Source: Candidatus Aquitaenariimonas noxiae | GTDB lineage: Bacteria; Omnitrophota; Gorgyraeia; Aquitaenariimonadales; Aquitaenariimonadaceae | Direction: 5' to 3' | Assembly (NCBI GenBank): GCA_002780005.1 | Contig: PEWV01000025.1 | Coordinates: forward strand, 25,150 to 89,149 | DNA: 64,000 bases | In this document: one piece after another, positions 1 through 64,000 of the stretch | Layout: every line of letters starts with the position of its first letter | Numbering within the stretch: the first letter of the stretch is position 1 | Position numbers and translations under genes: made by a program | Notes under the pieces: generated by a model | Told to the model about the DNA's origin: nothing | Databases searched by the model: none | What the model saw: the letters and a program-made list of their open reading frames with translations, nothing else

Positions 1-501
1 TGCCGGGGAATTCGCGCCCAATACCCTTGCGGTTTCGAACTCATCGGTTTGGAGCGGCGCTTCTTCTCTTGCCGGTACGGCAAGAGGTCTAAAAATTGGC
101 TTCCCGCCCTCTTGGTAACCTATAATATAGACGCCGCCGCCTAAATCTTCATGCAGTGTAACTCTGAAAGAATATCCCTCACCCGGCACAGCTTCTATGC
201 TTTGCAGCATACCTGTATTCTCTGCGGCATAAGTAGCTAGCTGCTGCAAGGCTTCGGCTTGAGGGATCCCCCTTTCATGCTGAGCCTGTATAAGCCTGCC
301 TATAACGGAAACGCACGCGTATGCGCGCGGATTTTCTCCGAGTTCTTTTACTATTTCATCCGGGCAGAATGTCGTCGGCTGTTTCAGAGAAAAACTTATC
401 CTGTCCCTGGAAATTTCCGCTACACCCGCGCTCTGGCAGAGAAATATCCACGTCATTATAAGTGAAGCTAATCTTATGAGTTTTTTATTCCTCATATGCA
501 T
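1..501 (-). CDS. N-terminal 167 aa of a fourth giant paralog (signal peptide plus conserved N-module); the gene continues beyond the window start
   Basis: ATG at 499-501 (minus), 6 nt downstream of the TAA of the preceding giant gene (508-510). Translation MHMRNKKLIRLASLIMTWIFLCQSAGVAE..KQPTTFCPDEIV..VPGEGYSFRVTLHEDLGGGVYIIGYQEGGKPIFRP parallels the N-terminus of the 508..11595 protein. The DNA 1..470 aligns with 11200..11590 at roughly 75% identity. Confidence 0.6.
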   Translation of the reverse strand, partial: MHMRNKKLIRLASLIMTWIFLCQSAGVAEISRDRISFSLKQPTTFCPDEIVKELGENPRAYACVSVIGRLIQAQHERGIPQAEALQQLATYAAENTGMLQSIEAVPGEGYSFRVTLHEDLGGGVYIIGYQEGGKPIFRPLAVPAREEAPLQTDEFETARVLGANSPA

Positions 502-507
502 CTTCTG

Positions 508-1038
508 TTACGCCTTTCCTATAAATTCAGCCTCTTCGTCATATCTTTGCCTCAATTCATCGCTCGTAAGCGGTTTCGCGCCTTCCTGGACGCTCAGAAT
601 AAGTTTCAAAATACCATTTTCTTCGCTTTCGGCGACGTACGGTATCGGCTCATGCGGCTTATTCAATAATCGCTTTAAAGCTAATTCTATTATTCTGGTA
701 ACAGGTATATATTGATTTAGACTTTCCCCTTCAATCACTTGGCTATCGTCTACAGAAACAATTTGAGCCTTACCGGCCAAAGAATCAAACATATGTTTCC
801 CCCTATTAGACTCTTTTACAACAGAGACGACCCTTACCTTTTTGCCTGCTTTTTCCGCATCTCTTATATAACTATTTACTCGCGCTGATAGTTCGGTGCC
901 ATCGCTTGCAATTACTACTAAATTCGAAAGGCCTTCTTGGTCTTTGAGTTCGGCCAATACTTTTAGCAGATTCGGGGCATAACTACCTAAATTTCCTATT
1001 GTCGTATCTATGCCCACTAATATCTCTTCGCCGTCCTC
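508..1038 (-). other. conserved C-terminal module (~175 aa) shared by the giant paralogs, copy 1
   Basis: EILVGIDTTIGNLGSYAPNLL..NLVVIASDGTELSARVNSY..KKVRVVSVVKESNRGKHMFDSL..QIVSVDD..YIPVTRIIELAL..KPHEPIPYV..ENGILKLILSVQEGAKPL..RYDEEAEFIGKA* is about 60-65% identical to the C-termini of the 11597..24508 and 24511..34656 proteins. Confidence 0.75.
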
Positions 1039-4000
1039 TTGCGCGGGTTTTGCCAGTCCTCTTAAACTGCTGACAAAGCTTCTAGCTTCTGCTGCTAAAG
1101 ACTGACCCTCGAATGCGCGGCACAAGGCATCGTATAAAACAGGTCCGTCCCGATAATGGTATTGGATACCCGATATCCCGGCTGATCTTGCGGTAGTTAC
1201 ATAATCTTCGACATCGTCTATAAAGACCGCGCGGTCAGCGCTCACGCCGGCCCTTTCCAATGCAGTTTCGAATATCCTTTTGTCAGTTTTCATGCAACCG
1301 ACATCGCATGAAGCAATAACGCCGTCGGCTATCCCGAAGATATCTTTGTATTTGGATGGCATATAGTCCCGATGGATCGGGTTTGTATTAGTAATAATAA
1401 ATATCTTATATCCTCTCTCTTTGAGCGCGGCCATCATATCTGCAACGGGCTGGTTCGCTTCGTATATATCTGAGAATATCGGCATAAATTCCTCAAATGT
1501 CATATTGAGGTTAAAAATCTTTTTCAGATTCTGGAAATATGCCTCAGGCGTTACCTGTCCGCTTTCAAATGGAACCAATATCTCATCGGAAAGTATTTTT
1601 TGATAAATAAAATCTTCCGTCTTGTCGGAATATTGCGCGAGAGCCCGCGTCGCTCTGTGGTAATCGACTTTTAATAATATATTACCAGCGTCAAAGAATA
1701 CGGTATTGACAGCTGCCGGAGCAGGAAATTCGTATGCAACCCGTGAACTCTCTGCCTGAGTTGCCAAAGCGCTGAAAGCACTCGTGTCGTTCACCTCGAT
1801 GCCCTGTGACGCCAGAATACGTTCAAAGCGTTTCAAGAATTCCATTCCCATTTCGGCGCGTGTCAGATTTGTATCGTTAGGTTCTCTCGGGTCAAGCTCA
1901 AAATACTTATCGCCGACAAGAAAATCGGCGAGGAACCTGTCGCACCAGGTATGATAATATTCCAATATATAGCGGTATGCATACCATTTCATGAGCCCTC
2001 TATCAATGCGATTAGTCTGGCCCAGTTCTATGTAACCATCTATAATGCAGTCCGCGAGATAATCAACAATACTCATTAAAAGTTGCGGGTCATCATTTAT
2101 ATCGCCATAATTCATCACAACCATATATGTCGTTGTGCGAATTGCGATAGCTAAATCATTAAAAAGTCTGGCCGGTTGAGTACTGTCCGGATCTAGCCAG
2201 GAAGCTACATATAATTCACCCGTATCGGGTTTTCTTTTAAAGATCGCGTTTTTAGGCCTCACATCATTATTATATATGCCGGTACCTATATTTACCTCGT
2301 TATCCGGAAGATAGCGCCTCGCATTAAGATCATCAAGGAGAGGAGATACGCGTTTTTCATATCCGGACATCCTATCTCGCTGCAATTCAACTTTTCGCGA
2401 CGAATCCTGGCTGAGACTTAATGTAACACGTTCGCCGCTTAGGACAGAATTCAGATACGACCAATGGTATTTAAGCGATGTCATGTTAGGCAGGGGCGTC
2501 ATCCATTGATCCGACTCTATTGAATTATACATATTATCTATTACAGCTATGGATCTGCCTATATTGTAAATCGCTGTAAGCAGGTCTCTTTCCGGAATGT
2601 CTTCTAAGGTGAGGTATGTTTCTATTTCACCCGGGATCCCCTTACTCACGCGCCATACAGCCCCATCAGCGTCGCGGTACAGCTTTGTTAAAACCCCGCT
2701 GCGACATGCGCTTTTAACATTAAGAAAATCTAATCGATCCCAGTCTTCCGGCAAGACTGTCTCATTCTGCAATCGTTCCAATAATTGTAAGTTATGATCC
2801 ATTGCCTCAACGTTAAAAACTGAGTTGATTTTCTGAACAAAATACTGATATTCAATGCCTTCCTCTTTAATAACCAGACGGTAGGTACGGTTGATAAGAC
2901 CGAATTCGATTGTTTGACATGTGCAATTTTGAGGTGAAGCCTCATATGTGTTTTCAAATGCGTTAAAAATATCCATTACTTCTTTTGCCTCAAGGGTCGG
3001 TGTAACAGCAGACGACTCAACGCCTGCCCTGCCTTCAACGCTCACTCCGGTTTCGGCATCGCGTTCGGCCTTTATGACCCTGCGCCTTGATTCCATAACT
3101 TTGAAAGCCGCTTCGCAAATATTCGGCAAGCCGGAAGCAGCAACGCCGTAAAACCCGTATTGCTGTATAAGAAGGCGAATAAAATAAGGAATACCCGGTT
3201 GCTGCATGTCTTCCTTTAATGCAGCTGACGAAAGGCCATCTATCGGATTTTGTATAGTTGCAAGTGGAATTACAGACTCTACGCTTTCAAGCCTCTTTTG
3301 CAATTCCTCACGGTGATTTTGCCGCGATATCAATGCGACACCAATGCTATGCGAAGGCGACAATCTTTGCTCCGTCACCAATGGTTCAAATCTCCGCCAT
3401 AATTCATCTCCGTACTCGTCGCCGCCGATGTAATATGCATTAACTCCTATATCAGGATTTACATCCAAAATCTCAGGAATATATTGAACGCTTGTATCGT
3501 CTCTTTTTGAGCCGATGGGTGAAAATTGAACGATCGGCGCAAGACGGCTTGTCATCGCCTCTATAAGGCCAAAACGAACTGATTCGCTAGACAATCCGGA
3601 TTTATATGTCGGGGCGCCTCGCGATATTATAATTAATTTATCCAATTTTAAATCAACTATACTTTGAAGCATGACTGCCAAATGACCCCAGTGCGGCGGG
3701 TCACCCGCGATCGGATAAAATCCCACGCGAAGCGGCCGGTCCGGCAAGGCGCCGGATATTACATTTGTATCAGGGTCAAAACTAATTTCGGGGTGTATTT
3801 CGCCGGATTCTATCAAGCCTTGGATTTGCGTCAATAATGCATTAATCGTTGTTTCTATTTCCGCTAATTTTTGACGGCCGGGCTCTGCAACTATAAGCCC
3901 TTCCAGTTCGAGGTCCAGATCGAAAATACCCGGCGCTAAAATCGAGGGCGCTGTTTTAGCGGCGCCTAAAATCTTACGGATTTCATCCGCCGCTTTACCA

Positions 4001-7000
4001 AGTTTCGCCCTATCGTAGCTCCAGTGCTGTAAAAGGCGGTCATTATCTATTTGTATATTACAAATTCTATTTAGAGTTTCTGCGTCTTGAATTTGAAAGA
4101 ATAATGGCGAGAGGCGATATTGCGTAGACTTGCCTGGCCTGGGCGGCTCGATAAGCTGAAGTATGCCTAGCCGCTCCAAGGCTCTTAATTCATTTGAGAT
4201 TGTGCTCCTAGCGTAAGGTTTACCCGTCTTAGAGTTTTCGCTTCTCCATTTTGGGACATCCGCAGTACCATTTATAGCGCTCGTAATCGTTATTGGTTTA
4301 TCTCTTAGGGTGTCCCTGCTACCAAACAAATCCCGCAGCGCTTCGGCCGGCGAGCCTTCAGGACCTTTCGCTTGCATGAACTTGCTTTGCACCTCGGCAA
4401 AAATCGCATAGGCGTCTTGTCCGCCTTCTAGCGCTAAATATTCATCATGCCGCTCTTCCATAAGGCCGTCTATTATTCTACGCGCCTCATCACTCACGCG
4501 ATTATATTTTTCATGCACTTCTGCGCTGAATTCTTCTTCTCTGCCCTTACTCCTTAAATCCATAAGGTCATTTGTAAATAATACCGGCGTAAAGAACGAC
4601 ATAGCATCCGCATCCCTTAAGACCGCAGAATCTTCTATTAAATGCGCCAGCGTAGCTTCTTGGGCCGGTAAGGGTTCAGGCATAGTGTCTTTTCTTATGC
4701 CTTTCTCGTGGTTTCGTATCAGCAAATCCACGTTCGCTATTAATCTTGGGTCTATTCCTAATAATTCCAATAGCGACCTTGCAAAATCTGCGGCCATACG
4801 GGGATGTTGTATCGGTTTATAATAATTCTGATGCCGCGGGCTATCAACCGGAGGCTCATCCTTGATCGCGACATAATACCCGTCAAAGAACCTGTCAGCG
4901 TCGTGCAGCATTGACGCGATCAATAATTCGGGCGATGGTTCGGCCGCTAGCCTTCTAACAACATCCGGGAGCGCCTGCATGTGAGGCGACATATTTGCCC
5001 TGAATAATGGGTCCGAACAATTGGTGATTTCGCATAATCTTCCCAATAACCATTCGACTTCACTGACAGCTTCATCGCCGGTTACAATTCGTTCTTCCCT
5101 GGCACTAACCTTTTCTTCTATTTCCTCTCTTAATTTCACAAGTTGCGCGTCAGAATCCTCTTTATTCGCGGGATCGGCAAAAGCTTCTTCGTATTTTACG
5201 CCATCTAGTCCAACCCCTATGGTAGACTGCACCGCATAAATACCTTCGATCGTAACTTCTGGCGCACCTTCAGGCACTTCAGCTTCACCTTCGATAGCTG
5301 CAGTTATCGTAGCATCAAGATGGTTCCCTGCCTTATCCTGGACCTCTGAGACCTCTCCGTTCTTTACAATTATGATAATTTCTTCATTTGCGTGCCCCGG
5401 CACTTTTATGCGTGAAGTTTTTCCTCCGGGCCCGACCTTGCCTCCTATATCTTTAGTCGCCATTGCGCCCAGGCGAACTCTTTTAATAATGTGATCTTTA
5501 AGTTCGGCAAGCTTCTCCGGTGAAAGCATCTCCCAAAAAGAATCCACTAATTGGCCTTCGGCATTATAAATGAGCGCAAAATTGCAAGTATCTAAAACCT
5601 CCCTACCGGCTCCTAATATTCTCACCTGAGTCACCACGCCATCGATCAAATCAATCTCGACCTCATGCCCTTTATAATTAGTAAACGCTGCCCAATGCTT
5701 GCCTAAATGCAAACCTCCGGAAACATCGTTCAGCCAGAAATGCTTAATAGTGCATGTCCCGAACTCTTTAAGGTCATCAATTGTATCTACCCGGAAAAAT
5801 GATGCCTTCAAATTACCTTCAGGGTCATAAACTAGACTATACCGCCTATCTTGTCCCTCGACTATATTACCTGCGCCATCGAGCAAAGTCGCCCTGCTCA
5901 CGATACCATTCTCAACGACAGTCAGGGCCCCTCGATGATCCGGATACTTATCTATCGGGTATTGTGAAAACACAACAGCGCCCTGGCCGGCTGGGCCGCC
6001 TAGATTTATTACGCCGGCCTTATTTAGTTTAAATCGTTTTATCGTAACATTTTTCAGGCTTAAATATGTCCCTTCTGCAAGCGTATCCCAGAAAGAATTG
6101 AACAATTCTCCTTTTTCGTCATACATAAGCGCAAACTCATGATCTTCGAGTAAGTTATCTTCCTCATCGTATATCCGCACCCTATCATATTGACCTTGGA
6201 TCACATCCAGCTCAACTTTCTTACTCTTATGTTTTGAGAAATGAGGAATAGGTTTTTTCTTTGCTCCTACCGCAAGATTGCCGAACTTATCCAGGCGTAA
6301 ACCCCTTATTGTAACACCGTCATATTCTTTAAACCTTGTAGAGCTGAGATTGCGAAGGAAGGAATCAACGAGTTTGCCGGACTTCTTATCGTAGACTAAG
6401 CAGAATGGCCGAGGAGTCCTTTCGCCTGTCTCTTCATTCACAAGTGTAACTTCCCAAATTTGGCCTTCTCTAACTTCGATAACCGCCTGGTGATATTTAT
6501 AACCTTCTCCCATCTTTACATTTCGTCCGCCTATGGTTAATGTACCATCTTCTTTAACATAGTGATCCCGGATCTCTACGTTGTTCAATTTAGCAAATTC
6601 CGGTTTTTCGATCTTTCCATGGAACGTCTTCACCAATGTTCCGTCAGGCCTATATATAGTACCCAACTGAATGAATTCCACCAATTTGTCACTATCATCA
6701 AATATCCACACCCTATAAGGATGGCCTTGGAGGACTTCGAACTGAACTTTATGTCCAGGATAGTTGCCGAATCTGAACACGTCTACGCCCCCGATACCCA
6801 ATTCGCCTTGCGGTTTTAAATTATTTCCTGTAATGACTACTCCATCATCCAAAGTCGCTAATTGCTCTATGGTGAATTGATCCGAATTGGCAAAGAGCTT
6901 TTTCCTGCTTGAAAGAAGCGCTTGAGCTAAAACCAATCTTTCTTCCTCAGGTGCGGAAAGTATGCTCTGCACCGTAGGAGCCGTTGCTACTGTGGGAACT

Positions 7001-10000
7001 GTTACCGCATCCATGTACAGAGTCATATCAGGGGCGGCAGTAACCGCTTCCATCTGCGATGTTGTAAATTCAGTATCTATCCAGCCCAGGGTAAGGTTAT
7101 ATTTTGCCTCGAGGTATGGCACGAGGGCATAGAGTTCGCCCGGTTTATTAATATCTAGGCGCCGGGTCATTTCCAGCTGGCCTTGGCGGCCTGTAAAATT
7201 TGCCGGCACTTGAGCCAGCAACGCTTCCAGCCTATCCAGTCTTTCAACAGTACACCTTATATCGTGCCAACCGTATTCGCTTATAAACTCAGGTTCGCCG
7301 AATATTCTATACATGTCAGCTAGATTGCTTACGTGGACAGTTTTCGCGACCTCTATCATCCCGGCAACACCCCTATAAGAAGCAGGGGCTGCCTCGAGCA
7401 TGTCCTTTAAATCCCAGAATTTTATCCAACCGACCTGTTGGATCTGGATACCCAAACGACTGCGTACCTCTCTTGAAAGCCTTTCGCAAATCTTGGGGCT
7501 CGCTAATATCTGTGCCCTTCCAAGCCTTATATAACCGCGCTCCACGGCAAGCTCAATATCTCTGGCCAGATAAAAACCTGACTGGCGGCCGGTATATAGC
7601 TCGAGGTTATTCAAATTTTTCAGATCTATCTGGCCCCATCGTGTATTAAACACCTCTCTACCGTCAGGAACTATCACCCTTTCCCCGTGTTCCATTGCCT
7701 GCATTAATTCGTCCAGGCTGTAAACACGCGCCTTGGCCCGGCGTTCATTTATCGCCTGACTAAGGTCTTGGGTAGCGAAACTATTCTGCCGCAATCCTTG
7801 AATATAATTTCTTGCATGCGCAAGAATTAATTTCTTTTCTCCTGCCCCGAAATTGATCGTTAAAACCCTCTCCTCGCCTTTGCCTTCAACGCTGATTATC
7901 CGCCCTTCGCCGTAATGCAGATGCCATATCTTCTGGCCCGGCAAGAGAAGCGGCGGCAGCCTGTTTCCGTGCCTTTGTGTAAATTCCTCCCATTCCCTAT
8001 CAAGCTTTCCCCGGCCCCGGGTACGGGCCGCATTTTCGACTAGTTCCTGCGCATATCTACCAGGCTCGGGTCCGGAATAGTCTGCCATTGTGCGCAATAT
8101 AGAAGATGCCTGCCACGGGTTAATAATTTGTAAATAAACGAAGCGCTCTAATTCCGCGGCGTAGGCTTCATAATCAAAACGTTCAGGAAAACCTACCTCT
8201 CCACCTGTTGTTTCTTCAAAAACGCTAAATTCTCCGCGAGTCAGCTTTCCCTCATGCGCCGAAAGCTTTAGATTCGCCCTGCGTTCGGCCAAGCCTAACT
8301 GTTGATTTATATAGCTTCTTATGCACTCCCGCAATAGCCCTTCATTTTCGTATGGGCCTTGGTAATTTTCAGGGAAGGCCTTTTTTTGGATCTCGCGGCA
8401 GGCCTCGTGGTCGTAAAACGATTCTAGCGCTTCGTGTAAAAGATATTCGGCAACTAAAGAAGTTTTAGTTTCCCCGGAGCTATAACTTTCCACATGCGAA
8501 AGATATCGCACGAAATCTGCGGCATAGCCTAACATCACCCGCTGGCCGCCTAATCTTTCGCCATTCATTGAAATATTTCTTAAAAGCGGGGCGTGTGAAT
8601 TAAATCCCAATACAAAATTATCTTCCTCTGGCGGGATATCCCTTGAGGTAATAATAACAGACCCGAATTCATACATATTTTTAGGTATAAGAGTCATCAT
8701 AATTCCATTTATCTCGTCTTCGCTCAAAAGTCCTTTGAGGCGCGCCCTTATAAATCTGCGCAGATTGTTTAACGGAATATTGGTGTGCCTAAAATTAAAA
8801 GGTTCTATGTCCCCGTTTTCTATTATGCTTTGCAATTCTTCAAGCGCGATCTCGCCTTTTAAAATATATCCGCCGGCAGTATCAGCAGGGCCTGTTGCCT
8901 GGCCCTCCATACCAAGGAGAGGAACAAACCTGTATTCCATGATCTCCCGCGCTAACATAACCGTCTCCTCGCCTGACTCGTCTTCTTTTGCTCTCTTCTG
9001 TATTAAATTAAGAGTGCCTCTTCCGGTTTTTCCTGTAATGGGTATAACTATAGCCCCACCGTCTTTAAGCTCGTCTCTCAAGGCAGCCGGTAAACGGGGC
9101 GCGCCTGCTGTAACCATTATTCCGTCAAAACTCATTTCTTCTCTGAAAAGCGGAGCGCTTCCGTCCCCTACAATAACGTGCACATTATTCCTGCCGGCCC
9201 TGGTTATATTCTTATGGGCATCCTTAGCAAGGCGCTCCAGGGTCTCAACCGTATAAACCTCTTTCACTAAAGATCCTAAAATAGCTGCCTGCCAACCGCT
9301 GCCGGTCCCAATTTCTAAAATAACCGCATTTCTATAATCAGGAATGTTCTCGATTAAGAGCGCTGTCATTTCTGCAACCATAATAGGGCTGGAAATTGCC
9401 TGCCCTGGTAGCGGAGAACTTTCATAAGCAGAAGCTATAAGCCCCGGAGGAATAAAATTGTGGCGCCTATTCTCCATCATGGCATTAATAACATCTCTCA
9501 CTATATCTTCCCTGTGATTTCTCTTTAAGAGTTCCTCCTTTATGCTTGCATAAAGCATCGCCTCTTTACTTTGAAGTTCTTCTTCAGTCATATCTCGGCT
9601 GGCCATCAGTTTATGGGTCACTGCTTCTGAAACAAGTCCAAAAGCTGGTAAATGCGTAACTGAATCTTGCAAAGAGGTTATATCGCGTGACATACTGTCT
9701 ATTCTTGAGATAAGAGGAAGGGTGTGTTCGCCTCCTCTTCTTACAAGGATCCCCCTTGCAGCATTAAAGCCAACTGTCAGCGTACTCATGCAGGATAAAA
9801 ATGCCTCGCCACTCCAGCGATTTAAGCCCTCAATCTTTATTCCGCGAAGATCTTGCAACACGCGGCTGATTAATGTCAATAATGCCCTTATTTGAGGAAT
9901 CCCGGCATCGCCGATATCAGCTGATAAGGTTTCAATGTTTTGGATTAAATTTCTTACAGCCTCCTCGGCTTTAGCTGCTTCCCCTCCGGGCCCTTTTTCG

Positions 10001-11595
10001 GCAGGCTGGGTTGTCCTGTCAGATGCCGAGACAATCCCGGTATCGGGAAGCTGGGCCTGGCTAGCCTTAAGCATTGCTCGGGCCTGGGCCACCTGGGCAG
10101 TTACAACTTGGGGATCAGCAACAAATCTGGGATTAAGACCAAATGCAGACTGTTTTTCTTCACGCATACCCAAAAATGCGAGGTATCGCCCTATTGCATA
10201 ATAATTTGGCTTTTCTTCATATCTGAGATGTTCCCTGTGAAAATCCCTTACATGGCCTAGGTACGGCCGATCAAAGCTCAGCATATCTCTTTTAAGGAAA
10301 AATCTCATAGCAAGACTATAGGTGCCATCCTGGCTGTCTCGATCCTTTCTATTTACCAGCTCTTCAACGAGAAGCATGGCTGCCTCTAGATGAGTAGCTT
10401 TTATCTTATGTGTCGCCGCATAATCAAGAATAAACTGTTTCAGCGCCTTCCTTGCGATCAAGGTCGCTACCATCTCGCTATTTACTTCAGGAAGAACGGC
10501 TTCGCCCCTTGCCTGCATGATCAAACGCATCTGGTGAAGTTTCAATTCAACCAGTTCGTGTATTATCTCGTGCTCTATAAATAAGGAGGCGGCTGCCTTG
10601 AGAATTTCAGGATCGCTGGCTGCTTCAATTAAATCCGTCGAAAACCAATCATATATCTCTCTAGTCTCTTCGTATCCGCTCGTCCGCATATCATCAAAAT
10701 AGGAAAGCACAGAATCTACTGTATTTGTTGGAATATGTTCGCCTCCTGCTATTCCTGATAATTCATCCAATACATCTTTTAAATGTTTATTCACAATTAT
10801 GCGCTGGCGTGTAATATCGGCATTATTATTTAAAGGGTCTGTAACAGAAACAGCCGTAACATTCATGCCTTCTCCCCAGACTACATCAAGACTAGCTCCA
10901 TCAGCGTAATAATCTGCATATACAGCATTCTCCCCCCGGTCTCTCGATACTAAAATATCCCACATAAGCCCGACCGATGAACGTAAATACATGAAATCCA
11001 GATCTACAGCCAATACCGCATCCAGTTTTCTGTGAATTTCGGCAACTATTTCCTGCTCGACGGGTTCATCGGTTTCTCTAAATCTTAAATTTGCTTTTTC
11101 ACCGCCTGTTTCATAACCTCTTTGAGAACCTGATGCTTCGGCATGACCTGTATCTTCTTCCGCATAGGCCTGAACGGGCCTAAATATATGTTTTCCGTCT
11201 GCGTCATAACCTATAAGGTATACCCCACCGCCTAAATCTGGATGCAGTGTAACTTTGAAACAGTACCCTTCTCCCGGTACTATCTCAATACCCTGCAACT
11301 TATCAGCATTTTCACCTACATAGGCACTAAGCTGCTCTAATGCCTGGGCTTGAGGGACTCCTTTGTCATGCTGAGTCTTTACTATCTCGCAAAGGATAGC
11401 GACCGAACTATACGCAAGAGGCCTGTCTCCTAATGCTTCTACAATTTCGTCAGGGCAGAATGTGGTAGGCTGTTTTAGGCAAAAAGCTGTCTCCGGGTGC
11501 GAAACCCCTGCGAAGCTTATATTCTGGCAAAGGAATATCCAGCTTGTTATTAAAGCTACTATTTGTATAAGTTTTTTCTTTCTCATGCGAATCAT
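508..11595 (-). CDS. giant (3695 aa) secreted multidomain protein with PCMT-like methyltransferase, five beta-rich repeats, HD phosphohydrolase, wHTH-like module, HxGH nucleotidyltransferase, HAD-like hydrolase and the conserved C-terminal module
   Basis: Uninterrupted 11,088-nt ORF with ATG at 11593-11595 and TAA at 508-510. N-terminal Sec-like signal peptide (LIQIVALITSWIFLCQNISFA|GVS). Motifs read directly: HEIIH (aa ~342), VILEIGTGSGWQAAILG (aa ~758-775), LHDADRFF (aa ~2230), GDPPHWGHLAV (aa ~2631-2641), KIFIITNT and VFIDDVEDY (aa ~3397-3465). No obvious TM helix after the signal peptide. Confidence 0.85.
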   Translation of the reverse strand: MIRMRKKKLIQIVALITSWIFLCQNISFAGVSHPETAFCLKQPTTFCPDEIVEALGDRPLAYSSVAILCEIVKTQHDKGVPQAQALEQLSAYVGENADKLQGIEIVPGEGYCFKVTLHPDLGGGVYLIGYDADGKHIFRPVQAYAEEDTGHAEASGSQRGYETGGEKANLRFRETDEPVEQEIVAEIHRKLDAVLAVDLDFMYLRSSVGLMWDILVSRDRGENAVYADYYADGASLDVVWGEGMNVTAVSVTDPLNNNADITRQRIIVNKHLKDVLDELSGIAGGEHIPTNTVDSVLSYFDDMRTSGYEETREIYDWFSTDLIEAASDPEILKAAASLFIEHEIIHELVELKLHQMRLIMQARGEAVLPEVNSEMVATLIARKALKQFILDYAATHKIKATHLEAAMLLVEELVNRKDRDSQDGTYSLAMRFFLKRDMLSFDRPYLGHVRDFHREHLRYEEKPNYYAIGRYLAFLGMREEKQSAFGLNPRFVADPQVVTAQVAQARAMLKASQAQLPDTGIVSASDRTTQPAEKGPGGEAAKAEEAVRNLIQNIETLSADIGDAGIPQIRALLTLISRVLQDLRGIKIEGLNRWSGEAFLSCMSTLTVGFNAARGILVRRGGEHTLPLISRIDSMSRDITSLQDSVTHLPAFGLVSEAVTHKLMASRDMTEEELQSKEAMLYASIKEELLKRNHREDIVRDVINAMMENRRHNFIPPGLIASAYESSPLPGQAISSPIMVAEMTALLIENIPDYRNAVILEIGTGSGWQAAILGSLVKEVYTVETLERLAKDAHKNITRAGRNNVHVIVGDGSAPLFREEMSFDGIMVTAGAPRLPAALRDELKDGGAIVIPITGKTGRGTLNLIQKRAKEDESGEETVMLAREIMEYRFVPLLGMEGQATGPADTAGGYILKGEIALEELQSIIENGDIEPFNFRHTNIPLNNLRRFIRARLKGLLSEDEINGIMMTLIPKNMYEFGSVIITSRDIPPEEDNFVLGFNSHAPLLRNISMNGERLGGQRVMLGYAADFVRYLSHVESYSSGETKTSLVAEYLLHEALESFYDHEACREIQKKAFPENYQGPYENEGLLRECIRSYINQQLGLAERRANLKLSAHEGKLTRGEFSVFEETTGGEVGFPERFDYEAYAAELERFVYLQIINPWQASSILRTMADYSGPEPGRYAQELVENAARTRGRGKLDREWEEFTQRHGNRLPPLLLPGQKIWHLHYGEGRIISVEGKGEERVLTINFGAGEKKLILAHARNYIQGLRQNSFATQDLSQAINERRAKARVYSLDELMQAMEHGERVIVPDGREVFNTRWGQIDLKNLNNLELYTGRQSGFYLARDIELAVERGYIRLGRAQILASPKICERLSREVRSRLGIQIQQVGWIKFWDLKDMLEAAPASYRGVAGMIEVAKTVHVSNLADMYRIFGEPEFISEYGWHDIRCTVERLDRLEALLAQVPANFTGRQGQLEMTRRLDINKPGELYALVPYLEAKYNLTLGWIDTEFTTSQMEAVTAAPDMTLYMDAVTVPTVATAPTVQSILSAPEEERLVLAQALLSSRKKLFANSDQFTIEQLATLDDGVVITGNNLKPQGELGIGGVDVFRFGNYPGHKVQFEVLQGHPYRVWIFDDSDKLVEFIQLGTIYRPDGTLVKTFHGKIEKPEFAKLNNVEIRDHYVKEDGTLTIGGRNVKMGEGYKYHQAVIEVREGQIWEVTLVNEETGERTPRPFCLVYDKKSGKLVDSFLRNLSSTRFKEYDGVTIRGLRLDKFGNLAVGAKKKPIPHFSKHKSKKVELDVIQGQYDRVRIYDEEDNLLEDHEFALMYDEKGELFNSFWDTLAEGTYLSLKNVTIKRFKLNKAGVINLGGPAGQGAVVFSQYPIDKYPDHRGALTVVENGIVSRATLLDGAGNIVEGQDRRYSLVYDPEGNLKASFFRVDTIDDLKEFGTCTIKHFWLNDVSGGLHLGKHWAAFTNYKGHEVEIDLIDGVVTQVRILGAGREVLDTCNFALIYNAEGQLVDSFWEMLSPEKLAELKDHIIKRVRLGAMATKDIGGKVGPGGKTSRIKVPGHANEEIIIIVKNGEVSEVQDKAGNHLDATITAAIEGEAEVPEGAPEVTIEGIYAVQSTIGVGLDGVKYEEAFADPANKEDSDAQLVKLREEIEEKVSAREERIVTGDEAVSEVEWLLGRLCEITNCSDPLFRANMSPHMQALPDVVRRLAAEPSPELLIASMLHDADRFFDGYYVAIKDEPPVDSPRHQNYYKPIQHPRMAADFARSLLELLGIDPRLIANVDLLIRNHEKGIRKDTMPEPLPAQEATLAHLIEDSAVLRDADAMSFFTPVLFTNDLMDLRSKGREEEFSAEVHEKYNRVSDEARRIIDGLMEERHDEYLALEGGQDAYAIFAEVQSKFMQAKGPEGSPAEALRDLFGSRDTLRDKPITITSAINGTADVPKWRSENSKTGKPYARSTISNELRALERLGILQLIEPPRPGKSTQYRLSPLFFQIQDAETLNRICNIQIDNDRLLQHWSYDRAKLGKAADEIRKILGAAKTAPSILAPGIFDLDLELEGLIVAEPGRQKLAEIETTINALLTQIQGLIESGEIHPEISFDPDTNVISGALPDRPLRVGFYPIAGDPPHWGHLAVMLQSIVDLKLDKLIIISRGAPTYKSGLSSESVRFGLIEAMTSRLAPIVQFSPIGSKRDDTSVQYIPEILDVNPDIGVNAYYIGGDEYGDELWRRFEPLVTEQRLSPSHSIGVALISRQNHREELQKRLESVESVIPLATIQNPIDGLSSAALKEDMQQPGIPYFIRLLIQQYGFYGVAASGLPNICEAAFKVMESRRRVIKAERDAETGVSVEGRAGVESSAVTPTLEAKEVMDIFNAFENTYEASPQNCTCQTIEFGLINRTYRLVIKEEGIEYQYFVQKINSVFNVEAMDHNLQLLERLQNETVLPEDWDRLDFLNVKSACRSGVLTKLYRDADGAVWRVSKGIPGEIETYLTLEDIPERDLLTAIYNIGRSIAVIDNMYNSIESDQWMTPLPNMTSLKYHWSYLNSVLSGERVTLSLSQDSSRKVELQRDRMSGYEKRVSPLLDDLNARRYLPDNEVNIGTGIYNNDVRPKNAIFKRKPDTGELYVASWLDPDSTQPARLFNDLAIAIRTTTYMVVMNYGDINDDPQLLMSIVDYLADCIIDGYIELGQTNRIDRGLMKWYAYRYILEYYHTWCDRFLADFLVGDKYFELDPREPNDTNLTRAEMGMEFLKRFERILASQGIEVNDTSAFSALATQAESSRVAYEFPAPAAVNTVFFDAGNILLKVDYHRATRALAQYSDKTEDFIYQKILSDEILVPFESGQVTPEAYFQNLKKIFNLNMTFEEFMPIFSDIYEANQPVADMMAALKERGYKIFIITNTNPIHRDYMPSKYKDIFGIADGVIASCDVGCMKTDKRIFETALERAGVSADRAVFIDDVEDYVTTARSAGISGIQYHYRDGPVLYDALCRAFEGQSLAAEARSFVSSLRGLAKPAQEDGEEILVGIDTTIGNLGSYAPNLLKVLAELKDQEGLSNLVVIASDGTELSARVNSYIRDAEKAGKKVRVVSVVKESNRGKHMFDSLAGKAQIVSVDDSQVIEGESLNQYIPVTRIIELALKRLLNKPHEPIPYVAESEENGILKLILSVQEGAKPLTSDELRQRYDEEAEFIGKA
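1156..1713 (-). other. HAD-superfamily hydrolase-like domain in giant gene 1 (aa ~3295-3480)
   Basis: FFDAGNILLKV (motif I-like), KIFIITNT (motif II), K..IF (motif III Lys) and AVFIDDVEDY (motif IV) in canonical order. Confidence 0.45.
3196..3738 (-). other. cytidylyltransferase-like (HxGH) nucleotidyltransferase domain in giant gene 1 (aa ~2620-2800)
   Basis: VGFYPIAGDPPHWGHLAVM..LIIISRG resembles the NadD/TagD/CoaD G-x-F-x-P-x-H-x-G-H signature. Checked at 3681-3718. Confidence 0.5.
4696..4998 (-). other. HD-domain phosphohydrolase-like region in giant gene 1 (aa ~2200-2300)
   Basis: LIASMLHDADRFF..H..Y..IQHPR..RNHEKG with H...HD...H...H spacing. The HD codons were verified at 4900-4905. 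Confidence 0.5.
5416..6765 (-). repeat. five tandem ~90-aa protein repeats (beta-rich, unknown function) inside giant gene 1 (aa ~1611-2060)
   Basis: Recurring pattern hhxVxhxxG...VxIxD.....h......FxLhYD..GxLhxSFxxxL in segments starting NYPGHKVQFEVLQG, YHQAVIEVREGQ, KKVELDVIQGQY, HRGALTVVENG and GHEVEIDLIDG. Each ends near LVYD..G.L..SF. Confidence 0.6.
8926..9498 (-). other. protein-L-isoaspartate O-methyltransferase (PCMT)-like domain inside giant gene 1 (aa ~700-890)
   Basis: SAM-binding motif I ILEIGTGSGWQAAIL, followed by VHVIVGDG and FDGIMVTAGAP, in the order and spacing typical of Pcm-type class I methyltransferases. Coordinates were checked codon by codon against the DNA at 9361-9405. 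Confidence 0.6.
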
Positions 11596-11596
11596 T

Positions 11597-12136
11597 TTAC
11601 GCGTTTCCTATAAATTCTGCCTCTTCGTCATATCTTCTTCTTAATTCCTCTTCGCTCAAAGGTTGCGCAGGAGGCAGCATAATAAATTTCAATATTCCAT
11701 CCTCTTCCCTTTCTTCAACGTAAGGAATCGGCTCGTAAGGCTTATTTAAAACCCTCATTAAAGCGCATTCAACGATTCTTGTTATCGGAATAAATTGGTT
11801 GAGCGTTTTTCCGTCTTCGCTCATTATTCTCGTATCATCTACCGAGATAATCTGAGATTTGCCTTCTAGCGAATTAAACATGCGCTTGGCCCTATTGTCT
11901 TCCCGCACAATAGCTGCAGCCCTTACCTTCCTGCCTGCCCTTAAAGCATCTTCTAAGTATGCATTTAAATGCGCCGAGAGGACATTTCCTTCACCTGCAA
12001 TCACGGTTAAATTATCCAACCCTTCTTTTTGTCTAAGCTCAGTCAATATTGTAAGTAAATTCTGCGCATAATCCCCAAGATTGCCTATTTCCGTATCAAT
12101 GCCTACCAATAGCTCCTCGCCATTATCTTTAGCTTC
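11597..12136 (-). other. conserved C-terminal module, copy 2
   Basis: EELLVGIDTEIGNLGDYAQNLL..NLTVIAGEGNVLSAHLNAY..KVRAAAIVREDNRAKRMFNSL..QIISVDD..FIPITRIVECAL..KPYEPIPYVEEREEDGILKFIM..RRYDEEAEFIGNA*. Confidence 0.75.
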
Positions 12137-15100
12137 CTTGGCTAGTGCCCGTATATTCTCGACAAAACGTTCGGCTTGAATCCTACCCGGTTCTGCTTTC
12201 CCTTCAACTTGAGGCAATATAATCTTAAATGTAGTTCCTACTCCGGCTTCAGTATCAACATCCATATCTCCTCCGAAACTTAAGGCGAACTGGCGCGATG
12301 TAGCAAGGCCGTGGCCTTTTGATAAGATACCTGTGTCTTCCTTATCGCTGGAACCTCTCACAAAAATAGCTTTTGTTTCAGTTTGGGTCTCAGGATCCAA
12401 AACTTTTTCTAACATCTCGGGTTTTCTTATGCCGCCGGCATCATCTTCCACTTCTATTAAGACCTGGCCATTAGACGGCTTTAGCCTAACAGTGACCTTA
12501 TGCTCGGCTCCGGCTTCGACATACCTGGGTATATTGGTCAAGAGGTTGCTTAAAATACGCCTCAAGCCTCCGCGGCTTGCCTTCACAATAAGCCCTTCCT
12601 GGGGCTTCTCAAAATATATACGAATATTTTTATCGTGAAATTCCTTGCCTCTCGCTTGCAGGAAACCGCCAAGGAAGGCGCCTAGCTCTATATTTTCCAT
12701 TACATAACTATCCAGCATGTCAAGCCCTGATTCGGCAAACTCAAGCGCAGCCGCCGAGAAATCGCCTTCAAAGGATTCTCTGCATATCTCAAGAACAGAA
12801 GGATCTGTAATAGCATCCAGCCTGGTTGGGTTTTCTGTAAAATAAACTTTCACCGCGCCATATGCCTGCCTTAATTCATCGGCAAACGCCTTGCCGTCTT
12901 CTACGACTGCATTCCAATCACCTGTCTCGCGGCCGTGGTAATAAGGCCTTTTTCTCTCCTGCTGTGTAACTTTTATGCTGTCAAGCAGCGTATAAACTGC
13001 CATGAATTTTTCTTTTTCGCTCGCATCTGCATCCGGCCTTAGATTATCTTGCACATAAGCTAACCAGCCATAGAGCTCTGTCATCGGCTGCAGCACATCA
13101 TGAATAAAAGCGACCATCTTCACGGATTCCTCTGTTGGCTCAACAGTTACGGCCGGCTGTCCCAATGGGGCCTTCGCACCTTCTGCAGTTCCTTGAGTGT
13201 GCATAAGCTCGCTCCGTATAGACTGAAACACTGCAAGCGTCTCTACACCTTCCTTACTCTGCCTGAAGGTTTCTTCTCCCGCAGCCACAAAGGCATCTGC
13301 GCGAATCTTGTCTTCCGGAACAAGGCGCGCGTATTTATACCTTATCATAGCGTTGCCTTCGCCTTTTCCTTTGTCACGTTCGAGCAGAATATAGGAATTT
13401 ATTAGAAGTTCGGGTATAAATTGAGAAATAGAATCTGCTCTTTGCAGGAGATTCATATCCGAAGCTGCCTCCTGCTGGAATCCATTTTCCGCAGCCACTT
13501 CTTCTGTAATACCCGTCTCATGACGCAAGATAAGTATTTCAACGTCCCCTAAGACTTTATCGCTCACTCCTGCTTCTCTAAGCCACTTCAAGGCGAAATT
13601 CGCTGACAATCTCGGATGCTGATTTGATTTGTAATGCAAGTATTGAGGGGTACCGCCTTTAAAGCCATCGGACGGGTGCACGTAATAACCCTCAAAAAAT
13701 CTGTCAATATCGTGGAACAATCCGGCAATAAGAGCTGCCGGATCAGCTGAAGGATCAATCTCCCTGATGATCCCTGGTATAGATCTCATGTGTGGCGGCA
13801 TATTCCTAATAAAAAGTTCGTCTCTGCAGTTTTTATTGGCGTCCATCCAATCGAAAAGCCATTGGGCTTTTTCGGGATCTGTCATCTTATTTAAATTTGT
13901 TCGGTTTTCTTCAATAGCCGTTCGTAACCTTCCCAGTATCTCATCGGATTCTTGCCGATGTGTTATATCTATTGGTGCTGTGCACCTCATATGTTCCGTA
14001 ATTTTGTCTCTGGCCATAGCCAGCCTACTTTCACTATACGTACAGTGCTGCATTACATAATCGCCTTCTACGTCTATATCGCAGATTCTATCCACAAGTT
14101 CTTCGTCCTGTATCTGGAAAAATATATTAGTAAGATAATATACGTTTGGTTTCCCGCGAACCGGCTCTCTGGGCTCGCTGTCAGGTGCATCCTTTATTGC
14201 AAGAAAACCTAAGCGGCGAAGAGCTTCGAGCTCATTCGCTATTACAACTCGCGCATAAGGCTTGCCTGTCCTTGTATTTTCCCGTCTCCATTCACCTTGC
14301 GCGCTTCGTACGGTTATTGGGTTAATCCCTATCTGACTCCTGTGAGCGAATAAATCGCACAGGGCTTCTGCAGGCGAGCCCTTAGGCGAAGCTAGGCCGG
14401 AAAATGCTGTAGTTACGCCATGCCACCCTTTCTTCGACTCAGCTGTTATTACGGGTGCCGGTTGGGTTGTAGTAGAAGAATCCGGAAGAGTACTCTGACC
14501 TAAAATTTTGTCAACCATTTGCCGCAAAGCATGCACTTCTTCTGCCTGTAATTTGCTCACCTCATCATAATGTCTCAAAGGCTGACTGCTTAGCCTAGAC
14601 GACCTCTGTAAGGACGGAGCATCGATCCGAATATTACAAAGCCGGTTAACAAGATAACGCGGCATTTTTCCCTTCAACTCTTTCCTCAGACTTATCTTAT
14701 GCGTTGACGAGTTTCTATCTATATTGACTATTCCTGCCTCCTCTAGATTTGCTATTTCAATTCTGACCGTTTCGTAACTGAAAACCCCCTCGCCGAAATT
14801 CTCCTGGTTCTTAAAACGCAATTGTTGCAATTCGCTGATCGTTAAAGCTCCTCCGCTTTTAAACCTGGTTGCCAAAACTTGTAGCTCAGGAGTAGGCCAA
14901 TCTTTGGTCAAAAGAATAGACTTCAAAAATTCAGCCGGCGAACCTTGCGGATACGTACGGTGTGCGGCTGCATAAGGCGGTTTGGATTCAACATTAATAA
15001 TATAAGAGTAAAGATTACCCCAATAGGCTTTGACTACAATATGGTAGATAAGATAGTCTTCGACCTTCATACCTAAAAGATCTTCTAATTCTACCAGACC

Positions 15101-18100
15101 TACTGAGCCGAAGAATATGATCTGTCCGCCTGGTTTTAAAACCCTTAAGACCTCTTGCCATGCGGATACGATAAATTCTTCACTTTGTCCTACAAAAACA
15201 TCGGATAAAAGTAAAATTTTGTCTACGCTACTATCATTTAGCGGAATGCCCCTCAAGGGAATATTTTCTGGGTTGCTCCTAAAATCTCTCTGCAGAAAAC
15301 GAATATTAGATTGTCCCGGAATAGACGCATCTGCATAAGCAATAGCCCTTTTTAAATTCTCAGACCGTGCATCTATCCCGTAAACCATTACTTCGGGATT
15401 ATTCCTTGCGATGTCAACTGAGTCTTCTCCGCCACCGCATCCTAAATCCAGCACCACTTCCCCGCTTCTAAATGCTACTCTCTCCAGAAGAGCTCTTTTC
15501 TTATCGATTATGTTGGCTGCGCGTTCCATTGATGGATCGCTTCTTCGCCACGGATATCCTATTACGACCCCATCTATCTGCGGTACTATATCTTGTTCAT
15601 CTTTTTTCCCATTCTTAAAAGCCTCACTTATTAATCCGACAATATCGCGATGAAGCTGGGCATATTCTTCTCCCATCTCACGTCCGGTCAATGTCAGATA
15701 ACTCCACAATTGCCAGAGTTCTATAGGCGTTAAAACGGCGCTGCTCCGCCAGGATTCAAGTAATCTTTCTGAATCTTCGATCTCCTGCGCCGTAAAGGTG
15801 CCATAATGCTCCAATATCTGCGCAACCTTATCGCCAAACTCCTCGAATCTTTCCTCTAAAAGTCTGGCCTGATTTGCTGATAAATAGGGGTGTAAAGCCC
15901 TCATCATTTCAGCTACCTCTTGTTCCACTTCTTCTGTTTCGCCGTTGGTAAGTTTCTTTTCTCTCGCGTGCCTAGCTTCATGACGAACCATCAAGGCTAT
16001 TACTCGGGTTAAATAGTTATATCTTCCGATATTATCCCGCACCTTCTCGCGTGCCCTATCGACCATAAGCTGCCGCATTAACGCTAAGGGGAGATAACCG
16101 TTTTGCTGCGCGGGAAATTCACCTTCTCTGAAATGGCCGCCCAGGCCTCTTCCGGCATGACCTATCACAAATCTTGCTACAGGATCCGCAACATCTTGCC
16201 ACAGGCAATAACTTCTGGCTTCGGGAGGAGAACGAGCGTCAGGGTCTAAAAGATATATATTTGTATCTTTCAAGTCTTCGGAGGCCTCAGCCTCTTCAGG
16301 AGTATCCTTATAATAATTTAATGTCAGCCCTCGCAAGTCAGCTAAGAGCTTGTTATCTTCCTGGGATTGTCTTGTTTCGCTTCCTTCGGTATCGCTTATA
16401 TAGCAACCCGGTTTTTCTCCGTCAAATATGCGTTCGAGCATAGGATTTGTGATATTATCGTGATCTTCTTCTCTAACGCCGGGTCCGGCTATGGTGGAAT
16501 GAGGTTTTAAAGGCCTGATGGGGCCTCCGAATAATCTATCGATTTGATCCTGGCTAAGGTTCCGCTGGGATCTATCCCTGCGCTCAAGATAAACCCTCCT
16601 GACACCTTCTCTTCTTAGCGCATTCGCATATGCGGTTTCTATGACGAGCCATCCTACCGTTGCTCTTCTTTCAAATTCATCCCAGTAGTGCGGTGTATCG
16701 CTATCCGGCTTCATGTTCGTCACAGGCCAGGCGATATTACCTTGCTCATCAATACGAGCAGGCCCGCAAATATAAAGATTACGATCAAAATAGCGATTTA
16801 ATAAATGGCGCGCTGTCAATCCGTCTCTCCGGTGCACTACCGGACGCAAGGCGCTAAGCCGGCGCAATGTATCTTCCCACAATTCCCTATCCCCTTTTCT
16901 TTGCCGGTCCCTGGCAACATTCTCCGCGTAAGCGGCAAAAGCCATATGTATGTCACGCCATACAATAAGAGCATCCGGCCGCCATTCTATTCTATACATG
17001 ATCGCATCGTGCACGGATGACACTCTTTCTTCAACAAAATCACGTAGCTTTCTATGTGTCTTGCGCCATTTGCCGCTTCTTATATCTCCAATAACATCTG
17101 ACATCAGGAAATAGGTCTCATAATCAATAAAACAATGCGATAAGATGCCGCGCCTTATGCCCCGCACTATGCGAATAGGGTTACTCAAAAACCATACTAG
17201 AAGGATTAGAAACACATCTTTAATAATTGTGGTAAAAATAATCATCATTCTTTGGATGTTGTATGCCTTCTGCACATACTCGAATTTATCAAGGAATGTC
17301 ACATGGTATCCGGCCCTTTCTTTGCCCTCCATCGCGCGGTTAAAGGCGCGTTTCTCAATATCTATCAATTTAAACATGGTTATGTTGTCGAGGATCTTTT
17401 CGCTTATCCAATTATCATAGTAAGGCCATAATTCCCGATAGTGGGCGGTTTCGTGCTCTATAACACTGTAAATGTTGGCCACGCTCGAGGTATCTAGATC
17501 TTCTTCGGTAAGCTCTTGCACTTCTTCTATTGGGATATCAACCTTGCCAGCGCGCACAGCATTCTCTATCGCTTGCCTGCTATACTCGACGGGATTTATG
17601 TTATACCGCACACCAGCCCCTCCTGGAGCGAAAGTATAGGCGTAGCCTCTGTTCATTCTTCCTGTATAACCCGCCACCCATGGAGGAGTTGCCCCGTCCC
17701 GGTAAATCGGAACATCATTCGCTTCCATCCAACTGAACATCTCGGGATCGAGTTCTCTCATAGCCATAAGGGCTGTGCGCAATTTAGGCCCATATAAGAA
17801 TCCTTGGCCATCTCTTTTATCAATATAGCGGCTTCCTGACCTCATCTCATTACCCATTCTATACCAGTCCGGCCTTCTAATTGTCCGACGTGCTTTTGCG
17901 CGGTCGGCATTTTCAGGGATTTTATATCTAATAGCCCTATCATTAGCTGCGCCTAACTCCTGCTGCACTCTTACATACTGAGGAATGAAAATCGTCACTA
18001 ATAAAAGAATAACTAATAAGGCACGCTGAAGGATCGTAATTTCTCTACCGGACCGTAGCTGCTTAAGCATAGCTCCCGCTGAAAAACTGACCATAGCTCC

Positions 18101-21100
18101 TAGAATAGTCAAGGTAGTCGCTCCAGTTACCCAAGCAATTCCAACAGGATGAATCACAAGAATACCCACTGCCAAAAGAATACTCGCTACAAACATCGCA
18201 ATACTTGTCTTATAACTAACTCCTCGCGCCAGAAGCGATATGGAGAGCGCAAGAGGAATAAATAGAACAAGTGCCGGCATAATGTGCATACCTACCAATA
18301 AATTAATAATCATAAAAGAAGCGCCATAAAGAGCGAACGCACCAAAGAACCGGCCTGCGCTATTGGTAGCATTGGATCCCGCTCTTTGGCCTGTAGGCAT
18401 AGCCTTTACAACGAATCCGGAAGGAGTAAATGCATCTTCGGCATAATAACGGCTTGATACAAAAAGGGATATCTGGTAGAAAAGGTGCTCATAATCTTCT
18501 CTTGTAGAGGCGTTCTCTTTCAAGCCGGCCAAATATTCTAATCCTCTTTCATCAAAATAATTGCCTGAAGGGAACGAGGGCTTTTCTTTTGTGAAATATT
18601 CCCGGATTTCATCAAATAGAGGTTTGTTATAAACGCATGAGGTGTAGAGTATTAAATCTCTGAATACCTGGGCTTTTTCTTCGTCTTTTTCTTCAACGGC
18701 CAGGCCTATACTATTATCATGGCCTAGTTCGTGGAACAGGCGTTCTGCTAAAAGCCATTTAGTTGCGGAGCGGTATTCTGAAGGTGCACTTAATAATGTT
18801 TCAACAAATGTTTTATTTAAAAGTATTTCGACATTGCCATTTATATCTATGTAACGTGCGGCATTTACGGTAAAGTTGTCAGACGACACGACGCGTATAA
18901 CAGGGGGCGCCCTGTTCTCTTTAAGATTTCGCGCGATAATATCTTTCAAGATAGCCTCTGCCTCGGTGCCCTGAGTTTCGGTTTCTAGCGCATCAAGGGC
19001 GTCGTACACAAGGCCTTGCAGCTTCTCCCTGTCACCCTGGGCCTCTCCACCGCGAACCGGCCTTTTCGATTTTTCAAGCTGTAGTTCTAATCCGTCATAT
19101 TTTTCATCAAACACCAAATCCTCATATTGTATAGGTCCGGTTCCTTCTCTAGCGGTAAGCATGGTTTTCATGCTCTCCCCGGACGCTTCTTGTTTCGTGC
19201 GCACCAAGGCAAAACGCCTGCTTAATAACGGCAAAAGTAGGCGCGCGACAACATAAGCGACCAGTGATGCGCCGACTAATATCAGAGGTCCCGTGCCAAA
19301 AGTCGGAGGCGTTGCTACCGCTGGAGGAATGTTAGCTACACCTTGTAGATATCCACTTAGTTGTTGGTGATAATTGTTTATAAAATTGCCGGCAAAATAT
19401 AAAGTTGCCCCGGTCGATACAACACCCAGGATCTGATTTAAGAATGTCCCGAACCCTATGCCAACCCAATATTTTGTAAACCTATGGCGGAGTTCCCGCT
19501 CAAAAATACTATACCAAACCATGCTCACAAAACTCATTTCTATCGTATCGATGAAACTCGCCGCAAACAAGAAAACGGTATATGTGAGGGGCATTGTCGC
19601 AGGGTTAAACAGGAATATGAAGATCTGCGGGAATAGTATGGTCTTGAATAAGACTGAAGCCAATCTTATAGTGCATATCCATAACCATGCCTTTCTGAGC
19701 TTTCCTTCAGCCCCTGAAGTATCTCCCTGCAAGGCTTCGTCGGCTTTACGGTAAGACACGTAGCTTGAAATCACCATTACTATTGAACTCGCAATGCCTG
19801 CCAGGAAAGAAGTCATCGCTAACCTGGTGAAAGATTCGCCCATGAAATTGTAAGGAAGGACTACCAACACCCTTATTATGCCTCCGAAAACATTAGTCAG
19901 GAGCCAACCGATCTCGCCTAGGGCAAAAATACGGCTCCGGAAGAAGCTCCTGTAAAGCTGCCATTTTTGGCTGAAGGTGTCAGTATCCTTTTCATAATAC
20001 ACAGCATCGGGCGTCTCGGGCGCGGCGCGCCTAAAACCGACCAAAACTCTATCGGTCTCGGGCGAAACGTCATCTTTGGCGACTCTGATCTTATTTGCAT
20101 TAAATTCTATCACTTCTTCAATAGGCAATTCCCCTATTCCCGGCAATTTGACAGAACGTATATCTACGATCCGTTCGGGCCAGGTTTCGCACACACACGT
20201 GACATTAACCACTGCTGCTGCTACGCTTTGCCCTGTCTCTGCGTCATGATAATATACAAGATAATCTTTTCTGTCCTTTACACTGCCTGCTGTCGAGGCC
20301 TCTTCCTGTAAGCGGCCTGCTTCTTCGGTATTTCCGGACGGCGCAATAGAATCCAAAAGCCCAAGCCTTCTATTTTCCGCGTTTATTTCAACAACTTCAT
20401 ATTTCCTTACTTCCGGCGAATATATAACTACCGGCTCATCGGCCAGATCTTTACGAAAATCTTCCACCTCGAAAATAAACCTATCCTCACCCGGATCATA
20501 ACTCACCGGGAAGCCCCATACATAGATAACGCCTTCTTCTTTAAGCCTAATCTCGGCTTCGGCTCGTTTTGTCTCGAGCGCTTCGCGCACAGCCGGATCA
20601 AATTCAAATTGGACCAATAATCTATCTACCCAATTATTGTTTCCATTTGTTGAATACTCGCTTGTAATTTTAAACTCTCCTGGCCCGACCTCTTCAGCTT
20701 TTAATCCTCTGCGCTGCCAACCATACTGGACGAGCTCTGCCCTGCATGACCCGTTAGACCATCTCCACATATGCCGCCACGGATAGAGCAAATTTCCAGG
20801 GCCTTCTTTATATTTAAATCCCTCGCCAGCGCAGACAACCATATTAAACCGGTCAGGATAGAATATAAACCACTCTCCTTTAGCGTCCTTAACCGGACGT
20901 ATATTGGAATCACCAAGGCATTTGACTTTTAGGCCTCCTCCGAAATCATAATAAGTAACCAAGCCTGATCCCTCATTGAGTTTAGTCACAACATAACTTG
21001 TGCCTGGTGTTGTTATCCTGATATAAGGATTAAAGGGTTGGCGCACAAAGATTGGGAGCAAAGCCTTACTTACGGCATAGATCACTGCAAAAGGTATCGC

Positions 21101-24100
21101 TATCCAGAAAAGGCTCAAAGCCCGCTCTATAAGCATATGCGGGCTTTTCAATTCAACAGTATAGGAAATATACTTTACGATCACGGCAATAACGCCGGCT
21201 CTTAATAATCCGGCAATTACCTGGCCTATACCCAAAAGGCTCCAGAAATTAGTGCGGACATCTTTAGGCACGGTCCTGTCCCAGCGCACTGTCCTTTCTT
21301 GTATGATACGGCTATTTCCGAACTGTATCATATTTCTATATGCGGATACTAAATTGCTAATTATAAGAACGGCCATAACTACGCCCTGCGCCGAGATCCC
21401 AAAAAGCCCTGCCCAATGCGGTTGGGCAAGTAAGGTAGCCAATAGAAAATAGATCATTACGAAAGCGAATCCAACCATAACCTGCCAGAAGGCAACCCAT
21501 TTTCTATCCTGTATTAATTGCTCCCTTAATTTGAATTCGGGCGACATGGCTAAACCGCTGCGGCGTTCTTGATACGGTCTTTCCGCATCTTTTATCTTTT
21601 CGGTACGATTCATGCGGGCATAGACTATCGTTACTGCAAGTATTGCCGAGAATGCTACAAATGATAATTCCATCCACAAAAATGACATGGAAAGGATGCC
21701 GAATTGCATTTCGGCTACGCGGGTTAAAGTTAAAAGAAGCACGGTCTCCAAAACCCCGAAGGAAGGCCAGGCTAAAAGCTCTCCTACTTCGAGCCATAAA
21801 TTCATAGGGCTTGCCGGCAGGTATCGCGTAAAGTACATACGAAGGAGGCCAAGGAAATTTGGACAAGGGGTCGAGACGATTTCCGGGGGATGAACTTCAA
21901 AAGCTACTATTTCGCCCTGATGTTCCGATGAAAATCTGCCACCGTCAAAACCATCTCTGGTGTCATTCCATCGGACTTCAACGCCCCTTACCCATATTGA
22001 TCTTCCCCTGGTAAGATGATCAAGGATCTCGTCTTTTCTTTCTTGCAAAATGCCTATTATGGAATTGCTGCCGAACTTATTAAGAAATCTCTCCCAAATA
22101 TGCTCTGCGCGCTCATCCTGACGAGATGGCTCAGGCGCTTGGGCTACTTCCGCCTGTTCATCACGTAACCTATTTAGGACTATTACAGCTTTGCTCCATA
22201 TAAAAGGTGCTACCACGGCTGTCCAAACATAAGCTATTAAATCGCTTCCTAAAATACTTGGAAGTCTATGAATAGATTCGTGAGATAAGATAAGTCTTTG
22301 GTCCTGCGGCGAGATAGATTCGAGGGCTTCCCGTATTCTCTCTTTTGTTATACTAGAACCTTTTCTGATGCTGAATGCTAAATTTTTGTCTCTGCCTGTA
22401 ACTATTAAGACATCTTCTGTTTGCTTTTCACTCTCTATGAGTTCTCTTTCTAATGCGACTTGTAAAGACGGATGAATGTCAAAAGGTGGTCCTGCCCTCG
22501 TAGGCGCGCTGGTAGATAAATGCGCCAGCATGTTCAGCGGGCCGCGCGACAAATTGAACAATCTCACGGCTGAAACTGAAAAATAAACTCCTAATATAAA
22601 CGGCAAAGCTGCAAATAACCAGTGCGCATTCAAATAAAAAGCTATAGCGACTCCTGCAATCCCGCCTAAAGCAAAAAGGCTGCTTGCGAAACCTGTAACC
22701 ATTGCCGGCTTAGGAGCGATCGGTATTGAAGAAATATCCTCTTCATCAGATAGCGCCAAAGTCGGCTCTAGATCTAAAATGAATTTATTCTCATCCTTTT
22801 CTCTAAATCCGAACCTGTTAGCGATCGAACGCATTTCTTCATTTATACCTGCAATCTCGCAGCTAAACCTTGTATAACCCCGCCCTTCCAGCCGTTCTAT
22901 AAAAATCTCGAATAACTTTGTACCTATGCCTTGTTCTTGAAAATTAGGATCTACCGCCATTTCTCTAAGCTCGAACGTCCTGCCGTGCACAGGCGAACCG
23001 GTTATATATCCTTGGACCTTACCATTTACCCTGCAGACTAAAATATCCGGCTTTATTTCCGCATCGCCCTGCGACATAGCGATGATCGTTCTATAACCGC
23101 TGGAAAAATCATGGCCGCCGGCTTTTTTGGCTTCTTCGGCTCGGTGCGGATAGATTAAAGAACTAAGCTCTGCGATCCTTCCGACATCATTTTCAAGGGC
23201 CAGCGTAATTTCCGCACCCTTGCCTATTTCTGCAATTAAGATATCTTCTTCTCCGAAATCTAACGCATACTGGACAGGCCTTTGGGCTTGAACAGGCTGT
23301 GGCTCATTTAACACATCTTCAACAATTTGAGTAAGCGAGCTGAATTCCCTGTGGCTTATCCGGGAATAACCCGGAGGCGCCCTGGCAGATTCTGATGTAA
23401 CCCAGTCGGCGACATCCAAAAACATATCTCTATCTTCTAAAGACGACCAAACAGGAAGATCCATAACTGTGGAATAGTCACCTATCGGCAGCCTGCCGAA
23501 GAGTTTCCAAAATCTCAAGGGGACTATTACGTGGTAGATCAGGCCCCTTAATTGTTTTTTTGTCGTAAGCGAGCTCAAGTTTGACGGATAAGCGATCCCG
23601 TACAAATCGCAATAATCCCTAACTATTTGTTTAACATCAGCGATCGAGACATCAGATCCTTTAAATTGCCGCCAAAATCTTATTCTTTCCTCTTTTTCAT
23701 AATCAAAAATTGTGCGATCCTGCCATGACGCGCCGTGTCTAAGCGCCCATAGGGCAGGATGTGTTTGTAAAATAGCGCCTTGTTCGGAAAGCTCCTTTAG
23801 TCTATGTGCTGCTATTTTTCTTGTAACTTTATTACTGTCTGTAAGCTTTTTAATTAAAGTTGCGAGCTCAGCCCTGCTTATTTGAGCAGTAACGGCTTCT
23901 GCATTATCGGCGGGTTCTTTTGGTTCATCCCTATCGGCTGTTGCGGGAACTGCGACGGCATCTTCTTCGGCAACCGGCAATGCCTTCATCTTCATTATCT
24001 GCCTGCAGAGATTTCTATTTATTCTTACATCTGTGGCCCCCTCTTCCTGGCCTACTAATTCATTTGTATATGGATGAGTTGTCTGGCTTGGATTGTAATA

Positions 24101-24508
24101 ACGAAGGATATAGCCGTTCATGCAGCTTATCAGTATCTCGCCTCTGCCGGTCGTATGTTGCAGTTCTGCAACCCAGCCTTGGCCGGCTTCTGCTAAGGCC
24201 GCCCTTACGCCATCCAGGGACAAGTTTTCTTTTGTCCGGCCGTTCCCGTTTTCGATCAATTCGATAAGAAGCTTGGCCTTTACGCTGACAAGCGATTTTT
24301 CATTATCAAAAATCGACGGAGGAATTAAGGCGTGCCTTTTTGTTAACCCCGTTAGAAACTTTGTTATATTTCTTTTTTTAGATGATATTTCTAACGGGGT
24401 GAATATATCCGGATCGGCATAGGCAACAGTCTGGTATATAAGGCAAAATACTAGCGTTAGCGCTATTGCCTTTACCCAGGTATAATTTTTCAAATTAATA
24501 ATGCTCAT
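11597..24508 (-). CDS. giant (4303 aa) polytopic membrane multidomain protein with GNAT, about 20 TM helices, HExxH motifs, SAM methyltransferase, two wHTH-like modules, HD domain, HisKA plus HATPase_c core and the conserved C-terminal module
   Basis: Uninterrupted 12,912-nt ORF with ATG at 24506-24508 and TAA at 11597-11599, 1 nt before the next ATG. Signal peptide VKAIALTLVFCLIYQTVAYA|DPD. Motifs: QEQGIGTKLFE (GNAT), HELGH and HETAH, VVLDLGCGGGEDS (methyltransferase motif I), LFHDIDRFF (HD), FIHDVLQPMTEL (H-box-like), then LRRILSNLLTNIPRYV, IEVEDDAGGI and GHGLATSRQF..GVGTTFKI (GHKL N, G1 and G2 boxes). Many hydrophobic 20-25-aa stretches at aa 600-650, 905-1150, 1520-1760 and 2050-2180. Confidence 0.85.
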   Translation of the reverse strand: MSIINLKNYTWVKAIALTLVFCLIYQTVAYADPDIFTPLEISSKKRNITKFLTGLTKRHALIPPSIFDNEKSLVSVKAKLLIELIENGNGRTKENLSLDGVRAALAEAGQGWVAELQHTTGRGEILISCMNGYILRYYNPSQTTHPYTNELVGQEEGATDVRINRNLCRQIMKMKALPVAEEDAVAVPATADRDEPKEPADNAEAVTAQISRAELATLIKKLTDSNKVTRKIAAHRLKELSEQGAILQTHPALWALRHGASWQDRTIFDYEKEERIRFWRQFKGSDVSIADVKQIVRDYCDLYGIAYPSNLSSLTTKKQLRGLIYHVIVPLRFWKLFGRLPIGDYSTVMDLPVWSSLEDRDMFLDVADWVTSESARAPPGYSRISHREFSSLTQIVEDVLNEPQPVQAQRPVQYALDFGEEDILIAEIGKGAEITLALENDVGRIAELSSLIYPHRAEEAKKAGGHDFSSGYRTIIAMSQGDAEIKPDILVCRVNGKVQGYITGSPVHGRTFELREMAVDPNFQEQGIGTKLFEIFIERLEGRGYTRFSCEIAGINEEMRSIANRFGFREKDENKFILDLEPTLALSDEEDISSIPIAPKPAMVTGFASSLFALGGIAGVAIAFYLNAHWLFAALPFILGVYFSVSAVRLFNLSRGPLNMLAHLSTSAPTRAGPPFDIHPSLQVALERELIESEKQTEDVLIVTGRDKNLAFSIRKGSSITKERIREALESISPQDQRLILSHESIHRLPSILGSDLIAYVWTAVVAPFIWSKAVIVLNRLRDEQAEVAQAPEPSRQDERAEHIWERFLNKFGSNSIIGILQERKDEILDHLTRGRSIWVRGVEVRWNDTRDGFDGGRFSSEHQGEIVAFEVHPPEIVSTPCPNFLGLLRMYFTRYLPASPMNLWLEVGELLAWPSFGVLETVLLLTLTRVAEMQFGILSMSFLWMELSFVAFSAILAVTIVYARMNRTEKIKDAERPYQERRSGLAMSPEFKLREQLIQDRKWVAFWQVMVGFAFVMIYFLLATLLAQPHWAGLFGISAQGVVMAVLIISNLVSAYRNMIQFGNSRIIQERTVRWDRTVPKDVRTNFWSLLGIGQVIAGLLRAGVIAVIVKYISYTVELKSPHMLIERALSLFWIAIPFAVIYAVSKALLPIFVRQPFNPYIRITTPGTSYVVTKLNEGSGLVTYYDFGGGLKVKCLGDSNIRPVKDAKGEWFIFYPDRFNMVVCAGEGFKYKEGPGNLLYPWRHMWRWSNGSCRAELVQYGWQRRGLKAEEVGPGEFKITSEYSTNGNNNWVDRLLVQFEFDPAVREALETKRAEAEIRLKEEGVIYVWGFPVSYDPGEDRFIFEVEDFRKDLADEPVVIYSPEVRKYEVVEINAENRRLGLLDSIAPSGNTEEAGRLQEEASTAGSVKDRKDYLVYYHDAETGQSVAAAVVNVTCVCETWPERIVDIRSVKLPGIGELPIEEVIEFNANKIRVAKDDVSPETDRVLVGFRRAAPETPDAVYYEKDTDTFSQKWQLYRSFFRSRIFALGEIGWLLTNVFGGIIRVLVVLPYNFMGESFTRLAMTSFLAGIASSIVMVISSYVSYRKADEALQGDTSGAEGKLRKAWLWICTIRLASVLFKTILFPQIFIFLFNPATMPLTYTVFLFAASFIDTIEMSFVSMVWYSIFERELRHRFTKYWVGIGFGTFLNQILGVVSTGATLYFAGNFINNYHQQLSGYLQGVANIPPAVATPPTFGTGPLILVGASLVAYVVARLLLPLLSRRFALVRTKQEASGESMKTMLTAREGTGPIQYEDLVFDEKYDGLELQLEKSKRPVRGGEAQGDREKLQGLVYDALDALETETQGTEAEAILKDIIARNLKENRAPPVIRVVSSDNFTVNAARYIDINGNVEILLNKTFVETLLSAPSEYRSATKWLLAERLFHELGHDNSIGLAVEEKDEEKAQVFRDLILYTSCVYNKPLFDEIREYFTKEKPSFPSGNYFDERGLEYLAGLKENASTREDYEHLFYQISLFVSSRYYAEDAFTPSGFVVKAMPTGQRAGSNATNSAGRFFGAFALYGASFMIINLLVGMHIMPALVLFIPLALSISLLARGVSYKTSIAMFVASILLAVGILVIHPVGIAWVTGATTLTILGAMVSFSAGAMLKQLRSGREITILQRALLVILLLVTIFIPQYVRVQQELGAANDRAIRYKIPENADRAKARRTIRRPDWYRMGNEMRSGSRYIDKRDGQGFLYGPKLRTALMAMRELDPEMFSWMEANDVPIYRDGATPPWVAGYTGRMNRGYAYTFAPGGAGVRYNINPVEYSRQAIENAVRAGKVDIPIEEVQELTEEDLDTSSVANIYSVIEHETAHYRELWPYYDNWISEKILDNITMFKLIDIEKRAFNRAMEGKERAGYHVTFLDKFEYVQKAYNIQRMMIIFTTIIKDVFLILLVWFLSNPIRIVRGIRRGILSHCFIDYETYFLMSDVIGDIRSGKWRKTHRKLRDFVEERVSSVHDAIMYRIEWRPDALIVWRDIHMAFAAYAENVARDRQRKGDRELWEDTLRRLSALRPVVHRRDGLTARHLLNRYFDRNLYICGPARIDEQGNIAWPVTNMKPDSDTPHYWDEFERRATVGWLVIETAYANALRREGVRRVYLERRDRSQRNLSQDQIDRLFGGPIRPLKPHSTIAGPGVREEDHDNITNPMLERIFDGEKPGCYISDTEGSETRQSQEDNKLLADLRGLTLNYYKDTPEEAEASEDLKDTNIYLLDPDARSPPEARSYCLWQDVADPVARFVIGHAGRGLGGHFREGEFPAQQNGYLPLALMRQLMVDRAREKVRDNIGRYNYLTRVIALMVRHEARHAREKKLTNGETEEVEQEVAEMMRALHPYLSANQARLLEERFEEFGDKVAQILEHYGTFTAQEIEDSERLLESWRSSAVLTPIELWQLWSYLTLTGREMGEEYAQLHRDIVGLISEAFKNGKKDEQDIVPQIDGVVIGYPWRRSDPSMERAANIIDKKRALLERVAFRSGEVVLDLGCGGGEDSVDIARNNPEVMVYGIDARSENLKRAIAYADASIPGQSNIRFLQRDFRSNPENIPLRGIPLNDSSVDKILLLSDVFVGQSEEFIVSAWQEVLRVLKPGGQIIFFGSVGLVELEDLLGMKVEDYLIYHIVVKAYWGNLYSYIINVESKPPYAAAHRTYPQGSPAEFLKSILLTKDWPTPELQVLATRFKSGGALTISELQQLRFKNQENFGEGVFSYETVRIEIANLEEAGIVNIDRNSSTHKISLRKELKGKMPRYLVNRLCNIRIDAPSLQRSSRLSSQPLRHYDEVSKLQAEEVHALRQMVDKILGQSTLPDSSTTTQPAPVITAESKKGWHGVTTAFSGLASPKGSPAEALCDLFAHRSQIGINPITVRSAQGEWRRENTRTGKPYARVVIANELEALRRLGFLAIKDAPDSEPREPVRGKPNVYYLTNIFFQIQDEELVDRICDIDVEGDYVMQHCTYSESRLAMARDKITEHMRCTAPIDITHRQESDEILGRLRTAIEENRTNLNKMTDPEKAQWLFDWMDANKNCRDELFIRNMPPHMRSIPGIIREIDPSADPAALIAGLFHDIDRFFEGYYVHPSDGFKGGTPQYLHYKSNQHPRLSANFALKWLREAGVSDKVLGDVEILILRHETGITEEVAAENGFQQEAASDMNLLQRADSISQFIPELLINSYILLERDKGKGEGNAMIRYKYARLVPEDKIRADAFVAAGEETFRQSKEGVETLAVFQSIRSELMHTQGTAEGAKAPLGQPAVTVEPTEESVKMVAFIHDVLQPMTELYGWLAYVQDNLRPDADASEKEKFMAVYTLLDSIKVTQQERKRPYYHGRETGDWNAVVEDGKAFADELRQAYGAVKVYFTENPTRLDAITDPSVLEICRESFEGDFSAAALEFAESGLDMLDSYVMENIELGAFLGGFLQARGKEFHDKNIRIYFEKPQEGLIVKASRGGLRRILSNLLTNIPRYVEAGAEHKVTVRLKPSNGQVLIEVEDDAGGIRKPEMLEKVLDPETQTETKAIFVRGSSDKEDTGILSKGHGLATSRQFALSFGGDMDVDTEAGVGTTFKIILPQVEGKAEPGRIQAERFVENIRALAKEAKDNGEELLVGIDTEIGNLGDYAQNLLTILTELRQKEGLDNLTVIAGEGNVLSAHLNAYLEDALRAGRKVRAAAIVREDNRAKRMFNSLEGKSQIISVDDTRIMSEDGKTLNQFIPITRIVECALMRVLNKPYEPIPYVEEREEDGILKFIMLPPAQPLSEEELRRRYDEEAEFIGNA
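12209..13126 (-). other. histidine-kinase core (HisKA-like H-box plus HATPase_c) embedded in giant gene 2 (aa ~3795-4100)
   Basis: H-box-like FIHDVLQPMTELYGWL, then N-box RRILSNLLTNIPRYV, G1 VLIEVEDDAGGI and G2 KGHGLATSRQFALSFGGDMDVDTEAGVGTTFKI. Confidence 0.55.
13499..13831 (-). other. HD-domain-like region in giant gene 2 (aa ~3560-3670), paralogous to the one in giant gene 1
   Basis: NMPPHMRSIPGIIREIDPSADPAALIAGLFHDIDRFFEGYYV..NQHPRLSANFAL..ILRHETG aligns residue for residue with the MSPHMQALPDVV..LHDADRFFDGYYV..IQHPRMAADFAR..IRNHEKG segment of gene 1. Confidence 0.5.
15059..15541 (-). other. class I SAM-dependent methyltransferase domain in giant gene 2 (aa ~2990-3150)
   Basis: GEVVLDLGCGGGEDS (motif I), MVYGIDARSEN (motif II) and LKPGGQIIFF (post-II). 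Checked at 15421-15448. Confidence 0.65.
22799..23191 (-). other. GNAT N-acetyltransferase-like domain in giant gene 2 (aa ~440-570)
   Basis: ELREMAVDPNFQEQGIGTKLFEIFIERLEGRGYTRFSCEIAGINEEMRSIANRFGF matches the acetyl-CoA-binding motif A (Q/R-x-x-G-x-G/A). Checked at 22860-22951. Confidence 0.55.
23993..24335 (-). repeat. N-module DNA repeat, copy A (5' end of giant gene 2), ~88% identical to 34000..34342
   Basis: Direct read-off alignment: cattatctgcctgcagagatttctatttattcttacatctgtggccccctcttcctggcctactaattcatttgtatatgg.. against cattatctgcctgcatagatttctatttattcttacatctatgacgccctcttcctggcccactaattcatttgtatacgg.. It encodes the near-identical segment LIPPSIFD..VKAKLLIEL.ENGNGRT.ENLSLDGV.AALAEAGQGWVAELQ..GEILIS.MNGY.LRYYNPSQTTHPYTNELVGQEEG..DVRINRNLCRQIMKMKALP. 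Confidence 0.8.
24347..24399. repeat. small palindromic (MITE/REP-like) element inserted in-frame in giant gene 2
   Basis: CCCCGTTAGAAA (24347-24358) and TTTCTAACGGGG (24388-24399) form a perfect 12-bp inverted repeat around a 29-bp AT-rich core. The element encodes ~18 extra residues (TPLEISSKKRNITKFLTGLT) that giant gene 3 lacks at the homologous position between the signal-peptide cleavage site and HTLIPPSIFD. Confidence 0.6.
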
Positions 24509-24510
24509 GT

Positions 24511-25059
24511 TTAGGCTTTTCCTATGAATTCCGATTCTTCCATATACCTTCTTTCAAGCTCTTCTCTTTCAAGCGGTTTTGCATCTTCCTGCACACTAAG
24601 TATAAGTTTTAAAATACCGTCTTCCTCAACCTCTTCAACGTATGGAATCGGTTCATGAGGCTTGCTTAGTATTTTCGTCAAGGCGCGCTCTATTATTTTA
24701 GCGATTGGAATATAGTAATTCAGGCTGCCTGTAAAGTTATCTATAACACGACTATCATCAACTGAAACAACTTGAGCTTTATCGACTAATGATTTAAACA
24801 TCCTTTTCTGCCTATTGTCCTCTTTCACTATAACTACTGCCCTAACCGTCTTACTGTCCCTTTGCGCATCTGAAAGATATGTATTTAATTGGGCCGACAG
24901 AATAGTTCCCTCACCGGTAATGACCCTTAAGTTTTCCAATCCCTCTCGGTCTTTAAGATTAACCAATGTCTCAAGCAGGCCTGGCGCATAATCTTTCAGA
25001 TTTCCGATTGTCGTGTCTATGCCCACTACTAATTCTTCGCCTTTATCTTTTGCTTCTTT
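24511..25059 (-). other. conserved C-terminal module, copy 3
   Basis: EELVVGIDTTIGNLKDYAPGLL..NLRVITGEGTILSAQLNTY..TVRAVVIVKEDNRQKRMFKSL..QVVSVDD..YIPIAKIIERAL..KPHEPIPYVEEVEEDGILKLILSVQEDAKPL..RYMEESEFIGKA*. Confidence 0.75.
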
Positions 25060-28000
25060 GGCTAAAGATCTCAAGCTAGCCACTAAGCGCACAGCTTCTT
25101 CTTGAGACGGTTCCATGCTTAGCGTAGGCATTCCTGCTATCATATCTTCTTCTTTTGGCAGAATGACTTGCGCTTCTTGCTCTACCGTCTTTACCTTTCC
25201 AATAATATGATCTACTTTAGCCCGTAATAGTTCTCTCTCCTGGTCGGTTAGCTTGCTTACTTCATCATAGTGCCTTAATGGTTGGTCTGTGAGACGCGCA
25301 GAACGCTGTAGGGACGAGGCTTCGATCCTGATATTGCAGATGGCTTCAACAATTTCCCTGGGCGGAGCCCTTGCTAATTCCGGCCTAAGCGTTACTTTGT
25401 GCACTTTATCTGCCCTGTCGATGCTTACTATACCAGCTTGTTCGAGGTTTGATATTTCAACTCTCACTGTTTCGTAACTGTAGGTCCCTTCGCTAATATT
25501 ACTTGGGTTCTTAAGTCTTAGTTGCTGCAATTCAGCTATTGTCAGGGCCTCGCCATTCTTGAACCTCGTAGCCAGCTCTGTCAGTTCCGGCGTTGGCCAG
25601 TCCTTGGTCAGAAGCAAAGAATGCAAGAATACGGCCGGCGAGCCGTCGGGCGTAAACGGAATATGCTCTATTCGCAAGAAATCTTCTGCAATTCTTTCGA
25701 TCGCAGACATTTTATCTTCTATATTTTCTTGGCACATTAGAGGGTCTTTCGCATCTATGATATCTTGCGGCACCTCTATTAAAAGCGCCCACTCTGAACT
25801 GAATCTGCTTCCATCATATTCACTCGTCCTGACCACTTCAACGCCATCTAATCCATTTAACTCATCTATAAAACGTGTAAAATTAGGGTTCGATTCGTCG
25901 GCTTTAAAAGAAACATATAGTTTATTATTGCTCGGAATGTCCGCGCTGCTGGTCTGCTTGTCACTTTGAAGTTTCCTAAAATACAAATCAATTCTTTCTT
26001 GCGGTGCTTCGCCAGAATATGAATACAGTTCTAAATAAGCTCTAGGGGTCGGGGCATCGGCCCATGTAGTATAAATAAATGGCAAAGCATTAAGCCTTCC
26101 CACAACACCATTAATATCTCGATCCTCTCCCTGGAGAGCGTCGTCTGACCACCCGTTTGTAACCATCAAGGCACTATTAACATCTCCGGGATTAAAAATT
26201 ATACCATATCTATCCTGTTCTTTTCGTTCCGCAAAATTTCTAGGGCCGTCTATATATACTCTTATTCTATCCCTTAACAGGCCCTCCGGCTTGCCTTCAG
26301 GGTAGTTGGCCGGAAAGAAAACGATCTGTAATGCCCTTGCAGCTTGATGCCCAAAATGACGGCAAAGGATTTCATGTAAGATATATTCTCCTTTTAATGG
26401 CCATGGTAGTGTTCCTAGAAAATCACGTGAATAGTAAATTGCTGGGTTTTCTGCATCATCTAACTTATTTTGCCCAAGCGCAAAATCCTGACTGTTCTCA
26501 ATTTGCGAAACGACTTCTCTTAAAGTAGCGTTTGGTAAATCATATAATAACGCTAGAGATAATTTATTATTATCAGGCGCAATAAGATCACCCCAAATTC
26601 TTGCAAACAATCCTGGCGCTTCCTCTTGAGATATAGGAGGTGTGGCGCCTTCCTCGTAATATTCGGGGTTTGACAACCTATCGATCGCGCTTCTCAATGA
26701 CACATCGGAAATCTCAGAATTGTTAATTTCTTCAATTACAAATTCCTTTAAACCATCTTCTAGTGGTCTATATTTTCTTTCTGCAATATCTTGATTCATT
26801 CTCTCAAGAGCTATATGCCCCTGCGCTATGTAACCATCGGGTGTGGTCTTAGGCGCAGCAGGCAATGTCGGGGTCGCGCCGGGCATTCTACCCGGAGTTT
26901 TCTCTTGCCCCAGAGGTGTAGGCGTCACTGTCGCTGCAGTCGCCCCCGATGGCTCTGAAAGCACCTCTAAAATATCATAAAATCTTGTCACAACGTCATC
27001 ATAGTCTGATACGACTGCTTCGCCATAACCCCATGTATATCTGCTCTTGTACGTTTTACGCACTAACATCACATCTCTTATAACGTCAAAGTTCCACCAT
27101 TCTGCGTTTGGATCATCTGATTGCATCAATCTTATATTGTAAGCCGGAGTTCCTCCTCCGCCTACATATGCTGCATAGCTGAATCTTGTGACATTCCGCG
27201 CGCCGCCCTTTGCTGATATTCCCCCCATATAAGGAGCAAGATCCTCACTATCCCTTACCATTTTCATCTTTCTTGTGACAACACAAATACTCTGAATAGG
27301 ATCATAAGGATCATATTCTCCGCTCAAAACGCCTTCAGCCTTAAGCCCATCAAATATCTTTCTATAATGATCCGCTTCTTCATCCCCGTCTAATAATTGA
27401 GCGATACCCCTGGCGTATTTTCCTGAAGAATCCAACGTTGTGGCTTTCGGGCCGCTAGAGTTAAAGCTATCGGTTTCATAGAATAATAATCCAAGAACCC
27501 TATTAAAGGGAATATTATCCTTTTCCTGGCCTGCTAAGAATTTAAATTTGTTCAAAAATCTTGCCATTAGCTCGTTCCTTTGCGCTTCTGTCATGTTGCT
27601 GAATTTAGGATCGGCAAATACTTTTCGTGCAACTGCATTCAATACAGCATCCCGGTCCATGTGCGCCAAATACACGTATCTGAGCGTCCTATAAAGGCGT
27701 TCTTCTGATCTCAATGTAATACGTATTTTTCTGTCCTCAGGTTCTGCTATATCAAACTTGTCTGAATATTTACGCGCCGCAAGATCTAAGAGATTTGCGC
27801 GCAATTTATCGGAAGTCCACCCCATATACTCAGGCCTTGAAAATCTTACGATATCCATGAGTAAGTCAAGATCCTCCTGTTCAATATAAGCCTCTATGTA
27901 AGGATCGACAAATGTTCCGTATATCCTGTTTCTAAAGTCATCGCTTCTCATGCCGATCAATAGCGGTTTTATCCTATTTATTTTAACGCTTATAGCCTGA

Positions 28001-31000
28001 GCCTTCTCTTCTCTCGCCTTCCTTCCGGCTTCAGCATTGGCTAAAGCCTGCCTTAACAACTCTTTCTTTTCCTTACGATCCCGCCATTTGATATATTCTT
28101 CGCGGGACATTAGGCCGGCTTTGATCAAGAGAACAATAGCTGTGCCGACAAGCAGGCCTTCCACAGCCATTCTTCTTGCATAACTCCTAGGGCCTTCTGA
28201 AGGATAATTTCTCTCAAATCTCATTAAGTTAAGGGCTCCTGCGAACGCAAACAGAGCGCCTATATATCCGATTAGAATAACCAAGGCTGGATGAAGGTGC
28301 AGGCTTAAAAACCATATTATTCCTGCAACCGACCCTCCGCCGAATACGAGCCCTGCCCAAAGTTTCCACTTGCCTGGGGCTATAACCCTTCTTTCATAAA
28401 GAATCTTCCTAAGGTCCTGTTTATCAAATTTATCAAACACCCTTATCAGCAATTCTCTTTGCTGGCTGTTATGAGTGGCTAGTATAAAATCCAGGGTCGC
28501 ATTCGTAGCTTCACTCTCACCGCACTCGCGCGCCATATGATACAATTCATGATGGACATTGAGCAGCACGAATATCTGCGTCAATTCTTTGGCTAGATTC
28601 TCTAATTGCCAAGGAGTCATATTTAAATTCATTTCCTGCGCTACTGCGGATAATCTATAGTAAGTATCTATAAATAAATCATAATCTAAGATCATTAAAT
28701 TGTTCTGTCTCTGCGAAACGTGCCCCAATTGCGGAAAACCCCATCCTATGCGTATAGCTATGCAAGGATTATCTGTCCCTGTCTGTCTCTGTTTTTCGAA
28801 TATATCCCTTAGAAGTTGCCGCATAGCCGGGATATTAAAGGCATTTTGTAAATTAATCCTGTATTCATCGGGAATAAATTCGCCTGGCGCTGTATCCTGG
28901 CGCTGATAGACAACAATCTGCCCCCTTCTGTCCGGAACAGCAAAAAGGACCGCTATTTTATCAGTTGTCATTTCATTAATACTTGGGGGATAAGGTTCGA
29001 CTCTTTCAAAAAACGAAAACATGTTAGCGCCTCGACCTGTTTTTGGCAAAACAGCCAGCTTTAATCGGGCGCTAATCCTGGCAAAAGTCCTCGAGACAAC
29101 GCTCCTGACGCTGCCGGCCGCGAACCGATTATCGCGCTCGATCAAACCTCTAAGGGCTTCGGGTTTTAACGCGCCTCTATAAGAGATGCCCAGCCTCTCT
29201 ATATTAGTTAAGACATGGCTGTAAGATGCTGCCGCATCGCCAAAAGCGCCTCTGGCTTCACATTGTAAAGCTGCCGTCAGATCGGCATTGACCTCACCCT
29301 GCAAAACTTCAGCTTGCTCGAGCGCGATTTCCTCAAGCCTAGCCGTCGCCGCTTCCATACGAGACGTAAAACAATCAAAACGCCTTATCAAATAGCCAAG
29401 CCAATTATAAGCATGCTCCACCTGGACCGGATAAATATTATTCGATGCCACCAAGTCACTTATATGCTGGTCTTCCAGCTCTCCCGTTTCAGCAAGGTAT
29501 AATATATCTACTATACCGGCATAGGTAAGATCTATATCCGGACTAAAAACTGTTCCTAGAATTTTCAAGAGTAGAACAGGATTGCCTCTAACAGCGGCTC
29601 TATATTTTATGCCGCTCAAAACTTGGTTTAGAGGGCTCACCAGCATGCCTACGTAGCGCAGCTCGCCTTCTACGCGATCCCTCGATAGGCGCATGTCGAG
29701 ATCTGAAACAACTCCGTTAATAATCACCTCTCTCATGGCCCGCTTGAATATATCTCGATCAGCGATTTCATCGGCGACACTTGCTTGAGATAGCTTTGCC
29801 AAAACATTTTCTAGCACCATAAAAGGATCCGCATCCGCTGTCATAGAGATGTGCCAAATAGTATCAGCAAGCATTTCCGCCCTATCTTTTCTGACAGCAA
29901 TCCTACCTCTACCAACGCCTGCAACAACCTGATTTGCCACGGTTTCAACAATTAAAGCCGCAGTTCCCGCACTTCTCGCGCCCGCATCAGGCGGAATTGT
30001 GGCAAATACGCCTCCGGCTTCCCAAACATATTTATTATAGAAATGGTGTAAGGCCACTGTTAAAACAAAAACCGGTATAATGCTTGGGGCGAGACCCAAA
30101 CTAAACATCAATGCCATCGGCACAACGCTGAATAGGAGCCCTGGCACTAGGAAGAATAAACCTAATCTAAAATCCTCCTGCTTCCTAAACCCAAAAAGAC
30201 TTCCGGTATGTTCAAAAATCCATCTTTTTTCTATCAGGTTATCGCCGATCCTGGGACTGCGCACGTAAACTCTTAAATGGCCTAATAAGAAAGTTGTAAA
30301 TGTCATTACAGCTGCTATTGATCCGGCTATAAACAAGGGCTGATGCAATATAGACAAAAGAAGGAAGGTTGAGCCGTAGTATATAGATAACCTGATAATA
30401 TTTTCTATTACCGGAGCCACGTAAAGCGAATATCCCCTCAATCCCTCTTTGCCCTCTTTCGAAGTAGATGCCGCAGTTCTCAGGAGATCAACCTTAGAGG
30501 CCCATTGCCATATGTCTTTTCCTGTGAATAATTTCACTATCCATCTTATAGAAGCTATAAGCGCAACAGAAGTTGCCGGGGGTAAAGAGTCTTCACCTTC
30601 TTGCGTTCCTCTCTCAACAATAGTTTTAGCATCCGATCTTGCAATAATATCATGCGCTAATACGCATTTTAGATAAGGATCCGGGTTTTCTTTATAAATT
30701 CTTAATGTTCTATCTGCACCTTCTTTTGCATTATCGACAATCCTTATCAACTCCTCTACCGTTAGGTCAACGGTTAACCCTCCTGTAAGCTGCTCAAACA
30801 CTAAGGCACTATCAAATGTTAATTGAAATGGCGGTTGTGCATAGTGGTGCATAAATTGCCGCGCAGACTCTACGAGTCTACGGATATCAACAGGGGATAT
30901 GTGCCGCTCTCTCGCGGCATCTATAAGTTGCGTTACTTCCGGATGTTTCTCCTGATATTTAGTGAGATACGTTTCGGCCCTCTCGGTTTCCGCGCTTAAC

Positions 31001-34000
31001 TCTTGCGTCTCAGGAGACGTCAGGGCTTCCGGACCCCGCCTTCTTGCTATAATATCAATTTCCGGATTATCCTCTATAAATTCACTTAAAAAACTCCTGG
31101 CTGCAGAATCTCCTTTTCTTGAAATTTCTAAAATAATACCGGCCCCGCCTTCAGCATTAAGCAGCCCCCTGGCCGCAGCAGTTCTTACTTCAAGGCTCGG
31201 GTCATTCTGCAATGCCCCCCTCAATACGGTAAGGCCGCGCTCGCCGGCCCTGCTGAGCGCTAATGCCGCGGCTAATTTCGAATCCGTATCCACATTCGTT
31301 CCCAGCACTGCCTGCAAATTCCTTATTCCGGAATTACCTGGTAAACTTGCCAACCCCAAAGCCGCAGCATATTTAGCATCCATATCAGACGGCTTTTCTG
31401 TTCTGCTTGATAATATGCCATTCAAAACATCTGTCCCTCGACTCATCGTACCGAGCGCTATAGCGGCGCAGTACTTAGCAGCCAAATTATCATTATTGCG
31501 TATAACGCCGTTGAATACCCTTACAACATCATCCCCAAAGTGAGTTAACGCTATTGCCGCGCCTTTTTTAGCGCCAAAACTCGGATTTGTGGACAAAATA
31601 CCGGCAAGTTTTCTTTGGGGCTTGCTTTTATCAGTGGCGGCCATTCTCATAAGATGCTCGCGCGTTTCAGCAAAATTTGGGTCTTCAAACAACCCCAATC
31701 TCTGGCCTCGGGCACCTGTCAAAACTTCGTCAATATGCCTGACCGCTGCCAGCCTACTGCGATCTGTTGTTAATACCTCCCTGCGGTGCAAAAGCGTTGA
31801 TTCCACGCGATGGCTTTGCGTTTCCTTTAAAATCCTGATCATTACAGGTTCTATATGAGTCTGGATATAGATTTCGTCTTCATCGTTTAAAGCCAAAGAT
31901 AGATTGTTCATTACTGCTTCAGGCTGTTCTTCTGCAAACGACACGAGAAAATCATCGATAAATGCGCTTACAACCGGGTCTTCTGCCTTATACATGCCAG
32001 ACAAGATTCGCACTGATTCGTCAGGGTAGGCATGGGCGATATTCCTTATAGTATCGATTGCAAATTGTATAACTGGTTGTGGAAAATCGTGCAAAAGACC
32101 CAAATATTGGCGCAAAACTTCACCCATATTCGCACTCAAGGCCTGCGCCAATCTATCTTGAGATTCTAGTTGGGCTTGACGCAAGGGCATCAAATCACTT
32201 CCCTCTAGGGTTTTAACATCTCCTTGCTGCATGCCGCTGACTGTAACAGGTCCGATCGCTATTCTTTCCATCCTAATAACGGGATTCCCAACAGCATCCA
32301 TCATTCCTTTGACCTGACGGTATTTTCCCTCACTTATAAAGAGATCTAGCGTCGTAGTACCGTGACCTCGCTCGATTATCGCAATTCTGGCCGGAGCCGT
32401 ATCATATTCAATTAAGCTTCCTTCCATAATTTCTACTTCAACGTGCACTCCTTCTTCGAGCGCCATCTTCTTGTCATCTGTAACCTCACCGCTGGCAACA
32501 ACTCTATACTGCTTCTCTATATGGCCGGCCGGCAGTATAAGATTACCTATCATGCTGGGATCATCAGTGAGGATCATAACGCCAGGAACATCATAATCCA
32601 GGCGGCCTACCGGATAGAGGCCTGTTGTATCTATATGGTGATCTTCGGAAAGGATGTCATATATAGTCCTTCTGTTAAGCCCTTCGGCGTCTTCGCGAGT
32701 GGATAAAACATCAGCCGGTTTATATAATAGATAATATCTAAATTTGACCGGCACGCGCACAACATTGCCAAACTGATCCAATAACTCTACTTCGCCTTCG
32801 CGAGCCAATCGATATAACTCGTCAAAAAGCACTCGTCTAAAATGGGGGGCGAGCATTATCGCATCTTGAGTTAAGCCTATGTCATGCGTCGCCTGCATGA
32901 GTTCTATATTGTCGGGTCGGGCAAGATATTCGACAGTATCTTTTATAGCATTCCCTTCGTCTGTTATGCCTTTTATTCCATGCGCGCCTATATCATGCGA
33001 CCACAAGCCCATGAGAAATAGGATGCGCTGGTCCTGCAGTTCCGGAGGAGCCCTTAAAAGCGGCCAGTTTATTATGACCCTGCCGGGCATATGCGTTGCC
33101 GCCTCATCAATATCATATCTCAGGCTTAAAGTTATTTTGAAACCTTCGGCCGGGATCCTATCCGCTAGTTCGGCCTGCTGTGTTCTAAACCACCGTTTTA
33201 GAGAAATATCAAGGATCCCTATTTCCGGATATTTTGCGAGTAGTTCTTCCTCTTTCATGCTGCCATTCATAATAGGCTCTATATCATTTTCCTGAACTCC
33301 TGACATGCGCAAAAATCTTTCATCCATAGCCAGATTGATTTCGCCGGACTTAGTAATGCTGATATCGGCAGTAAGCGGCGTTTCACGCGCGATACCTAGC
33401 ATTTCTTCTGCGGCTTCCTCGGAAGGTCTTCCGTCTTCCATGGGTTGAGCGCGGGCAACTACAGCCGGATAAGCCTTTGCTGCATCCTGAGGCACAAGGC
33501 AGGCATTCAAGAAAGCTCTTTCAGCGCCGTACCAAATATACCTGTCTGAAAGATCAATAGCCCTCTGCCTCAGTTCCTCGGTAGAGGCAGCCCCATATTG
33601 CTCAATATTGGCAATAATATGTCTGACAATTGTTTCAAACTCAGCGGTACCGCTTTGACCAGCTACTATAGTATAATTTTGCTCTCCCCTTGCGTATCTT
33701 CTTAAAATTTCTATTCTATCAGCAAGGGTAGCTCCCGTTAATATTCTTTGCAATAACTGTCCAAATGCATCCGCGTCGGCACGATCACGCGCTTCAAACC
33801 CTGCTATTAAACTGCTCCAGCTCTGGTCTTCTTTTATAGCGTAATAATGAGTAGCCCAATATTCGTTTGAGCGCACCCCTCCGCCTGGCTCAACAATCCT
33901 GTCATTTGGCCTGCCGGCCATAGCCATAGGCTCTCGCAGCCCCAACTCTGCCCTAGTAGGAATTGGAGGCAATCCTGGCTCAGGCAGGGCTTTCATTTTC

Positions 34001-34656
34001 ATTATCTGCCTGCATAGATTTCTATTTATTCTTACATCTATGACGCCCTCTTCCTGGCCCACTAATTCATTTGTATACGGATGAGTCGTCTGGCTTGGAT
34101 TGTAATACCGAAGGACATAGCCGTTCATGAAGCTTATGAGTATCTCGCCTTTGCTGGTTGTATATTGCAGCTCCGCGACCCAGCCTTGGCCGGCTTCGGC
34201 TAAAGCCGCCTTTACGCCATCCAGGGACAGGTTCTCTCTTGTCCGGCCATTCCCGTTCTCGACCAATTCGATCAGAAGTTTGGCCTTTACGCCGGCCAGG
34301 TAATTTTCATCGTCAAAAATTGATGGCGGGATCAATGTATGCTTATTTTGATCTAATATATCGGGATTAGCATATAATATATTTTGGAACGTAAATGATA
34401 TTATAAGCAGAAATGAAATAATCTTAATAATGGGCTTTTTGTGGAAATACGAAGGATGGAATAGAAAGAAGCTTTCGATAAACCCCGTTAGAGAACTTCG
34501 TTCTCTAACGGTTTGTGCTGACAGTGGCTTTAAACTGCCGTCAGCTTTAAGCGGTAATGACCGCCGATTAAAATCGGCGGTTTTCTCTAACGGGGTAAAC
34601 CGTTTGAAATGAGATGGTATATCTCTTTTTTGTTCTATATTAAACCCGCAGTTCAA
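24511..34656 (-). CDS. giant (up to 3381 aa) membrane multidomain protein with the conserved N-module, RsuA/RluB-type pseudouridine synthase, HEAT/PBS-lyase-like repeats, TM segments, HExxH motif, lytic-transglycosylase-like region, wHTH module and the conserved C-terminal module; true start codon uncertain
   Basis: Uninterrupted ORF with TAA at 24511-24513. The longest ORF starts at TTG 34654-34656, but the signal-peptide-like segment KIISFLLIISFTFQNILYA|NPD, homologous to the N-terminus of gene 2, begins only ~75 codons later, and no ATG, GTG or TTG lies near it. Motifs: VGRLDYDVPGVMILTDD and EKQYRVV..GKYRQVKGMMDAVGNPV (pseudouridine synthase), HEAT-like AAIALG / AALGLASL / AALALSRAG repeats, HELYH, and ETDSFNSSGPKATTLDSSGKYARGIAQLL (SLT-like). 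Confidence 0.8.
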   Translation of the reverse strand: MNCGFNIEQKRDIPSHFKRFTPLEKTADFNRRSLPLKADGSLKPLSAQTVRERSSLTGFIESFFLFHPSYFHKKPIIKIISFLLIISFTFQNILYANPDILDQNKHTLIPPSIFDDENYLAGVKAKLLIELVENGNGRTRENLSLDGVKAALAEAGQGWVAELQYTTSKGEILISFMNGYVLRYYNPSQTTHPYTNELVGQEEGVIDVRINRNLCRQIMKMKALPEPGLPPIPTRAELGLREPMAMAGRPNDRIVEPGGGVRSNEYWATHYYAIKEDQSWSSLIAGFEARDRADADAFGQLLQRILTGATLADRIEILRRYARGEQNYTIVAGQSGTAEFETIVRHIIANIEQYGAASTEELRQRAIDLSDRYIWYGAERAFLNACLVPQDAAKAYPAVVARAQPMEDGRPSEEAAEEMLGIARETPLTADISITKSGEINLAMDERFLRMSGVQENDIEPIMNGSMKEEELLAKYPEIGILDISLKRWFRTQQAELADRIPAEGFKITLSLRYDIDEAATHMPGRVIINWPLLRAPPELQDQRILFLMGLWSHDIGAHGIKGITDEGNAIKDTVEYLARPDNIELMQATHDIGLTQDAIMLAPHFRRVLFDELYRLAREGEVELLDQFGNVVRVPVKFRYYLLYKPADVLSTREDAEGLNRRTIYDILSEDHHIDTTGLYPVGRLDYDVPGVMILTDDPSMIGNLILPAGHIEKQYRVVASGEVTDDKKMALEEGVHVEVEIMEGSLIEYDTAPARIAIIERGHGTTTLDLFISEGKYRQVKGMMDAVGNPVIRMERIAIGPVTVSGMQQGDVKTLEGSDLMPLRQAQLESQDRLAQALSANMGEVLRQYLGLLHDFPQPVIQFAIDTIRNIAHAYPDESVRILSGMYKAEDPVVSAFIDDFLVSFAEEQPEAVMNNLSLALNDEDEIYIQTHIEPVMIRILKETQSHRVESTLLHRREVLTTDRSRLAAVRHIDEVLTGARGQRLGLFEDPNFAETREHLMRMAATDKSKPQRKLAGILSTNPSFGAKKGAAIALTHFGDDVVRVFNGVIRNNDNLAAKYCAAIALGTMSRGTDVLNGILSSRTEKPSDMDAKYAAALGLASLPGNSGIRNLQAVLGTNVDTDSKLAAALALSRAGERGLTVLRGALQNDPSLEVRTAAARGLLNAEGGAGIILEISRKGDSAARSFLSEFIEDNPEIDIIARRRGPEALTSPETQELSAETERAETYLTKYQEKHPEVTQLIDAARERHISPVDIRRLVESARQFMHHYAQPPFQLTFDSALVFEQLTGGLTVDLTVEELIRIVDNAKEGADRTLRIYKENPDPYLKCVLAHDIIARSDAKTIVERGTQEGEDSLPPATSVALIASIRWIVKLFTGKDIWQWASKVDLLRTAASTSKEGKEGLRGYSLYVAPVIENIIRLSIYYGSTFLLLSILHQPLFIAGSIAAVMTFTTFLLGHLRVYVRSPRIGDNLIEKRWIFEHTGSLFGFRKQEDFRLGLFFLVPGLLFSVVPMALMFSLGLAPSIIPVFVLTVALHHFYNKYVWEAGGVFATIPPDAGARSAGTAALIVETVANQVVAGVGRGRIAVRKDRAEMLADTIWHISMTADADPFMVLENVLAKLSQASVADEIADRDIFKRAMREVIINGVVSDLDMRLSRDRVEGELRYVGMLVSPLNQVLSGIKYRAAVRGNPVLLLKILGTVFSPDIDLTYAGIVDILYLAETGELEDQHISDLVASNNIYPVQVEHAYNWLGYLIRRFDCFTSRMEAATARLEEIALEQAEVLQGEVNADLTAALQCEARGAFGDAAASYSHVLTNIERLGISYRGALKPEALRGLIERDNRFAAGSVRSVVSRTFARISARLKLAVLPKTGRGANMFSFFERVEPYPPSINEMTTDKIAVLFAVPDRRGQIVVYQRQDTAPGEFIPDEYRINLQNAFNIPAMRQLLRDIFEKQRQTGTDNPCIAIRIGWGFPQLGHVSQRQNNLMILDYDLFIDTYYRLSAVAQEMNLNMTPWQLENLAKELTQIFVLLNVHHELYHMARECGESEATNATLDFILATHNSQQRELLIRVFDKFDKQDLRKILYERRVIAPGKWKLWAGLVFGGGSVAGIIWFLSLHLHPALVILIGYIGALFAFAGALNLMRFERNYPSEGPRSYARRMAVEGLLVGTAIVLLIKAGLMSREEYIKWRDRKEKKELLRQALANAEAGRKAREEKAQAISVKINRIKPLLIGMRSDDFRNRIYGTFVDPYIEAYIEQEDLDLLMDIVRFSRPEYMGWTSDKLRANLLDLAARKYSDKFDIAEPEDRKIRITLRSEERLYRTLRYVYLAHMDRDAVLNAVARKVFADPKFSNMTEAQRNELMARFLNKFKFLAGQEKDNIPFNRVLGLLFYETDSFNSSGPKATTLDSSGKYARGIAQLLDGDEEADHYRKIFDGLKAEGVLSGEYDPYDPIQSICVVTRKMKMVRDSEDLAPYMGGISAKGGARNVTRFSYAAYVGGGGTPAYNIRLMQSDDPNAEWWNFDVIRDVMLVRKTYKSRYTWGYGEAVVSDYDDVVTRFYDILEVLSEPSGATAATVTPTPLGQEKTPGRMPGATPTLPAAPKTTPDGYIAQGHIALERMNQDIAERKYRPLEDGLKEFVIEEINNSEISDVSLRSAIDRLSNPEYYEEGATPPISQEEAPGLFARIWGDLIAPDNNKLSLALLYDLPNATLREVVSQIENSQDFALGQNKLDDAENPAIYYSRDFLGTLPWPLKGEYILHEILCRHFGHQAARALQIVFFPANYPEGKPEGLLRDRIRVYIDGPRNFAERKEQDRYGIIFNPGDVNSALMVTNGWSDDALQGEDRDINGVVGRLNALPFIYTTWADAPTPRAYLELYSYSGEAPQERIDLYFRKLQSDKQTSSADIPSNNKLYVSFKADESNPNFTRFIDELNGLDGVEVVRTSEYDGSRFSSEWALLIEVPQDIIDAKDPLMCQENIEDKMSAIERIAEDFLRIEHIPFTPDGSPAVFLHSLLLTKDWPTPELTELATRFKNGEALTIAELQQLRLKNPSNISEGTYSYETVRVEISNLEQAGIVSIDRADKVHKVTLRPELARAPPREIVEAICNIRIEASSLQRSARLTDQPLRHYDEVSKLTDQERELLRAKVDHIIGKVKTVEQEAQVILPKEEDMIAGMPTLSMEPSQEEAVRLVASLRSLAKEAKDKGEELVVGIDTTIGNLKDYAPGLLETLVNLKDREGLENLRVITGEGTILSAQLNTYLSDAQRDSKTVRAVVIVKEDNRQKRMFKSLVDKAQVVSVDDSRVIDNFTGSLNYYIPIAKIIERALTKILSKPHEPIPYVEEVEEDGILKLILSVQEDAKPLEREELERRYMEESEFIGKA
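27127..27519 (-). other. possible family-1 lytic transglycosylase (SLT)-like region in giant gene 3 (aa ~2380-2510)
   Basis: FYETDSFNSSGPKATTLDSSGKYARGIAQLL resembles the E-S-x-F-x-P-x-A-x-S-x-x-G-A-x-G-L-M-Q signature, with AAYVGGGG further on (AYNAG-like). The match is imperfect. Confidence 0.3.
31102..31599 (-). other. HEAT / PBS-lyase-like alpha-helical repeats in giant gene 3 (aa ~1020-1185)
   Basis: Four or five ~30-aa units, each with an A-A-I-A-L-G / A-A-L-G-L-A-S / A-A-L-A-L-S-R-A-G / V-R-T-A-A-A-R-G-L core. Confidence 0.45.
32227..32754 (-). other. pseudouridine synthase (RsuA/RluB/RluE family) catalytic domain in giant gene 3 (aa ~635-810)
   Basis: YYLLYKPADVLST..LYPVGRLDYDVPGVMILTDD (motif II with catalytic Asp), HIEKQYRVV, and EGKYRQVKGMMDAVGNPVIRMERIAIG (motif III, K/R-x-H-Q-I-R-like). 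Verified at 32581-32610. Confidence 0.65.
34000..34342 (-). repeat. N-module DNA repeat, copy B (5' end of giant gene 3)
   Basis: See copy A. The two copies are offset by about 10.0 kb in direct orientation. Confidence 0.8.
34483..34595. repeat. nested palindromic element sharing the CCCCGTTAGAGAA arms, in the 5' region of giant gene 3
   Basis: CCCCGTTAGAGAA at 34483-34495 and TTCTCTAACGGGG at 34583-34595 form an outer inverted repeat. The local hairpin CCGTTAGAGAAC-ttc-GTTCTCTAACGG lies at 34485-34511, and a perfect 20-bp palindrome CCGCCGATTAAAATCGGCGG at 34561-34580. The left arm can pair either locally or long-range, which are mutually exclusive RNA structures. Confidence 0.6.
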
Positions 34657-34755
34657 AATTTTACCCCCCGCAGTTTTTAACTTTTTATTGTATTATCATA
34701 TAACTTGATATGTTATACTATAAATATAATCTTACTTTTTATATGATTTACCTAA

Positions 34756-34784
34756 AGTATAACATAAATGAGAGGGTTTGTAAA
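34756..34784 (-). promoter_or_regulatory. putative sigma70-type promoter for the giant-gene operon
   Basis: On the minus strand: TTTACA (34784-34779), a 17-nt spacer, then TATACT (34761-34756), inside the AT-rich 194-bp gap between the recJ stop and giant gene 3. This is sequence resemblance only. Confidence 0.3.
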
Positions 34785-34850
34785 GGCAAATAACAAGCTT
34801 TTTTAATGGTTAACTACACACTTATTGTGGTTATGCTTATTATGCAGGTT

Positions 34851-36560
34851 TTATGAGGAACTACTATTTCTGATATCTTGAAGGGTAAGTTGAATGGAAC
34901 TCATGCCTCTCCAATTATTCATCTCAGGCGAATAGACTATATCTACCCTGCCGGAGTTTATTTTGTGAAGGCAACTACCTGCCATCCTGAAGCCAACAGC
35001 CTCGCAGGTAAGTTTATTATCTGTGACCCAAATTTTGAAATGGTCTTTTCCCATGCGCGTAGGAGACCTCTTCAGACCAAGATTGCGCGAGCTTAAAATA
35101 GGCTTAGGATTCCATGGCCCAAACGGAGAAAGGCCTTCTATCTCGCAGATCAGCTTACTGGAAATGATGTTCAAAGGCACTTCCATATCAATTTCTATCC
35201 TTGGCTTAACAACTTCTGCGGAGAGCAATTTGCCGGCGACTTCGTTTAGTTTGCGTTTAAAAGGTCCTATTTCTTTCTTTTCTATTGTCAGGCCGCAAGC
35301 GCCTTCATGGCCGCCAAAATTAACCAAATATTCTTTGCACTCGCCTACTGCCTCAACTAAATTAAAATGGGCAATACTTCTGCCCGAGCCTCTGCCCATA
35401 CCTTTAGACACAGCTATTAAAACAGTTGGCTTATAGAACTTCTCGCTGATTCTGGATGCAACGATCCCTATGACGCCCTTGTGCCAATCGTCGCTTGATA
35501 AGACTATGACATCCTCGCCTACCAGGTCTATTTCGCTTTCTACCTTACTTAACGCTTCCTGCAACATCTTACTTTCCAAGTTTTGGCGGCGGCGGTTCTC
35601 CTTATCCAAAATCTGAGCAAGCTCTTTGGCTTCATTGGCATCTTTAGTAAGAAGAAGCTTTACCGACATCTCGGGAGAGCCTAACCTGCCTGACGCGTTG
35701 ATCCGCGGTCCAAGAATATAGCCGATATGCCCGCTTAAGATCTGCTTTCCGGATAACCCGGATACATCCATAAGCGCCTTCAGGCCTGCCTTATCTGTCT
35801 TGTTCAATTCGACCAAGCCATAACGGGTCAATATTCTATTTTCGCCTATTTGCGGCACGACATCGGCGACATTACCAAGCGCCACAAAATCAAGATATTC
35901 AGCCATTCGTATGGGCTTATCTTCAACTAAACATTCTGCCAACTTATACGCCAAGCCGACACCTGCTAAATGTTTAAAAGGATACGCGCAATCAGACTGC
36001 AGAGGGTTTATTATTGCCAATGCCTTCGGTAATTTGCCGACGATCTCATGGTGATCTGTAATTATAATATCTATGCCTAGCTTATTCGCATACTTAACTT
36101 CCTCATTAGCCCCGACACCACAATCCACAGTTATTATGAGAGAGACCTTTTTCTTTTTAGCTGCCATCACGGCCGGTTTATTTACGCCATACCCTTCTTC
36201 CAGCCTGTTGGGAATATGATACGAAACATCTAATCCCAATTTTGCGAATACAGAGACAAGCAATGCCACGCTGCATATGCCGTCTACGTCATAATCGCCG
36301 TATATCATTACTCTTTCTTTTTGTGCTATCGCTTGTTTTATGCGGAAAACCGCTTTATCCATATCCTTTAAGAGGCGCGGATTATGCAGGGAGGAAAGGC
36401 TGCACCCTAAAAACATGCGGGCGTCGGTCAGGCTGGTTACATTTCTATTTATAAGTATCTGGGCTGTTACAGGGGAGATCCCGAATTCTTTCGTGAAAAG
36501 ATCTCTAAGGTTTTTATCCTCTTCACTCTCTCTTCTTAATATCCATAGCTTCTCGTTCAT
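34851..36560 (-). CDS. recJ: single-stranded-DNA-specific exonuclease RecJ
   Basis: 569 aa with DHH and DHHA1 motifs (IYGDYDVDGICS, ITDHHE, GGHEGACG), typical RecJ length and order. Confidence 0.85.
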   Translation of the reverse strand: MNEKLWILRRESEEDKNLRDLFTKEFGISPVTAQILINRNVTSLTDARMFLGCSLSSLHNPRLLKDMDKAVFRIKQAIAQKERVMIYGDYDVDGICSVALLVSVFAKLGLDVSYHIPNRLEEGYGVNKPAVMAAKKKKVSLIITVDCGVGANEEVKYANKLGIDIIITDHHEIVGKLPKALAIINPLQSDCAYPFKHLAGVGLAYKLAECLVEDKPIRMAEYLDFVALGNVADVVPQIGENRILTRYGLVELNKTDKAGLKALMDVSGLSGKQILSGHIGYILGPRINASGRLGSPEMSVKLLLTKDANEAKELAQILDKENRRRQNLESKMLQEALSKVESEIDLVGEDVIVLSSDDWHKGVIGIVASRISEKFYKPTVLIAVSKGMGRGSGRSIAHFNLVEAVGECKEYLVNFGGHEGACGLTIEKKEIGPFKRKLNEVAGKLLSAEVVKPRIEIDMEVPLNIISSKLICEIEGLSPFGPWNPKPILSSRNLGLKRSPTRMGKDHFKIWVTDNKLTCEAVGFRMAGSCLHKINSGRVDIVYSPEMNNWRGMSSIQLTLQDIRNSSSS

Positions 36561-36597
36561 TTTCCTCTTGCGTCCCCGGGCGCATATTAATAAAACT

Positions 36598-36873
36598 TTA
36601 CGCGGAGGCCTTTTTCAAAGTCGCGATAGAGTTCTTCTCTATCTCTATTTTTACTGCGCCATCTATCTTCAAAGTAACGGTGTTATCTTTTACATTCATA
36701 ATTACGCCATGAATACCGCCGCCGGTTATGACTTCGTCGTTTTTCTTCAATAATTTTAGCATTTTCTCGTGTTCAACCTGTCTTTTTTGCTGTGGTCTTA
36801 TAAGCAAAAAATAAAATATAACGAATATTAACGCTATCGGCACTAGGTTTAACAAACTTGCGTTCTGCTGCAT
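36598..36873 (-). CDS. yajC: preprotein translocase subunit YajC
   Basis: 91 aa with one N-terminal TM segment, then LIRPQQKR..DEVITGGGIHG, the YajC signature. Confidence 0.8.
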   Translation of the reverse strand: MQQNASLLNLVPIALIFVIFYFLLIRPQQKRQVEHEKMLKLLKKNDEVITGGGIHGVIMNVKDNTVTLKIDGAVKIEIEKNSIATLKKASA

Positions 36874-36895
36874 TTCTTTCCTCCTTTTAGATGAT

Positions 36896-38050
<1,155 letters not shown>

Positions 38051-38053
38051 TTA

Positions 38054-38113
38054 GTGGTCAAGTGATTAGTGATCGAGGGCACTTGACCACTCGGCCACTT
38101 GGCCACCTTGCAC
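38054..38113. repeat. intergenic repeat array (queA-tgt gap): 12-bp inverted repeat AGTGGTCAAGTG / CACTTGACCACT followed by CGGCCACT-TGGCCACC units
   Basis: Read from sequence at 38054-38065 and 38080-38091 (16-nt loop). Related GGCCAC(T/C) units continue up to the queA stop. Confidence 0.6.
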
Positions 38114-39136
38114 TTACAATATCAACATCGCATCTCCATAACTGTAAAATCTATACTTTTCCTCTATCGCATGATTATAAGCTTCAAATAGAAAATCCCT
38201 GCCCGTAAACGCAGAAACTAATAATAAAAGCGTTGACTTAGGCAGGTGAAAATTAGTTATCAGACAGTCGACAACATTAAATTTATAGCCCGGATATATG
38301 AATAGATCCGTATATCCATTTATATCACGGTCTATATCGTCAGTGTCAAGACTGCCAAAACAGTGTTCCAGCGTTCTTACGGAAGTTGTACCTACGGCGA
38401 ATACCTTTCCGCCTTCTTCTTTTACCTCTTTGACGGATCTTATAGTTTCTTTCGGCATATTAAAATATTCATTATGCATCCTATGGTCTTCAACTTCCTC
38501 GCCCTTCACGGGCGCAAACGTCCCATAGCTTGTATGAAGTGTGACATAACTGATCTTGACACCTTTATTCCGTATTTTTTCGAGTAATTCGTCGGTAAAA
38601 TGAAGGCCTGCCGTCGGGCTTGCTGTCGCTCCGGAATTCTTTGCGTATATTGTTTGATAATCCTCTTTATCCGACTTTTCATCTTCTCTTTTAATATACG
38701 GTGGAAGCGGCGTGTGCCCATATGAATCCAGTATCTCATCTATTGAACGGCTGAATTTGACGAAAGTGCCGATTTCGCCCCGCTCCAAGATCTCGGCTTC
38801 ATCGCCGGACTCTAAAACCACCTTTTCGCCTTTTTTTAATCTATTTCCCGGCCTTAGCAGGGCTTCAGATATGGGATCCATTTTCTCTAATAGAAATATC
38901 TCTACCCGGCCGCCTGTCATCCTCTTTCCAAAAAGCCTTGCGGGCATAACCTTTGTATCGTTTAAGATAAGGGCGTCCCCTTTTTGCATGTATTCTGTTA
39001 TATCGCTAAAAACCTTATCATAGATTTTGCGCGCTTTCCTATCCAATACCATAAGCCTTGCATGCTCCCTGTTTTTGGCAGGGTGCTGCGCAACCAGTTC
39101 GCCTGGTAACTTATAATCAAAATCTTTCAATTTCAT
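38114..39136 (-). CDS. queA: S-adenosylmethionine:tRNA ribosyltransferase-isomerase
   Basis: 340 aa, N-terminus MKLKDFDYKLPGELVAQHPAKNREHARLMVLDR.. is characteristic of QueA. Confidence 0.9.
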   Translation of the reverse strand: MKLKDFDYKLPGELVAQHPAKNREHARLMVLDRKARKIYDKVFSDITEYMQKGDALILNDTKVMPARLFGKRMTGGRVEIFLLEKMDPISEALLRPGNRLKKGEKVVLESGDEAEILERGEIGTFVKFSRSIDEILDSYGHTPLPPYIKREDEKSDKEDYQTIYAKNSGATASPTAGLHFTDELLEKIRNKGVKISYVTLHTSYGTFAPVKGEEVEDHRMHNEYFNMPKETIRSVKEVKEEGGKVFAVGTTSVRTLEHCFGSLDTDDIDRDINGYTDLFIYPGYKFNVVDCLITNFHLPKSTLLLLVSAFTGRDFLFEAYNHAIEEKYRFYSYGDAMLIL

Positions 39137-39168
39137 ATCGGATTAATGATGTCCAAGAATAATCTTTG

Positions 39169-39399
39169 TCACTTGCGGTTTATTAAGAAGAGTATAAGCG
39201 TAAAAATAATGCTTACAATGATCGAGGTGGCAAGCGGAAAATAAAAAGTAAAATTCTTCTTCTGAACATATATATCACCCGGCAATTTGCCGACCCATGG
39301 GATTTTCACTCCCAATACAAATATTATGCCGATAACTACCAAAATCATCCCGAATAAAATAAATGTCCTTCCGAGCATGCCCATTCTTAGACCTTGCAC
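39169..39399 (-). CDS. DUF2905-family small membrane protein
   Basis: 76 aa with two TM segments and a GKLPGDI motif. Confidence 0.6.
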   Translation of the reverse strand: MQGLRMGMLGRTFILFGMILVVIGIIFVLGVKIPWVGKLPGDIYVQKKNFTFYFPLATSIIVSIIFTLILFLINRK

Positions 39400-39935
39400 C
39401 TCTCCTTATTCTCGTATCGCTCCTTCTCGGAATAAATGCATCCGCAGTATTTCTGGCTATAAAGTTCTTCTTTTTTTAAAGTATCTAAAGATTCATTGAA
39501 CCCTATTCTGAAATCTTCGTAATAAAAAGGCAATCCGACTTCCTTGGAGATATCCTCCCCGATCGTCTTTACGACGAAGTGTTCCTGGTAAGGGCTTATC
39601 AGAAGCGTCGTGGTGAACGAATCGTACCCGTTATCCTTTGCAAATACGGCGGCTTTATGAAGGCGTATGCGCCAACATATCGGGCATCTCTCACCCTTAT
39701 TCTCTTTGTAATTTATCTCGTGGAAGAATTCCTGGGGATGGTACTCGGCGAATATTATTTCTTTGTCATATTTTAACGCGTATCTTTCCAGCGCTTGCCT
39801 GCGGCTCTTGAATTCCGTATATGAATGTATATTCGGGTTGAAAAAGAACCCTGTAACCCTATCGAATTTCTTTTCCAAAGTCTTGATGGTGTATATCGCG
39901 CATCCCGCGCAGCAGGTATGAAGTAAGATCTTCAA
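39387..39935 (-). CDS. queH: epoxyqueuosine reductase QueH (DUF208)
   Basis: 182 aa with HTCCAGC, ..FFNPNIHS.., ..CPICWRIRL.., ..YCGCIYSE, the QueH cysteine pattern. It overlaps the DUF2905 gene by 13 nt. Confidence 0.75.
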   Translation of the reverse strand: MKILLHTCCAGCAIYTIKTLEKKFDRVTGFFFNPNIHSYTEFKSRRQALERYALKYDKEIIFAEYHPQEFFHEINYKENKGERCPICWRIRLHKAAVFAKDNGYDSFTTTLLISPYQEHFVVKTIGEDISKEVGLPFYYEDFRIGFNESLDTLKKEELYSQKYCGCIYSEKERYENKERCKV

Positions 39936-39963
39936 TGTCTTTTTCCTATGCTTCGGCTCATCT

Positions 39964-39998
39964 CACTTGACCACTAACCACTCGACCACTCGACCACT
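39964..39998. repeat. intergenic repeat array (ruvB-queH gap): CACTTGACCACT followed by AACCACT-CGACCACT-CGACCACT
   Basis: Read from sequence. It has the same 12-mer and orientation as the 38054-38113 array and lies immediately 3' of the ruvB stop codon. Confidence 0.6.
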
Positions 39999-40002
39999 TC
40001 TT

Positions 40003-41037
40003 TTAAAACATCTCTTTTTGCGCTTTTTCTTTCGCCGCAAGCCCTAAATGTTTATAAGCCTCTTTCGTGGCTTCTCTGCCGCGAGGCGTACGCTTTAAGA
40101 AACCTATTTTAAGTAAAAAAGGTTCGACTATATCTATGATCGTATCTTTTTCTTCGTTTAGGCTAGCTGCCAACGATTCTATCCCTACAGGGCCGCCTCC
40201 GTACGCAGAGATAATAACATCTAATACTTTTCGATCTATATTATCAAGCCCCATATTGTCTATGCCATGGGCGCTCAATGCCTCGTTTACCAACTCCCAG
40301 GTCACTTTTCCGTCGGTCTTCACCTCGGCCCAGTCGCGGACCCTTCGCAGTAACCTATTAGCTATACGCGGCGTCCCTCTTGATCTCTTTGCAACTTCCA
40401 ACGCGGCTTTGCTGTTAATCTGGATATTTAAAAGTTTCGCCGATCTTTCCAGGATTTGTACCAAGTCTTCTGGCTGATAAAAATCTAGGTGATAAAACAT
40501 GCCGAACCTGCCCCGCAGCGGCGCCGTAAGGAGGCCGGCCCTCGTCGTAGCGCCTACAAGGGTGAAGCGTTTAAGATTGAATTTTATAGTCTTGGCGTAC
40601 GGGCCTTTATCTATCACAAAATCTATATTAAAACTCTCCATGGCCGGATATAAAAATTCCTCGACAGTCGCGGCAAGCCTATGTATCTCGTCTATAAATA
40701 AAATATCGCCTTCGTCCAAATTGGTGAGTATCCCTATTAGGTCGCCGGCACGCTCTATAGCCGGGCCGCTTGTCGCTGTAATTTTTGTGCCCATCTCATG
40801 CGCTATTATGTGAGCGAGCGTTGTTTTGCCCAATCCGGGAGGTCCGGAAAAGAGAACATGCTCTAACGGCTCATTCCTTTTTTTGGCCGCTTTTAGAGCC
40901 ACTATTACATTTTCTATTATATCTTTTTGGCCGACGAAATCTTTTAGAGACGCTGGCCTTAGGGAGAGGTTCAATACCGCATCTTCTTCTGTCTCGGTGC
41001 TACCGAGTATTTTTTTTCTGACTTCCTCTTCTGCCAT
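40003..41037 (-). CDS. ruvB: Holliday junction branch-migration helicase RuvB
   Basis: 344 aa with Walker A GPPGLGKTT, Walker B ILFIDEIHRL, and the RuvB N-terminal LRPASLKDFVGQ. Confidence 0.9.
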   Translation of the reverse strand: MAEEEVRKKILGSTETEEDAVLNLSLRPASLKDFVGQKDIIENVIVALKAAKKRNEPLEHVLFSGPPGLGKTTLAHIIAHEMGTKITATSGPAIERAGDLIGILTNLDEGDILFIDEIHRLAATVEEFLYPAMESFNIDFVIDKGPYAKTIKFNLKRFTLVGATTRAGLLTAPLRGRFGMFYHLDFYQPEDLVQILERSAKLLNIQINSKAALEVAKRSRGTPRIANRLLRRVRDWAEVKTDGKVTWELVNEALSAHGIDNMGLDNIDRKVLDVIISAYGGGPVGIESLAASLNEEKDTIIDIVEPFLLKIGFLKRTPRGREATKEAYKHLGLAAKEKAQKEMF

Positions 41038-41039
41038 AG

Positions 41040-41666
41040 CTAAATAAGTTTTCTTTGTTTATAAATCTCGTTTAATAATTCTTCTGATGTTTTTATATCG
41101 GGATTCCTAGAAATAGCCTTTGATACCATCTCTTTGGCTTCGTTTCTTTTGTATTGAAGCTGCAACAGAACATCAAGCGCCTCATTTTGAATATCATCTT
41201 TGGGCTTTGGTAGTTCGGATATATGCCCATCTTGCATCAGGCCGAATTTTCCGACCTTGCCCTGCAATTTGGCAACGATTTCTCTTGCTTTTCGCTCGCC
41301 TACTCCAGGCAGGCTCTTCAGCAAAGATAAATTATTTTCGTCTATTGCCTTCGCGATAACGGATATTGGGAGCGCGAGCGCCCTTATAGCTGCCTTCGGG
41401 CCTACACCTGATACGGTGATGAATTTTTCAAAAAACTCTTTTTCAACCTCATTGAGAAAACCCACCAAAAACGGAACACCTCTTGACGGGTCCATCTGAA
41501 GATAATGGTATGTCACAAGCTCTATTTTCCCGTCGGCACCAATACTCCCATCTAAGACCTTCATTATCACGTCGGGGATAAAGACTTCGTATGATATGCC
41601 GCTTACATTTATAATAACGGAGTTTTCTCTTTTTTCCCGTAAGGTGCCTGAGATTCTCGAGATCAT
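41040..41666 (-). CDS. ruvA: Holliday junction DNA helicase RuvA
   Basis: 208 aa starting MISRISGTL..VIINVSGISYEVFIP (RuvA domain I), with HhH motifs LPGVGERKAREIV. Confidence 0.85.
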   Translation of the reverse strand: MISRISGTLREKRENSVIINVSGISYEVFIPDVIMKVLDGSIGADGKIELVTYHYLQMDPSRGVPFLVGFLNEVEKEFFEKFITVSGVGPKAAIRALALPISVIAKAIDENNLSLLKSLPGVGERKAREIVAKLQGKVGKFGLMQDGHISELPKPKDDIQNEALDVLLQLQYKRNEAKEMVSKAISRNPDIKTSEELLNEIYKQRKLI

Positions 41667-42142
41667 ATTTTCTTTTCCATGTACACGTGCGCTATGGCAA
41701 GCGCCAAAGCATCCGAGACGTCGGTATATTTGATAGGGGTATTAAGCTTTAAAAGGTCTTGAACTATTCTTTGAATCTGGTATTTTGATGCATTTCCGTT
41801 GCCGGCAATCGCCTTTCTCACTCTTTTAGGCGGATAGCTCACGACCGGTATATTGCATTCTCCTGCGGTAAGGCAAATCACCCCTCTTGCGTGACCCATC
41901 AAAATAGCGGTAACAGGGTGTTTATAATGGGAATAAAGTTTTTCTAATATTAATACTTTAGGCTTGTGTTCTTTTACAATCTCTGCCAGCGCTCTTCGAA
42001 TCTTTTCAAGCCTTATCTCTATTTTATCTTTGTGCGAAGTCTTTAATACCCCGGCTTCTATTAATTTGAATGACCTACCCTTATTTTCTACTAGACCATA
42101 GCCGGTGACCTGTAAACCAGGATCAACACCTAATATGGACAT
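41663..42142 (-). CDS. ruvC: crossover junction endodeoxyribonuclease RuvC
   Basis: 159 aa starting MSILGVDPGLQVTGYGL, with catalytic D...E...D/H spacing. It overlaps ruvA by 4 nt. Confidence 0.85.
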   Translation of the reverse strand: MSILGVDPGLQVTGYGLVENKGRSFKLIEAGVLKTSHKDKIEIRLEKIRRALAEIVKEHKPKVLILEKLYSHYKHPVTAILMGHARGVICLTAGECNIPVVSYPPKRVRKAIAGNGNASKYQIQRIVQDLLKLNTPIKYTDVSDALALAIAHVYMEKKI

Positions 42143-42888
42143 TACTTCTCCTCTGGCAATAAATCGTCGGGTATATCAAAGTTAGCATATACATTTTGTA
42201 TATCATCGTGCTCTTCGAGCGTTTCTATCAGAGTTAAAACTTGTTCGGCGGCGCCTTTGTCTGTTATCCTGATATTGCTCTTGGGAAGTTTTGTTATTTC
42301 GGACGTATCGATTTTTATACCTTTCTGCTCCAAAGTGCTTTTTACTTTCTCAAAATCCTGAGGCTGTGTTTTTATAGCGAACCCATCGCCCTCGTCGATA
42401 AGATCCTCCGCCCCGGCTTCAAGCGCTATTCCCATTAACTTATCTTCGTCAATCGTTCCTTTTTTAATTAAAAAATACCCTTTCTTTTCGAACATCCAGC
42501 TCACAGAACCGCTTCCGGCCATATTTCCGCCTCTTTTCGCAAAAATATTTCTGATCTCGCTGCCGGTCCTGTTCTTATTATCGGTTAAAACATCGATTAT
42601 AATCGCCACGCCATTAGGGCCATAGCCTTCATATGTAATTTCTTCATAAACAACACCCGGAAGCTCTCCGGTACCCTTCTTTATGGCCCGATCTATGTTG
42701 TCCTGAGGCATGTTTGATTCTTTCGCCCGCTGAATAGCTACGCGCAATCGCGGGTTCGCTTCCGGCTTGCCGCCGTCCCGGGCAGCAACCGTGATTTCTT
42801 TTATAAGCTTTGTGAAAAGCTGGCCTCGCTTCGCGTCTGCCAAGCCTTTTGAGTGTTTAATACTAGCCCATTTGGAATGTCCTGACAT
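42142..42888 (-). CDS. yebC: YebC/PmpR-family DNA-binding transcriptional regulator
   Basis: 248 aa starting MSGHSKWASIKHSKG..AKRGQLFTKL, the canonical YebC N-terminus. Confidence 0.85.
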   Translation of the reverse strand: MSGHSKWASIKHSKGLADAKRGQLFTKLIKEITVAARDGGKPEANPRLRVAIQRAKESNMPQDNIDRAIKKGTGELPGVVYEEITYEGYGPNGVAIIIDVLTDNKNRTGSEIRNIFAKRGGNMAGSGSVSWMFEKKGYFLIKKGTIDEDKLMGIALEAGAEDLIDEGDGFAIKTQPQDFEKVKSTLEQKGIKIDTSEITKLPKSNIRITDKGAAEQVLTLIETLEEHDDIQNVYANFDIPDDLLPEEK

Positions 42889-43065
42889 TTATGCTCTCCT
42901 TTTTTAACTTTTACTTAAATTCTCGCGTCCTGGATCTTAATATCATTTGAACCAAAACGGTAGGAATTCTACAATGTTCTTGCCATATTATACTAAAAAA
43001 AAATAGTGTTGTAAAGAGAATATATAACCCTTTATTTTACAAGAACATATATAAATCAAAATTTG

Positions 43066-44394
43066 CTAACCGCGAAGTTCTTTAATCAGATCTCTAGCCT
43101 CTTCAAGATCAGGCTTAAGATCCAGCGCCTTATTCAATAACTCTATGGCTTTGGCCTTATCCTTTTTTTCTTTATATAACAGCGCGAGCTGGAAGTATAT
43201 AACCGGCAAGTCCGATTGTTTGCTGAGTATGAATTGAAATTCTTCTATGGCTTTATCGATATGGCCCATTTCCTTATATGAAAAGGCTAAACTTATACGC
43301 GCATGCAGGTAATCCGGATTTATCTCTGAAGCCTTTGCAAACTCCGCTATTGCTTCTTCTTGCATATGTAAATTGTCATATACCTGCCCAAGCTTGTGAT
43401 GAAAATCTGCATATGTCGGATGTTCGTCTAAGATGCTTTTGTATATTCGTATTAAAGTATTATATAGCCCTATATCCTTTGCCTCCGATTCTAGCGGAGT
43501 CAATATAGAAGTAAAAGTGGCATTTATCATAATCGCTTTCGAGAATTCTTCTCTAGCTATTTCAAGCAATATACGCCTGCTATTCTCTTTAGACTCCAAT
43601 TCCTTCGATTCGGTTTTCAAGCCTAAGCTTGTTGCATTTTCAAATTCTGCAAGCGCTGCGGTAGGATCGCCAAGAATATTATAAGTCAAGGCAAGGCAAT
43701 AATGAGAGAATACGTCGTGGGGCACTACTCTCGTCAGCCGCTGCAACAGGCCTTTTGCTTCATCATACTTCTCAATAATTATATAAGCCAAGCCTAATTT
43801 GCGCAATGCCTCGACGTAGACAGGGTTTATATCTATAGATTTATTAAACTCATCTATGCCGGCCTTATAATCATTTATATTGCAGTATACTAATCCTAAA
43901 ATATGGTGCAGATCCGCGTGTTTCGGCTTAAAGACTATTGCTCCTTGTAGCCTCTTAACAGCATTATGGTGGTCTCCCTTGTTGTAATAGGCAAGGGCTA
44001 TTCTCACGTTTAGGGTGATGTCGTCTTTTTTCTCTGTCAGCACCTTTTCAAATTCGGCAATGGCCTGATCGTAAAGCCCGATGTTATTGTAGCATATCCC
44101 GAGATAGTTGGAGAGCATGATAGATTGAGGTAGGATCTTAAGCGATTTTTCGAAATACCTTATTGCATCTTGAAACTTTGTTTCGTGCATAGCTATTATT
44201 CCCATGTTCCTATAGCATTGGCTTGTGTAAAATTCCGCTAATCTGGAATGGAGGCTTTCCGCGTATTGCGTATCGGCTAACATGTCCTCGAACTCTTTTA
44301 CTGCCTTCTCGTATTCGCAGTTATTGTAATAATTAATACCTTTTTGATATCGATCGTCTTTCCCGAATGTGAAAATTTTTTTAAAATCGATCAT
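43066..44394 (-). CDS. tetratricopeptide-repeat protein
   Basis: 442 aa made of about ten 34-aa units with W-LG-Y / A-F-P consensus positions. Confidence 0.7.
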   Translation of the reverse strand: MIDFKKIFTFGKDDRYQKGINYYNNCEYEKAVKEFEDMLADTQYAESLHSRLAEFYTSQCYRNMGIIAMHETKFQDAIRYFEKSLKILPQSIMLSNYLGICYNNIGLYDQAIAEFEKVLTEKKDDITLNVRIALAYYNKGDHHNAVKRLQGAIVFKPKHADLHHILGLVYCNINDYKAGIDEFNKSIDINPVYVEALRKLGLAYIIIEKYDEAKGLLQRLTRVVPHDVFSHYCLALTYNILGDPTAALAEFENATSLGLKTESKELESKENSRRILLEIAREEFSKAIMINATFTSILTPLESEAKDIGLYNTLIRIYKSILDEHPTYADFHHKLGQVYDNLHMQEEAIAEFAKASEINPDYLHARISLAFSYKEMGHIDKAIEEFQFILSKQSDLPVIYFQLALLYKEKKDKAKAIELLNKALDLKPDLEEARDLIKELRG

Positions 44395-44410
44395 TTTCCG
44401 CCTCCTGCGT

Positions 44411-45040
44411 TTAATAAGCGCCTTTGCCGATAATTACAACAGGTATGGTTCGTATTAAAATTTTTAAATCCAGCATGAATGACCTATGCTGAATATAGTA
44501 AATATCCAATTCTATCCATTCATAAAATGAAATATTGCTCCTGCCGCTAATCTGCCAAAGGCAGGTCAGGCCGGGGATAACAGAAAGCCTCTTCATCTGA
44601 TGTAGCGTATATTCTTTCACCTCGCTCGGTAACGGCGGCCTTGGTCCAACAATCGACATGTCACCTTTTAGGACATTGAAAAATTGGGGTAATTCATCCA
44701 TGCTTGTCCGCCGTAAAATCCTGCCCACCCTTGTGATACGCGGGTCGCGTTTTATTTTAAAAATAGGCCCGTCAGTCTCGTTCAGATGCTTGAGGTCGCC
44801 CTTAAGCCTTTCTGCTTCTTTTACCATGGACCTAAATTTATATAGCATAAATTCCTTGCCATCTTTTCCGACACGCTTACTTGTAAATATAATAGGCCCT
44901 CGTGAATCAAATTTTATCATTATTGCAATTATAACAAACAATGGGAAAAGCATGATTAACGCTAAAAATGAAAGCGTCATATCTAGCGCTCTCTTGCATA
45001 TAAGATACTTTTCTAATTTGTAAGTTTTAGTATTTTTCAT
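44411..45040 (-). CDS. undecaprenyl-phosphate sugar phosphotransferase (small bacterial sugar transferase, PglC/WbaP C-domain type)
   Basis: 209 aa with an N-terminal TM segment, KRALD, PIIF.Q.RVG and DELPQFFNVLKGDMSIVGPRP motifs. Confidence 0.8.
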   Translation of the reverse strand: MKNTKTYKLEKYLICKRALDMTLSFLALIMLFPLFVIIAIMIKFDSRGPIIFTSKRVGKDGKEFMLYKFRSMVKEAERLKGDLKHLNETDGPIFKIKRDPRITRVGRILRRTSMDELPQFFNVLKGDMSIVGPRPPLPSEVKEYTLHQMKRLSVIPGLTCLWQISGRSNISFYEWIELDIYYIQHRSFMLDLKILIRTIPVVIIGKGAY

Positions 45041-45053
45041 TTTATATATAATC

Positions 45054-47114
45054 TCAATGTTCCTCTAAGAATATCGGGCTTTCTGTCAGGTCAAGCCTTA
45101 CCCTCAACTTTTTTGGCTCGGCTTTTTTAGAATTCCCCATAAGATCAACAATCTCTACTGTTTTGCTTTTTACAGGCAGGCCTAAACTTCTCTTCCCCTC
45201 TAAAGACCATAAAATAAAAACACGTTTATTTTCATTTTCGAAAATATAGCCTCTTAATGGGTCTCTTAAATCTAGCCGGCCGCTATACCGCAGGCCTTCT
45301 ATCCGGTCAATCATATTTGCATAAGCAATGGCTGCCGGTCTAGGCGTAAAATCATTGTTTATAATACCAAAATTCTGCTCGAAAGCCTCGGGATCAGATC
45401 CTTGGTTTTTAAAGCAATGCAAGAACACTTTATCCACTGCAGCGTTTGATAAAGCGATCACATACCCCCTCACCAAGAAATTAGCCTGATTCTTGAGGCT
45501 TAGGAATGAATTCTTATTTTCCTCATAAGTAGACCATCCTATTTCCGTAATGAATATTTTCTTACCCGACCCGCCGTTCTTATTCATCCTCTCTACCGCA
45601 TCATTGATCTTTCTCTCTAAGGTATTATTTTTTTCCGGATAGTCGGATTCGGTATAGGGATGTATCGCTGCAATATCGAAATAATTCCCGCCGCCTTCCT
45701 TATAGATATGGTCAAGAAACCAAAATCTATTATTTTTTCCGCCGCCCAAACCTCCGATTATTACCTTAGACGGTTCGTTTATCGCCTTTATTGCTTCGTA
45801 GGACGCCTTGAGAAGTTTAGTATAATTTGCGGCATTAGGGCCGCTCGGCCAGAATCCCCACAGGTCCGGTTCGTTCCAAATTTCCCAGTATTTTATCTTA
45901 TCTTTATATCTATAAGCAACATGTGATATAAAGCCTCTGAAACCCTTTATGGCTTCCCCGGAACCGGTTGTCACGCCTGAGGTGTTATCCTCCAGAAATG
46001 TGCCGCATATATTTATGCCATTCCTATAGCATTCACTGACAAACAGATCACACTTTTCCCAATTAAACTTGCCTGACTGTGTTTGGGCATACGACGGCCG
46101 AAAATCATGCCTAACCCAGCTTATTCCGAGCCGTTTTAATGTTTTTATCAGGCGGCGCGAGTCTTCTTCCAAGAAAAAGGCCGTAATGCCGAAACGGGAC
46201 TCGAAAGATGTCTCGTGATTATATTCCGGGCAGATTGCAAAACTAGTCCGATTATCCTCAATAAGTTTGCCCTTTTTATAAAGCCCAATATAAGCGAAGA
46301 AGACGCCGTTTTTGGCGATTTTTGTCTTTATCTCATACGGTTGGATCGTGTTTTTGGAAACATTTATTTGGTACTCGCCGGTCGAAACCGTTTCTCCGTC
46401 CAGATCGGTTATTTTATACATTAATTTATACAAAATATCATTGTCTTCGCGATTATATATATTCAAAACAATAGGTATATTTTCCTTTTGGCTAAAAATA
46501 TTGCAGGAATTGTTTTCTGCGATCGTCATGAAAGGAACGGAAACGGAAACATAACTGACATACTCATCTCCGTCGCTTCTATTGTTTATCCTAAAATCTC
46601 CTCCGCCGCTGTTCAGGAGAGCTTGCTGGGCAGGCCCGCACCCTTGCCGGTTAGCAAATTTGACACTACGAACCCTGGTTGTATAAGTTTTCCATGTCCT
46701 TGTATCCTGTTTTTTTATTATTCTGCCGGCACGCTTGAACGCGCCGTCATTAGGCCAGAGATATCCTGAATCATACTGTATCGCAAAGGTATCCGTTCCT
46801 ATGTCAAAATATTCAATTGTCAATATAACCTCATTGAAGCTTTTATTGAATATAAACGAATCATCTACATCAAAAACTATAAAATTATTCCCTTTTCCGG
46901 AGTCTGTAGCGACGCATTTCTTGCCGGCAATTTCTTTTTTTATCATAATGTCGTTATAAAGAAGTTTTATGCCGGCGGATTCATCATATCCGGGTTTTAA
47001 CCATACGCCGCGGGCCTGGCTGTAATTAGAAACGCCTTCAGCCGTTTTATTAAAAATAAAACAACCTGCCAGAATCAGTAAAATGCATGCTATTATTTTT
47101 AACTTTTGCGTCAT
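45054..47114 (-). CDS. lipoprotein glycoside hydrolase (GH-A clan TIM barrel)
   Basis: 686 aa with signal peptide and lipobox LILAGC. WEIWNEPD (NEP acid/base motif) and a downstream ITEIGW (nucleophile region) indicate a clan GH-A barrel. Confidence 0.55.
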   Translation of the reverse strand: MTQKLKIIACILLILAGCFIFNKTAEGVSNYSQARGVWLKPGYDESAGIKLLYNDIMIKKEIAGKKCVATDSGKGNNFIVFDVDDSFIFNKSFNEVILTIEYFDIGTDTFAIQYDSGYLWPNDGAFKRAGRIIKKQDTRTWKTYTTRVRSVKFANRQGCGPAQQALLNSGGGDFRINNRSDGDEYVSYVSVSVPFMTIAENNSCNIFSQKENIPIVLNIYNREDNDILYKLMYKITDLDGETVSTGEYQINVSKNTIQPYEIKTKIAKNGVFFAYIGLYKKGKLIEDNRTSFAICPEYNHETSFESRFGITAFFLEEDSRRLIKTLKRLGISWVRHDFRPSYAQTQSGKFNWEKCDLFVSECYRNGINICGTFLEDNTSGVTTGSGEAIKGFRGFISHVAYRYKDKIKYWEIWNEPDLWGFWPSGPNAANYTKLLKASYEAIKAINEPSKVIIGGLGGGKNNRFWFLDHIYKEGGGNYFDIAAIHPYTESDYPEKNNTLERKINDAVERMNKNGGSGKKIFITEIGWSTYEENKNSFLSLKNQANFLVRGYVIALSNAAVDKVFLHCFKNQGSDPEAFEQNFGIINNDFTPRPAAIAYANMIDRIEGLRYSGRLDLRDPLRGYIFENENKRVFILWSLEGKRSLGLPVKSKTVEIVDLMGNSKKAEPKKLRVRLDLTESPIFLEEH

Positions 47115-47116
47115 TT

Positions 47117-48241
47117 TTATAATGTTAGGCGCTTTTTTTCCAACTCTTTTTTTGCCTTCTCGAACAAATCTTTGGATTTTTGCGTTTTAACCCACTTTAT
47201 GAGGTCTTCTGTTCCGTCTTCAAACCTTACCTTCGGCGTAAATCCCAATCTTTCTTTTATTTTTGTTATATCCGCGTAACAATGCCTGATATCTCCGGCC
47301 CTGAATTTCTTTGTCACTACGGCTTCTTTATCGAACTCTAGTTTTTTGATAAGGATATTTACCAGATCCAAAATAGTAAGCATGCGGCCGGTCCCTACAT
47401 TAAAAGCTTCGTAGTCCGCCTCCCTTTTCTCCATGGCCAACATATTAGCCTGGACTATATCTGACACATGAACGAAATCTCGCGATTGATAACCATCCTC
47501 AAATATAACCGGGGGCTTGTTGTTCAATATCCGCGACGAAAAGATAGCGGCCGCGCCCGTATAGGGATTGGAAAGGGCTTGCCTGGGCCCGTATGTATTA
47601 AAATACCTCAAGGCAACAACCGGAATCTTATAAGCCCTGCCGACGACTAAACTCATCTCTTCCTGGTCGCGTTTGGAGATCGCGTAGATAGAGGTAGGAA
47701 ATAAAGGTTTCCCCTCTTTGGTCGGGATCGGCTTTGCCGTTTTATTGCATTCCGGGCATTTCATTTCCCATTCTCTCGATTCGAGTTGTTTATCCGATCT
47801 TAAAGACGGATATACAATACCGCATTTATCGCAAACGTAAGAGCCTTCTCCGTATATCGACATCGAAGAGGCAACCAACAGCTTCTTCACTTTATTTGAT
47901 TCGTTTATCAGTATATCGAGCAGCGTTGCCGTTCCGGCCGTATTAACATACATGTACTTTTCTATTTCATACATGGACTGGCCTATGCCGACACATGCGC
48001 CTTGATGAAAAATCACATCGATTCCTTTTACGGCTTTCTTTAATTTTTCTCTGTTTCTCACGTCGCCTTTTATAAATTTTGCCTCTTTGTTTACATAAGA
48101 AGGGATCCTACCTCCTCTACCGTGAACCTGGGGGTCTAAATTATCAAATATCGTTACATCGTGGCCTTTTTTTAACAAGGCATCCACTAAGTGAGAACCT
48201 ATAAAGCCCGCGCCGCCTGTAACTAAGATCTTCGCACCCAT
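47117..48241 (-). CDS. NAD-dependent epimerase/dehydratase (SDR family) with a zinc-ribbon insertion
   Basis: ILVTGGAGFIGSHL Rossmann motif and YxxxK (YAISK). A CxxC...CxxC insert (CDKCG..CPECN) lies at aa ~131-175. Confidence 0.75.
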   Translation of the reverse strand: MGAKILVTGGAGFIGSHLVDALLKKGHDVTIFDNLDPQVHGRGGRIPSYVNKEAKFIKGDVRNREKLKKAVKGIDVIFHQGACVGIGQSMYEIEKYMYVNTAGTATLLDILINESNKVKKLLVASSMSIYGEGSYVCDKCGIVYPSLRSDKQLESREWEMKCPECNKTAKPIPTKEGKPLFPTSIYAISKRDQEEMSLVVGRAYKIPVVALRYFNTYGPRQALSNPYTGAAAIFSSRILNNKPPVIFEDGYQSRDFVHVSDIVQANMLAMEKREADYEAFNVGTGRMLTILDLVNILIKKLEFDKEAVVTKKFRAGDIRHCYADITKIKERLGFTPKVRFEDGTEDLIKWVKTQKSKDLFEKAKKELEKKRLTL

Positions 48242-49188
48242 TATATACTCCTTTTTATTGATACAAACTGATCTAATCGCCCTTCGCCGAAATTACCTGA
48301 TAAAAAATCAACGAATCCTAAAAATATCGCTTTTGCATATTCCGCCTTACCGGTCATGATAAATTTAAGGGAATAAACAAAATTTTTAATGATATAAAAT
48401 AAGAAAAATGAAGGCACGAACACTTTCGGGCAATCTTTAGCCATAAAAAGCAAAATATTTCTTGTGTATAAATAGTATTCTTTAACCGATTTTTCGCCAA
48501 AGGTTATACTTATCTTGTGCCAAATCTTTGCCTTAGGAACATAAAGAACTCTGAATCCTGCCTTTCTCGCCCGAACACACCAGTCCGTATCCTCATAATA
48601 GATGAAAAAGCGTTCATCAAGCATGCCTATTCTTTCAATAACTTCCCTTTTTATTAAAAGAGAGCTACCAGTAACGCCGTGAACTTCCTGAGGTTCGCTG
48701 ATAATTCCTTTTGAAATAGCCTCGAGCGGTTCCTTCTTTGTAAAACCTGTAAACCAGTTAAACGAGGTGCACACAGTTATGGCTTTATCGGGATATTCGA
48801 AAGAATAATTTACCGCTCCGACCACGCCTATTTTCGCATCGGGTTCCGCCACGTTTATCAGTTCGCGCAAGACACCACTGTCCACCTTTGTATCATTATT
48901 TAAAAGAAAGATATAATCCGTTCCGCGGCTAAGGGCGTATCGGATTCCCACATTGTTCCCTCCGGCAAAACCCAAATTTTCCTTATTTCTCATCAGCATT
49001 ACATTTGGAAATTTCGCCGCTATTCTATCCGGCGAACCGTCTATTGAACCGTTATCCACGAGAATAATTTCATAGTTTTTATAATCGAGCGCCTTTAGCG
49101 ACTCAAGGCATTTGGTTGTGTCTTCCCCTTGATTCCAATTGATCGTGATTATATATATTTTTGGCTCCCTTGCGCTATCGGTTCCCAT
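48241..49188 (-). CDS. glycosyltransferase family 2
   Basis: IITINWNQ, ILVDNGSIDGS and the DxD region fit the GT-A fold. Confidence 0.75.
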   Translation of the reverse strand: MGTDSAREPKIYIITINWNQGEDTTKCLESLKALDYKNYEIILVDNGSIDGSPDRIAAKFPNVMLMRNKENLGFAGGNNVGIRYALSRGTDYIFLLNNDTKVDSGVLRELINVAEPDAKIGVVGAVNYSFEYPDKAITVCTSFNWFTGFTKKEPLEAISKGIISEPQEVHGVTGSSLLIKREVIERIGMLDERFFIYYEDTDWCVRARKAGFRVLYVPKAKIWHKISITFGEKSVKEYYLYTRNILLFMAKDCPKVFVPSFFLFYIIKNFVYSLKFIMTGKAEYAKAIFLGFVDFLSGNFGEGRLDQFVSIKRSI

Positions 49189-50398
49189 TTTTTTTCTTTT
49201 CTTTCAAGGCCTTTTCATATTCCACTTCGATCGAGCTAACCATCTTGTCCCAGGCATACTTGGTCTGGGCTTTAAATTTTGCTGCTTTTCCTAAGTGGTT
49301 TCTTAATTCTTCATTTTTTAAAAGTTCAACCACTTTTTTTGCAAAATCTTTTGGTTCATCGGCGATTAGAATGTCTTTTCCGTCGCTGAAATCCAGGCCC
49401 GTTGCTCCAACGGTTGTAGAGACAATGGCCTTCCCCATGGCCCACGATTCCATTATTTTGAGCCTGATCCCTCCACCCACCCTCAAAGGAACAATAACAA
49501 CGCTTGAACGCGCTATGAGAGATTTCATGTCGTCAACATACCCTGTCACGGTAACGCAGGGATCACTAACGAGGGCCTTTATATCAGGAGGCGGAGACCC
49601 TCCGGCTATTATAAGTTCGACTTTCGGAATTGATTTCTTTATTAGCGGAAATATTTCATTATAAAAATATTTTATCCCGTCGTAATTAGCGAAAAAACTC
49701 ATCGTTCCGAAGAATATTATAGAGTTTTCTTTCGACTTCATAGCATAAGAGCCGCATGCCTCAATATCCACGCCCATGGGTTGCAGCACAACATTCGCCT
49801 TTGGCGCCATAAGCTTTATCCTATCTATATCGCCCTGAGACAGCGCGAGGCACATATCAAAGTGTTCCAGTACGAATTTTTCATATTTTTTCATTCTGCT
49901 TAATTCAAAAAACATTAAAATTTTCAATAGCGGATCCCTTACATTTACATAATATTCCTTATACATGAAGTACTCTACATTATGCGTATCCAAAAAGGTC
50001 GCCGTAGAAGGCGGGATCAGCGGCTTTAATTTAAGCACGTACTGCGCCATATAGTAGAATTCAGCTTGTATTACATCGAATTTCTCTTCCTTAAGTAATT
50101 TCCTAAGCCTCTCCATAAGCAGGGGTGAATAATATTTAATAGAGGTGTAAGGATCTGTTTTATATATAGCCATAATGAAATTTTTCATTGACCACTTGGG
50201 CCTCATTCTTACCGTTTCGACCCTATGGCAGTACTTTTTCAATTCGTCGACGTATTTTAGGCTTTCGTCGTTCGGAATTAAAGAAAAAAGCGTTATCTTA
50301 TGTTTCTTTGAAAGAAATTTAATAAAATTGAATATTACGATTTTGTTGCCCTGATCCGGCGGGTACGGTAATCTTGGTGTAATGAATAATATGTTCAT
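49175..50398 (-). CDS. glycosyltransferase family 4 (GT-B)
   Basis: N-terminal ILFITPRLPYPPDQGNKI and a C-terminal E-x7-E-type region (PLRVGGGIRLKIMESWAMGKAIVST). Confidence 0.7.
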   Translation of the reverse strand: MNILFITPRLPYPPDQGNKIVIFNFIKFLSKKHKITLFSLIPNDESLKYVDELKKYCHRVETVRMRPKWSMKNFIMAIYKTDPYTSIKYYSPLLMERLRKLLKEEKFDVIQAEFYYMAQYVLKLKPLIPPSTATFLDTHNVEYFMYKEYYVNVRDPLLKILMFFELSRMKKYEKFVLEHFDMCLALSQGDIDRIKLMAPKANVVLQPMGVDIEACGSYAMKSKENSIIFFGTMSFFANYDGIKYFYNEIFPLIKKSIPKVELIIAGGSPPPDIKALVSDPCVTVTGYVDDMKSLIARSSVVIVPLRVGGGIRLKIMESWAMGKAIVSTTVGATGLDFSDGKDILIADEPKDFAKKVVELLKNEELRNHLGKAAKFKAQTKYAWDKMVSSIEVEYEKALKEKKKNGNR

Positions 50399-50400
50399 AT

Positions 50401-51552
50401 TTAACCTGCTTTCTTTAATAATGACAAATACAAATTTTCGTATTCAGCGGCCATCTTTTTTGCAGTGAAACGTTCTTCGACTGTCTTGCGGGCAGCAAGC
50501 CCTATACCTCTCACCCTTCCTTCGTCTGTCAAAAGCTCCGAAATAATGTTTTTCATGGAATTTATATCCCCGATCGGAACTATAAATCCGTTGCGGCCGT
50601 TTTCTATCACTTCTTTAATACCTCTGACTTCTGTTACAAGAAGCGGCTTTTTAAAATACATCGATTGCAGCGCTACCAACGGAAGCCCTTCGTGCAAAGA
50701 CGTCAAAACGGATATATCCAGCAAGCTCAGGTACGCATTAAGCTCTTTTTTAATATCGCACTCGCCGGATATAATCAATCTATTGCCAAGCCCGAACTGT
50801 AATTTTAACCTCTCAGCTTCCGCTTTTAACGGCCCATCGCCCACTAAAATAAAGGTAACGTTTGGGATTTCTCTCGTTACCTCGCATGCCAACCTAACAA
50901 ACGCAGAGGGGTCTTTCTGCGGAACCAACCTGGCTATCATGCCGACTATTTTATTTCCCGCCGGGATATTATACCTATCTCTAATAAATGCAGGGTTTTC
51001 TTCTTTCAATACGCTTGTATCTATACAGTCATATATAGTAACTACCTTCTCGGGCGGCGATATCTTTCTTCTTATGATTTCCCTTCGCTCTTCCTCTGTC
51101 ACAGTCACTAGCATATTTCCGAAATAGCACGCGAATCGTTCAAGGGCTATATAGAAGTCCTTTTTCAAGGGCGGCAGAGGCTCGTCAAAATACCAATTAT
51201 TCGGCGTATGAATAATCGGGCTTATTCCAAGAAGCCTTCCGGCTATTCTGGCAAGAAACCCGGCCTTCGAACAATGCGTGTGCAATATATCGCATTTTTC
51301 TTTCTTAAGCATCGCAAATATAGAAAAAAAGCTTTTTACGTCAGCACCGAAATTTATGTCCCGCTCCATCCCGAGAGGGATTACGCGCACGCCAAGATCG
51401 CGCAAATCATCTAATAAAGGTCCCCGTTCCGGCCCGGCGAATGTAATTTCGAATTTGTTTTTGTCGGTATAATGCATCAAATCCATCAAAAACCTATAGA
51501 TGCCAAATTCCGTCGCTCTTGAAATGTGTAATAATTTTATTTTTTCAGACAT
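50401..51552 (-). CDS. glycosyltransferase family 4 (GT-B)
   Basis: C-terminal SLHEGLPLVALQSMYFKKPLLVTEVRGIKEV matches the GT4 EX7E region. Confidence 0.7.
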   Translation of the reverse strand: MSEKIKLLHISRATEFGIYRFLMDLMHYTDKNKFEITFAGPERGPLLDDLRDLGVRVIPLGMERDINFGADVKSFFSIFAMLKKEKCDILHTHCSKAGFLARIAGRLLGISPIIHTPNNWYFDEPLPPLKKDFYIALERFACYFGNMLVTVTEEERREIIRRKISPPEKVVTIYDCIDTSVLKEENPAFIRDRYNIPAGNKIVGMIARLVPQKDPSAFVRLACEVTREIPNVTFILVGDGPLKAEAERLKLQFGLGNRLIISGECDIKKELNAYLSLLDISVLTSLHEGLPLVALQSMYFKKPLLVTEVRGIKEVIENGRNGFIVPIGDINSMKNIISELLTDEGRVRGIGLAARKTVEERFTAKKMAAEYENLYLSLLKKAG

Positions 51553-51565
51553 TGCAAAAAGTGCA

Positions 51566-53002
51566 CTACGCCCCTTCCCTTGCCGAAGTAATCAAATCAA
51601 CTAATTTTCTAAAACCGACATTTTCCCTGAAGGCCCTCTCAATAAAAGGTATCGTGTAAAGATACGCAAATATATACGCCAGGGGGCCGTACCTTTTTAA
51701 TTTTCTCCTGACGGATCTTTTTAATATGCCTTTCCTCACCATATCCGAATGTTTAAATGTTTTGATTCTTTCTTTGACCGAAAAATCTTTTGTTTCGTAA
51801 ACAGGCTTAAATATGAAACTCGTAAAATCATTAAGATATTTTTCTGGTTTGATTAAAAAAAGTTTATTACTTTCCGCCCACCTGAACAACTCTGTTTTTG
51901 GATAAGGTATAGGATTAAAAAACTTGGCTTCCAGCACGGGATATTTTAAAGCGACCTCGAAGCTATCTTGGACCGTATCTATAGTTTCTCCGGGCAAACC
52001 GATAATAAAGAACAAAGTAACATCTAATCCGGCTTGGCAACCTATATTTATAGCCTTCTCCAGTATTTCCCTCGTTTCACCCTTCTTCATGGCTTGTAAC
52101 ACAATATCGTTCCCACTCTCTACACCAAAAGCTATGTGGCAAAAACCCGCATCTTTCATATGTTTTAATAACGCGATATCGACTTTATCCGCACGCAATC
52201 CGTTTCCGCACCGGAGCTTTAGATTTTCGAGTTTTCGCCTAATGATCTCGTCGCAAATCATGTGGACGCGCTCTTTATCATACGAAAAATTATCATCCGC
52301 CATTTCTAACCTTCTACATCCACGCTTATACCAGTATTCTATTTCATCAGCCACATGAGCCGGACTACGCATTCTCACTCTTGCTCCGCTCGCCAACCTT
52401 ACCGTACAATAAATGCACCCGTAGGGGCAACCTCTGCTTGTAATTAAATCGATTTCACGCAGCATATATTTATCAAGCTCAAATTTGAAATAAGTAGGAA
52501 AATTTATTGAGTCTAAATCAGTCTCGAAGGCTCTGTCGCCATTGTATTTTACGGCATAGCCATCTCTGTACAGAAGGCCTTTTATTCCGGCAACATCTAC
52601 GCCTCTGCATAGCTCTGGAACTGTTTTTTCGCCCTCACACACAATGCCATAATCAATAGCTTCGCATTCTTTAAGCGCGGCCTCTCGCATAGTAGAAACA
52701 TGTGCCCCGCCCAAAACAACTTTTATATCCGGAAACTTATTTTTTATAGAGGCCAATATGCCATATGTATTTTTATACATATATGTCATCATGCTTACGG
52801 CTATTAAATCCGGGATATAACTTTCTATTTTTTTGAAAAGAGCTTTGGCATTATAGCCTAGAGCCATATCGAATACGTCGTACTCGATATTCTCTCTTTT
52901 TAACGCTTCGGCTACATAACCTAAACCGGTAGGAGGGCGAAATGCACCAAATCTTGTATGCGGATAATATGGATTTACGAAGAGAACTTTTTTATACTTC
53001 AT
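51566..53002 (-). CDS. B12-binding-domain radical SAM protein
   Basis: N-terminal cobalamin-binding-like Rossmann segment (KVLFVNPYYP..), then the radical SAM CxxxCxxC motif (SRGCPYGCIYC). Confidence 0.75.
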   Translation of the reverse strand: MKYKKVLFVNPYYPHTRFGAFRPPTGLGYVAEALKRENIEYDVFDMALGYNAKALFKKIESYIPDLIAVSMMTYMYKNTYGILASIKNKFPDIKVVLGGAHVSTMREAALKECEAIDYGIVCEGEKTVPELCRGVDVAGIKGLLYRDGYAVKYNGDRAFETDLDSINFPTYFKFELDKYMLREIDLITSRGCPYGCIYCTVRLASGARVRMRSPAHVADEIEYWYKRGCRRLEMADDNFSYDKERVHMICDEIIRRKLENLKLRCGNGLRADKVDIALLKHMKDAGFCHIAFGVESGNDIVLQAMKKGETREILEKAINIGCQAGLDVTLFFIIGLPGETIDTVQDSFEVALKYPVLEAKFFNPIPYPKTELFRWAESNKLFLIKPEKYLNDFTSFIFKPVYETKDFSVKERIKTFKHSDMVRKGILKRSVRRKLKRYGPLAYIFAYLYTIPFIERAFRENVGFRKLVDLITSAREGA

Positions 53003-53011
53003 TATACAATT

Positions 53012-54400
53012 CTAGGTCTTATGTTTATCGATCAGGGCGACCGCCCCTACCAGGAAGCCTATTACAATCGTTCTTCCCGGAAAGCTTAACTCGGGCCCGG
53101 TAAAAGAAGCTGCTGATAACGCCACAAAAGCGACTACGCAACTTAAAGCAAATATACTATAGTATTCATTTTTTGTAGCCTTACACACTTTCAAACCATA
53201 AAAAATAAATGCTACGGAAAACCATAAGATAGCGATAAGACCAAAAAGCCCTGTATTCAAATAATAAAACAGGTAAGAATTATGAATATAGACTGAGGTG
53301 TCGATCGGCATTTTCGCCCTATCATATCTAATATAAGAGACCTGAGTACCTAACCCATTGCCCATAATTGGGTGTTGGCGTATCTTTTCTATTGCAGCCT
53401 TCCATTCGGAAAATCTAGTCACGGCAGTCGGCTCCTCGGACGGTCTTAAAATAGTGGAAAAACGTTCGCTTATCAAATATGGAAGCCTGAACAATAAATT
53501 TTCATAAGGAAAAAAGGAGCTTGCTTCTATATATATGCATACTAAAAGCAAAACAATCAAGATATACTTCAGAAAACGCATTTTTCTCATAGGCGTTAAT
53601 ACCAAAAATAGGAATATTATGCCTGCGATGCTTCCCAACCAGCGGCTTCGGACGAAAGCGACTACTTGTTGAATACCAAAAAATAGCGTTGATAGCACAT
53701 AAAAAATTTTAACCTTATTATCCTTTGACAAAACCGCGAACGGGATACTCATCATAAAAATAACCAATCCCGCGGAACTCGCACGCGCTATTCTTGGAAT
53801 TGCTGAACCGCCTATGTATACAGTTTTAGGGTCTACGGCTAAATTATAAAAAACACCCCTTACCACAGCAATTAAGGTAAAAATAAACAAGACTATAAAG
53901 ATTCGATTCAGATCTTTCAAAGAACGCAGATAGCCTGCAATTACAAAACATATGGCATAGAATGAAATAAGATTAAGATGGCTTCCCCACGCTAAAAGAG
54001 GCCTATCTTTACTAATAGCTATAAATACAGAATATAAAGTTACTACAAAAAACAGCGCTAAAGGAAAAAGTGTCGCAGAACCCAATTTAGGCAATTCATC
54101 TTTAATGGCAAGGTCGGAAATACTCTTGATCATCCAGCATGTAAGCAATAACACAAATATGCCGCTATAAACCACTTCCAGGAAGGCAATACCGCTGCTA
54201 TTGAACCACAAGATCTGAAAAGGCGTAAAGGCTAGCAACATACTCACCAGAATCCATGGTGCCAAGACTGCAAGCATAAGAACTATAATACCCCCTGCTA
54301 TCATAAGCCCTGAGAACGGATCCATAAGGATCACGTAACCAATACTCACAGCTATAGCAATAAGAAAAAATGTGGTTAATAAATTATTTTTTCTTTCCAT
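53012..54400 (-). CDS. O-antigen ligase / polymerase-like (Wzy/WaaL family) integral membrane protein
   Basis: 462 aa with about 10-12 TM helices and a larger loop in the C-terminal third. Confidence 0.5.
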   Translation of the reverse strand: MERKNNLLTTFFLIAIAVSIGYVILMDPFSGLMIAGGIIVLMLAVLAPWILVSMLLAFTPFQILWFNSSGIAFLEVVYSGIFVLLLTCWMIKSISDLAIKDELPKLGSATLFPLALFFVVTLYSVFIAISKDRPLLAWGSHLNLISFYAICFVIAGYLRSLKDLNRIFIVLFIFTLIAVVRGVFYNLAVDPKTVYIGGSAIPRIARASSAGLVIFMMSIPFAVLSKDNKVKIFYVLSTLFFGIQQVVAFVRSRWLGSIAGIIFLFLVLTPMRKMRFLKYILIVLLLVCIYIEASSFFPYENLLFRLPYLISERFSTILRPSEEPTAVTRFSEWKAAIEKIRQHPIMGNGLGTQVSYIRYDRAKMPIDTSVYIHNSYLFYYLNTGLFGLIAILWFSVAFIFYGLKVCKATKNEYYSIFALSCVVAFVALSAASFTGPELSFPGRTIVIGFLVGAVALIDKHKT

Positions 54401-54409
54401 AAATATACC

Positions 54410-55330
54410 TCAGGCATTCTTCTTCGCAAAAGACGCTGTAATGGAAGCCCCGCCAGGGCTCAGTTCTTCAAGACAACTCAATATCATCACGGGCGCTACT
54501 ATTATACTCTTAATAATAAAAGATATAAGCCATTTTTTATCTTTAAGCTTTTCGGTAAACGCCGCCCTATTCACGATATTAAAGTTCAATAAATTCAATA
54601 TGCTCATCATCCACCCAAAATAAGTATCCACGAATAAATGGTAATTTATGTCTTTAACGAGAAACCCTGATCTATTAAACATGTATTCAAGGCTATATTT
54701 TGAAAAATGGTAGAGATGGCGAGGAACATCTAGATGATACCATTTATCCTTAAAAATCCTGGCTTGGATGCTGTCAATATTCGGAACACATACAATAAGT
54801 GTACCGTCTTTTTTTAATAATCCCCCAATTCTAGATAAAACCGCCTTAATGTCGGGAATGTGTTCCAATGAGTGCCAAAATGTAATTACGTCGAAATAGT
54901 TCTCGGGATAGGAAATATCCGTTATGGCTTCCGTGTCGATCTTCATCCCAAAGTCTTCTAGAGCAAACCGCGCTACATTTTCTGATAAATCGAGCCCTTT
55001 CACTTCCCAGCCCTCTTTTTTCAAGCTATTCAAAAAAAGAGGATAACCGCAACCCACGTCAAGGATCCTGCCTTTTCCGCGCGCGCTCGTAAATTTTTTA
55101 AGTATATTCAGTTTATTCCCAAGCCTTAGGTCAGTCTTGTCAAAATAAACATTGCTTGGATAAAAATCTTTTATCTTGTTGGCATCGGGTAAGAAATTGA
55201 GAAAAATAAAATTGCATTCCTTGCACTTTGAAATTTCATATTTATCGCCTACTTTCATATTATAATCTTTTGCGATATACAATACGTCATGATTATCCGC
55301 TCCGCATATAGGGCAATTAAGATATTTCAT
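54410..55330 (-). CDS. class I SAM-dependent methyltransferase with N-terminal zinc ribbon
   Basis: CPICG...CKECNF, then ILDVGCGYPLF (motif I) and LKKDGTLIV. Confidence 0.7.
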   Translation of the reverse strand: MKYLNCPICGADNHDVLYIAKDYNMKVGDKYEISKCKECNFIFLNFLPDANKIKDFYPSNVYFDKTDLRLGNKLNILKKFTSARGKGRILDVGCGYPLFLNSLKKEGWEVKGLDLSENVARFALEDFGMKIDTEAITDISYPENYFDVITFWHSLEHIPDIKAVLSRIGGLLKKDGTLIVCVPNIDSIQARIFKDKWYHLDVPRHLYHFSKYSLEYMFNRSGFLVKDINYHLFVDTYFGWMMSILNLLNFNIVNRAAFTEKLKDKKWLISFIIKSIIVAPVMILSCLEELSPGGASITASFAKKNA

Positions 55331-55347
55331 TTTTTATAAGGCCTCAC

Positions 55348-56376
55348 TTATATACATGCAACTCTATATTTAACAGAGCCACACAACCTGCCAACATCGA
55401 ATATAAATCTTTCCAGGGTCCAATATAATAAAATACCGATATACGAAAATAAATTAACCCGTACCCCTGACTTCGCTGTAATATTCAATACTTTGAGAGC
55501 TATACCAAGGATCGAAGAAGCCAATATGAGCATAGCTAACCATTTATTAAAAAAACTCACTATAGCTGAAACTAATAATATATTTATAACGGAGAAAAAA
55601 TACAACTGCGTTCTAATGGGAGAATTAAAATGTATCACTTTGCCGCCAAAAAAAAATATATTAAACCCGGTGCAATAGTATTTCTTGAGAAATCTGGCTT
55701 CCAGTAACCCTGAGGAAAAAGTTTTTTGAAAACGGCATTTGAACTCTTCTCTGTGATCATGAACAACCGTTAATTCAGGATTGTAAATGGCCCTTTTCCC
55801 TATCTTATATATTCTCTTGCACAAATCCGCGTCCTCGCCCAACCTCATCTCTTCATCAAATTTTCCGGCCTTAAAAAATAAGCTCTTCGATACGGCAAAA
55901 GTTCCGCCCAATAGAAATCTATTATCCTCGACACGCGCCCCGATAGCTTCTCTTTTGCCGAAGCTCGCCTTCCCTATGATATTTAGATAACTTCCAATAA
56001 AATTTGTCATATCGAGTCCTTCATATGTGCCGCCGGCTATTTCGCAGCCGCCAGAGAATTCATTATCAATGATCTCTATCCAATTCACCGGAGGAATGCA
56101 ATCTGCGTCTAAAAAAGCTATTGTATTATTGCTTGCGAGCGAAGCGCCTTTATTTCTGGCTGCGGAAGGGCCTTTTTTAATTTCTTTATCCAGGATTATG
56201 TTTAAAGAAGGGTTAGTCTTCGCGAATTCTTTTACTTTTTCCGCTGTCTTATCGGAGGAGCCGTTGTCTACCACTATGATCTCTCTTGGAATTTTTTTCT
56301 GATGCAAAAGGGCGTTAAGGGTTTCGCTGATCGTGCCTTCTGCATTGTATGCCGGGATAACAACGGATATGTTCAA
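55348..56376 (-). CDS. glycosyltransferase family 2 with C-terminal TM segments
   Basis: ISVVIPAYNAEGTI, IVVDNGSSD and FLDADC (DxD). Confidence 0.7.
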   Translation of the reverse strand: MNISVVIPAYNAEGTISETLNALLHQKKIPREIIVVDNGSSDKTAEKVKEFAKTNPSLNIILDKEIKKGPSAARNKGASLASNNTIAFLDADCIPPVNWIEIIDNEFSGGCEIAGGTYEGLDMTNFIGSYLNIIGKASFGKREAIGARVEDNRFLLGGTFAVSKSLFFKAGKFDEEMRLGEDADLCKRIYKIGKRAIYNPELTVVHDHREEFKCRFQKTFSSGLLEARFLKKYYCTGFNIFFFGGKVIHFNSPIRTQLYFFSVINILLVSAIVSFFNKWLAMLILASSILGIALKVLNITAKSGVRVNLFSYIGILLYWTLERFIFDVGRLCGSVKYRVACI

Positions 56377-56396
56377 GGCCGCTCCTTGTGGTAAAT

Positions 56397-57836
56397 TTAA
56401 GACGCCGAGAGAATTCGCTTGAGATATCCTCTTTCTCTAAATATAAAGCCTTTTAAAAAATACGTAACTGCAAGGTATAACAAAATGGCCAAACCTACTA
56501 CCACAAAAATATTGGCATGCCTAAATGAATATACAAATACCCCTGTTACAAATGCCGCTATAATTGTTTTCAAGAAAACGCGCGCGAGCGAGAAGCCGCC
56601 TAAACATTTTATAACCACGAACATAAGCGTAGAAAACATGATAAATTCGGTCAATATGCTGGATATCGCCGCACCTATGTAGTTTAAACGCGGTATCAGG
56701 CTTAAGTTTAAAGCTACATTTAATAATACGCCAAACCCGCAGATAAAAGGTAGTACCTTTTGTTTATCCAAAGTCACCATAACATAGGTATTCAATGATC
56801 CGAAAACTACTAAAAATGCCGTACATGATAAAAACCTCATAACAAGCGCTGTGCTTTCAAATCCCGGACCGTAAAGTAATAATGCGATCCTGTTCGATAA
56901 AAGCGCTATTAAAACTGCGGCCGGTAAAAACAAAAACACTACCAAGCTAAGACTTTTCTCATAAACTGCTTTAAAATCATTCTCCGAAGATCTGTGTAGG
57001 CGGGAAAATAAAGGGAAAAAGGCGGTCGCGATAGCGCCCGATAGAACAATAAACCCATCTACGATAACATAGGCGGCATTATATATACCTACTGCCTCAT
57101 CGCCATTTATCCTGTATAAAAACAATGTCGCGATCTTTAAATAGAGAACAGCAAAAAGCTGGGTAAGCCAAAGGGGTATAGTCTTTATTATATATTCTCG
57201 CAAAGCATCAATCTCTAAGGAGGGATATTTGAAACCTATCATTTTCATACAGAAAAAACCCATAATTGCCAAGGTAAGCGCGTTTGCAATAAAGAAAATA
57301 CAAAATAGCCCTATTAATCCTCCCCCGTTATATAAATACCAGATACCTAAAGAAATGAAAATAATGTTTTTGAATAAGTTCCCAAATAATTGATATTCCA
57401 TCTTTTCGAAGGCTTGGAAGACAGACTCAAAAAGAACGATCAATCTGACGAGAAAATAAGAAAACGCGCATAGGTATATTACTAATGCCACTTCCTTGGG
57501 GCAATTTAAAACAACAACAACTAGGCCAGCCAGGACTAATGTAAGACTACTTAATATGAAGTTTATAACGCCGAAATTGAACAAATACTTGGAGGCATTA
57601 GATTTATCTTTGGATACTTCTCTTATCAAAAGTATGTTAAGGCCTAAATCCGTGGCTAAAAATAATATTTGGGATATTACGAGGGCAAGGGTATACTGGC
57701 CCAGCTGGGCCTTGCCCAAGAGCCTTCCTATAAAAAAAAGCATAATCAACAAAGCGCCTTTATTGATGAATTCCCTCATCAATAATGACATTGTATTTTT
57801 TAGTAAGATACGTATATCCGCAATCGTGCTTCTCAT
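56397..57836 (-). CDS. wzx: polysaccharide flippase (Wzx / MOP-family polysaccharide biosynthesis protein)
   Basis: 479 aa with about 12-14 TM helices, matching the MOP flippase architecture. Confidence 0.6.
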   Translation of the reverse strand: MRSTIADIRILLKNTMSLLMREFINKGALLIMLFFIGRLLGKAQLGQYTLALVISQILFLATDLGLNILLIREVSKDKSNASKYLFNFGVINFILSSLTLVLAGLVVVVLNCPKEVALVIYLCAFSYFLVRLIVLFESVFQAFEKMEYQLFGNLFKNIIFISLGIWYLYNGGGLIGLFCIFFIANALTLAIMGFFCMKMIGFKYPSLEIDALREYIIKTIPLWLTQLFAVLYLKIATLFLYRINGDEAVGIYNAAYVIVDGFIVLSGAIATAFFPLFSRLHRSSENDFKAVYEKSLSLVVFLFLPAAVLIALLSNRIALLLYGPGFESTALVMRFLSCTAFLVVFGSLNTYVMVTLDKQKVLPFICGFGVLLNVALNLSLIPRLNYIGAAISSILTEFIMFSTLMFVVIKCLGGFSLARVFLKTIIAAFVTGVFVYSFRHANIFVVVGLAILLYLAVTYFLKGFIFRERGYLKRILSAS

Positions 57837-57874
57837 CTCAAGTTTTGTTTATGATGTTTTTGTCATATACTAAT

Positions 57875-58600
57875 TTAAGATAGCTTCCTGCCCTCAAAAA
57901 TCAAGGTCTCTGCTCTATTAATATAATCCGGTACACTTTGACTGTGACTTTCAATATTCTGCATGTTTACGTCGTCACTTTTTCCTACGTCATACTTTAC
58001 GATATTATCAAAACCGGCTTCTTTCATTGCCTTCTGTAGTGTTTTAAAATCATAAATAAATTTATGTCCATAGTTTTGAAAGCAATTGTTAATAACAAAG
58101 ACGCTTTCATAAATCCCAATATCAGATAAATAGGTATCCACAATCCAAGAAATATATTTCTCTTGTAACGCAGTTTTCTCTGAATTATAAAGTTTGATAA
58201 AAAAGCTAAGGTCGGGTGTAGCTATGCGTATTCTACCGCCACGTTTCAGGATACGGAAACATTCGCGCAGGAAATGCATACCCTTCTGATATTCTAAATG
58301 TTCGATCATGTGCTCACTATAGATATAATTAAACGTGCAATCATCAAAAGGGAATTTTTTTTTGGCATCAAGGAACATTACATCCTTGATAGGTTCGATA
58401 TCGGCATTAAGCCAACCTTGCAATATATTTGCTCCTGCACCAATCTGTAACTTGTGAATTTGATGTATCTTCAGGTATATATTGAGCTTTGAGTGGCGGG
58501 TTAACCTACTCAAACAAATTCTCCATATATTACGTATTTTTACAAAAATGCGACGTAAACCTACTTTTTCCAAATATTGTTTAAATCCTCGATACGCCAT
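57875..58600 (-). CDS. class I SAM-dependent methyltransferase
   Basis: LQIGAGANIL (motif I-like) and LKRGGRIRIATPD (post-II). Confidence 0.55.
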   Translation of the reverse strand: MAYRGFKQYLEKVGLRRIFVKIRNIWRICLSRLTRHSKLNIYLKIHQIHKLQIGAGANILQGWLNADIEPIKDVMFLDAKKKFPFDDCTFNYIYSEHMIEHLEYQKGMHFLRECFRILKRGGRIRIATPDLSFFIKLYNSEKTALQEKYISWIVDTYLSDIGIYESVFVINNCFQNYGHKFIYDFKTLQKAMKEAGFDNIVKYDVGKSDDVNMQNIESHSQSVPDYINRAETLIFEGRKLS

Positions 58601-58658
58601 CGGAATAATACCTTTTCCGTATTTCTGCTTTGTACCATTTCACCAGTTTCTAATATTT

Positions 58659-58687
58659 AAAAAGGCCTCGTTAATAAAGGCCTTTTT
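58659..58687 (-). terminator. putative rho-independent terminator downstream of the tyrosine-autokinase gene
   Basis: AAAAAGGCCT-cgttaataa-AGGCCTTTTT is a perfect 10-bp inverted repeat flanked by A/T runs on both sides, so it could act bidirectionally. It lies in the 133-bp gap between the two CDSs. Confidence 0.45.
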
Positions 58688-58733
58688 AAATTTTCTATCT
58701 TTATTCTAATAAATAAAATATGGCTGGATATAT

Positions 58734-60773
58734 TTATAGGTGCCTGTATAATTTTTCCGGAATAACGTATTCTACATTATTTAATACTGCCCCTAAAATT
58801 TTCCTTCGTGATTTATCTAAAAGCGATTTTGCCCGTTCAACGGCTTCGCGGTTTGTGTCGCCGAACTTGATTACCATTATTATCCCTTCTGACTCAAACC
58901 CTAAAATTGATGCGTCCGGATAAGATATTAAGGCGGGTGAATCAATGATAACATAATCATACTGCGCCTTTACCCTATTAATAAATTCTTTCATGGCGTC
59001 TGACGCCAACAATCTGGAAGGCTCCGAAATCTCTTCAGCTGCGGATATTAAATGTAAATTGTTGATGTCGGTAGAATCCACCCTGATCGCCTTTCCCTGA
59101 GATAACATTTCCACAAGATTGTTTCTGACTTTTAATTCAAAGAATTTATGCATGCTGGGCTGCCTTAGATTAGCGTCCACTATAAGAACTTTTTTGTCCT
59201 TTATCGAGGCTAAAGACATGGCCAAATTAGCGCACACTACGCTTTTGCCCTCATGGCGGCTGGCGCTCGTTATGAGAAGAGTGTTTATTCCGTTTTCCTT
59301 GCATAACTGCTGTATGCTGGTGCTCAAGGTATGAAATTTTTCGGAAATGGGAGATCCCGGAGTATATAAGGTAAAGACCTTTCCCTTCGCTTTAGGAATT
59401 GACGTAAAAACTGGAAGCTCTAAATGACGCCTTATCTCATCCACTGTCTTTAGGGAATGATCCCAATATTCTTTTAAAAAAGCCCCTCCTACGCCGCACA
59501 TTAAGCCTATTACGCATCCCAGAATAGTGTTGAGCACTTTTTTAGGCTTTGAAGGCACTAGCGGTTCTTTGGCTGGATCTACTATCTTTATATTTATCAG
59601 CAGATTGCTTTTTATCGACTCGGTAAGGGCTGCCTCTTCCTGCCTTCCCAATAGGTTGAGATATAGTTCGTTTTTGCTTTTGATTTGACGTTCTAACCTA
59701 TCATATTCTAAATCTATATTGGAAAGTTCTTCCAATCTTTTGCTATATTTATCCTTCACTTCCTCCAAAGTCTTTTTTCTTGACTCATACGCAGTAAGAT
59801 CCGATTCCATTGAATTTACAACATTCATTATCTCTTTATTTAATTCTGCCTTGGTTTGATCGATCTCTTTATTGACGCCTTCGACGGGGATGCTCTCTTT
59901 GTTGTATCTGTTCAAAAGATCCGTGCGTTTTAATTCCGAATCCAATAATTTCATCTTAAGCGAATCCACAACCGGATTCGCTATCATCTGAGAAGCAACG
60001 ATAAGACCATTTTCTTGTTTTAGACTGTTTTTCAGCCCTTCGAGCCTCATATAATTTTCTTTTATATCTGCTAATACATTTTCATATTCGGCTTTAAAAT
60101 CCGCCAATCTGTCTGTCGTGGCCTCGATCTCTCTCTTTATAGAAGCTACATCCCCTTTTTTCTTTAATTCACTCAGTTTATCTTCGACTTCTCGAAGTTC
60201 CTTATCTAAAATTTCGACCCGTTCTGTCAAAACCCCGGAAACGCTTTTTGTTCTATTCTGCTTCAGCTCAGACATCCATTTCACGTAATCATCGGCAATC
60301 GCATTCGTTATTCTTGCTGACATCTCGGCGTTACCGTCTTCCACGCTAAGCTTTATAATATCAGTGTCTTCTTTTTGCTCTACCTTCACTCTTTCTTTTA
60401 GTGAATTTACGGCTTTCTCGACCTGATTGGGCGCTTCGAAATATTTATCAAGACCAAACTCCAAAACCACCCTTTCCAATATCTGGCGGCTTTTTATAAT
60501 TTCGCTTTGCGTTTTAGTCAGCGCAGACCTCTCGTCTGCTACCGAAAGTTGGTATGGCACGCTCGCAATGTCATAATCTTTATGTATAAGAGGCGCCCTT
60601 GGCTCGCGCTCAACTACAATAAGGGTAAACGCTTCGTAGGTTGGCGGCATAAGAAAGGTCCCTATTACCGTAGTAAGCGAAATGACCAGAAAAAGGACTA
60701 TGGCTGTGCTTTTCCAATAATATAAGATCCTGAAATAATCTCTCAGACTTGTTTTTATATCTTGACTTTCCAC
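58734..60773 (-). CDS. wzc: polysaccharide co-polymerase / tyrosine autokinase (Wzc-like: Wzz periplasmic domain plus BY-kinase)
   Basis: 679 aa with an N-terminal TM segment, a long coiled-coil periplasmic region and a second TM. The C-terminal P-loop domain has Walker A SASRHEGKS, A' VLIVDANLRQP and B YDYVIIDSPAL. Confidence 0.75.
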   Translation of the reverse strand: MESQDIKTSLRDYFRILYYWKSTAIVLFLVISLTTVIGTFLMPPTYEAFTLIVVEREPRAPLIHKDYDIASVPYQLSVADERSALTKTQSEIIKSRQILERVVLEFGLDKYFEAPNQVEKAVNSLKERVKVEQKEDTDIIKLSVEDGNAEMSARITNAIADDYVKWMSELKQNRTKSVSGVLTERVEILDKELREVEDKLSELKKKGDVASIKREIEATTDRLADFKAEYENVLADIKENYMRLEGLKNSLKQENGLIVASQMIANPVVDSLKMKLLDSELKRTDLLNRYNKESIPVEGVNKEIDQTKAELNKEIMNVVNSMESDLTAYESRKKTLEEVKDKYSKRLEELSNIDLEYDRLERQIKSKNELYLNLLGRQEEAALTESIKSNLLINIKIVDPAKEPLVPSKPKKVLNTILGCVIGLMCGVGGAFLKEYWDHSLKTVDEIRRHLELPVFTSIPKAKGKVFTLYTPGSPISEKFHTLSTSIQQLCKENGINTLLITSASRHEGKSVVCANLAMSLASIKDKKVLIVDANLRQPSMHKFFELKVRNNLVEMLSQGKAIRVDSTDINNLHLISAAEEISEPSRLLASDAMKEFINRVKAQYDYVIIDSPALISYPDASILGFESEGIIMVIKFGDTNREAVERAKSLLDKSRRKILGAVLNNVEYVIPEKLYRHL

Positions 60774-60803
60774 GTTAGCGGGCCCCCCTTGTTTTTAGTA
60801 TCA

Positions 60804-61943
60804 TTATTGATTGAGATCGAAGCTGGCGCTGGTGCCAAAACCTATCCTAAGCGCGGTTAAGAACTCGTTTAAATTCCCGATAAAAGTTTTTGGAACATAC
60901 ACTATATCGCCGGTTTGAAGCTCTATATCGTTTTTGAGCTTTCCGTTCTGCACGATATCCAAAAGGTTAATTCTAATGACCTCTGCGTTTTCATTATTAA
61001 AAAATCGTTTCACGACTAAAACATTTTTTAGATAGGCATAATTCTGCCAGCTGCCTGCCAGGCTTACGGCCTTTAAAATCGTCATCCTAGTTTCATACGG
61101 ATATAGGCCGGGCTTATTAACCGCCCCCAATACAAAGATGCCTTTACTTGCCGAGCCGGTTATTATAACGCTAACCTCTGGCTTTCTCAATGTCCTGGAG
61201 AGTCTAAGCGAAACTTCCTGTGCTAATTTTTCTGTGGTAGAACCTTCAGCCTTTATGTCGCCTGCTAAAGGAAATGAAATGAAGCCGTCGGGTCTCACAA
61301 CAAGCGTTCGCAATAAATCCGGATGCTGCCATACTGATATTTCCAATTGGTCGCCGCGGTCAATCCTATACCGCTCTCCTACTGGAAATTTGCTTTCGTC
61401 AAAAAACTCCTGCCCTACGCTTTCATCCTTTTTTACATCGGCAATCTTTACCGCTGGCAATTCAACCGCTTCTGTTCTTTGAATAGCAGACTCGGGCGAT
61501 GAAACTGGCGCTGCCCGTAAGACTTCTCTGCCTAATCTAACCACTAATTTCTCCTCGCGCAGTATATCGTAACTAACAGGATTTTTCAGTTCAATAACTA
61601 TAAAATCCAAGGGATAGTACGACCTGTCCAATTCTGCCGGAATTTCCCCTTTGGCCTTAATTATAGAAACTGTTTTAACACTATTGTCTCCTGAAAAAAC
61701 TTTTTCATTTAGATTGGTATATACAACGCCTAGGGGGTCTATCACGATTCTTGAAGGCTTATCGAGCGCGTAGTCTAGGTATTCTACGGCTATATTCGCC
61801 GATATTCTGATCTCAGGAGATTCTTTATTAAAATCGATTTTGATGTCTTCTATTATGGGAATTCTTTCTTGAGCCATGAGGGTTGGAAATGATGAAAAAA
61901 AGCTAAGAAATAAAAACGCTATAATATAATATAATTTTCTCAT
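60804..61943 (-). CDS. wza: polysaccharide export outer-membrane/periplasmic protein (Wza-like: Poly_export plus SLBB domains)
   Basis: Signal peptide, then YRIDRGDQLEISVW.., ..VRPDGFISFPLAGDIKAEGSTTEKLAQEVSLRLS.. and a C-terminal SLBB-like GDIVYVP. Confidence 0.75.
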   Translation of the reverse strand: MRKLYYIIAFLFLSFFSSFPTLMAQERIPIIEDIKIDFNKESPEIRISANIAVEYLDYALDKPSRIVIDPLGVVYTNLNEKVFSGDNSVKTVSIIKAKGEIPAELDRSYYPLDFIVIELKNPVSYDILREEKLVVRLGREVLRAAPVSSPESAIQRTEAVELPAVKIADVKKDESVGQEFFDESKFPVGERYRIDRGDQLEISVWQHPDLLRTLVVRPDGFISFPLAGDIKAEGSTTEKLAQEVSLRLSRTLRKPEVSVIITGSASKGIFVLGAVNKPGLYPYETRMTILKAVSLAGSWQNYAYLKNVLVVKRFFNNENAEVIRINLLDIVQNGKLKNDIELQTGDIVYVPKTFIGNLNEFLTALRIGFGTSASFDLNQ

Positions 61944-62107
61944 AAGTATATTTTCCTTTTTTAGTTAAGAATCTACCTTTTTATAAAATTACAGAAAAAG
62001 TATACACCATAAGAGGGGTTTTGTCAAGAAGGTAGAATTAAAATGAAAGGATTGGTTAGCTTGTGGCTAAGTTAAAAAAAATTATGTTTTTTTATTACAA
62101 AATATAC

Positions 62108-64000
62108 TTATTTAGATTCTTCCTCTTTTTTAGCTACTTGGGCCTGCGCTATTATTGTACCTGCAATTTTAGCTGGCACTTCTTCATAATGCGAGAATTT
62201 CATTGTATAAGAACCCCGCCCCCCTGTCATAGAACGAAGTTCGGTGGCATATTTGAACATTTCAACAAGCGGTACCTGGGCCTGCACAGTTCCTGCACCC
62301 ATTCCCATTATTCTGCCTCTTCTGGCATTTATATTTCCCGTAACATCGCCCATATACTCTTCGGGAACTGTAATTTCAACGTCCATAATAGGCTCGAGCA
62401 AAACAGGGCCGGCTTCTAAGGTCGCTTTTCTGAATGCCATAGCACCCGCTATTTGAAATGCCATATCAGAAGAATCAACTTCGTGATACGAACCGTCGTA
62501 GAGAGTTACCCTAATGTCTGAAACGGGATAACCGGCTATAATACCTTCGCTCATAGCCTGAACTACGCCCTTTTCGACAGATGGTATATAGTTTCTGGGT
62601 ATAGCACCTCCGACTATATTATCAACAAATTCGAACCCTCCTCCTTTTGGCAAGGGCTCTACCTCCAGCCAAACATCGCCATATTGGCCGTGACCGCCTG
62701 TTTGTCTTTTATATTTTCCTTGGACTTTAGCGGTTTTCTTGATCGTTTCTTTATAAGCTACCTTTGGAGTTCCAAGCTCGACACCCACATTAAACCTGTC
62801 CTTAATACGATTGATCATAATTTCTATGTGCAGATCTCCGACCCCCGCCGCGATAAGCTCTTTTGTCTGAGCGTCTCTAGATATTCTAAATGTCGGATCT
62901 TCACTCGACATCTTATGAAGGGTAACTGAGATCTTATCCTCATCGCCTTTTGACTTGGGCTTTACCGAACGAGATATCGCCGGTTCAGGAAAAACTATCG
63001 GGTCAAAATTTATCTGTGCCTTCTCATCACAAATAGAGTCTCCCGTCTCTGTGGTCTTTAATTTTGTTACAGCAGCTATATCGCCGGCCTGGACAGACTC
63101 GACCCCTCGTTGTTCTTTACCATGAATAAAATATATTTGACCGATTCTTTCTTTAGTGGATTTGGAAGCATTATAGAATGATGTGTTTGAGGTAAGGTTT
63201 CCGGAAAAAACCCTGAATATGGTAAGCTGCCCTACATACGGATCCAGTATGGTCTTGAACACTTGAGCGCAAAACGGTTCGCTTACGCTTGGTTTTCTGG
63301 AAATTTCTTTGCCTTCAGCATCCTTGCCGACCTTAGGCTGACAGGCGGCCGGCGAAGGCATGTATTTTATAAGTGCCTCTGCAAGCTCTTTTACGCCGAT
63401 ATTGTTAGTAGCAGACCCGCAGCATACGGGAACTATATCGCCTCGCATGATCGAACCCATTAAACCCTTTTCAACTTCATCGGTAGTAAGCTCCCCACCT
63501 TCCAAATATTTTTCTATTAATTTATCATCACCCTCGGCTACGGTTTCCAGTAAGGCGTCCTTGTATTTTTTTGCATTCTCTTTATCTTCGCCGCTTAAAC
63601 TATTAATACCATCCGACGGTAAAAGGCTTACTACGCTCTTGAAAGAAGCCTCCTTACCTACGGGGAACGTCATGGCGACGCATTTCTTGCCGAATCTGTT
63701 CCTGATGGATTCTATTGTTTTAAAAAAGTCCGCATTTTCCTTATCTAGTTTATTTATAAATATAGCCCTTGGGGTATTTTTTTCGTTTAAAAGATTCCAT
63801 GCCTTGTCTGTCCCGACTTCGATACCGCCTATCGCGTCAACTACAATGATAGCGCTATCCGCGGCCTTAAGCCCGCTTATCAAATCTCCTATGAAATCGG
63901 CGTAACCGGGAATATCTATTAAATTTATCAGCTTATTATTAATCCGAGCCTGCAAGACGGATAAGCTGATAGAAACTTTTCTGTCTATTTCATCTTTACT
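62108..64000 (-). CDS. elongation factor G-family translational GTPase (C-terminal ~630 aa; N-terminus with G1 motif lies beyond the window end)
   Basis: TAA at 62108-62110. The ORF is open to the window edge, so the TTG at 63953 is only a longest-ORF boundary. G3 region NLIDIPGYADF, G4 FINKLD, G5 CCGSAT, and EF-G domains III-V (..LEPIMDVEITVPEEYMGDVTGNINARRGRI..). The conserved switch-II His is replaced by Tyr (DIPGY instead of DTPGH). Confidence 0.8.
   Translation of the reverse strand, partial: SKDEIDRKVSISLSVLQARINNKLINLIDIPGYADFIGDLISGLKAADSAIIVVDAIGGIEVGTDKAWNLLNEKNTPRAIFINKLDKENADFFKTIESIRNRFGKKCVAMTFPVGKEASFKSVVSLLPSDGINSLSGEDKENAKKYKDALLETVAEGDDKLIEKYLEGGELTTDEVEKGLMGSIMRGDIVPVCCGSATNNIGVKELAEALIKYMPSPAACQPKVGKDAEGKEISRKPSVSEPFCAQVFKTILDPYVGQLTIFRVFSGNLTSNTSFYNASKSTKERIGQIYFIHGKEQRGVESVQAGDIAAVTKLKTTETGDSICDEKAQINFDPIVFPEPAISRSVKPKSKGDEDKISVTLHKMSSEDPTFRISRDAQTKELIAAGVGDLHIEIMINRIKDRFNVGVELGTPKVAYKETIKKTAKVQGKYKRQTGGHGQYGDVWLEVEPLPKGGGFEFVDNIVGGAIPRNYIPSVEKGVVQAMSEGIIAGYPVSDIRVTLYDGSYHEVDSSDMAFQIAGAMAFRKATLEAGPVLLEPIMDVEITVPEEYMGDVTGNINARRGRIMGMGAGTVQAQVPLVEMFKYATELRSMTGGRGSYTMKFSHYEEVPAKIAGTIIAQAQVAKKEEESK

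Follow-up and report, generated by a model that had tools for sequence, protein, structure and literature searches.

The four tandem genes analysed here (G0 to G3), together with their relatives, are a new, small and previously unnamed sub-family of the giant proteins of Omnitrophota. The original prediction of constant ends around a variable enzyme interior was borne out, and the same plan of a constant signal, variable cargo and a constant C-terminal module (C-module) extends to relatives from four other species. This kind of protein is already known; what appears to be undescribed is the C-module together with the family's signal and its syntenic tandem locus, and the proteins of the sub-family are experimentally manageable. 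The window, i.e., the whole 64,000-nucleotide stretch of Candidatus Aquitaenariimonas noxiae (GCA_002780005.1 PEWV01000025.1:25150-89149), belongs to Omnitrophota (its RuvB is 74-77% identical to that of Omnitrophota MAGs) and represents one clonal population of an uncultivated bacterium. The array and its upstream boundary comprise the following features.

1-501, minus strand: 5' end of G0, first 167 codons, with signal peptide and G0/G1-type N-module (~64-417)
508-11595, minus strand: G1, 3695 aa, ATG start; signal peptide only, without other hydrophobic segment
11597-24508, minus strand: G2, 4303 aa, ATG start; signal peptide and 17 hydrophobic segments (residues 608-2441)
24511-34656, minus strand: G3, 3381 aa, TTG start; five further hydrophobic segments after the N-terminal one
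34756-34784, minus strand: promoter-like site, TTTACA-17-TATACT with TG, in the sole sizeable intergenic spacer (recJ/G3)
34851-36560, minus strand: recJ, which borders the giant-gene site upstream in each of the five species

The ORF listing and at least nine assemblies confirmed the predicted head-to-tail order of three intact ORFs (G1 to G3) and the start of a fourth gene, with gaps of 6 nt (G0/G1), 1 nt (G1/G2) and 2 nt (G2/G3). Independent ENA, JGI and Logan metagenome assemblies contain the same DNA at no fewer than nine loci, gap-free and 99.97-100% identical, so the ORFs of G1 to G3 are not assembly artefacts, a possibility raised along with the original prediction. Moreover, chance does not explain 4303 consecutive open codons at a GC content of 45%, and the giants show GC1>GC3>GC2 periodicity with a GC3 of 0.41-0.42, the same as in neighbouring housekeeping genes. 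The fourth gene had been taken for a further giant of 3.4-4.3k aa; it is complete in L090/L091, where it totals only ~2.2 kaa, is split by a -1 frameshift into ORFs of 1097 and 1103 aa (G0a and G0b), and carries the C-module at its end, outside the window. TTG is the sole canonical start of G3, with GGGGGG 7 nt upstream, and is followed by a 75-aa basic extension, a hydrophobic segment and ...NILYA↓NP. A terminator matching the promoter-like site is found 3' of G0b, before rpmB and outside the window (L090 27831-27860), and a Shine-Dalgarno-like AGGAAA lies inside the last codons of each C-module. The whole array is a 41-kb operon of four tandem genes (proteins of ~2-4.3 kaa): judging from these sequence elements, G3, G2, G1 and the frameshifted G0 are predicted to form one transcription unit, from the promoter-like site after recJ to the terminator, and the four paralogs to be translationally coupled via AGGAAA.

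One defining feature of the sub-family is the C-module, located as follows.

511-1095, minus strand: G1 C-module, residues 3501-3695, flavodoxin-like
11600-12184, minus strand: G2 C-module, residues 4109-4303
24514-25098, minus strand: G3 C-module, residues 3187-3381

A conserved C-terminal module had been predicted and is indeed shared by G1, G2 and G3 (56-64% identity), but it comprises the last ~195 aa instead of ~175, and its endings vary (EAEFIGKA, EAEFIGNA and ESEFIGKA across the three) rather than being uniformly EAEFIGKA. It occupies the extreme C-terminus in all members, the last residue being almost always Ala. A search of 1.84 billion representatives gave matches to just 40 clusters, the longest matching protein having 4315 aa, and Pfam and PDB sequences gave none. 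The AF2 model (pLDDT 96) has a generic flavodoxin-like (REC-like) fold, with an invariant Asp (IDTxIGN) and a VDD at strand ends that might just as well indicate an enzyme or a ligand-binding site.

At the other end, signal peptides and topology were called by eye and with a Kyte-Doolittle scan alone. In every complete member a basic n-region precedes a hydrophobic core and an AxA-type site, and the motif ...F-L-(C/S)-(Q/P)-N-x-x-(F/W)-A↓, with a signal-peptidase-I-type site, recurs in ~20 complete members with unalignable mature parts. In G1, G0, P0005, P0013, P0014 and P0028, the signal peptide is the sole hydrophobic segment.

11158-11595, minus strand: G1 signal peptide (residues 1-29, ...NISFA↓GV) and G0/G1-type N-module (30-146)
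23975-24508, minus strand: G2 signal peptide (...TVAYA↓DP) and G2/G3-type N-module
33982-34368, minus strand: G3 N-module, G2/G3 type

Thus, of the single conserved N-terminal module originally described, the export signal is constant, whereas the N-module is of two types, G0/G1 (56% identical) and G2/G3 (68% identical), between which no relation was detected by BLASTP or hhalign. At the DNA level, a 300-nt tract of G2 (23976-24275) is 89% identical to 33983-34282 in G3.

Between these ends, enzyme domains with intact catalytic motifs are embedded in Pfam-dark sequence.

1126-1716, minus strand: G1 HAD phosphatase, YihX (glucose-1-phosphatase)-like, 7.5e-14; motifs I-IV intact
3199-3780, minus strand: G1 NadD-like nucleotidyltransferase, HWGH (HxGH) motif; weak match, below Pfam cut-off
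4012-4362, minus strand: G1 'GSPAEAL' module, wHTH-like as read by eye
4396-5259, minus strand: G1 H..HD-motif region, 31% identical to G2 3477-3786; no Pfam match
8902-9546, minus strand: G1 protein-L-isoaspartate O-methyltransferase (PCMT), 9e-35; SAM motif intact
12197-13111, minus strand: G2 histidine-kinase core, HATPase_c 2e-14; H-box at ~residue 3803, with N, G1 and G2 boxes
14033-14950, minus strand: two G2 'GSPAEAL' modules, residues 3187-3302 and 3375-3492
15077-15520, minus strand: G2 class I SAM methyltransferase, 3.7e-12; motif I intact
17186-22687, minus strand: G2 TM-rich region, residues 608-2441; holds three of the four G2 HExxH motifs
22787-23047, minus strand: G2 GNAT (RimI-like) acetyltransferase, 1.4e-10
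25303-25650, minus strand: G3 'GSPAEAL'-type module, 59% identical to G2 3187-3367
31162-31395, minus strand: G3 HEAT repeats, 1.4e-8
32173-32751, minus strand: G3 RsuA/RluB-type pseudouridine synthase, 2.6e-14; catalytic RLD motif intact

Profile matches support the earlier calls of PCMT, HAD, GNAT, SAM methyltransferase, histidine kinase, pseudouridine synthase and HEAT. The NadD-like call keeps its HxGH motif with a profile match that is weak, the proposed HD hydrolase is reduced to an H..HD motif without Pfam support, and the SLT-like region found no Pfam support either. The 'GSPAEAL' module of G1 is common to G2 (two copies), G3, G0a and G0b at 45-52% identity. Of the zincin motifs, HExxH is enriched in G2 (four observed versus 0.11 expected, P<0.0005; the fourth, at residue 2843, lies outside the TM-rich region) and not elsewhere, G1 and G3 having one each and the G1 count being within chance (P=0.12). 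The G2 motifs typically precede TM segments by 10-130 residues. The many TM helices predicted hold for G2 (17 internal segments) and G3 (five), but not for G1, which has none. The K/R distribution around the TM hairpins of G2 and G3 places large soluble stretches on the cytoplasmic side, contradicting a simple 'N-terminus out' topology.

The locus is conserved: in five species the giants, numbering 1, 2, 2, 2 or 4 per site, lie between recJ and rpmB-recG. Their neighbours are housekeeping genes, and genes for a secretion apparatus, a pilus, immunity or a chaperone were found linked to the locus in none of the five species. The C-modules of the four paralogs are monophyletic and each other's closest relatives, and the family grows at this site by lineage-specific tandem duplication. 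Across four species (L100 not compared), identity is 66-76% for the flanking proteins and ~40% for the C-module, and <10% of the cargo can be aligned, a fast turnover typical of interaction genes. For the orthologs P0013 and P0014, dN/dS is 0.25 overall and 0.09-0.35 in 14 of 16 windows, dark regions included (dS is saturated in two C-terminal windows), and their C-terminal third has been replaced. Cargo, even the C-terminal third, is exchanged by recombination, and the family is under purifying selection throughout. The relatives carry macromolecule-modifying domains (Fic/Doc-like, PP2C, GNAT, DOT1-like, APH/kinase) as well as REC, Hpt, PAS, XRE-type HTH arrays, GcvT/GcvP, PPDK and radical SAM/B12 domains; divergent SecA_DEAD modules occur at the same locus in P0004 and in gene 1 of L100.

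The interpretation we favour, with a likelihood somewhat short of even, is that the giants are interchangeable enzyme 'toolkits' exported to act on the partner or prey of a host-dependent nanobacterium, and a 'multi-effector' function is plausible. The giants are predicted to be exported through Sec. Since G1, G0 and several relatives have no second membrane segment, the whole chain should leave the cytoplasm, in which case the cofactor-dependent enzymes (SAM, ATP, NaMN; Fe-S/B12 in relatives) could act only on or in another cell. The constant ends would serve as handling modules, the signal for export and the C-module for sorting, retention or assembly, and the TM/HExxH-rich stretches of G2 and G3 might provide membrane insertion and possibly processing. 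The relatives' wealth of macromolecule-modifying enzymes, the fast cargo turnover and the intact catalytic motifs speak for the toolkit interpretation. Against it stand the lack of linked secretion, pilus, immunity or chaperone genes in five species, the producer-type cargo (histidine-kinase core, REC, HTH arrays, GcvT/GcvP, PPDK, NadD, PCMT, rRNA pseudouridine synthase) and a radical-SAM/B12 domain that follows a Sec rather than a Tat signal and whose cofactor the producer cannot load after export. The K/R distribution around the G2 and G3 TM hairpins also counts against it. The histidine-kinase core, the HTH arrays and, in relatives, radical SAM and GcvT/GcvP speak just as strongly for a role inside the producer cell.

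In the main alternative, which is somewhat unlikely, the giants would be cis-acting scaffolds, tethered to the producer's inner membrane by the N-terminal segment and, in G2 and G3, also by TM hairpins. One chain would then combine enzymes of housekeeping, repair and signalling that other bacteria encode as separate genes, with the C-module as a shared regulatory, ligand-binding or oligomerisation domain. The recognisable domains are all cytoplasmic-type, cofactor-dependent and catalytically intact, the G2 histidine-kinase core directly precedes the REC-like-fold C-module, relatives have REC, Hpt, PAS, HTH arrays, GcvT/GcvP and radical SAM, and the positive-inside pattern at the TM hairpins keeps the soluble parts cytoplasmic; the housekeeping chromosomal context and native codon usage also fit, and Nielsen & Lui still interpret the TM-only half of their catalogue this way (10.64898/2026.06.07.730766). 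However, the positive-inside rule at the N-terminal signal sends the chain outward in every complete member, with no further hydrophobic segment in G1, G0, P0005, P0013/14 and P0028 that could return it. Almost wholly different cargo between flanks that are ~70% identical, in one to four copies, is unexpected for core functions, and the Cys content of the giants is half that of neighbouring cytoplasmic proteins (in a small sample).

It is improbable that the giants are polyprotein precursors from which embedded zincin-like peptidases release the individual enzymes after synthesis or export, with constant ends that matter for the precursor only. The HExxH excess in G2, typically near TM segments, and the recurrent 'GSPAEAL' module that punctuates the cargo would suit such processing, which has been proposed for Omnitrophota giants and polyvalent proteins, but no peptidase family was detected in the giants by Pfam or NCBIfam, a bare HExxH is weak evidence, the single G1 motif is within chance, and no conserved cleavage motif was identified. 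Still more remote is the idea that the array is mobile-element cargo, a hypervariable island that spreads horizontally and resembles polyvalent proteins: the collage of disparate enzyme domains, the copy number and content that differ between species, and the mobile-DNA flanks of some giant loci (Nielsen & Lui 2026, 10.64898/2026.06.07.730766) recall one, yet this already looks refuted at the present locus by the shared site in five species, a GC3 equal to that of the neighbours, the close kinship of the paralogs' C-modules, the absence of integrase, transposase and tRNA genes within the window and of C-module matches in 50,697 phage and 72,556 plasmid records. Finally, a chimeric assembly or productless, decaying pseudogenes, for which only the -1 frameshift of G0 in two assemblies speaks, can be all but dismissed given G1 to G3 intact at >=99.97% identity in at least nine independent assemblies, open frames of 10-13 kb with clear codon periodicity and intact catalytic motifs, and the ortholog dN/dS.

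Regarding known systems, Pfam scans agree with the original prediction that these are not NRPS/PKS, RTX/MARTX, RHS or adhesin-repeat proteins. MARTX toxins (Vibrio and relatives) similarly have conserved ends flanking strain-variable effector domains exchanged by recombination; however, the giants lack RTX/GD-rich repeats, a cysteine protease domain (CPD) and T1SS or acyltransferase genes, and carry a Sec signal at the N-terminus where MARTX toxins have a T1SS signal at the C-terminus. Membership in MARTX was rejected on the missing repeats, CPD and T1SS genes and the Sec signal. T9SS cargo likewise combines a Sec signal, variable domains and a conserved C-terminal domain in paralogs with different enzymes, but its C-terminal domain is a beta-sandwich of ~80-100 aa, whereas the C-module is a ~195-aa alpha/beta flavodoxin-like domain without Pfam match; no T9SS genes were seen, and the resemblance is by analogy alone. 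Polyvalent proteins of phages and conjugative elements join disparate enzymatic domains on one polypeptide (Iyer et al. 2017, PMC5512222), with GNAT, kinases, methylases, possible zincin-like processing and predicted action in another cell as further likenesses. In contrast, the giants are chromosomal, syntenic, compositionally native, bear a Sec signal and have no mobile-element genes, and the C-module family is absent from phage and plasmid collections.

The closest known proteins are the multi-enzyme giants of Omnitrophota with signal peptide and/or TM segments ('Archaeovorins', West-Roberts et al. 2023, 10.1101/2023.11.21.568195; 'multi-enzyme' class, Nielsen & Lui 2026, 10.64898/2026.06.07.730766), from the same phylum and likewise with enzymes amid Pfam-dark sequence. 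Their 'Module 1' comprises methyltransferase, HATPase_c, GNAT, HAD and HD (Nielsen & Lui 2026, 10.64898/2026.06.07.730766), which corresponds exactly to the cargo found here, and the Pfams that they have in common with the present family are PF08241/PF13649 methyltransferase, PF02518 HATPase_c, PF00583 GNAT, PF13419/PF00702 HAD, HEAT and TPR. Of these giants 94% bear a signal peptide or TM segment and are interpreted as host-directed; they present the same paradox of cytoplasmic-type enzymes predicted outside the cell. Hence, the original claim of an undescribed system is narrowed: multi-enzyme giants were already published for Omnitrophota, while neither 10.1101/2023.11.21.568195 nor 10.64898/2026.06.07.730766 mentions the C-module, signal motif or syntenic tandem locus. 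The present family is 10-40x shorter (2-4.3 kaa versus >=10-147 kaa), and thus falls under the length cut-offs of both studies. It differs further in having no glycosyltransferase, glycoside hydrolase, NUDIX, C39/S8 peptidase or dockerin and no T2SS, pilus or CAZyme neighbours, and in being defined by its C-terminal domain, conserved signal motif and syntenic tandem locus.

The three complete giant genes of the window (G1, G2 and G3) and the 5' end of a fourth paralog (G0) follow one another head to tail in the order G3-G2-G1-G0, with spacers of 1, 2 and 6 nt, and in this respect the ORF listing of the window agrees with the original prediction:

24511-34656, minus strand: G3, uninterrupted ORF of 3381 aa with a TTG start
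11597-24508, minus strand: G2, uninterrupted ORF of 4303 aa
508-11595, minus strand: G1, uninterrupted ORF of 3695 aa
1-501, minus strand: 5' end of G0, the first 167 residues of the fourth gene

All remaining long ORFs lie on the minus strand too. G3 has no canonical start (ATG, GTG or TTG) in its first 100 codons other than the TTG at 34656, which has GGGGGG located 7 nt upstream, and a downstream alternative start was therefore rejected. The doubt that ORFs of this length might be assembly artefacts did not hold, since nine loci in mutually independent assemblies (ENA, JGI, Logan) align gap-free to the window DNA at 99.97-100% identity, and the giants have the same GC3 (0.41-0.42) as recJ, tgt, ruvB and fusA; an artefact is effectively excluded. 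Amino-acid composition, through raised GC1 and GC2, accounts for the greater overall GC of the giants.

The last ~195 residues (the C-module) are common to G1-G3 at 56-64% identity. A shared C-terminal module had been predicted to finish in EAEFIGKA; the module is present in all three proteins, but its exact ending varies (EAEFIGKA, EAEFIGNA and ESEFIGKA). The AF2 model based on a 26-sequence alignment (pLDDT 95.9, pTM 0.91) shows a parallel alpha/beta core of four strands together with a beta-hairpin and a long C-terminal helix, and conservation is complete or nearly so for the Asp of IDTxIGN following beta1, Gly residues following beta2, VDD following beta4 and the final Ala. No match was obtained against Pfam (E<=1) or with the PDB sequence profile. 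Neither fold score nor motif spacing supported an identity as REC, HAD, Toprim, vWA or T9SS-CTD, and the pattern of a CheY-fold receiver (an acidic pair after beta1, the phospho-Asp after beta3, Thr/Ser after beta4 and Lys after beta5) is not matched. As modelled, the C-module is a new domain family with a predicted flavodoxin-like fold, to which no activity is assigned.

At the other end, about 20 complete members share an N-terminal signal with a basic n-region, a hydrophobic core of ~12-15 residues and then F-L-(C/S)-(Q/P)-N-x-x-(F/W/Y)-A, the residue following this Ala being E, D, N or G. The domain behind it (the N-module) had been taken as one conserved unit in all four paralogs, but it exists as two types, one in G0 and G1 (56% identity) and the other in G2 and G3 (68% identity), whose kinship was rejected at a hhalign probability of 0.1%. 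The N-module was modelled from 6 sequences (pLDDT 76.6); a type IV pilin or pseudopilin identity was discarded, the combination of a class III signal (G followed by F/M-x-x-x-E) and the pilin alpha-beta roll not being present. Within the G2 and G3 N-modules, a 300-nt tract (window 23976-24275 and 33983-34282) is 89% identical at the DNA level, far above the remaining similarity between paralogs (~60% protein identity for the C-modules), which suggests recent gene conversion.

Between these ends lies a variable enzyme cargo, and G1-G3 are mutually alignable over merely 11-17% of their length (all-against-all BLASTP). Pfam covers ~8-17% of each giant protein. The Pfam and NCBIfam scans identified PCMT, a YihX-like HAD phosphatase, a weak NadD-like domain and a UvrD-tudor-like segment in G1; a RimI-like GNAT, a class I methyltransferase and a histidine-kinase core in G2; and an RsuA/RluB-type pseudouridine synthase with HEAT repeats in G3. 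All recognisable enzymes have intact catalytic or cofactor motifs. Most domain calls made earlier from the sequence alone (PCMT, HAD, GNAT, SAM methyltransferase, histidine kinase, pseudouridine synthase, HEAT) were thus recovered; the NadD-like nucleotidyltransferase was detected, but weakly, the HD hydrolase is represented by an H..HD motif only, in a region common to G1 and G2, and the SLT-like region found no Pfam support. G1 and G3 share a further region of 200 aa, and a recurrent module of ~120 aa ('GSPAEAL'), wHTH-like when read by eye, has a single copy each in G1 and G3, two copies in G2 and further copies in the two halves of G0.

The many TM helices expected in the giants would be confined to G2 and G3 (17 and 5 hydrophobic segments past the N-terminus in a Kyte-Doolittle scan); G1 has no such segment beyond its signal. 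Likewise, the predicted zincin motifs (HExxH) are significantly enriched in G2 alone (4 observed versus 0.11 expected). Each motif lies within a predicted-helix end, 10-130 residues ahead of TM segments:

G2 residues 743, 1926, 2352 and 2843: HExxH
G3 residue 2036: HExxH

These sites may represent a repeated membrane-proximal zincin-like unit unrecognised by domain libraries.

The array has a promoter-like sequence (TTTACA-17-(TG)TATACT) in the recJ-G3 spacer and, after G0 on contigs L090 and L091, a strong bidirectional terminator followed by convergent rpmB and then recG. Since promoter and terminator counts overall are not above shuffled expectation, only these two sites, in the sole intergenic spacers, were used. 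Scanning the window for Rfam families and tRNA genes gave no hits. The three stop/start junctions share one pattern:

502-530, minus strand: stop/start junction
11596-11625, minus strand: stop/start junction
24509-24540, minus strand: stop/start junction
At each: ...ATAGGAAA(A/C/G)GC(C/G)TAA, then 1, 2 or 6 nt, then ATG

A Shine-Dalgarno-like AGGAAA precedes each downstream start, within the terminal IGK/IGN codons of the preceding C-module. This placement fits translational coupling of the array, and the last C-module residues may be doubly constrained in tandem copies.

G0, expected to be a further giant of 3.4-4.3k aa, turned out to be shorter and frameshifted. On L090/L091 it consists of two overlapping ORFs (1097 and 1103 aa), separated outside the window by a -1 frameshift (L090 24290-24330, at ~24,310; GAAAATAAGCGG) between GAAAATAAG and CGGCGCCCG, identical in two assemblies. 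The frameshift interrupts an array of seven XRE-like HTH repeats, which goes on past the junction in the new frame, so G0 is best regarded as one gene of ~2.2 kaa, disrupted or recoded, whose second half (P0003) ends in a C-module. The frameshift may represent a fixed mutation, heterogeneity within the population, a pseudogene or a case of -1 recoding.

The giants neighbour recJ, yajC, tgt, queA, ruvABC and an EPS cluster. Upstream, the surface-polysaccharide cluster (window 44411-60773) encodes Bac_transf, a GH-like 686-aa protein, an epimerase, four glycosyltransferases, Wzy, Wzx, a Wzz/tyrosine-kinase-like protein and a methyltransferase. It also contains a stand-alone B12-binding radical SAM enzyme (51566-53002), a domain pair that recurs as cargo in two relatives, P0013 and P0014. 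In at least two related species (L089, 4884-7977, and L096, 4907-8116), secDF and a cation-efflux gene stand between yajC and recJ; in the window (36560-36900) recJ directly follows yajC (36598-36873), so secDF is elsewhere or missing in this genome. The N-terminal truncation of EF-G at the right end is only apparent, the gene running past the window edge.

RuvB of the window is 64-77% identical to 80 loci, of which the majority are titled Omnitrophota/Omnitrophica, while a smaller but considerable share carry Planctomycetia/Planctomycetales or other names; the five best matches (72-76%) are all Omnitrophota, and identity to the closest Omnitrophota MAGs is given as 74-77%. Contigs of this population are present in ERZ27293393, JGI 3300004238 and SRR6261447, and no publication was retrieved with the sample accessions. 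An exhaustive HMMER search of 1.84 billion cluster representatives with the C-module profile retrieved 40 clusters, 26 of them at E<1e-10, the longest protein having 4315 aa. In nearly all 40 the match is at the C-terminus or <=~50 residues from it, with one clear exception (P0039, a weak match). Pattern scans for the C-module in genome contigs and in metagenome contigs yielded no confirmed locus, the patterns being possibly over-specific. Four further species carry giants at the same site:

recJ, P0005, rpmB, recG
recJ, P0004, a 2789-aa protein, rpmB, recG
a 3312-aa protein, P0013, rpmB, recG (recJ just past the fetched stretch)
recJ, a 3113-aa protein, P0014, rpmB, recG (L100)

Copy number at this syntenic site across the five species is thus 1, 2, 2, 2 and 4, and more distant C-module members are located away from it. 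The four C-modules of this genome form one clade and hence the array expanded within this lineage. The G0/G1-type N-module is also present in four complete relatives (P0004, P0005, P0013 and P0014), whose interiors are unalignable. The proteins flanking the array (Tgt, RecJ, QueA, RecG) have 66-76% identity in comparisons of four species, L100 not included; the C-module is ~40% identical between species and alignable cargo amounts to <10%.

For the orthologs P0013 and P0014 (L087 and L100), dN/dS is 0.25 overall and 0.09-0.35 in 14 of 16 windows, Pfam-dark regions included, dS being saturated in the two C-terminal windows. Most of their length is 70-85% identical, but the C-terminal third is swapped (DOT1-like versus APH) and the C-modules are only ~35% identical, a difference that involves the last ~700 residues and indicates replacement of the 3' end, C-module included, by recombination. 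Cargo in relatives comprises PHP, GNAT, PP2C, a Doc-like Fic with His to Gln, B12-binding radical SAM (CxxxCxxC intact), DOT1-like, APH, TPR, PPDK_N, GcvT/GcvP, REC/PAS/Hpt and SecA-like modules, the last at the same site in P0004 and in gene 1 of L100.

These giants constitute a native family, under selection and rapidly diversifying, with a conserved Sec-type signal and terminal domain around competent-looking, interchangeable enzymes. The signal is the sole hydrophobic segment in G1, G0, P0005, P0013/P0014 and P0028, so that, by standard rules, their whole chain should cross the inner membrane. If the proteins are exported in this way, their SAM-, ATP- and Fe-S-dependent enzymes would be unworkable in the periplasm and useful only on or in another cell, and the constant ends would be the handling modules of an exported toolkit for interaction with a partner or prey. 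We favour this reading tentatively, somewhat short of even confidence, because of the fast turnover, the lineage-specific expansion and the host-dependent lifestyle of Omnitrophota. Much of the cargo, however, is of a signalling and housekeeping nature, the TM hairpins show a positive-inside pattern and no secretion machinery is linked to the giants, as would suit membrane-tethered scaffolds that fuse such enzymes and act in the producer cell, a rival we hold to be rather unlikely. Among the signal-only members, P0028 (L099 846-9908, 3020 aa) combines glycine-cleavage T and P protein domains with a receiver domain, and its core metabolic cargo is hard to reconcile with export. A bolder version of the exported toolkit, which we consider improbable, would make the signal and the C-module two handles of an unrecognised Omnitrophota sorting or delivery route, handing interchangeable SAM/ATP/Fe-S enzymes into the host or prey cytoplasm, with the recJ-rpmB site as a hot spot of effector diversification. 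A polyprotein-processing layer, in line with the HExxH enrichment, could be combined with either export or action in the producer.

The Omnitrophota giants of 10-147 kaa are a recognised puzzle, mostly unannotatable, with cytoplasmic-type enzymes behind export signals, and too large for experiments. Here the same puzzle appears at 2-4 kaa, a tractable size with testable predictions, in a family cleanly defined by a signal motif and a confidently modelled new C-terminal domain; one syntenic site provides natural experiments in copy number and in cargo and C-terminal swaps, and members with a signal peptide but no further membrane segment sharpen the inside-versus-outside question. For these reasons the locus is a tractable entry point. 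An exported toolkit, if true, would show how ultra-small host-dependent bacteria manipulate partners; action in the producer cell would be an example of signalling and housekeeping enzymes fused on a large scale onto membrane-tethered scaffolds.

Among known systems, NRPS/PKS and RTX/MARTX had been dismissed from the sequence alone, and the domain scans concur: condensation, adenylation, KS, AT and carrier-protein domains are absent (Pfam and NCBIfam), as are Pfam matches to RTX nonapeptides, MARTX A/B/C repeats or CPD. Moreover, the signal appears to be N-terminal and Sec-type instead of the C-terminal T1SS signal of MARTX/RTX, and no such transporter gene lies in the window. The C-terminal beta-sandwich CTD (Por secretion tail) of T9SS cargo is not present. 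A mobile-element origin of the array is effectively excluded, and polyvalent proteins (Iyer et al. 2017, PMC5512222), which are borne by phages, plasmids and conjugative elements and delivered along with their DNA, differ from a family with a conserved chromosomal site in five species, native GC3 and a C-module for which neither the phage nor the plasmid collection gave a match. As comparisons, MARTX, polyvalent proteins and T9SS cargo are functional analogies only, each lacking defining features here, with MARTX and T9SS cargo as counterparts of the delivery-route reading in having constant ends and a variable middle.

The system was originally presented as a candidate undescribed one, but Omnitrophota giants with SP/TM and many enzymes are known from two preprints (West-Roberts et al. 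2023, 10.1101/2023.11.21.568195; Nielsen & Lui 2026, 10.64898/2026.06.07.730766); text searches of the two turned up neither tandem arrays of paralogs nor a signal specific to a family nor a conserved domain at the C-terminus. The phylum is the same, but G1-G3, at 3381-4303 aa, fall below the size criteria of both (>30,000 aa and >=10,000 aa, respectively). The 'Archaeovorins' (10.1101/2023.11.21.568195) have numerous TM regions, divergent SecA DEAD/preprotein-binding domains, GT, GH, peptidase and NUDIX domains, and T2SS/T4P and carbohydrate-import neighbours, whereas G1-G3 have no SecA match at E<=0.01 (Pfam), no glycosyltransferase, glycoside hydrolase, peptidase or NUDIX domain (Pfam and NCBIfam) and no T2SS/CAZyme neighbourhood. 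The likeness is to the 'multi-enzyme' class of Nielsen & Lui, whose Module 1 set comprises methyltransferase, HATPase_c, GNAT and HAD (HD) on SP/TM-bearing proteins; here, GNAT, methyltransferase and HATPase_c are combined in G2, PCMT and HAD in G1, HD is present as a motif only, and all have predicted signals.

Follow-up and report, generated by a model that had tools for sequence, protein, structure and literature searches.

Omnitrophota are ultra-small bacteria that are abundant and probably depend on a host. Where their giant proteins sit and what they do is a recognised open question. Seymour et al. found ORFs of more than 20 kb, with obscure functions, in most classes of the phylum, and reported that the giant protein of V. 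archaeovorus is three-fold up in attached cells (PMC10066038). West-Roberts et al. described proteins reaching 85,804 aa, with SecA-DEAD domains and numerous transmembrane (TM) helices; one type among them, 'Archaeovorin', abounds in methyltransferases, glycosyl-active enzymes, peptidases and NUDIX domains. They predicted an extracellular position for the majority of domains, remarking that some placements 'seem highly unlikely', and domains of the C39 and S8 peptidase types were suggested to process giants of the phylum (10.1101/2023.11.21.568195). The catalogue of Nielsen and Lui comprises 916 Omnitrophota proteins of at least 10 kaa, of which 94% have a signal peptide or TM segment and 9–13% a signal peptide only. 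Their internal repeats are ancient and diverged, T2SS/T4P and glycoside hydrolases are over-represented in their flanks, and the largest co-occurrence module, 'Module 1', combines methyltransferase, HATPase_c, GNAT, HAD and HD domains (bioRxiv 10.64898/2026.06.07.730766).

The 64,000-nucleotide stretch analyzed here (the window) carries a gene, g1, whose product shares with these giants its phylum, an N-terminal leader, a divergent enzyme mosaic, large unannotated stretches and diverged repeats. The Module 1 set is split between g1 (PCMT, HAD, HD) and its neighbor g2 (GNAT, methyltransferase, HATPase_c). Given this set, the common phylum and the leader-bearing architecture, g1 is placed among the very long proteins of Omnitrophota as a smaller representative, not as a new kind of protein. 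Both the protein, already deposited, and its class, already described, are on record. Several features set the locus apart from published giants. At 3,695 aa, g1 is far below the lengths considered by Nielsen and Lui (at least 10,000 aa) or West-Roberts et al. (over 30,000 aa). It falls within the signal-peptide-only class of the published catalogue, whereas g2 and a further neighbor, g3, combine a leader with many TM segments. Unlike the giants, g1 lacks TM segments beyond the leader, SecA-DEAD, C39/S8 peptidase, glycoside hydrolase and glycosyltransferase domains; Pfam gave no match to SecA-DEAD or to an N-terminal C39 or S8 peptidase in g1, g2 or g3. Five coupled ORFs with common terminal modules divide the content among them, and the flanks contain DNA-repair and tRNA-modification genes instead of T2SS/T4P.

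Multi-effector toxins offer a second comparison. In contrast to MARTX toxins, g1 has no profile match to glycine-rich A/B/C repeats or to an autoprocessing cysteine protease domain; unlike the Legionella SidE family, it has no mART or DUB domain, and neither signals nor genes of a T1SS or T4SS accompany it. The likeness to MARTX and SidE proteins is confined to architecture and fold. With stand-alone Pcm (PIMT), NadD, YihX and YpgQ/2pq7-type HD hydrolases, g1 shares folds and catalytic or cofactor motifs. However, its domains are fused behind a leader and score far below the NCBIfam equivalog cut-offs for Pcm, YihX and the like.

The gene, its operon and its leader

The reading frame of g1 is uninterrupted across its length, with coordinates and length exactly as an earlier note on this DNA had given them. 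Its product is an exact match to a database entry labelled 'hypothetical protein', whose source, the groundwater MAG Candidatus Omnitrophica bacterium CG07_land, is identical with Ca. Aquitaenariimonas noxiae; the same MAG is the source of g2 and of the neighboring Tgt, RuvB and RecJ. The last 6,704 nt of g1 are identical between the window and two independent assemblies, so the ORF is not an assembly accident. Every long ORF in the window lies on the minus strand. An origin of the locus in a phage or mobile element was rejected, given neighbors that are chromosomal housekeeping genes and a uniform composition. Features are collected in Table 1.

Table 1. Features of g1 and adjoining genes (residues refer to the g1 product, positions to the window)
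Feature	Residues	Window positions	Strand	Basis or remark
p4, 5' part		1..501	(-)	1,097 aa in full, first 167 codons in window; leader and N-module A; ATG 6 nt past g1 stop
g1, complete ORF		508..11595	(-)	ATG start, 3,695 aa; PIU41963.1, locus COS99_02515
C-terminal module	3503-3695	511..1089	(-)	50-64% identity with g2, g3, p5; ends EFIGKA
HAD-IA phosphatase, YihX-like	3296-3480	1156..1710	(-)	NCBIfam/Pfam, PDB sequences
Stretch with kinase-loop-like motif	2830-3290	1726..3108	(-)	NDVRPKN (aa 3110), kinase-catalytic-loop-like, then WLDPD (aa 3133); by eye
NadD/cytidylyltransferase-like nucleotidyltransferase	2616-2800	3196..3750	(-)	PF01467, NadD structures; HWGH at aa 2635
Conserved ~140-aa module, possibly winged-helix-like	2412-2552	3940..4362	(-)	Common to g2, p4, p5, P0087
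HD-fold module	2150-2411	4363..5148	(-)	H2205, H2231-D2232, H2264, H2296-E2297, D2328/D2330
Six tandem ~87-aa beta-rich repeat units	1586-2105	5281..6840	(-)	Alignment and HMM; last unit truncated
Individual repeat units	1586-1672, 1673-1760, 1761-1849, 1850-1947, 1948-2034, 2035-2105			2035-2105 truncated
Pre-repeat segment	1533-1585	6841..6999	(-)	Also ahead of arrays in P0001, P0035
PcrA/UvrD-type Tudor domain	1220-1259	7819..7938	(-)	27.3 bits vs cut-off 23.9
Unnamed module	902-1106	8278..8892	(-)	Common to g3 (aa 2601-2812), P0063, P0120
PCMT-type SAM methyltransferase domain	687-898	8902..9537	(-)	Pfam, NCBIfam, PDB
HEIIH motif	342-346	10558..10572	(-)	Judged a chance occurrence
N-module A	30-148	11152..11508	(-)	Post-leader motif FCLKQP; common to p4
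Sec-type leader	1-29	11509..11595	(-)	Hydropathy; n-region MIRMRKKK (+5), h-region LIQIVALITSWIFLC, c-region QNISFA|G
AGGAAA, probable Shine-Dalgarno		11604..11609	(-)	Within conserved C-terminal codons of g2, 8 nt ahead of g1 ATG
g2		11597..24508	(-)	4,303 aa; leader B, GNAT, ~17 TM, SAM methyltransferase, ~140-aa module, HD-like, HATPase_c, C-module
g3		24511..34656	(-)	ORF 3,381 aa; leader B, pseudouridine synthase, HEAT, TM segments, C-module

A contig from the same population reaches past the left edge of the window, through p4 and on to p5 (P0029, 1,103 aa), which overlaps p4 by 4 nt. The gene order is thus g3, g2, g1, p4, p5, with g1 the third of five co-directional genes that lie 1–6 nt apart or overlap by 4 nt and encode 13,579 aa in total; for g3, translation probably begins some 65 codons inside the ORF. 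At the g2|g1 junction and again at g1|p4, the conserved last codons read GAA TTT ATA GGA AAx GCG TAA, placing AGGAAA 8–13 nt ahead of the next ATG, and translational coupling of the operon through these terminal codons is probable. Beyond p5 lie L28, on the other strand, and then RecG; upstream of g3 are RecJ, YajC, Tgt, QueA, QueH, RuvBAC and YebC.

Leaders, N-modules, a C-module and shuffled internal modules recur among the five products. The 195-aa C-module, the best-conserved part of the proteins that carry it, closes g1, g2, g3 and p5, and the ~140-aa module occurs in g1, g2, p4 and p5. As judged from these sequences, the five are paralogues of mosaic build, each combining a Sec-type leader, a conserved N-module, variable cargo and the C-module. 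The same XRE-like repeats stand at the end of p4 and the start of p5, and the pair has the appearance of a single gene broken by a frameshift, one seen reproducibly in different assemblies. Neither the five tandem mosaic paralogues nor the described Omnitrophota class had been mentioned in the earlier note.

The leader of g1 was assigned from a crude Kyte–Doolittle hydropathy plot and the -3/-1 rule. Residues 9–29 form the sole uncharged hydrophobic stretch, and hydropathy along the whole chain revealed no second TM candidate, in agreement with the earlier statement that no TM helix follows the signal peptide. Leader and N-module A are 56% identical between g1 and p4, and leader and N-module B 68% identical between g2 and g3. 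Four leaders of the operon each have a basic n-region, an h-region of 15–22 aa and a small-x-small site (SFA|G in g1; GVA|E, AYA|D and LYA|N in the others). The retention of these features in two unrelated N-module types indicates that the leader is under selection. With a charge of +5 ahead of the hydrophobic helix and a net negative charge behind it, the positive-inside rule predicts an N-in/C-out orientation in which the body should cross the membrane. A lipoprotein signal was considered and rejected, as the Cys of 'IFLC' follows bulky residues and precedes further hydrophobic residues and an AXA-type site. Within about 35 residues past the leader, 13 of 51 leaders of related long proteins carry a short motif L-[RKQ]-(Q)-P (also written L-[R/K/Q]-x-P), compared with 2.6% of random windows, the pattern having been chosen post hoc. 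The motif hints at a dedicated sorting step.

Enzyme domains and other modules

The methyltransferase domain proposed for g1 is unambiguous. It matches Pfam PF01135 with E 9e-35 (120.8 bits vs a gathering score of 20.3), the corresponding NCBIfam model with E 1e-45 and the PIMT of P. furiosus (PDB entry 1jg1) with E 2e-28, and its SAM motifs I, post-I and II (EIGTGSG, VGDGS and VTAGAP) can be aligned with that protein, EIGTGSG and VGDGS being intact. The NCBIfam score of 155.5 is below the equivalog cut-off of 188 for Pcm, and the substrate is therefore not assured. Near the C-terminus, the proposed HAD phosphatase proved to be YihX-like, with E 2e-28 to the glucose-1-phosphatase model and a full-length match of E 1e-21 over 180 aa to YihX structures. 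Motifs I–IV are all in place (FDAGN, ITNTN, K3436 and FIDD), and the unusual DxGN form of motif I is common to g1 and YihX; here too the score, 99.6, is below the equivalog cut-off (295, YihX).

The HxGH nucleotidyltransferase, also listed in the earlier note, reaches 24.5 bits against PF01467 (cut-off 21), passing only when the segment is scanned alone. NadD enzymes are its best-scoring relatives (E 3e-4 to 6e-6; E 3e-4 for NadD 4wso), and it carries the HWGH motif. The sequence LSSAALK at residue 2788, placed by eye and outside the alignments, may correspond to the second ATP motif, ISxxxxR, with Lys in place of Arg. The domain is real but divergent, and its sequence support is weak.

The HD domain is supported by its predicted fold and metal-binding residues, not by a profile. 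Residues H2205, H2231-D2232, H2264, H2296-E2297 and D2328 are invariant across four to five homologues of the module and supply the H...HD...D metal-binding motif of the HD superfamily, and structure prediction yields an all-alpha HD fold. Pfam HD (PF01966) does not match g1 and reaches E 0.19 in one homologue; three of four homologues match DUF4202 weakly (best E 7.6e-4). A profile search of PDB sequences found nothing significant, and the assignment therefore comes from structure prediction, by which the module is predicted to be a divergent HD phosphohydrolase. A pairing of the HD and nucleotidyltransferase domains in nucleotide-signal turnover, as had been suggested, is not borne out: the ~140-aa module and a linker lie between them, and the HD module moves as a unit of its own. 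In P0028 its fusion partners are a GHMP kinase and a receiver domain, in L006 it is close to the end of a protein longer than 2,043 aa, and in g2 it recurs with its order relative to the ~140-aa module reversed. In sequence terms, the four catalytic domains of g1 are apparently intact.

An HEIIH motif had been read as zincin-like. The motif is present, but the zincin reading finds neither a conserved homologue of the motif nor a Pfam, NCBIfam or PDB match for residues 150–690 around it, and an HExxH is at chance level in a protein of this composition (0.13 expected; at least one in 11% of shuffles). A zincin protease at this position was accordingly rejected.

The Tudor domain and the modules common to neighboring genes are additional to the domains listed before. 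Searches of PDB sequences with profiles of the ~140-aa module and of the C-module found nothing significant. For the C-module, scans of a genome collection and of metagenomes detected no relatives outside the operon, and a profile search returned only a g1 fragment, so any role assigned to it is a guess; the genome-collection scan gave no relatives of g1 as a whole. Pfam and NCBIfam have no match for residues 32–686, 899–1219, 1260–1585, 2830–3290 or the C-module, and approximately 45% of g1 is without a domain assignment from these libraries. A kinase domain at residues 2830–3290, a stretch with no profile or PDB match, was not accepted, as it rests solely on a motif seen by eye, and is retained as a lead.

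The beta-repeat array

The five tandem repeats described earlier for this part of g1, each ending LVYD..G.L..SF, are a real array in the same stretch, now resolved as six units in a slightly different register, the sixth truncated. Identity between units is 24–35%. As the earlier note had stated, the repeats match no known family: Pfam and NCBIfam have no match for the g1 units, and sub-threshold Pfam matches to DUF6174 or DUF4245 appear in only 3–4 of 38 unit pairs. A highly confident two-unit AlphaFold model based on a 38-sequence alignment (pLDDT 94.7, pTM 0.88) predicts an all-beta unit with a short C-terminal helix, and Foldseek found no significant match among solved structures and no equivalent of the unit. 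The small beta-barrel of IstA/TnsB/MuA DDE transposases, DUF6174 and DUF4245 each cover only part of the 87-aa unit, with no detectable sequence relation and no significant Foldseek score, and no known family forms tandem arrays like that of g1.

Homologous repeats are present in other proteins. An exhaustive search of 1.84 billion representative proteins with a 12-unit profile identified 103 proteins at E ≤ 1e-3, 67 of them at E ≤ 1e-10, and the family thus comprises at least 103 protein clusters. Most members are 1.5–7.6 kaa long, with up to 19 units each, and a local count gave 499 units in 106 proteins; the named matches belong to Omnitrophota (three) and Endomicrobiales (one). On the evidence of profile searches and modeling, the array is a real, previously unannotated repeat-domain family without a solved counterpart, most likely serving as a rigid spacer or binding scaffold.

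The contexts of the array are varied. P0001, a 629-aa protein from another metagenome, is a stand-alone array equivalent to g1 residues 1518–2116 at 53% identity and has no leader. Elsewhere the array adjoins internal ECF sigma-70 domains (P0030, 3e-16; P0034), SAM methyltransferases, DHDPS or HEAT repeats, or occurs in proteins named DEAD-box helicase, PLP enzyme or TPR/RelE. From this distribution the array is a mobile module. Repeat and HD modules of other organisms are 50–56% identical to those of g1.

Export and its alternatives

Our preferred reading, to which we give about an even chance, is that g1 is an exported modular multi-enzyme chain acting at the envelope or in an attached host cell. 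The leader would take the chain to the Sec translocon, and the body, which has no further TM helix, would traverse the inner membrane. Through the terminal modules that they share, the operon products may undergo joint sorting or assembly at the cell envelope. The cargo (PCMT, HD phosphohydrolase, NadD-like nucleotidyltransferase, YihX-like sugar-phosphate phosphatase, Tudor domain, ~140-aa module and repeat array) would then act at the envelope, or in an attached host cell with SAM, ATP and nucleotides at hand. By analogy, an exported multi-effector may resemble MARTX- or SidE-like proteins and would fit the inferred predatory or parasitic lifestyle.

The cofactors also lend weight to an alternative that we consider rather unlikely though deserving of attention, in which the helix only anchors the protein, or cannot translocate so long a body, and the enzymes stay on the cytoplasmic face. 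Such a tethered scaffold would allow an ultra-small cell to hold protein repair, NAD synthesis and nucleotide or sugar-phosphate hydrolysis at fixed stoichiometry beside the TM-rich g2 and g3. Every recognised domain belongs to a cytoplasmic type and depends on SAM, ATP/NaMN or phosphorylated metabolites; the partners carry GNAT, HATPase and RNA pseudouridine synthase domains; and leaderless proteins bearing ECF sigma, DEAD-box helicase or RelE-type annotations contain homologous modules, just as the leaderless P0001 contains the repeat array on its own. Three repeat-bearing proteins, P0001, P0034 and P0062, have no hydrophobic segment at all, and in P0034 and P0062 the repeats are accompanied by an ECF sigma domain or stand in a protein named DEAD-box helicase. 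Export is further disfavored by the window, which, unlike the surroundings of published giants, contains no secretion or pilus genes, and some extracellular placements in such giants have been called 'highly unlikely' (10.1101/2023.11.21.568195). Against a tethered scaffold stand the orientation predicted by the positive-inside rule, the cleavage-type sites kept in all four leaders and both N-module types, and the conserved motif past the h-region, which looks like a sorting feature.

A polyprotein cut into separate small enzymes, in which fusion has no scaffold meaning, appears improbable. Its modules do occur as separate proteins elsewhere (P0001, P0027) and peptidases of the C39 and S8 types have been proposed to process other Omnitrophota giants (10.1101/2023.11.21.568195), but Pfam finds no peptidase domain in g1, g2 or g3, HEIIH is at chance level and no repeated linker resembling a cleavage site was seen. 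We give very little credence to a decaying ORF or chimeric contig whose domains are relics. The metagenome-assembled source and the apparent frameshift between p4 and p5 would allow it; the 11-kb open frame, the identity of independent assemblies, the intact catalytic motifs and the conservation of the repeat and HD modules in other organisms speak against it.

Returning to an exported g1, it is possible to speculate further, to a version that we regard as unlikely. The whole operon would encode Sec-exported 'cytoplasm-in-trans' multi-effectors, sorted by the L-[R/K/Q]-x-P motif, joined through their C-modules and delivered into an attached host to rewire its metabolism and gene expression. 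The acting modules would be the methyltransferase, NAD-pathway nucleotidyltransferase, HD hydrolase, phosphatase, acetyltransferase, pseudouridine synthase and nucleic-acid-binding modules, and the beta-repeat array might serve as a rigid spacer or host-binding rod.

The by-products of this analysis are worth more than g1 itself: a new repeat family, a divergent HD module, a private C-module, a leader motif and a model locus. Profile models built from the repeat family, the HD module and the common terminal modules could annotate part of the 'dark' giant-protein sequence. The locus is a compact, fully assembled, 3–4-kaa version of the giant-protein architecture, with domains small enough to express, a testable leader and a well-modeled repeat, which makes the question 'inside or outside?' experimentally tractable for the giant proteins of Omnitrophota.

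C-terminal module and gene junctions

Four of the five proteins encoded by the tightly coupled minus-strand genes (g3, g2, g1 and p5; the fifth is p4) end in a 195-residue module with the terminal sequence EFIG(K/N)A. At 50-64% identity, this module is the most conserved part of the four proteins, and no relatives were detectable in Pfam, NCBIfam, PDB sequences, the genome scan or the metagenome scan. Its sequence pattern looks like that of an alpha/beta fold. The gene junctions read ...ATA GGA AAx GCG TAA, followed by 1 or 6 nt and then ATG, which places AGGAAA within the conserved final codons of the upstream gene at Shine-Dalgarno spacing from the next start. This arrangement suggests translational coupling across the junctions, and a second constraint acting on the conserved final codons.

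The p4 product has the Sec-type leader and lacks the C-terminal module, while p5 has the module and lacks the leader. The two genes overlap by 4 nt, and XRE-like helix-turn-helix-type repeats of identical type are found at the end of p4 and the start of p5. p4 and p5 look like a single gene of ~2,200 codons broken by a frameshift; the frameshift-like split recurs across several independent assemblies.

Coordinates of features in the window and in related loci and proteins
Feature	Window	Other coordinates	Remark
C-terminal module, g1	511-1089
C-terminal module, g2	11600-12178
C-terminal module, g3	24514-25098
C-terminal module, p5		L003:12740-13309	L003, same-population contig
p4 and p5		L003:6711-13312	p4 start at window 501
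g2/g1 junction	11596-11612
g1/p4 junction	499-512
g3 start region	34400-34656
Housekeeping block	36896-42888		same strand as, and directly upstream of, the long-gene operon
Exopolysaccharide or capsule cluster	43066-61943
EF-G	62108-63955		next after the preceding cluster
L-[R/K/Q]-(Q)-P motif, g1	11464-11487	aa 37-44
Kinase-like motif pair, g1	2185-2268	aa 3110-3137
Complete ECF sigma-70 domain		P0030 aa 889-1070
Complete ECF sigma-70 domain		P0034 aa 1807-1984
521-aa protein gene		L006:6143-7708	next after the long ORF bearing an HD module

Start of g3 and chromosomal neighbourhood

Placing the start of g3 at the listed TTG probably extends the gene too far upstream. The stretch homologous to the N-terminus of g2 starts at g3 ORF residue 77, and the leader spans residues 75-95. 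In the recJ-g3 interval, positions 34784-34756 (-) match a sigma-70-like promoter. The housekeeping block is compact and ordered tgt, queA, queH (queuosine pathway), ruvB, ruvA, ruvC, yebC. The exopolysaccharide or capsule cluster encodes a TPR protein, an initiating sugar transferase, a GH53/39-like hydrolase, an epimerase/dehydratase, GT2 and GT4 transferases, a B12-radical SAM enzyme, a Wzy-like polymerase/ligase, a Wzz/tyrosine-kinase and a Wza-like exporter.

Leader-associated motif and enzyme-type domains

Of 51 relatives with a leader, 13 carry the short motif L-[R/K/Q]-(Q)-P just after it, compared with 2.6% of random windows; the comparison is post hoc, as the pattern was picked after inspecting the data. 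Beyond g1, it is carried by L008 ORFs, the L006:6143-7708 product, P0044, P0063, P0092 and P0130. The motif may be a lineage-specific sorting feature.

The ECF sigma-70 domains of the related proteins P0030 and P0034 lie mid-chain in polypeptides of 2.3-2.7 kaa, flanked by beta-repeat arrays of the g1 type; P0034 contains no hydrophobic segment whatsoever. In g1, NDVRPKN and, 17 residues on, WLDPD resemble the catalytic loop and the metal-binding Asp of protein-kinase-like enzymes; the enclosing 460-aa region gave no profile match and no PDB match. The L006:6143-7708 product, from another metagenome, has a signal-type leader followed by a candidate P-loop guanylate-kinase-type domain, recognized by eye, and would add another 'cytoplasmic' enzyme type downstream of a leader.

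Follow-up and report, generated by a model that had tools for sequence, protein, structure and literature searches.

The three giant proteins encoded by a 64,000-nucleotide stretch of DNA from Candidatus Aquitaenariimonas noxiae (the window, meaning here the whole of the stretch that was analysed) end in a previously undescribed domain family of about 190-195 residues, the C-terminal domain (CTD), which is absent from Pfam and NCBIfam. At the opposite end of the carrier proteins, the CTD is paired with a family-typical Sec-type signal peptide or anchor. We favour the reading, to which we would give a probability of about 0.4, that the CTD is a shared C-terminal recognition, retention or assembly handle. 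Three things in this reading are inferred: the role as a handle in recognition and not as an enzyme, the presence of a partner, and the compartment of action. The original prediction of a sorting or assembly domain gains circumstantial backing from the strictly terminal position of the CTD, its last Ala and its pairing with Sec-type signals, and is put forward as a proposal rather than as a finding.

Three giant proteins with a common C-terminal domain

Giant A (508..11595, minus strand; 3695 aa; NCBI PIU41963.1, annotated as hypothetical) consists of a signal peptide, a Cys-containing head domain, PCMT methyltransferase, PcrA-tudor, cytidylyltransferase-like and HAD domains, and the CTD; no internal TM segment was found in it by a crude hydropathy scan. 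Giant B (11597..24508, minus strand; 4303 aa) has a signal peptide, a head domain of type 2, GNAT, TM-like segments (about 18-20 hydrophobic segments between residues 600 and 2450), SAM methyltransferase, HATPase_c and the CTD, and giant C (24511..34656, minus strand; 3381 aa as called; NCBI PIU41965.1) combines a signal peptide and a type 2 head with pseudouridine synthase, HEAT, about six TM-like segments and the CTD. A fourth gene, D, starts in the window (1..501, minus strand), with the N-terminus MHMRNKKLIRLASLIMTWIFLCQSAGVA followed by E, and runs beyond it and, via a 4-nt overlap or a frameshift, into E (1103 aa). The D/E gene pair, downstream of A, holds a fourth copy of the CTD just outside the window, with E ending in EAQFAGKA and the stop codon.

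An all-against-all BLASTP comparison shows that the giants are not simple paralogs, as had been supposed, but mosaics, in which modules other than the CTD are common to pairs only and the C-terminal ~195 residues are the sole segment common to A, B and C. The common module itself stands, with identities of 59% (A/B), 64% (A/C) and 56% (B/C) at E values of about 1e-64 to 1e-65; in a MAFFT alignment, the identities to copy A are 60% and 64%. The copies are collinear, and the module is longer than the ~175 residues first assigned to it, as a helix about 20 residues further upstream starts the domain. With its stop codon, the CTD thus spans 508..1095 in A (residues 3501-3695), 11597..12184 in B (residues 4109-4303) and 24511..25098 in C (residues 3187-3381), all on the minus strand. 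The motifs first noted, VGIDTxIGNL, VRxxxIVxEDNRxKxMFxSL, VSVDD and KP(H/Y)EPIPYV are present, but the 'GEG' is SDG in A, and the ending EAEFIGKA holds for A only, with EAEFIGNA in B and ESEFIGKA in C.

The cargo of the giants is shuffled between paralogs, and such mosaicism would fit a similarity without protein-level function, arising from recent duplication or gene conversion or kept as DNA 'homology arms' for the shuffling of cassettes. The nucleotide identity between copies is, however, only 55-65%, third codon positions are near random (identity 0.34-0.47) while the protein is conserved, and among the four copies of the Ca. Aquitaenariimonas noxiae MAG dS is saturated at a dN of 0.28-0.46. 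Such saturation of synonymous sites marks the copies as ancient and as maintained by purifying selection. Judged from these sequence comparisons, the similarity is not that of recent duplication or gene conversion, and the saturated dS refutes gene conversion or recombination arms; with relatives of 22-50% identity spread across dozens of MAGs, an origin of this kind has next to no likelihood.

Predicted fold and relation to known families

Modelling with AlphaFold2 from a 28-sequence alignment (pLDDT 95.4, pTM 0.91) predicts an independently folding domain of alternating beta-alpha, flavodoxin/Rossmann-like architecture, in agreement with the Rossmann-like alpha/beta fold first suggested. In the predicted order, a first helix leads into a core of four beta-alpha units, after which come a beta-hairpin and a terminal helix, the last being a confidently packed, integral part of the fold (block pLDDT 91-97). 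The conserved polar residues are [DE]30 (98%), T31 (89%), G34 (75%), N58 (84%) and [DN]116 (93%), such that a near-invariant acidic-Thr dyad follows strand 1 and a D/N follows strand 4. In the model, [DE]30-T31, N58 and [DN]116 map to the C-terminal ends of the strands. The dyad and the D/N could equally well belong to a site for ligand binding or catalysis as to a docking surface, an observation that speaks against a handle.

Searches of Pfam, NCBIfam and PDB sequences with the CTD gave nothing significant, and Foldseek against PDB and BFVD gave no match at E<=1e-3 (TM<=0.45). The model shares with flavodoxin/Rossmann-like folds a three-layer alpha/beta arrangement with parallel strands, but has the hairpin and the terminal helix in addition. 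The best non-significant Foldseek neighbours are type II dehydroquinase, lumazine synthase, SIS and SGNH hydrolases, from which the CTD differs (TM 0.22-0.45, E at least 1.3e-3) in having neither GxGxxG nor the GDS...DxxH triad. An NAD(P)/FAD Rossmann fold was rejected, as GxGxxG is absent, DTxIGN rather than a glycine-rich loop follows strand 1, and there is no Pfam match. Readings as PIN/NYN, HAD, receiver, STAS (from a DSSG-like 'DTxIG'), SGNH (GDS-like), vWA/MIDAS or GT-A ('DxD') were likewise dropped for want of HMM or structural support; for receiver, STAS, HAD, PIN and Toprim, neither a family HMM match nor a close structural match was found.

The position of the conserved polar residues, where Rossmann/flavodoxin-like folds bind ligands, bears on a different explanation, in which the CTD would bind a small ligand, a metal or phosphate, perhaps as an enzyme or in phospho-regulation, and would be C-terminal by chance. 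It may be a very divergent Smr-like nuclease core, or else a regulatory or phospho-accepting domain on which the kinase and phosphatase domains of many giants act. The CTD directly follows HATPase_c or HATPase_c_2 in B (where HATPase_c occupies residues 3981-4100) and in E, and PP2C or HprK occurs in other members. As for Smr (PF01713), Smr domains are typically C-terminal and last in multidomain proteins, and the CTD resembles them in its beta-alpha-beta-alpha start, in an acidic residue after strand 1 and in GxG after strand 2. The similarity is weak and recurrent: Smr is the only Pfam family matched by several CTD members (6/28, best E 0.0064) and is the top Pfam match of the family consensus (E 0.029, 15.0 bits), MutS2-Smr matches in the same register in the PDB search (E 1.1), and hhalign against a four-sequence Smr alignment gives a probability of 74.5% over only 34 columns (Smr being ~75 aa) that cover beta2-GxG-alpha2.

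However, all Smr scores fall below the gathering threshold (copy C reaches 14.8 bits against a cutoff of 25.7), which by score places the CTD outside that family. Only 34-45 columns align, corresponding to a single beta-alpha-beta-alpha unit, while the CTD is 2.5 times larger and has another C-terminal half; the signature LDLHG and HGxG are replaced by [DE]-T-x-I-G-N (IDTxIGN) and G-E-G (SDG in A). The topology after helix 2 also appears unlike that of Smr, going by the predicted order of secondary structure only, and the 50 best Foldseek matches include no structure of the Smr, STAS, receiver, HAD, PIN or Toprim type. In addition, subfamily iv has lost D117 and GxG, and an enzymatic role leaves unexplained both the invariant terminal Ala and the last third of the domain that survives in a sister family. 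A ligand-binding or enzymatic CTD is a serious possibility, albeit one that we consider somewhat unlikely.

Distribution and strict terminal position

Among 1.84 billion representative proteins searched with a profile, 40 relatives were identified, and a genome scan added 33 loci from about 24 MAGs that bear an Omnitrophota or PVC label. The scan was seeded with the subfamily-iv alignment and run on a collection without the Ca. Aquitaenariimonas noxiae contig. Word-indexed homologue searches returned almost only self matches or fragments of subfamily iv, and the relatives came from the exhaustive profile search. The only taxon names given by a cluster look-up of the metagenomic matches are those of Omnitrophota MAGs, and the superfamily of CTD-bearing giants appears restricted to Omnitrophota. 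The description of the carriers as giants of diverse cargo is borne out well beyond the paralogs of the window, and neither a confinement to these paralogs nor a correspondence to a known enzymatic domain, the two outcomes that would refute the first prediction, was observed.

In about 98 proteins or ORFs the CTD occurs once per protein and ends at the stop codon, and neither an internal nor a confirmed stand-alone copy was seen among them. An apparent stand-alone CTD protein of 198 aa (P0019) was rejected as a contig-edge fragment, and other short matches, such as P0017 and P0026, may also be fragments. Of 73 proteins, 71 have Ala at the final position (43/45 matches and 28/28 genome loci), and in an alignment of 68 weighted sequences it reaches 100% there. 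A small or polar residue comes just before it, and subfamily iv ends in ALQAA or ALAAA. In six arrays, the upstream genes carry a sister family that retains no more than the final ~55 columns of the CTD (helix, hairpin, LPxAxPxD[YF], terminal helix and Ala) and is related to it by hhalign at a probability of 85.7% (E 5.5e-6).

The invariant terminal Ala and the small penultimate residue resemble non-polar C-terminal degrons, for instance the ssrA tag ending in ALAA. This resemblance raises the idea that the terminal helix, ending in -[AS]-A-COOH, would be a degron or processing signal for Prc/Ctp, ClpXP or FtsH, by which the turnover or maturation of costly giants is controlled. The helix is, however, predicted to be packed in the fold rather than to form a free tail, a degron has no need of about 190 conserved residues, and no protease gene is linked, making such a signal very improbable.

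Gene arrays and genomic neighbourhood

The CTD giants often lie in tight tandem arrays with gaps or overlaps of 1-2 nt, as in the window, where 1 nt separates A from B and 2 nt separate B from C. Each member of an array combines a single CTD with a head domain from a small conserved set: the signal and head of D are 56% identical to those of A over 147 aa, and the heads of B and C are 68% identical. By analogy with PKS/NRPS megasynthases, where conserved terminal modules (docking domains) are also found on consecutive, co-transcribed giant multi-enzyme proteins, this arrangement would suit a homo- or hetero-oligomerisation or docking domain that joins co-encoded, translationally coupled giants into one multi-enzyme assembly, either tail-to-tail or tail-to-head with the N-terminal heads. 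Most of the weak Foldseek neighbours, such as type II dehydroquinase and lumazine synthase, are flavodoxin-like proteins that form oligomers, which is uninformative given TM<=0.45. Yet single-giant loci exist (L012), and docking domains of the PKS/NRPS type are short helical peptides of 20-40 aa, unlike a 195-aa globular domain whose conserved polar pocket and invariant last residue are atypical of them. Docking of this kind seems improbable, and it overlaps with the handle explanation rather than excluding it.

The slot from recJ to rpmB/recG is syntenic in four genomes and holds one to four giants of differing cargo, all of which end in the CTD except the second giant of locus L013 (2789 aa). 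In this protein the signal and head are present and a CTD was not detected; its C-terminus is CTD-like by eye, but a CTD is not claimed because the hhalign probability is 0.65%. The occurrence of signal and head without a detectable CTD is an observation against the handle.

The prediction had called for a search for a co-conserved transporter or processing gene near homologues. Within 10 kb on either side of about 40 loci, no gene family other than the giants recurs, and neither a transporter nor a sortase-like or processing gene proved to be co-conserved. The lack of a recurring partner gene in these neighbourhoods likewise weighs against the handle.

Proposed role and comparison with known systems

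If the CTD is a recognition, retention or assembly handle, a common partner would read its surface pocket ([DE]30-T31, N58 and [DN]116), together with its conserved last third and the free C-terminal Ala. In this way, giants with unrelated enzyme loads would all be handled alike at the cell envelope, be it by targeting, tethering or assembly.

The nearest parallel is the CTD of the T9SS of Bacteroidota, where an N-terminal Sec signal and a folded C-terminal domain are likewise combined on unrelated cargo, with many paralogous carriers per genome. The T9SS domain is a 70-100-aa Ig-like beta-sandwich (PMC11285876), whereas that of Omnitrophota, a different phylum, has an alpha/beta fold of ~195 aa. 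Nothing resembling PorU/PorV, nor any other machinery, was found linked to the Omnitrophota loci, and 28 CTD members gave no Pfam/NCBIfam match to Por_Secre_tail even at E<=10. The expectation that the domain matches no known C-terminal sorting signal was confirmed for other systems as well. In signals of the LPXTG, PEP-CTERM and GlyGly-CTERM type, a short motif precedes a hydrophobic helix at the C-terminus and a basic tail; these signals were rejected on the grounds that the CTD tail is acidic, with no C-terminal hydrophobic segment and no NCBIfam match. Autotransporter and OMP C-termini form a beta-barrel with an aromatic last residue; they were discarded given an alpha/beta domain with Ala at the end in 71/73 and no Pfam match. 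Type I (RTX-type) secretion signals are unstructured C-terminal stretches of ~60 aa on proteins with RTX repeats, no Sec signal and linked ABC/MFP genes, and were dismissed in view of a folded CTD, the presence of Sec-type signals and the lack of recurring linked ABC/MFP genes. A lipoprotein signal was dropped for lack of a conserved Cys.

The Omnitrophota, ultra-small bacteria that occur everywhere, are uncultured and probably depend on hosts. Their giant multi-enzyme proteins ('Archaeovorin-type', class 1) have been described (West-Roberts et al. 2023, 10.1101/2023.11.21.568195; Nielsen & Lui 2026, 10.64898/2026.06.07.730766), and according to published surveys their functions are poorly understood. 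CTD carriers belong among such proteins by their Omnitrophota origin, their N-terminal signal or TM segment and their many unrelated enzyme Pfams, and share with the published giants methyltransferase, HATPase_c, GNAT, HAD, HEAT, PPDK_N and SecA domains. The published giants are, however, at least 10-30 kaa, as opposed to 0.6-4.3 kaa for the CTD carriers, which are defined by two conserved ends; neither of the two studies reports a C-terminal domain common to the giants or a signature of Ala at their end.

With the Sec signal and the Ala-ended CTD of ~195 aa, a coherent superfamily of Omnitrophota giants can for the first time be defined at the sequence level, and the CTD gives a profile with which giants can be catalogued. 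It is also a small piece, predicted to fold well (pLDDT 95), that could be expressed and tested, unlike whole giants, and it poses the concrete question of which partner reads the domain. Should the CTD prove to be a handle for sorting or retention, it would indicate that the PVC group has new machinery at the envelope and would bear on how enzymes of cytoplasmic type get behind signal peptides, while an enzymatic CTD would constitute a new domain family.

N-terminal signals, cargo and topology

A conserved hydrophobic N-terminal signal with an AxA-type site is found in 38 of the 56 unique CTD proteins of >=600 aa, the remainder being mostly truncated, and array genes downstream begin with the same signal. 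In A, the Sec-type signal is encoded at 11506..11595 (minus strand; MIRMRKKKLIQIVALITSWIFLCQNISFA before G) as the family-typical partner of the CTD, and in B the signal lies at 24413..24508 (minus strand; ..NYTWVKAIALTLVFCLIYQTVAYA before DPD). Beyond the domains of A, B and C, those found with the CTD include PP2C, PHP, Fic, SecA, PPDK_N, HprK, RelA/SpoT, radical SAM, glycine-cleavage P protein and PAS/HisKA/REC/Hpt.

As most members have an N-terminal signal only, their CTD is predicted to be exported. Over their final >1000 aa, A, B and C show no hydrophobic segment. For members with 1-20 internal TM-like segments, a positive-inside and TM-parity analysis with a crude predictor gave no consistent parity. 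The predicted export contrasts with domains adjacent to the CTD that need cytoplasmic cofactors, such as HATPase_c, methyltransferases and, in P0033, a whole hybrid histidine kinase, and this tension is a point against the handle.

A bolder version of the proposal, which we regard as improbable, is that Omnitrophota have a dedicated pathway for sorting or secretion, whose substrates are marked by the N-terminal signal and the Ala-ended CTD and which exports giants or tethers them to the surface. Such a pathway would be functionally analogous to the T9SS and unrelated to it, with cargo that may act as effectors in host or prey cells, and would, if real, explain the ATP-, SAM- and acetyl-CoA-dependent domains behind Sec signals.

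Two points concern the start of gene C. Its hairpin-rich 5' region has no Rfam match above threshold. The TTG called as the start of the gene probably lies too far upstream, with the signal peptide at residues ~73-97, where a signal-like hydrophobic segment is encoded at 34363..34449 (minus strand; KKPIIKIISFLLIISFTFQNILYA before NPD).

The giant genes and their shared C-terminal domain

All long ORFs of the window lie on the minus strand, where three giant genes follow closely on one another: C (24511..34656, 3381 aa), B (11597..24508, 4303 aa) and A (508..11595, 3695 aa), with spacings of 2 nt between C and B and 1 nt between B and A. The products of A (PIU41963.1) and C (PIU41965.1) are annotated as hypothetical. 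In all-against-all BLASTP, the only segment common to the three proteins is the last ~195 residues (the CTD; 508..1095 in A, 11597..12184 in B and 24511..25098 in C, all minus strand), with 56-64% identity and E about 1e-64. The C-terminal motifs listed in the original prediction, which proposed a sorting or assembly role, are present in all three translations; the true start of the domain is about 20 residues farther upstream than was proposed. Other similarities are pairwise, connecting B12-178 with C77-225 (68% identity, BLASTP), B3187-3367 with C3003-3178 (59% identity, an unannotated module that in C directly precedes the CTD), and A2113-2550 with B3365-3786 (31-44% identity, also unannotated). 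Thus, A, B and C are mosaics rather than simple paralogs.

A fourth gene, D, begins at 501 and continues beyond the window (1..501, minus strand). Other assemblies of this organism contain contigs that place D (1097 aa) downstream of A; its signal peptide and the conserved domain that follows, or head, share 56% identity with those of A. D overlaps by 4 nt with E (1103 aa), an arrangement that recurs in L002 (21095-27696) and L003, which are independent assemblies, and E terminates in a CTD (...EAQFAGKA and stop) that is the fourth copy of the genome and lies outside the window. D and E probably make up a single giant of ~2200 aa that a frameshift has divided, since the same HTH-like repeats are found at the end of D and the start of E.

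Codon analysis of the four CTD copies gave a nucleotide identity of 55-65%, a third-position identity of 0.34-0.47, saturated dS, and dN of 0.28-0.46, indicating that the copies are old and maintained by purifying selection at the protein level. Gene conversion as the origin of the likeness is ruled out by the saturated dS and near-random third positions, and DNA-level explanations in general, which face the same saturation and a protein kept by selection, are barely credible.

Distribution of the domain

When 1.84 billion representative proteins were searched with a profile built from the three copies, 40 matched at E<=1e-3, of which 26 reached E<=1e-10. The matches sit at the extreme C-terminus of proteins of up to 4315 aa, the lone exception being a weak match (P0039) that is a probable false positive. 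P0019, which looked like a stand-alone CTD, proved to be a contig-edge fragment. In species-representative genomes, a scan with a distant subfamily (iv) as query found 33 CTD loci in about 24 MAGs, with two or more copies in several genomes. The titles of most loci read Omnitrophota or Omnitrophica, seven of the 33 come from MAGs labelled 'uncultured Planctomycetia', also of the PVC group, and the few metagenomic matches with names are Omnitrophota too. The distribution extends well beyond the window giants. Three contigs of one assembly (L009, L012 and L014; ENA ERZ24794679), near-equal in coverage (14.8, 15.0 and 15.6) and in GC content, carry CTD giants of two subfamilies, each at its own locus. 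These contigs probably belong to one genome, and the subfamilies therefore appear to be paralogous within genomes.

With a locally iterated HMM run on all fetched sequences, the CTD was found in about 98 proteins or ORFs, once per protein and ending at the protein end. A stop codon directly follows in all 28 genome loci with a visible ORF end, and the terminal residue is Ala in these 28 loci and in 43 of 45 proteins. That such an end is a degron is very improbable.

Fold and conservation

No Pfam family corresponds to the CTD, with nothing significant for 28 members and the consensus in Pfam, nor in NCBIfam or PDB sequences. AlphaFold2 gave a pLDDT of 75 with the three copies only, and a pLDDT of 95.4 with pTM 0.91 from a 28-sequence alignment. 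The predicted elements are helix 2-20, strand 23-30, helices 33-52, strand 59-64, helix 66-82, strand 86-94, a short helix, strand 111-116, helix 132-143, hairpin 154-167 and a terminal helix, 178-194. The sole recurrent weak signal is Smr, matched by 6 of the 28 members with E no better than 0.0064. The consensus stays at 15 bits, below the cutoff of 25.7, and MutS2-Smr in PDB has E 1.1. With SmrA/SmrB of E. coli and two MutS2 structures combined in a small Smr alignment, hhalign yields a probability of 74.5% over only 34 columns, confined to a strand-GxG-helix unit.

In a weighted alignment of 68 near-full-length CTDs (about 56 effective sequences), two conservation signals are evident. In the first, polar residues cluster where strands end C-terminally, the usual ligand site in such folds, with D/E at position 30 (98%) and T at 31 (89%) ending strand 1, and D/N at 116 (93%) ending strand 4. 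Also conserved are V/I at 115 (100%), likewise at the end of strand 4, I33 (89%) at the start of helix 33-52, G55 (91%) and N58 (84%) in the loop ahead of strand 2, and F103 (88%) between strands 3 and 4. The second is the last third, which ends in a free Ala, with P171 (80%) in an LPxAxP segment, Y/F at 185 (80%) in the terminal helix, and A195 (100%) as the last residue. The polar cluster fits equally well with a ligand-binding or catalytic pocket, an alternative only somewhat less probable than a handle at the protein end. Versions of this alternative are a phospho-regulatory role next to the kinase and phosphatase domains and a very divergent Smr-like core. The link to Smr is tentative, the aligned part being small and the Smr signature residues absent.

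The last third also occurs in a sister family, on genes upstream in six arrays, where only 54 columns match the CTD (hhalign probability 85.7%, E 5.5e-6). This module, on genes upstream of subfamily-iv carriers (L016:1-8427, L017:1-7056, L020:1-5337, L028:3-1022, L030:1-864 and L046:3-1535), reads ...F[IR]YLPKAxPIDYxxEIxxY......[AS]A and stop, and its N-terminal part differs from that of the CTD.

Cargo and architecture of the carriers

By Pfam, the enzyme sets of A (PCMT methyltransferase, PcrA-tudor, cytidylyltransferase-like, HAD), B (GNAT, SAM methyltransferase, HATPase_c) and C (pseudouridine synthase, HEAT) are mutually unrelated. The cargo of relatives is likewise mixed, including PP2C, PHP, GNAT, Fic, SecA, PPDK_N, HprK, RelA/SpoT, radical SAM, glycine-cleavage P protein and a complete hybrid histidine kinase.

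Full-length carriers open with a family-typical hydrophobic signal, preceded by basic residues and followed by an AxA-type site, that is predicted to direct export. Of 56 unique carriers that reach 600 aa or more, 38 have it, and most of the others are incomplete sequences. In the window (11506..11595 in A, 24413..24508 in B, 34363..34449 in C, all minus strand) an example is ...WIFLCQNISFA/G, and in subfamily iv (L016-L046) the N-termini read ...ISLxLIxTFISLDISYA/YPPE...STLAxPSxLQ. The signal peptides are unusually conserved, with F-L-x-Q-N-x-x-[FWY]-A in the window lineage. One of a few conserved head domains follows, A and D having one type and B and C another (68% identity); the A head motif FCLKQPTTFCPDEIV holds two Cys, and D has Ser in place of the first. 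Together, the CTD and the N-terminal signal define, at the level of sequence, a superfamily of Omnitrophota giant proteins.

Crude hydropathy scanning shows no further TM segment in 22 of the 38 signal-bearing carriers, and 1-20 in the rest. B has about 18-20 TM-like segments (aa ~600-2450; 17000..22700), C about 6 (aa ~1430-2180; 28100..30400), and A none besides the signal; thus, the CTD is borne by polytopic membrane giants and signal-only giants alike. Domains neighbouring the CTD require ATP, SAM or acetyl-CoA, creating a topology paradox where a Sec-type signal without another TM segment accompanies domains that need cytoplasmic cofactors. For instance, P0033 (L010:5638-15852) carries a complete hybrid histidine kinase (PAS/HisKA/HATPase/REC/Hpt), and SAM methyltransferases and GNAT occur in giants. 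This paradox of predicted export yet cofactor dependence in Omnitrophota giants was already noted by Nielsen & Lui 2026 (10.64898/2026.06.07.730766); speculatively, action in a host or prey cell could resolve it.

Earlier work has described the giant multi-enzyme proteins together with their signals and TM segments (West-Roberts et al. 2023, 10.1101/2023.11.21.568195; Nielsen & Lui 2026; Seymour et al. 2023), and a search by term of the full text of these papers found no report of the CTD or the terminal-Ala signature. The same holds for the CTD and terminal Ala in titles and abstracts of literature on Omnitrophota and 'C-terminal domain'. The domain family is real, of ancient origin and lineage-restricted, and no description of it turned up in the libraries and papers searched.

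A proposed role at the protein end

The best-supported reading, at a probability of roughly 0.4, is that the CTD is a handle for recognition, retention or assembly. A role tied to being the C-terminal end is suggested by the strictly terminal and single-copy position with an invariant terminal Ala, by the tail persisting in the sister family, and by a domain that is paired with a conserved N-terminal signal and is indifferent to cargo. The sorting or assembly idea of the original prediction is kept in this broader form. ORFs within 10 kb on either side of about 40 CTD loci were clustered to seek recurrent partners, and no family recurred besides giants and antisense shadow ORFs, leaving no co-conserved transporter or processing gene in that range. 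The yajC/secDF genes near recJ are part of a queA-tgt-yajC-secDF neighbourhood, the standard E. coli gene order, and are missing from other CTD contexts. Tandem arrays are common among carrier genes, with the next gene opening with a signal again. Oligomerisation or docking of co-encoded giants, which overlaps the handle reading, is an unlikely function for the CTD. Shared C-terminal domains on cargo-diverse exported or membrane proteins are a known kind, to which the CTD adds a fold unrelated to earlier ones.

The recJ slot and the 5' end of gene C

Upstream of the giants lie recJ, tgt, queA, queH, ruvB/A/C, yebC, a TPR protein and a polysaccharide-synthesis cluster, and beyond E lies rpmB, encoded on the other strand and followed by recG, rsmD and coaD. 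The polysaccharide cluster (44411..60773, minus strand, upstream of the ruv and que genes) encodes a sugar transferase, a GH-like protein, an epimerase, GT2/GT4 glycosyltransferases, a B12-radical SAM protein, a Wzy-like protein, a methyltransferase and a flippase, and has no evident link to the CTD. In three related genomes (L012, L013 and L007), whose housekeeping proteins share 70-76% identity with those encoded in the window, the slot between recJ and rpmB(-)/recG/rsmD/coaD (508..36560 in the window) is also occupied by giants: one in L012 and two each in L013 and L007. The window genome has four. The enzyme content of the giants varies, and all end in the CTD except the second of L013 (L013:20113-28482, 2789 aa), which has the family signal and head, ends in ...RMEKRA, and gave no detectable CTD (hhalign probability 0.65%). 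The slot appears to be a hot spot where giants expand and their cargo turns over.

Rfam gave no match above threshold for the 5' region of gene C, which is preceded by a sigma-70-like promoter at 34784-34756. The annotated 5' end (34440..34660, minus strand) has a TTG start 75 codons ahead of the signal segment and two near-perfect hairpins, ccgccgatTTTAatcggcgg and gttagagaaCGAAgttctctaac, and a canonical start codon was not found near the signal peptide. Either a structured leader or an unusual start may account for this 5' end.
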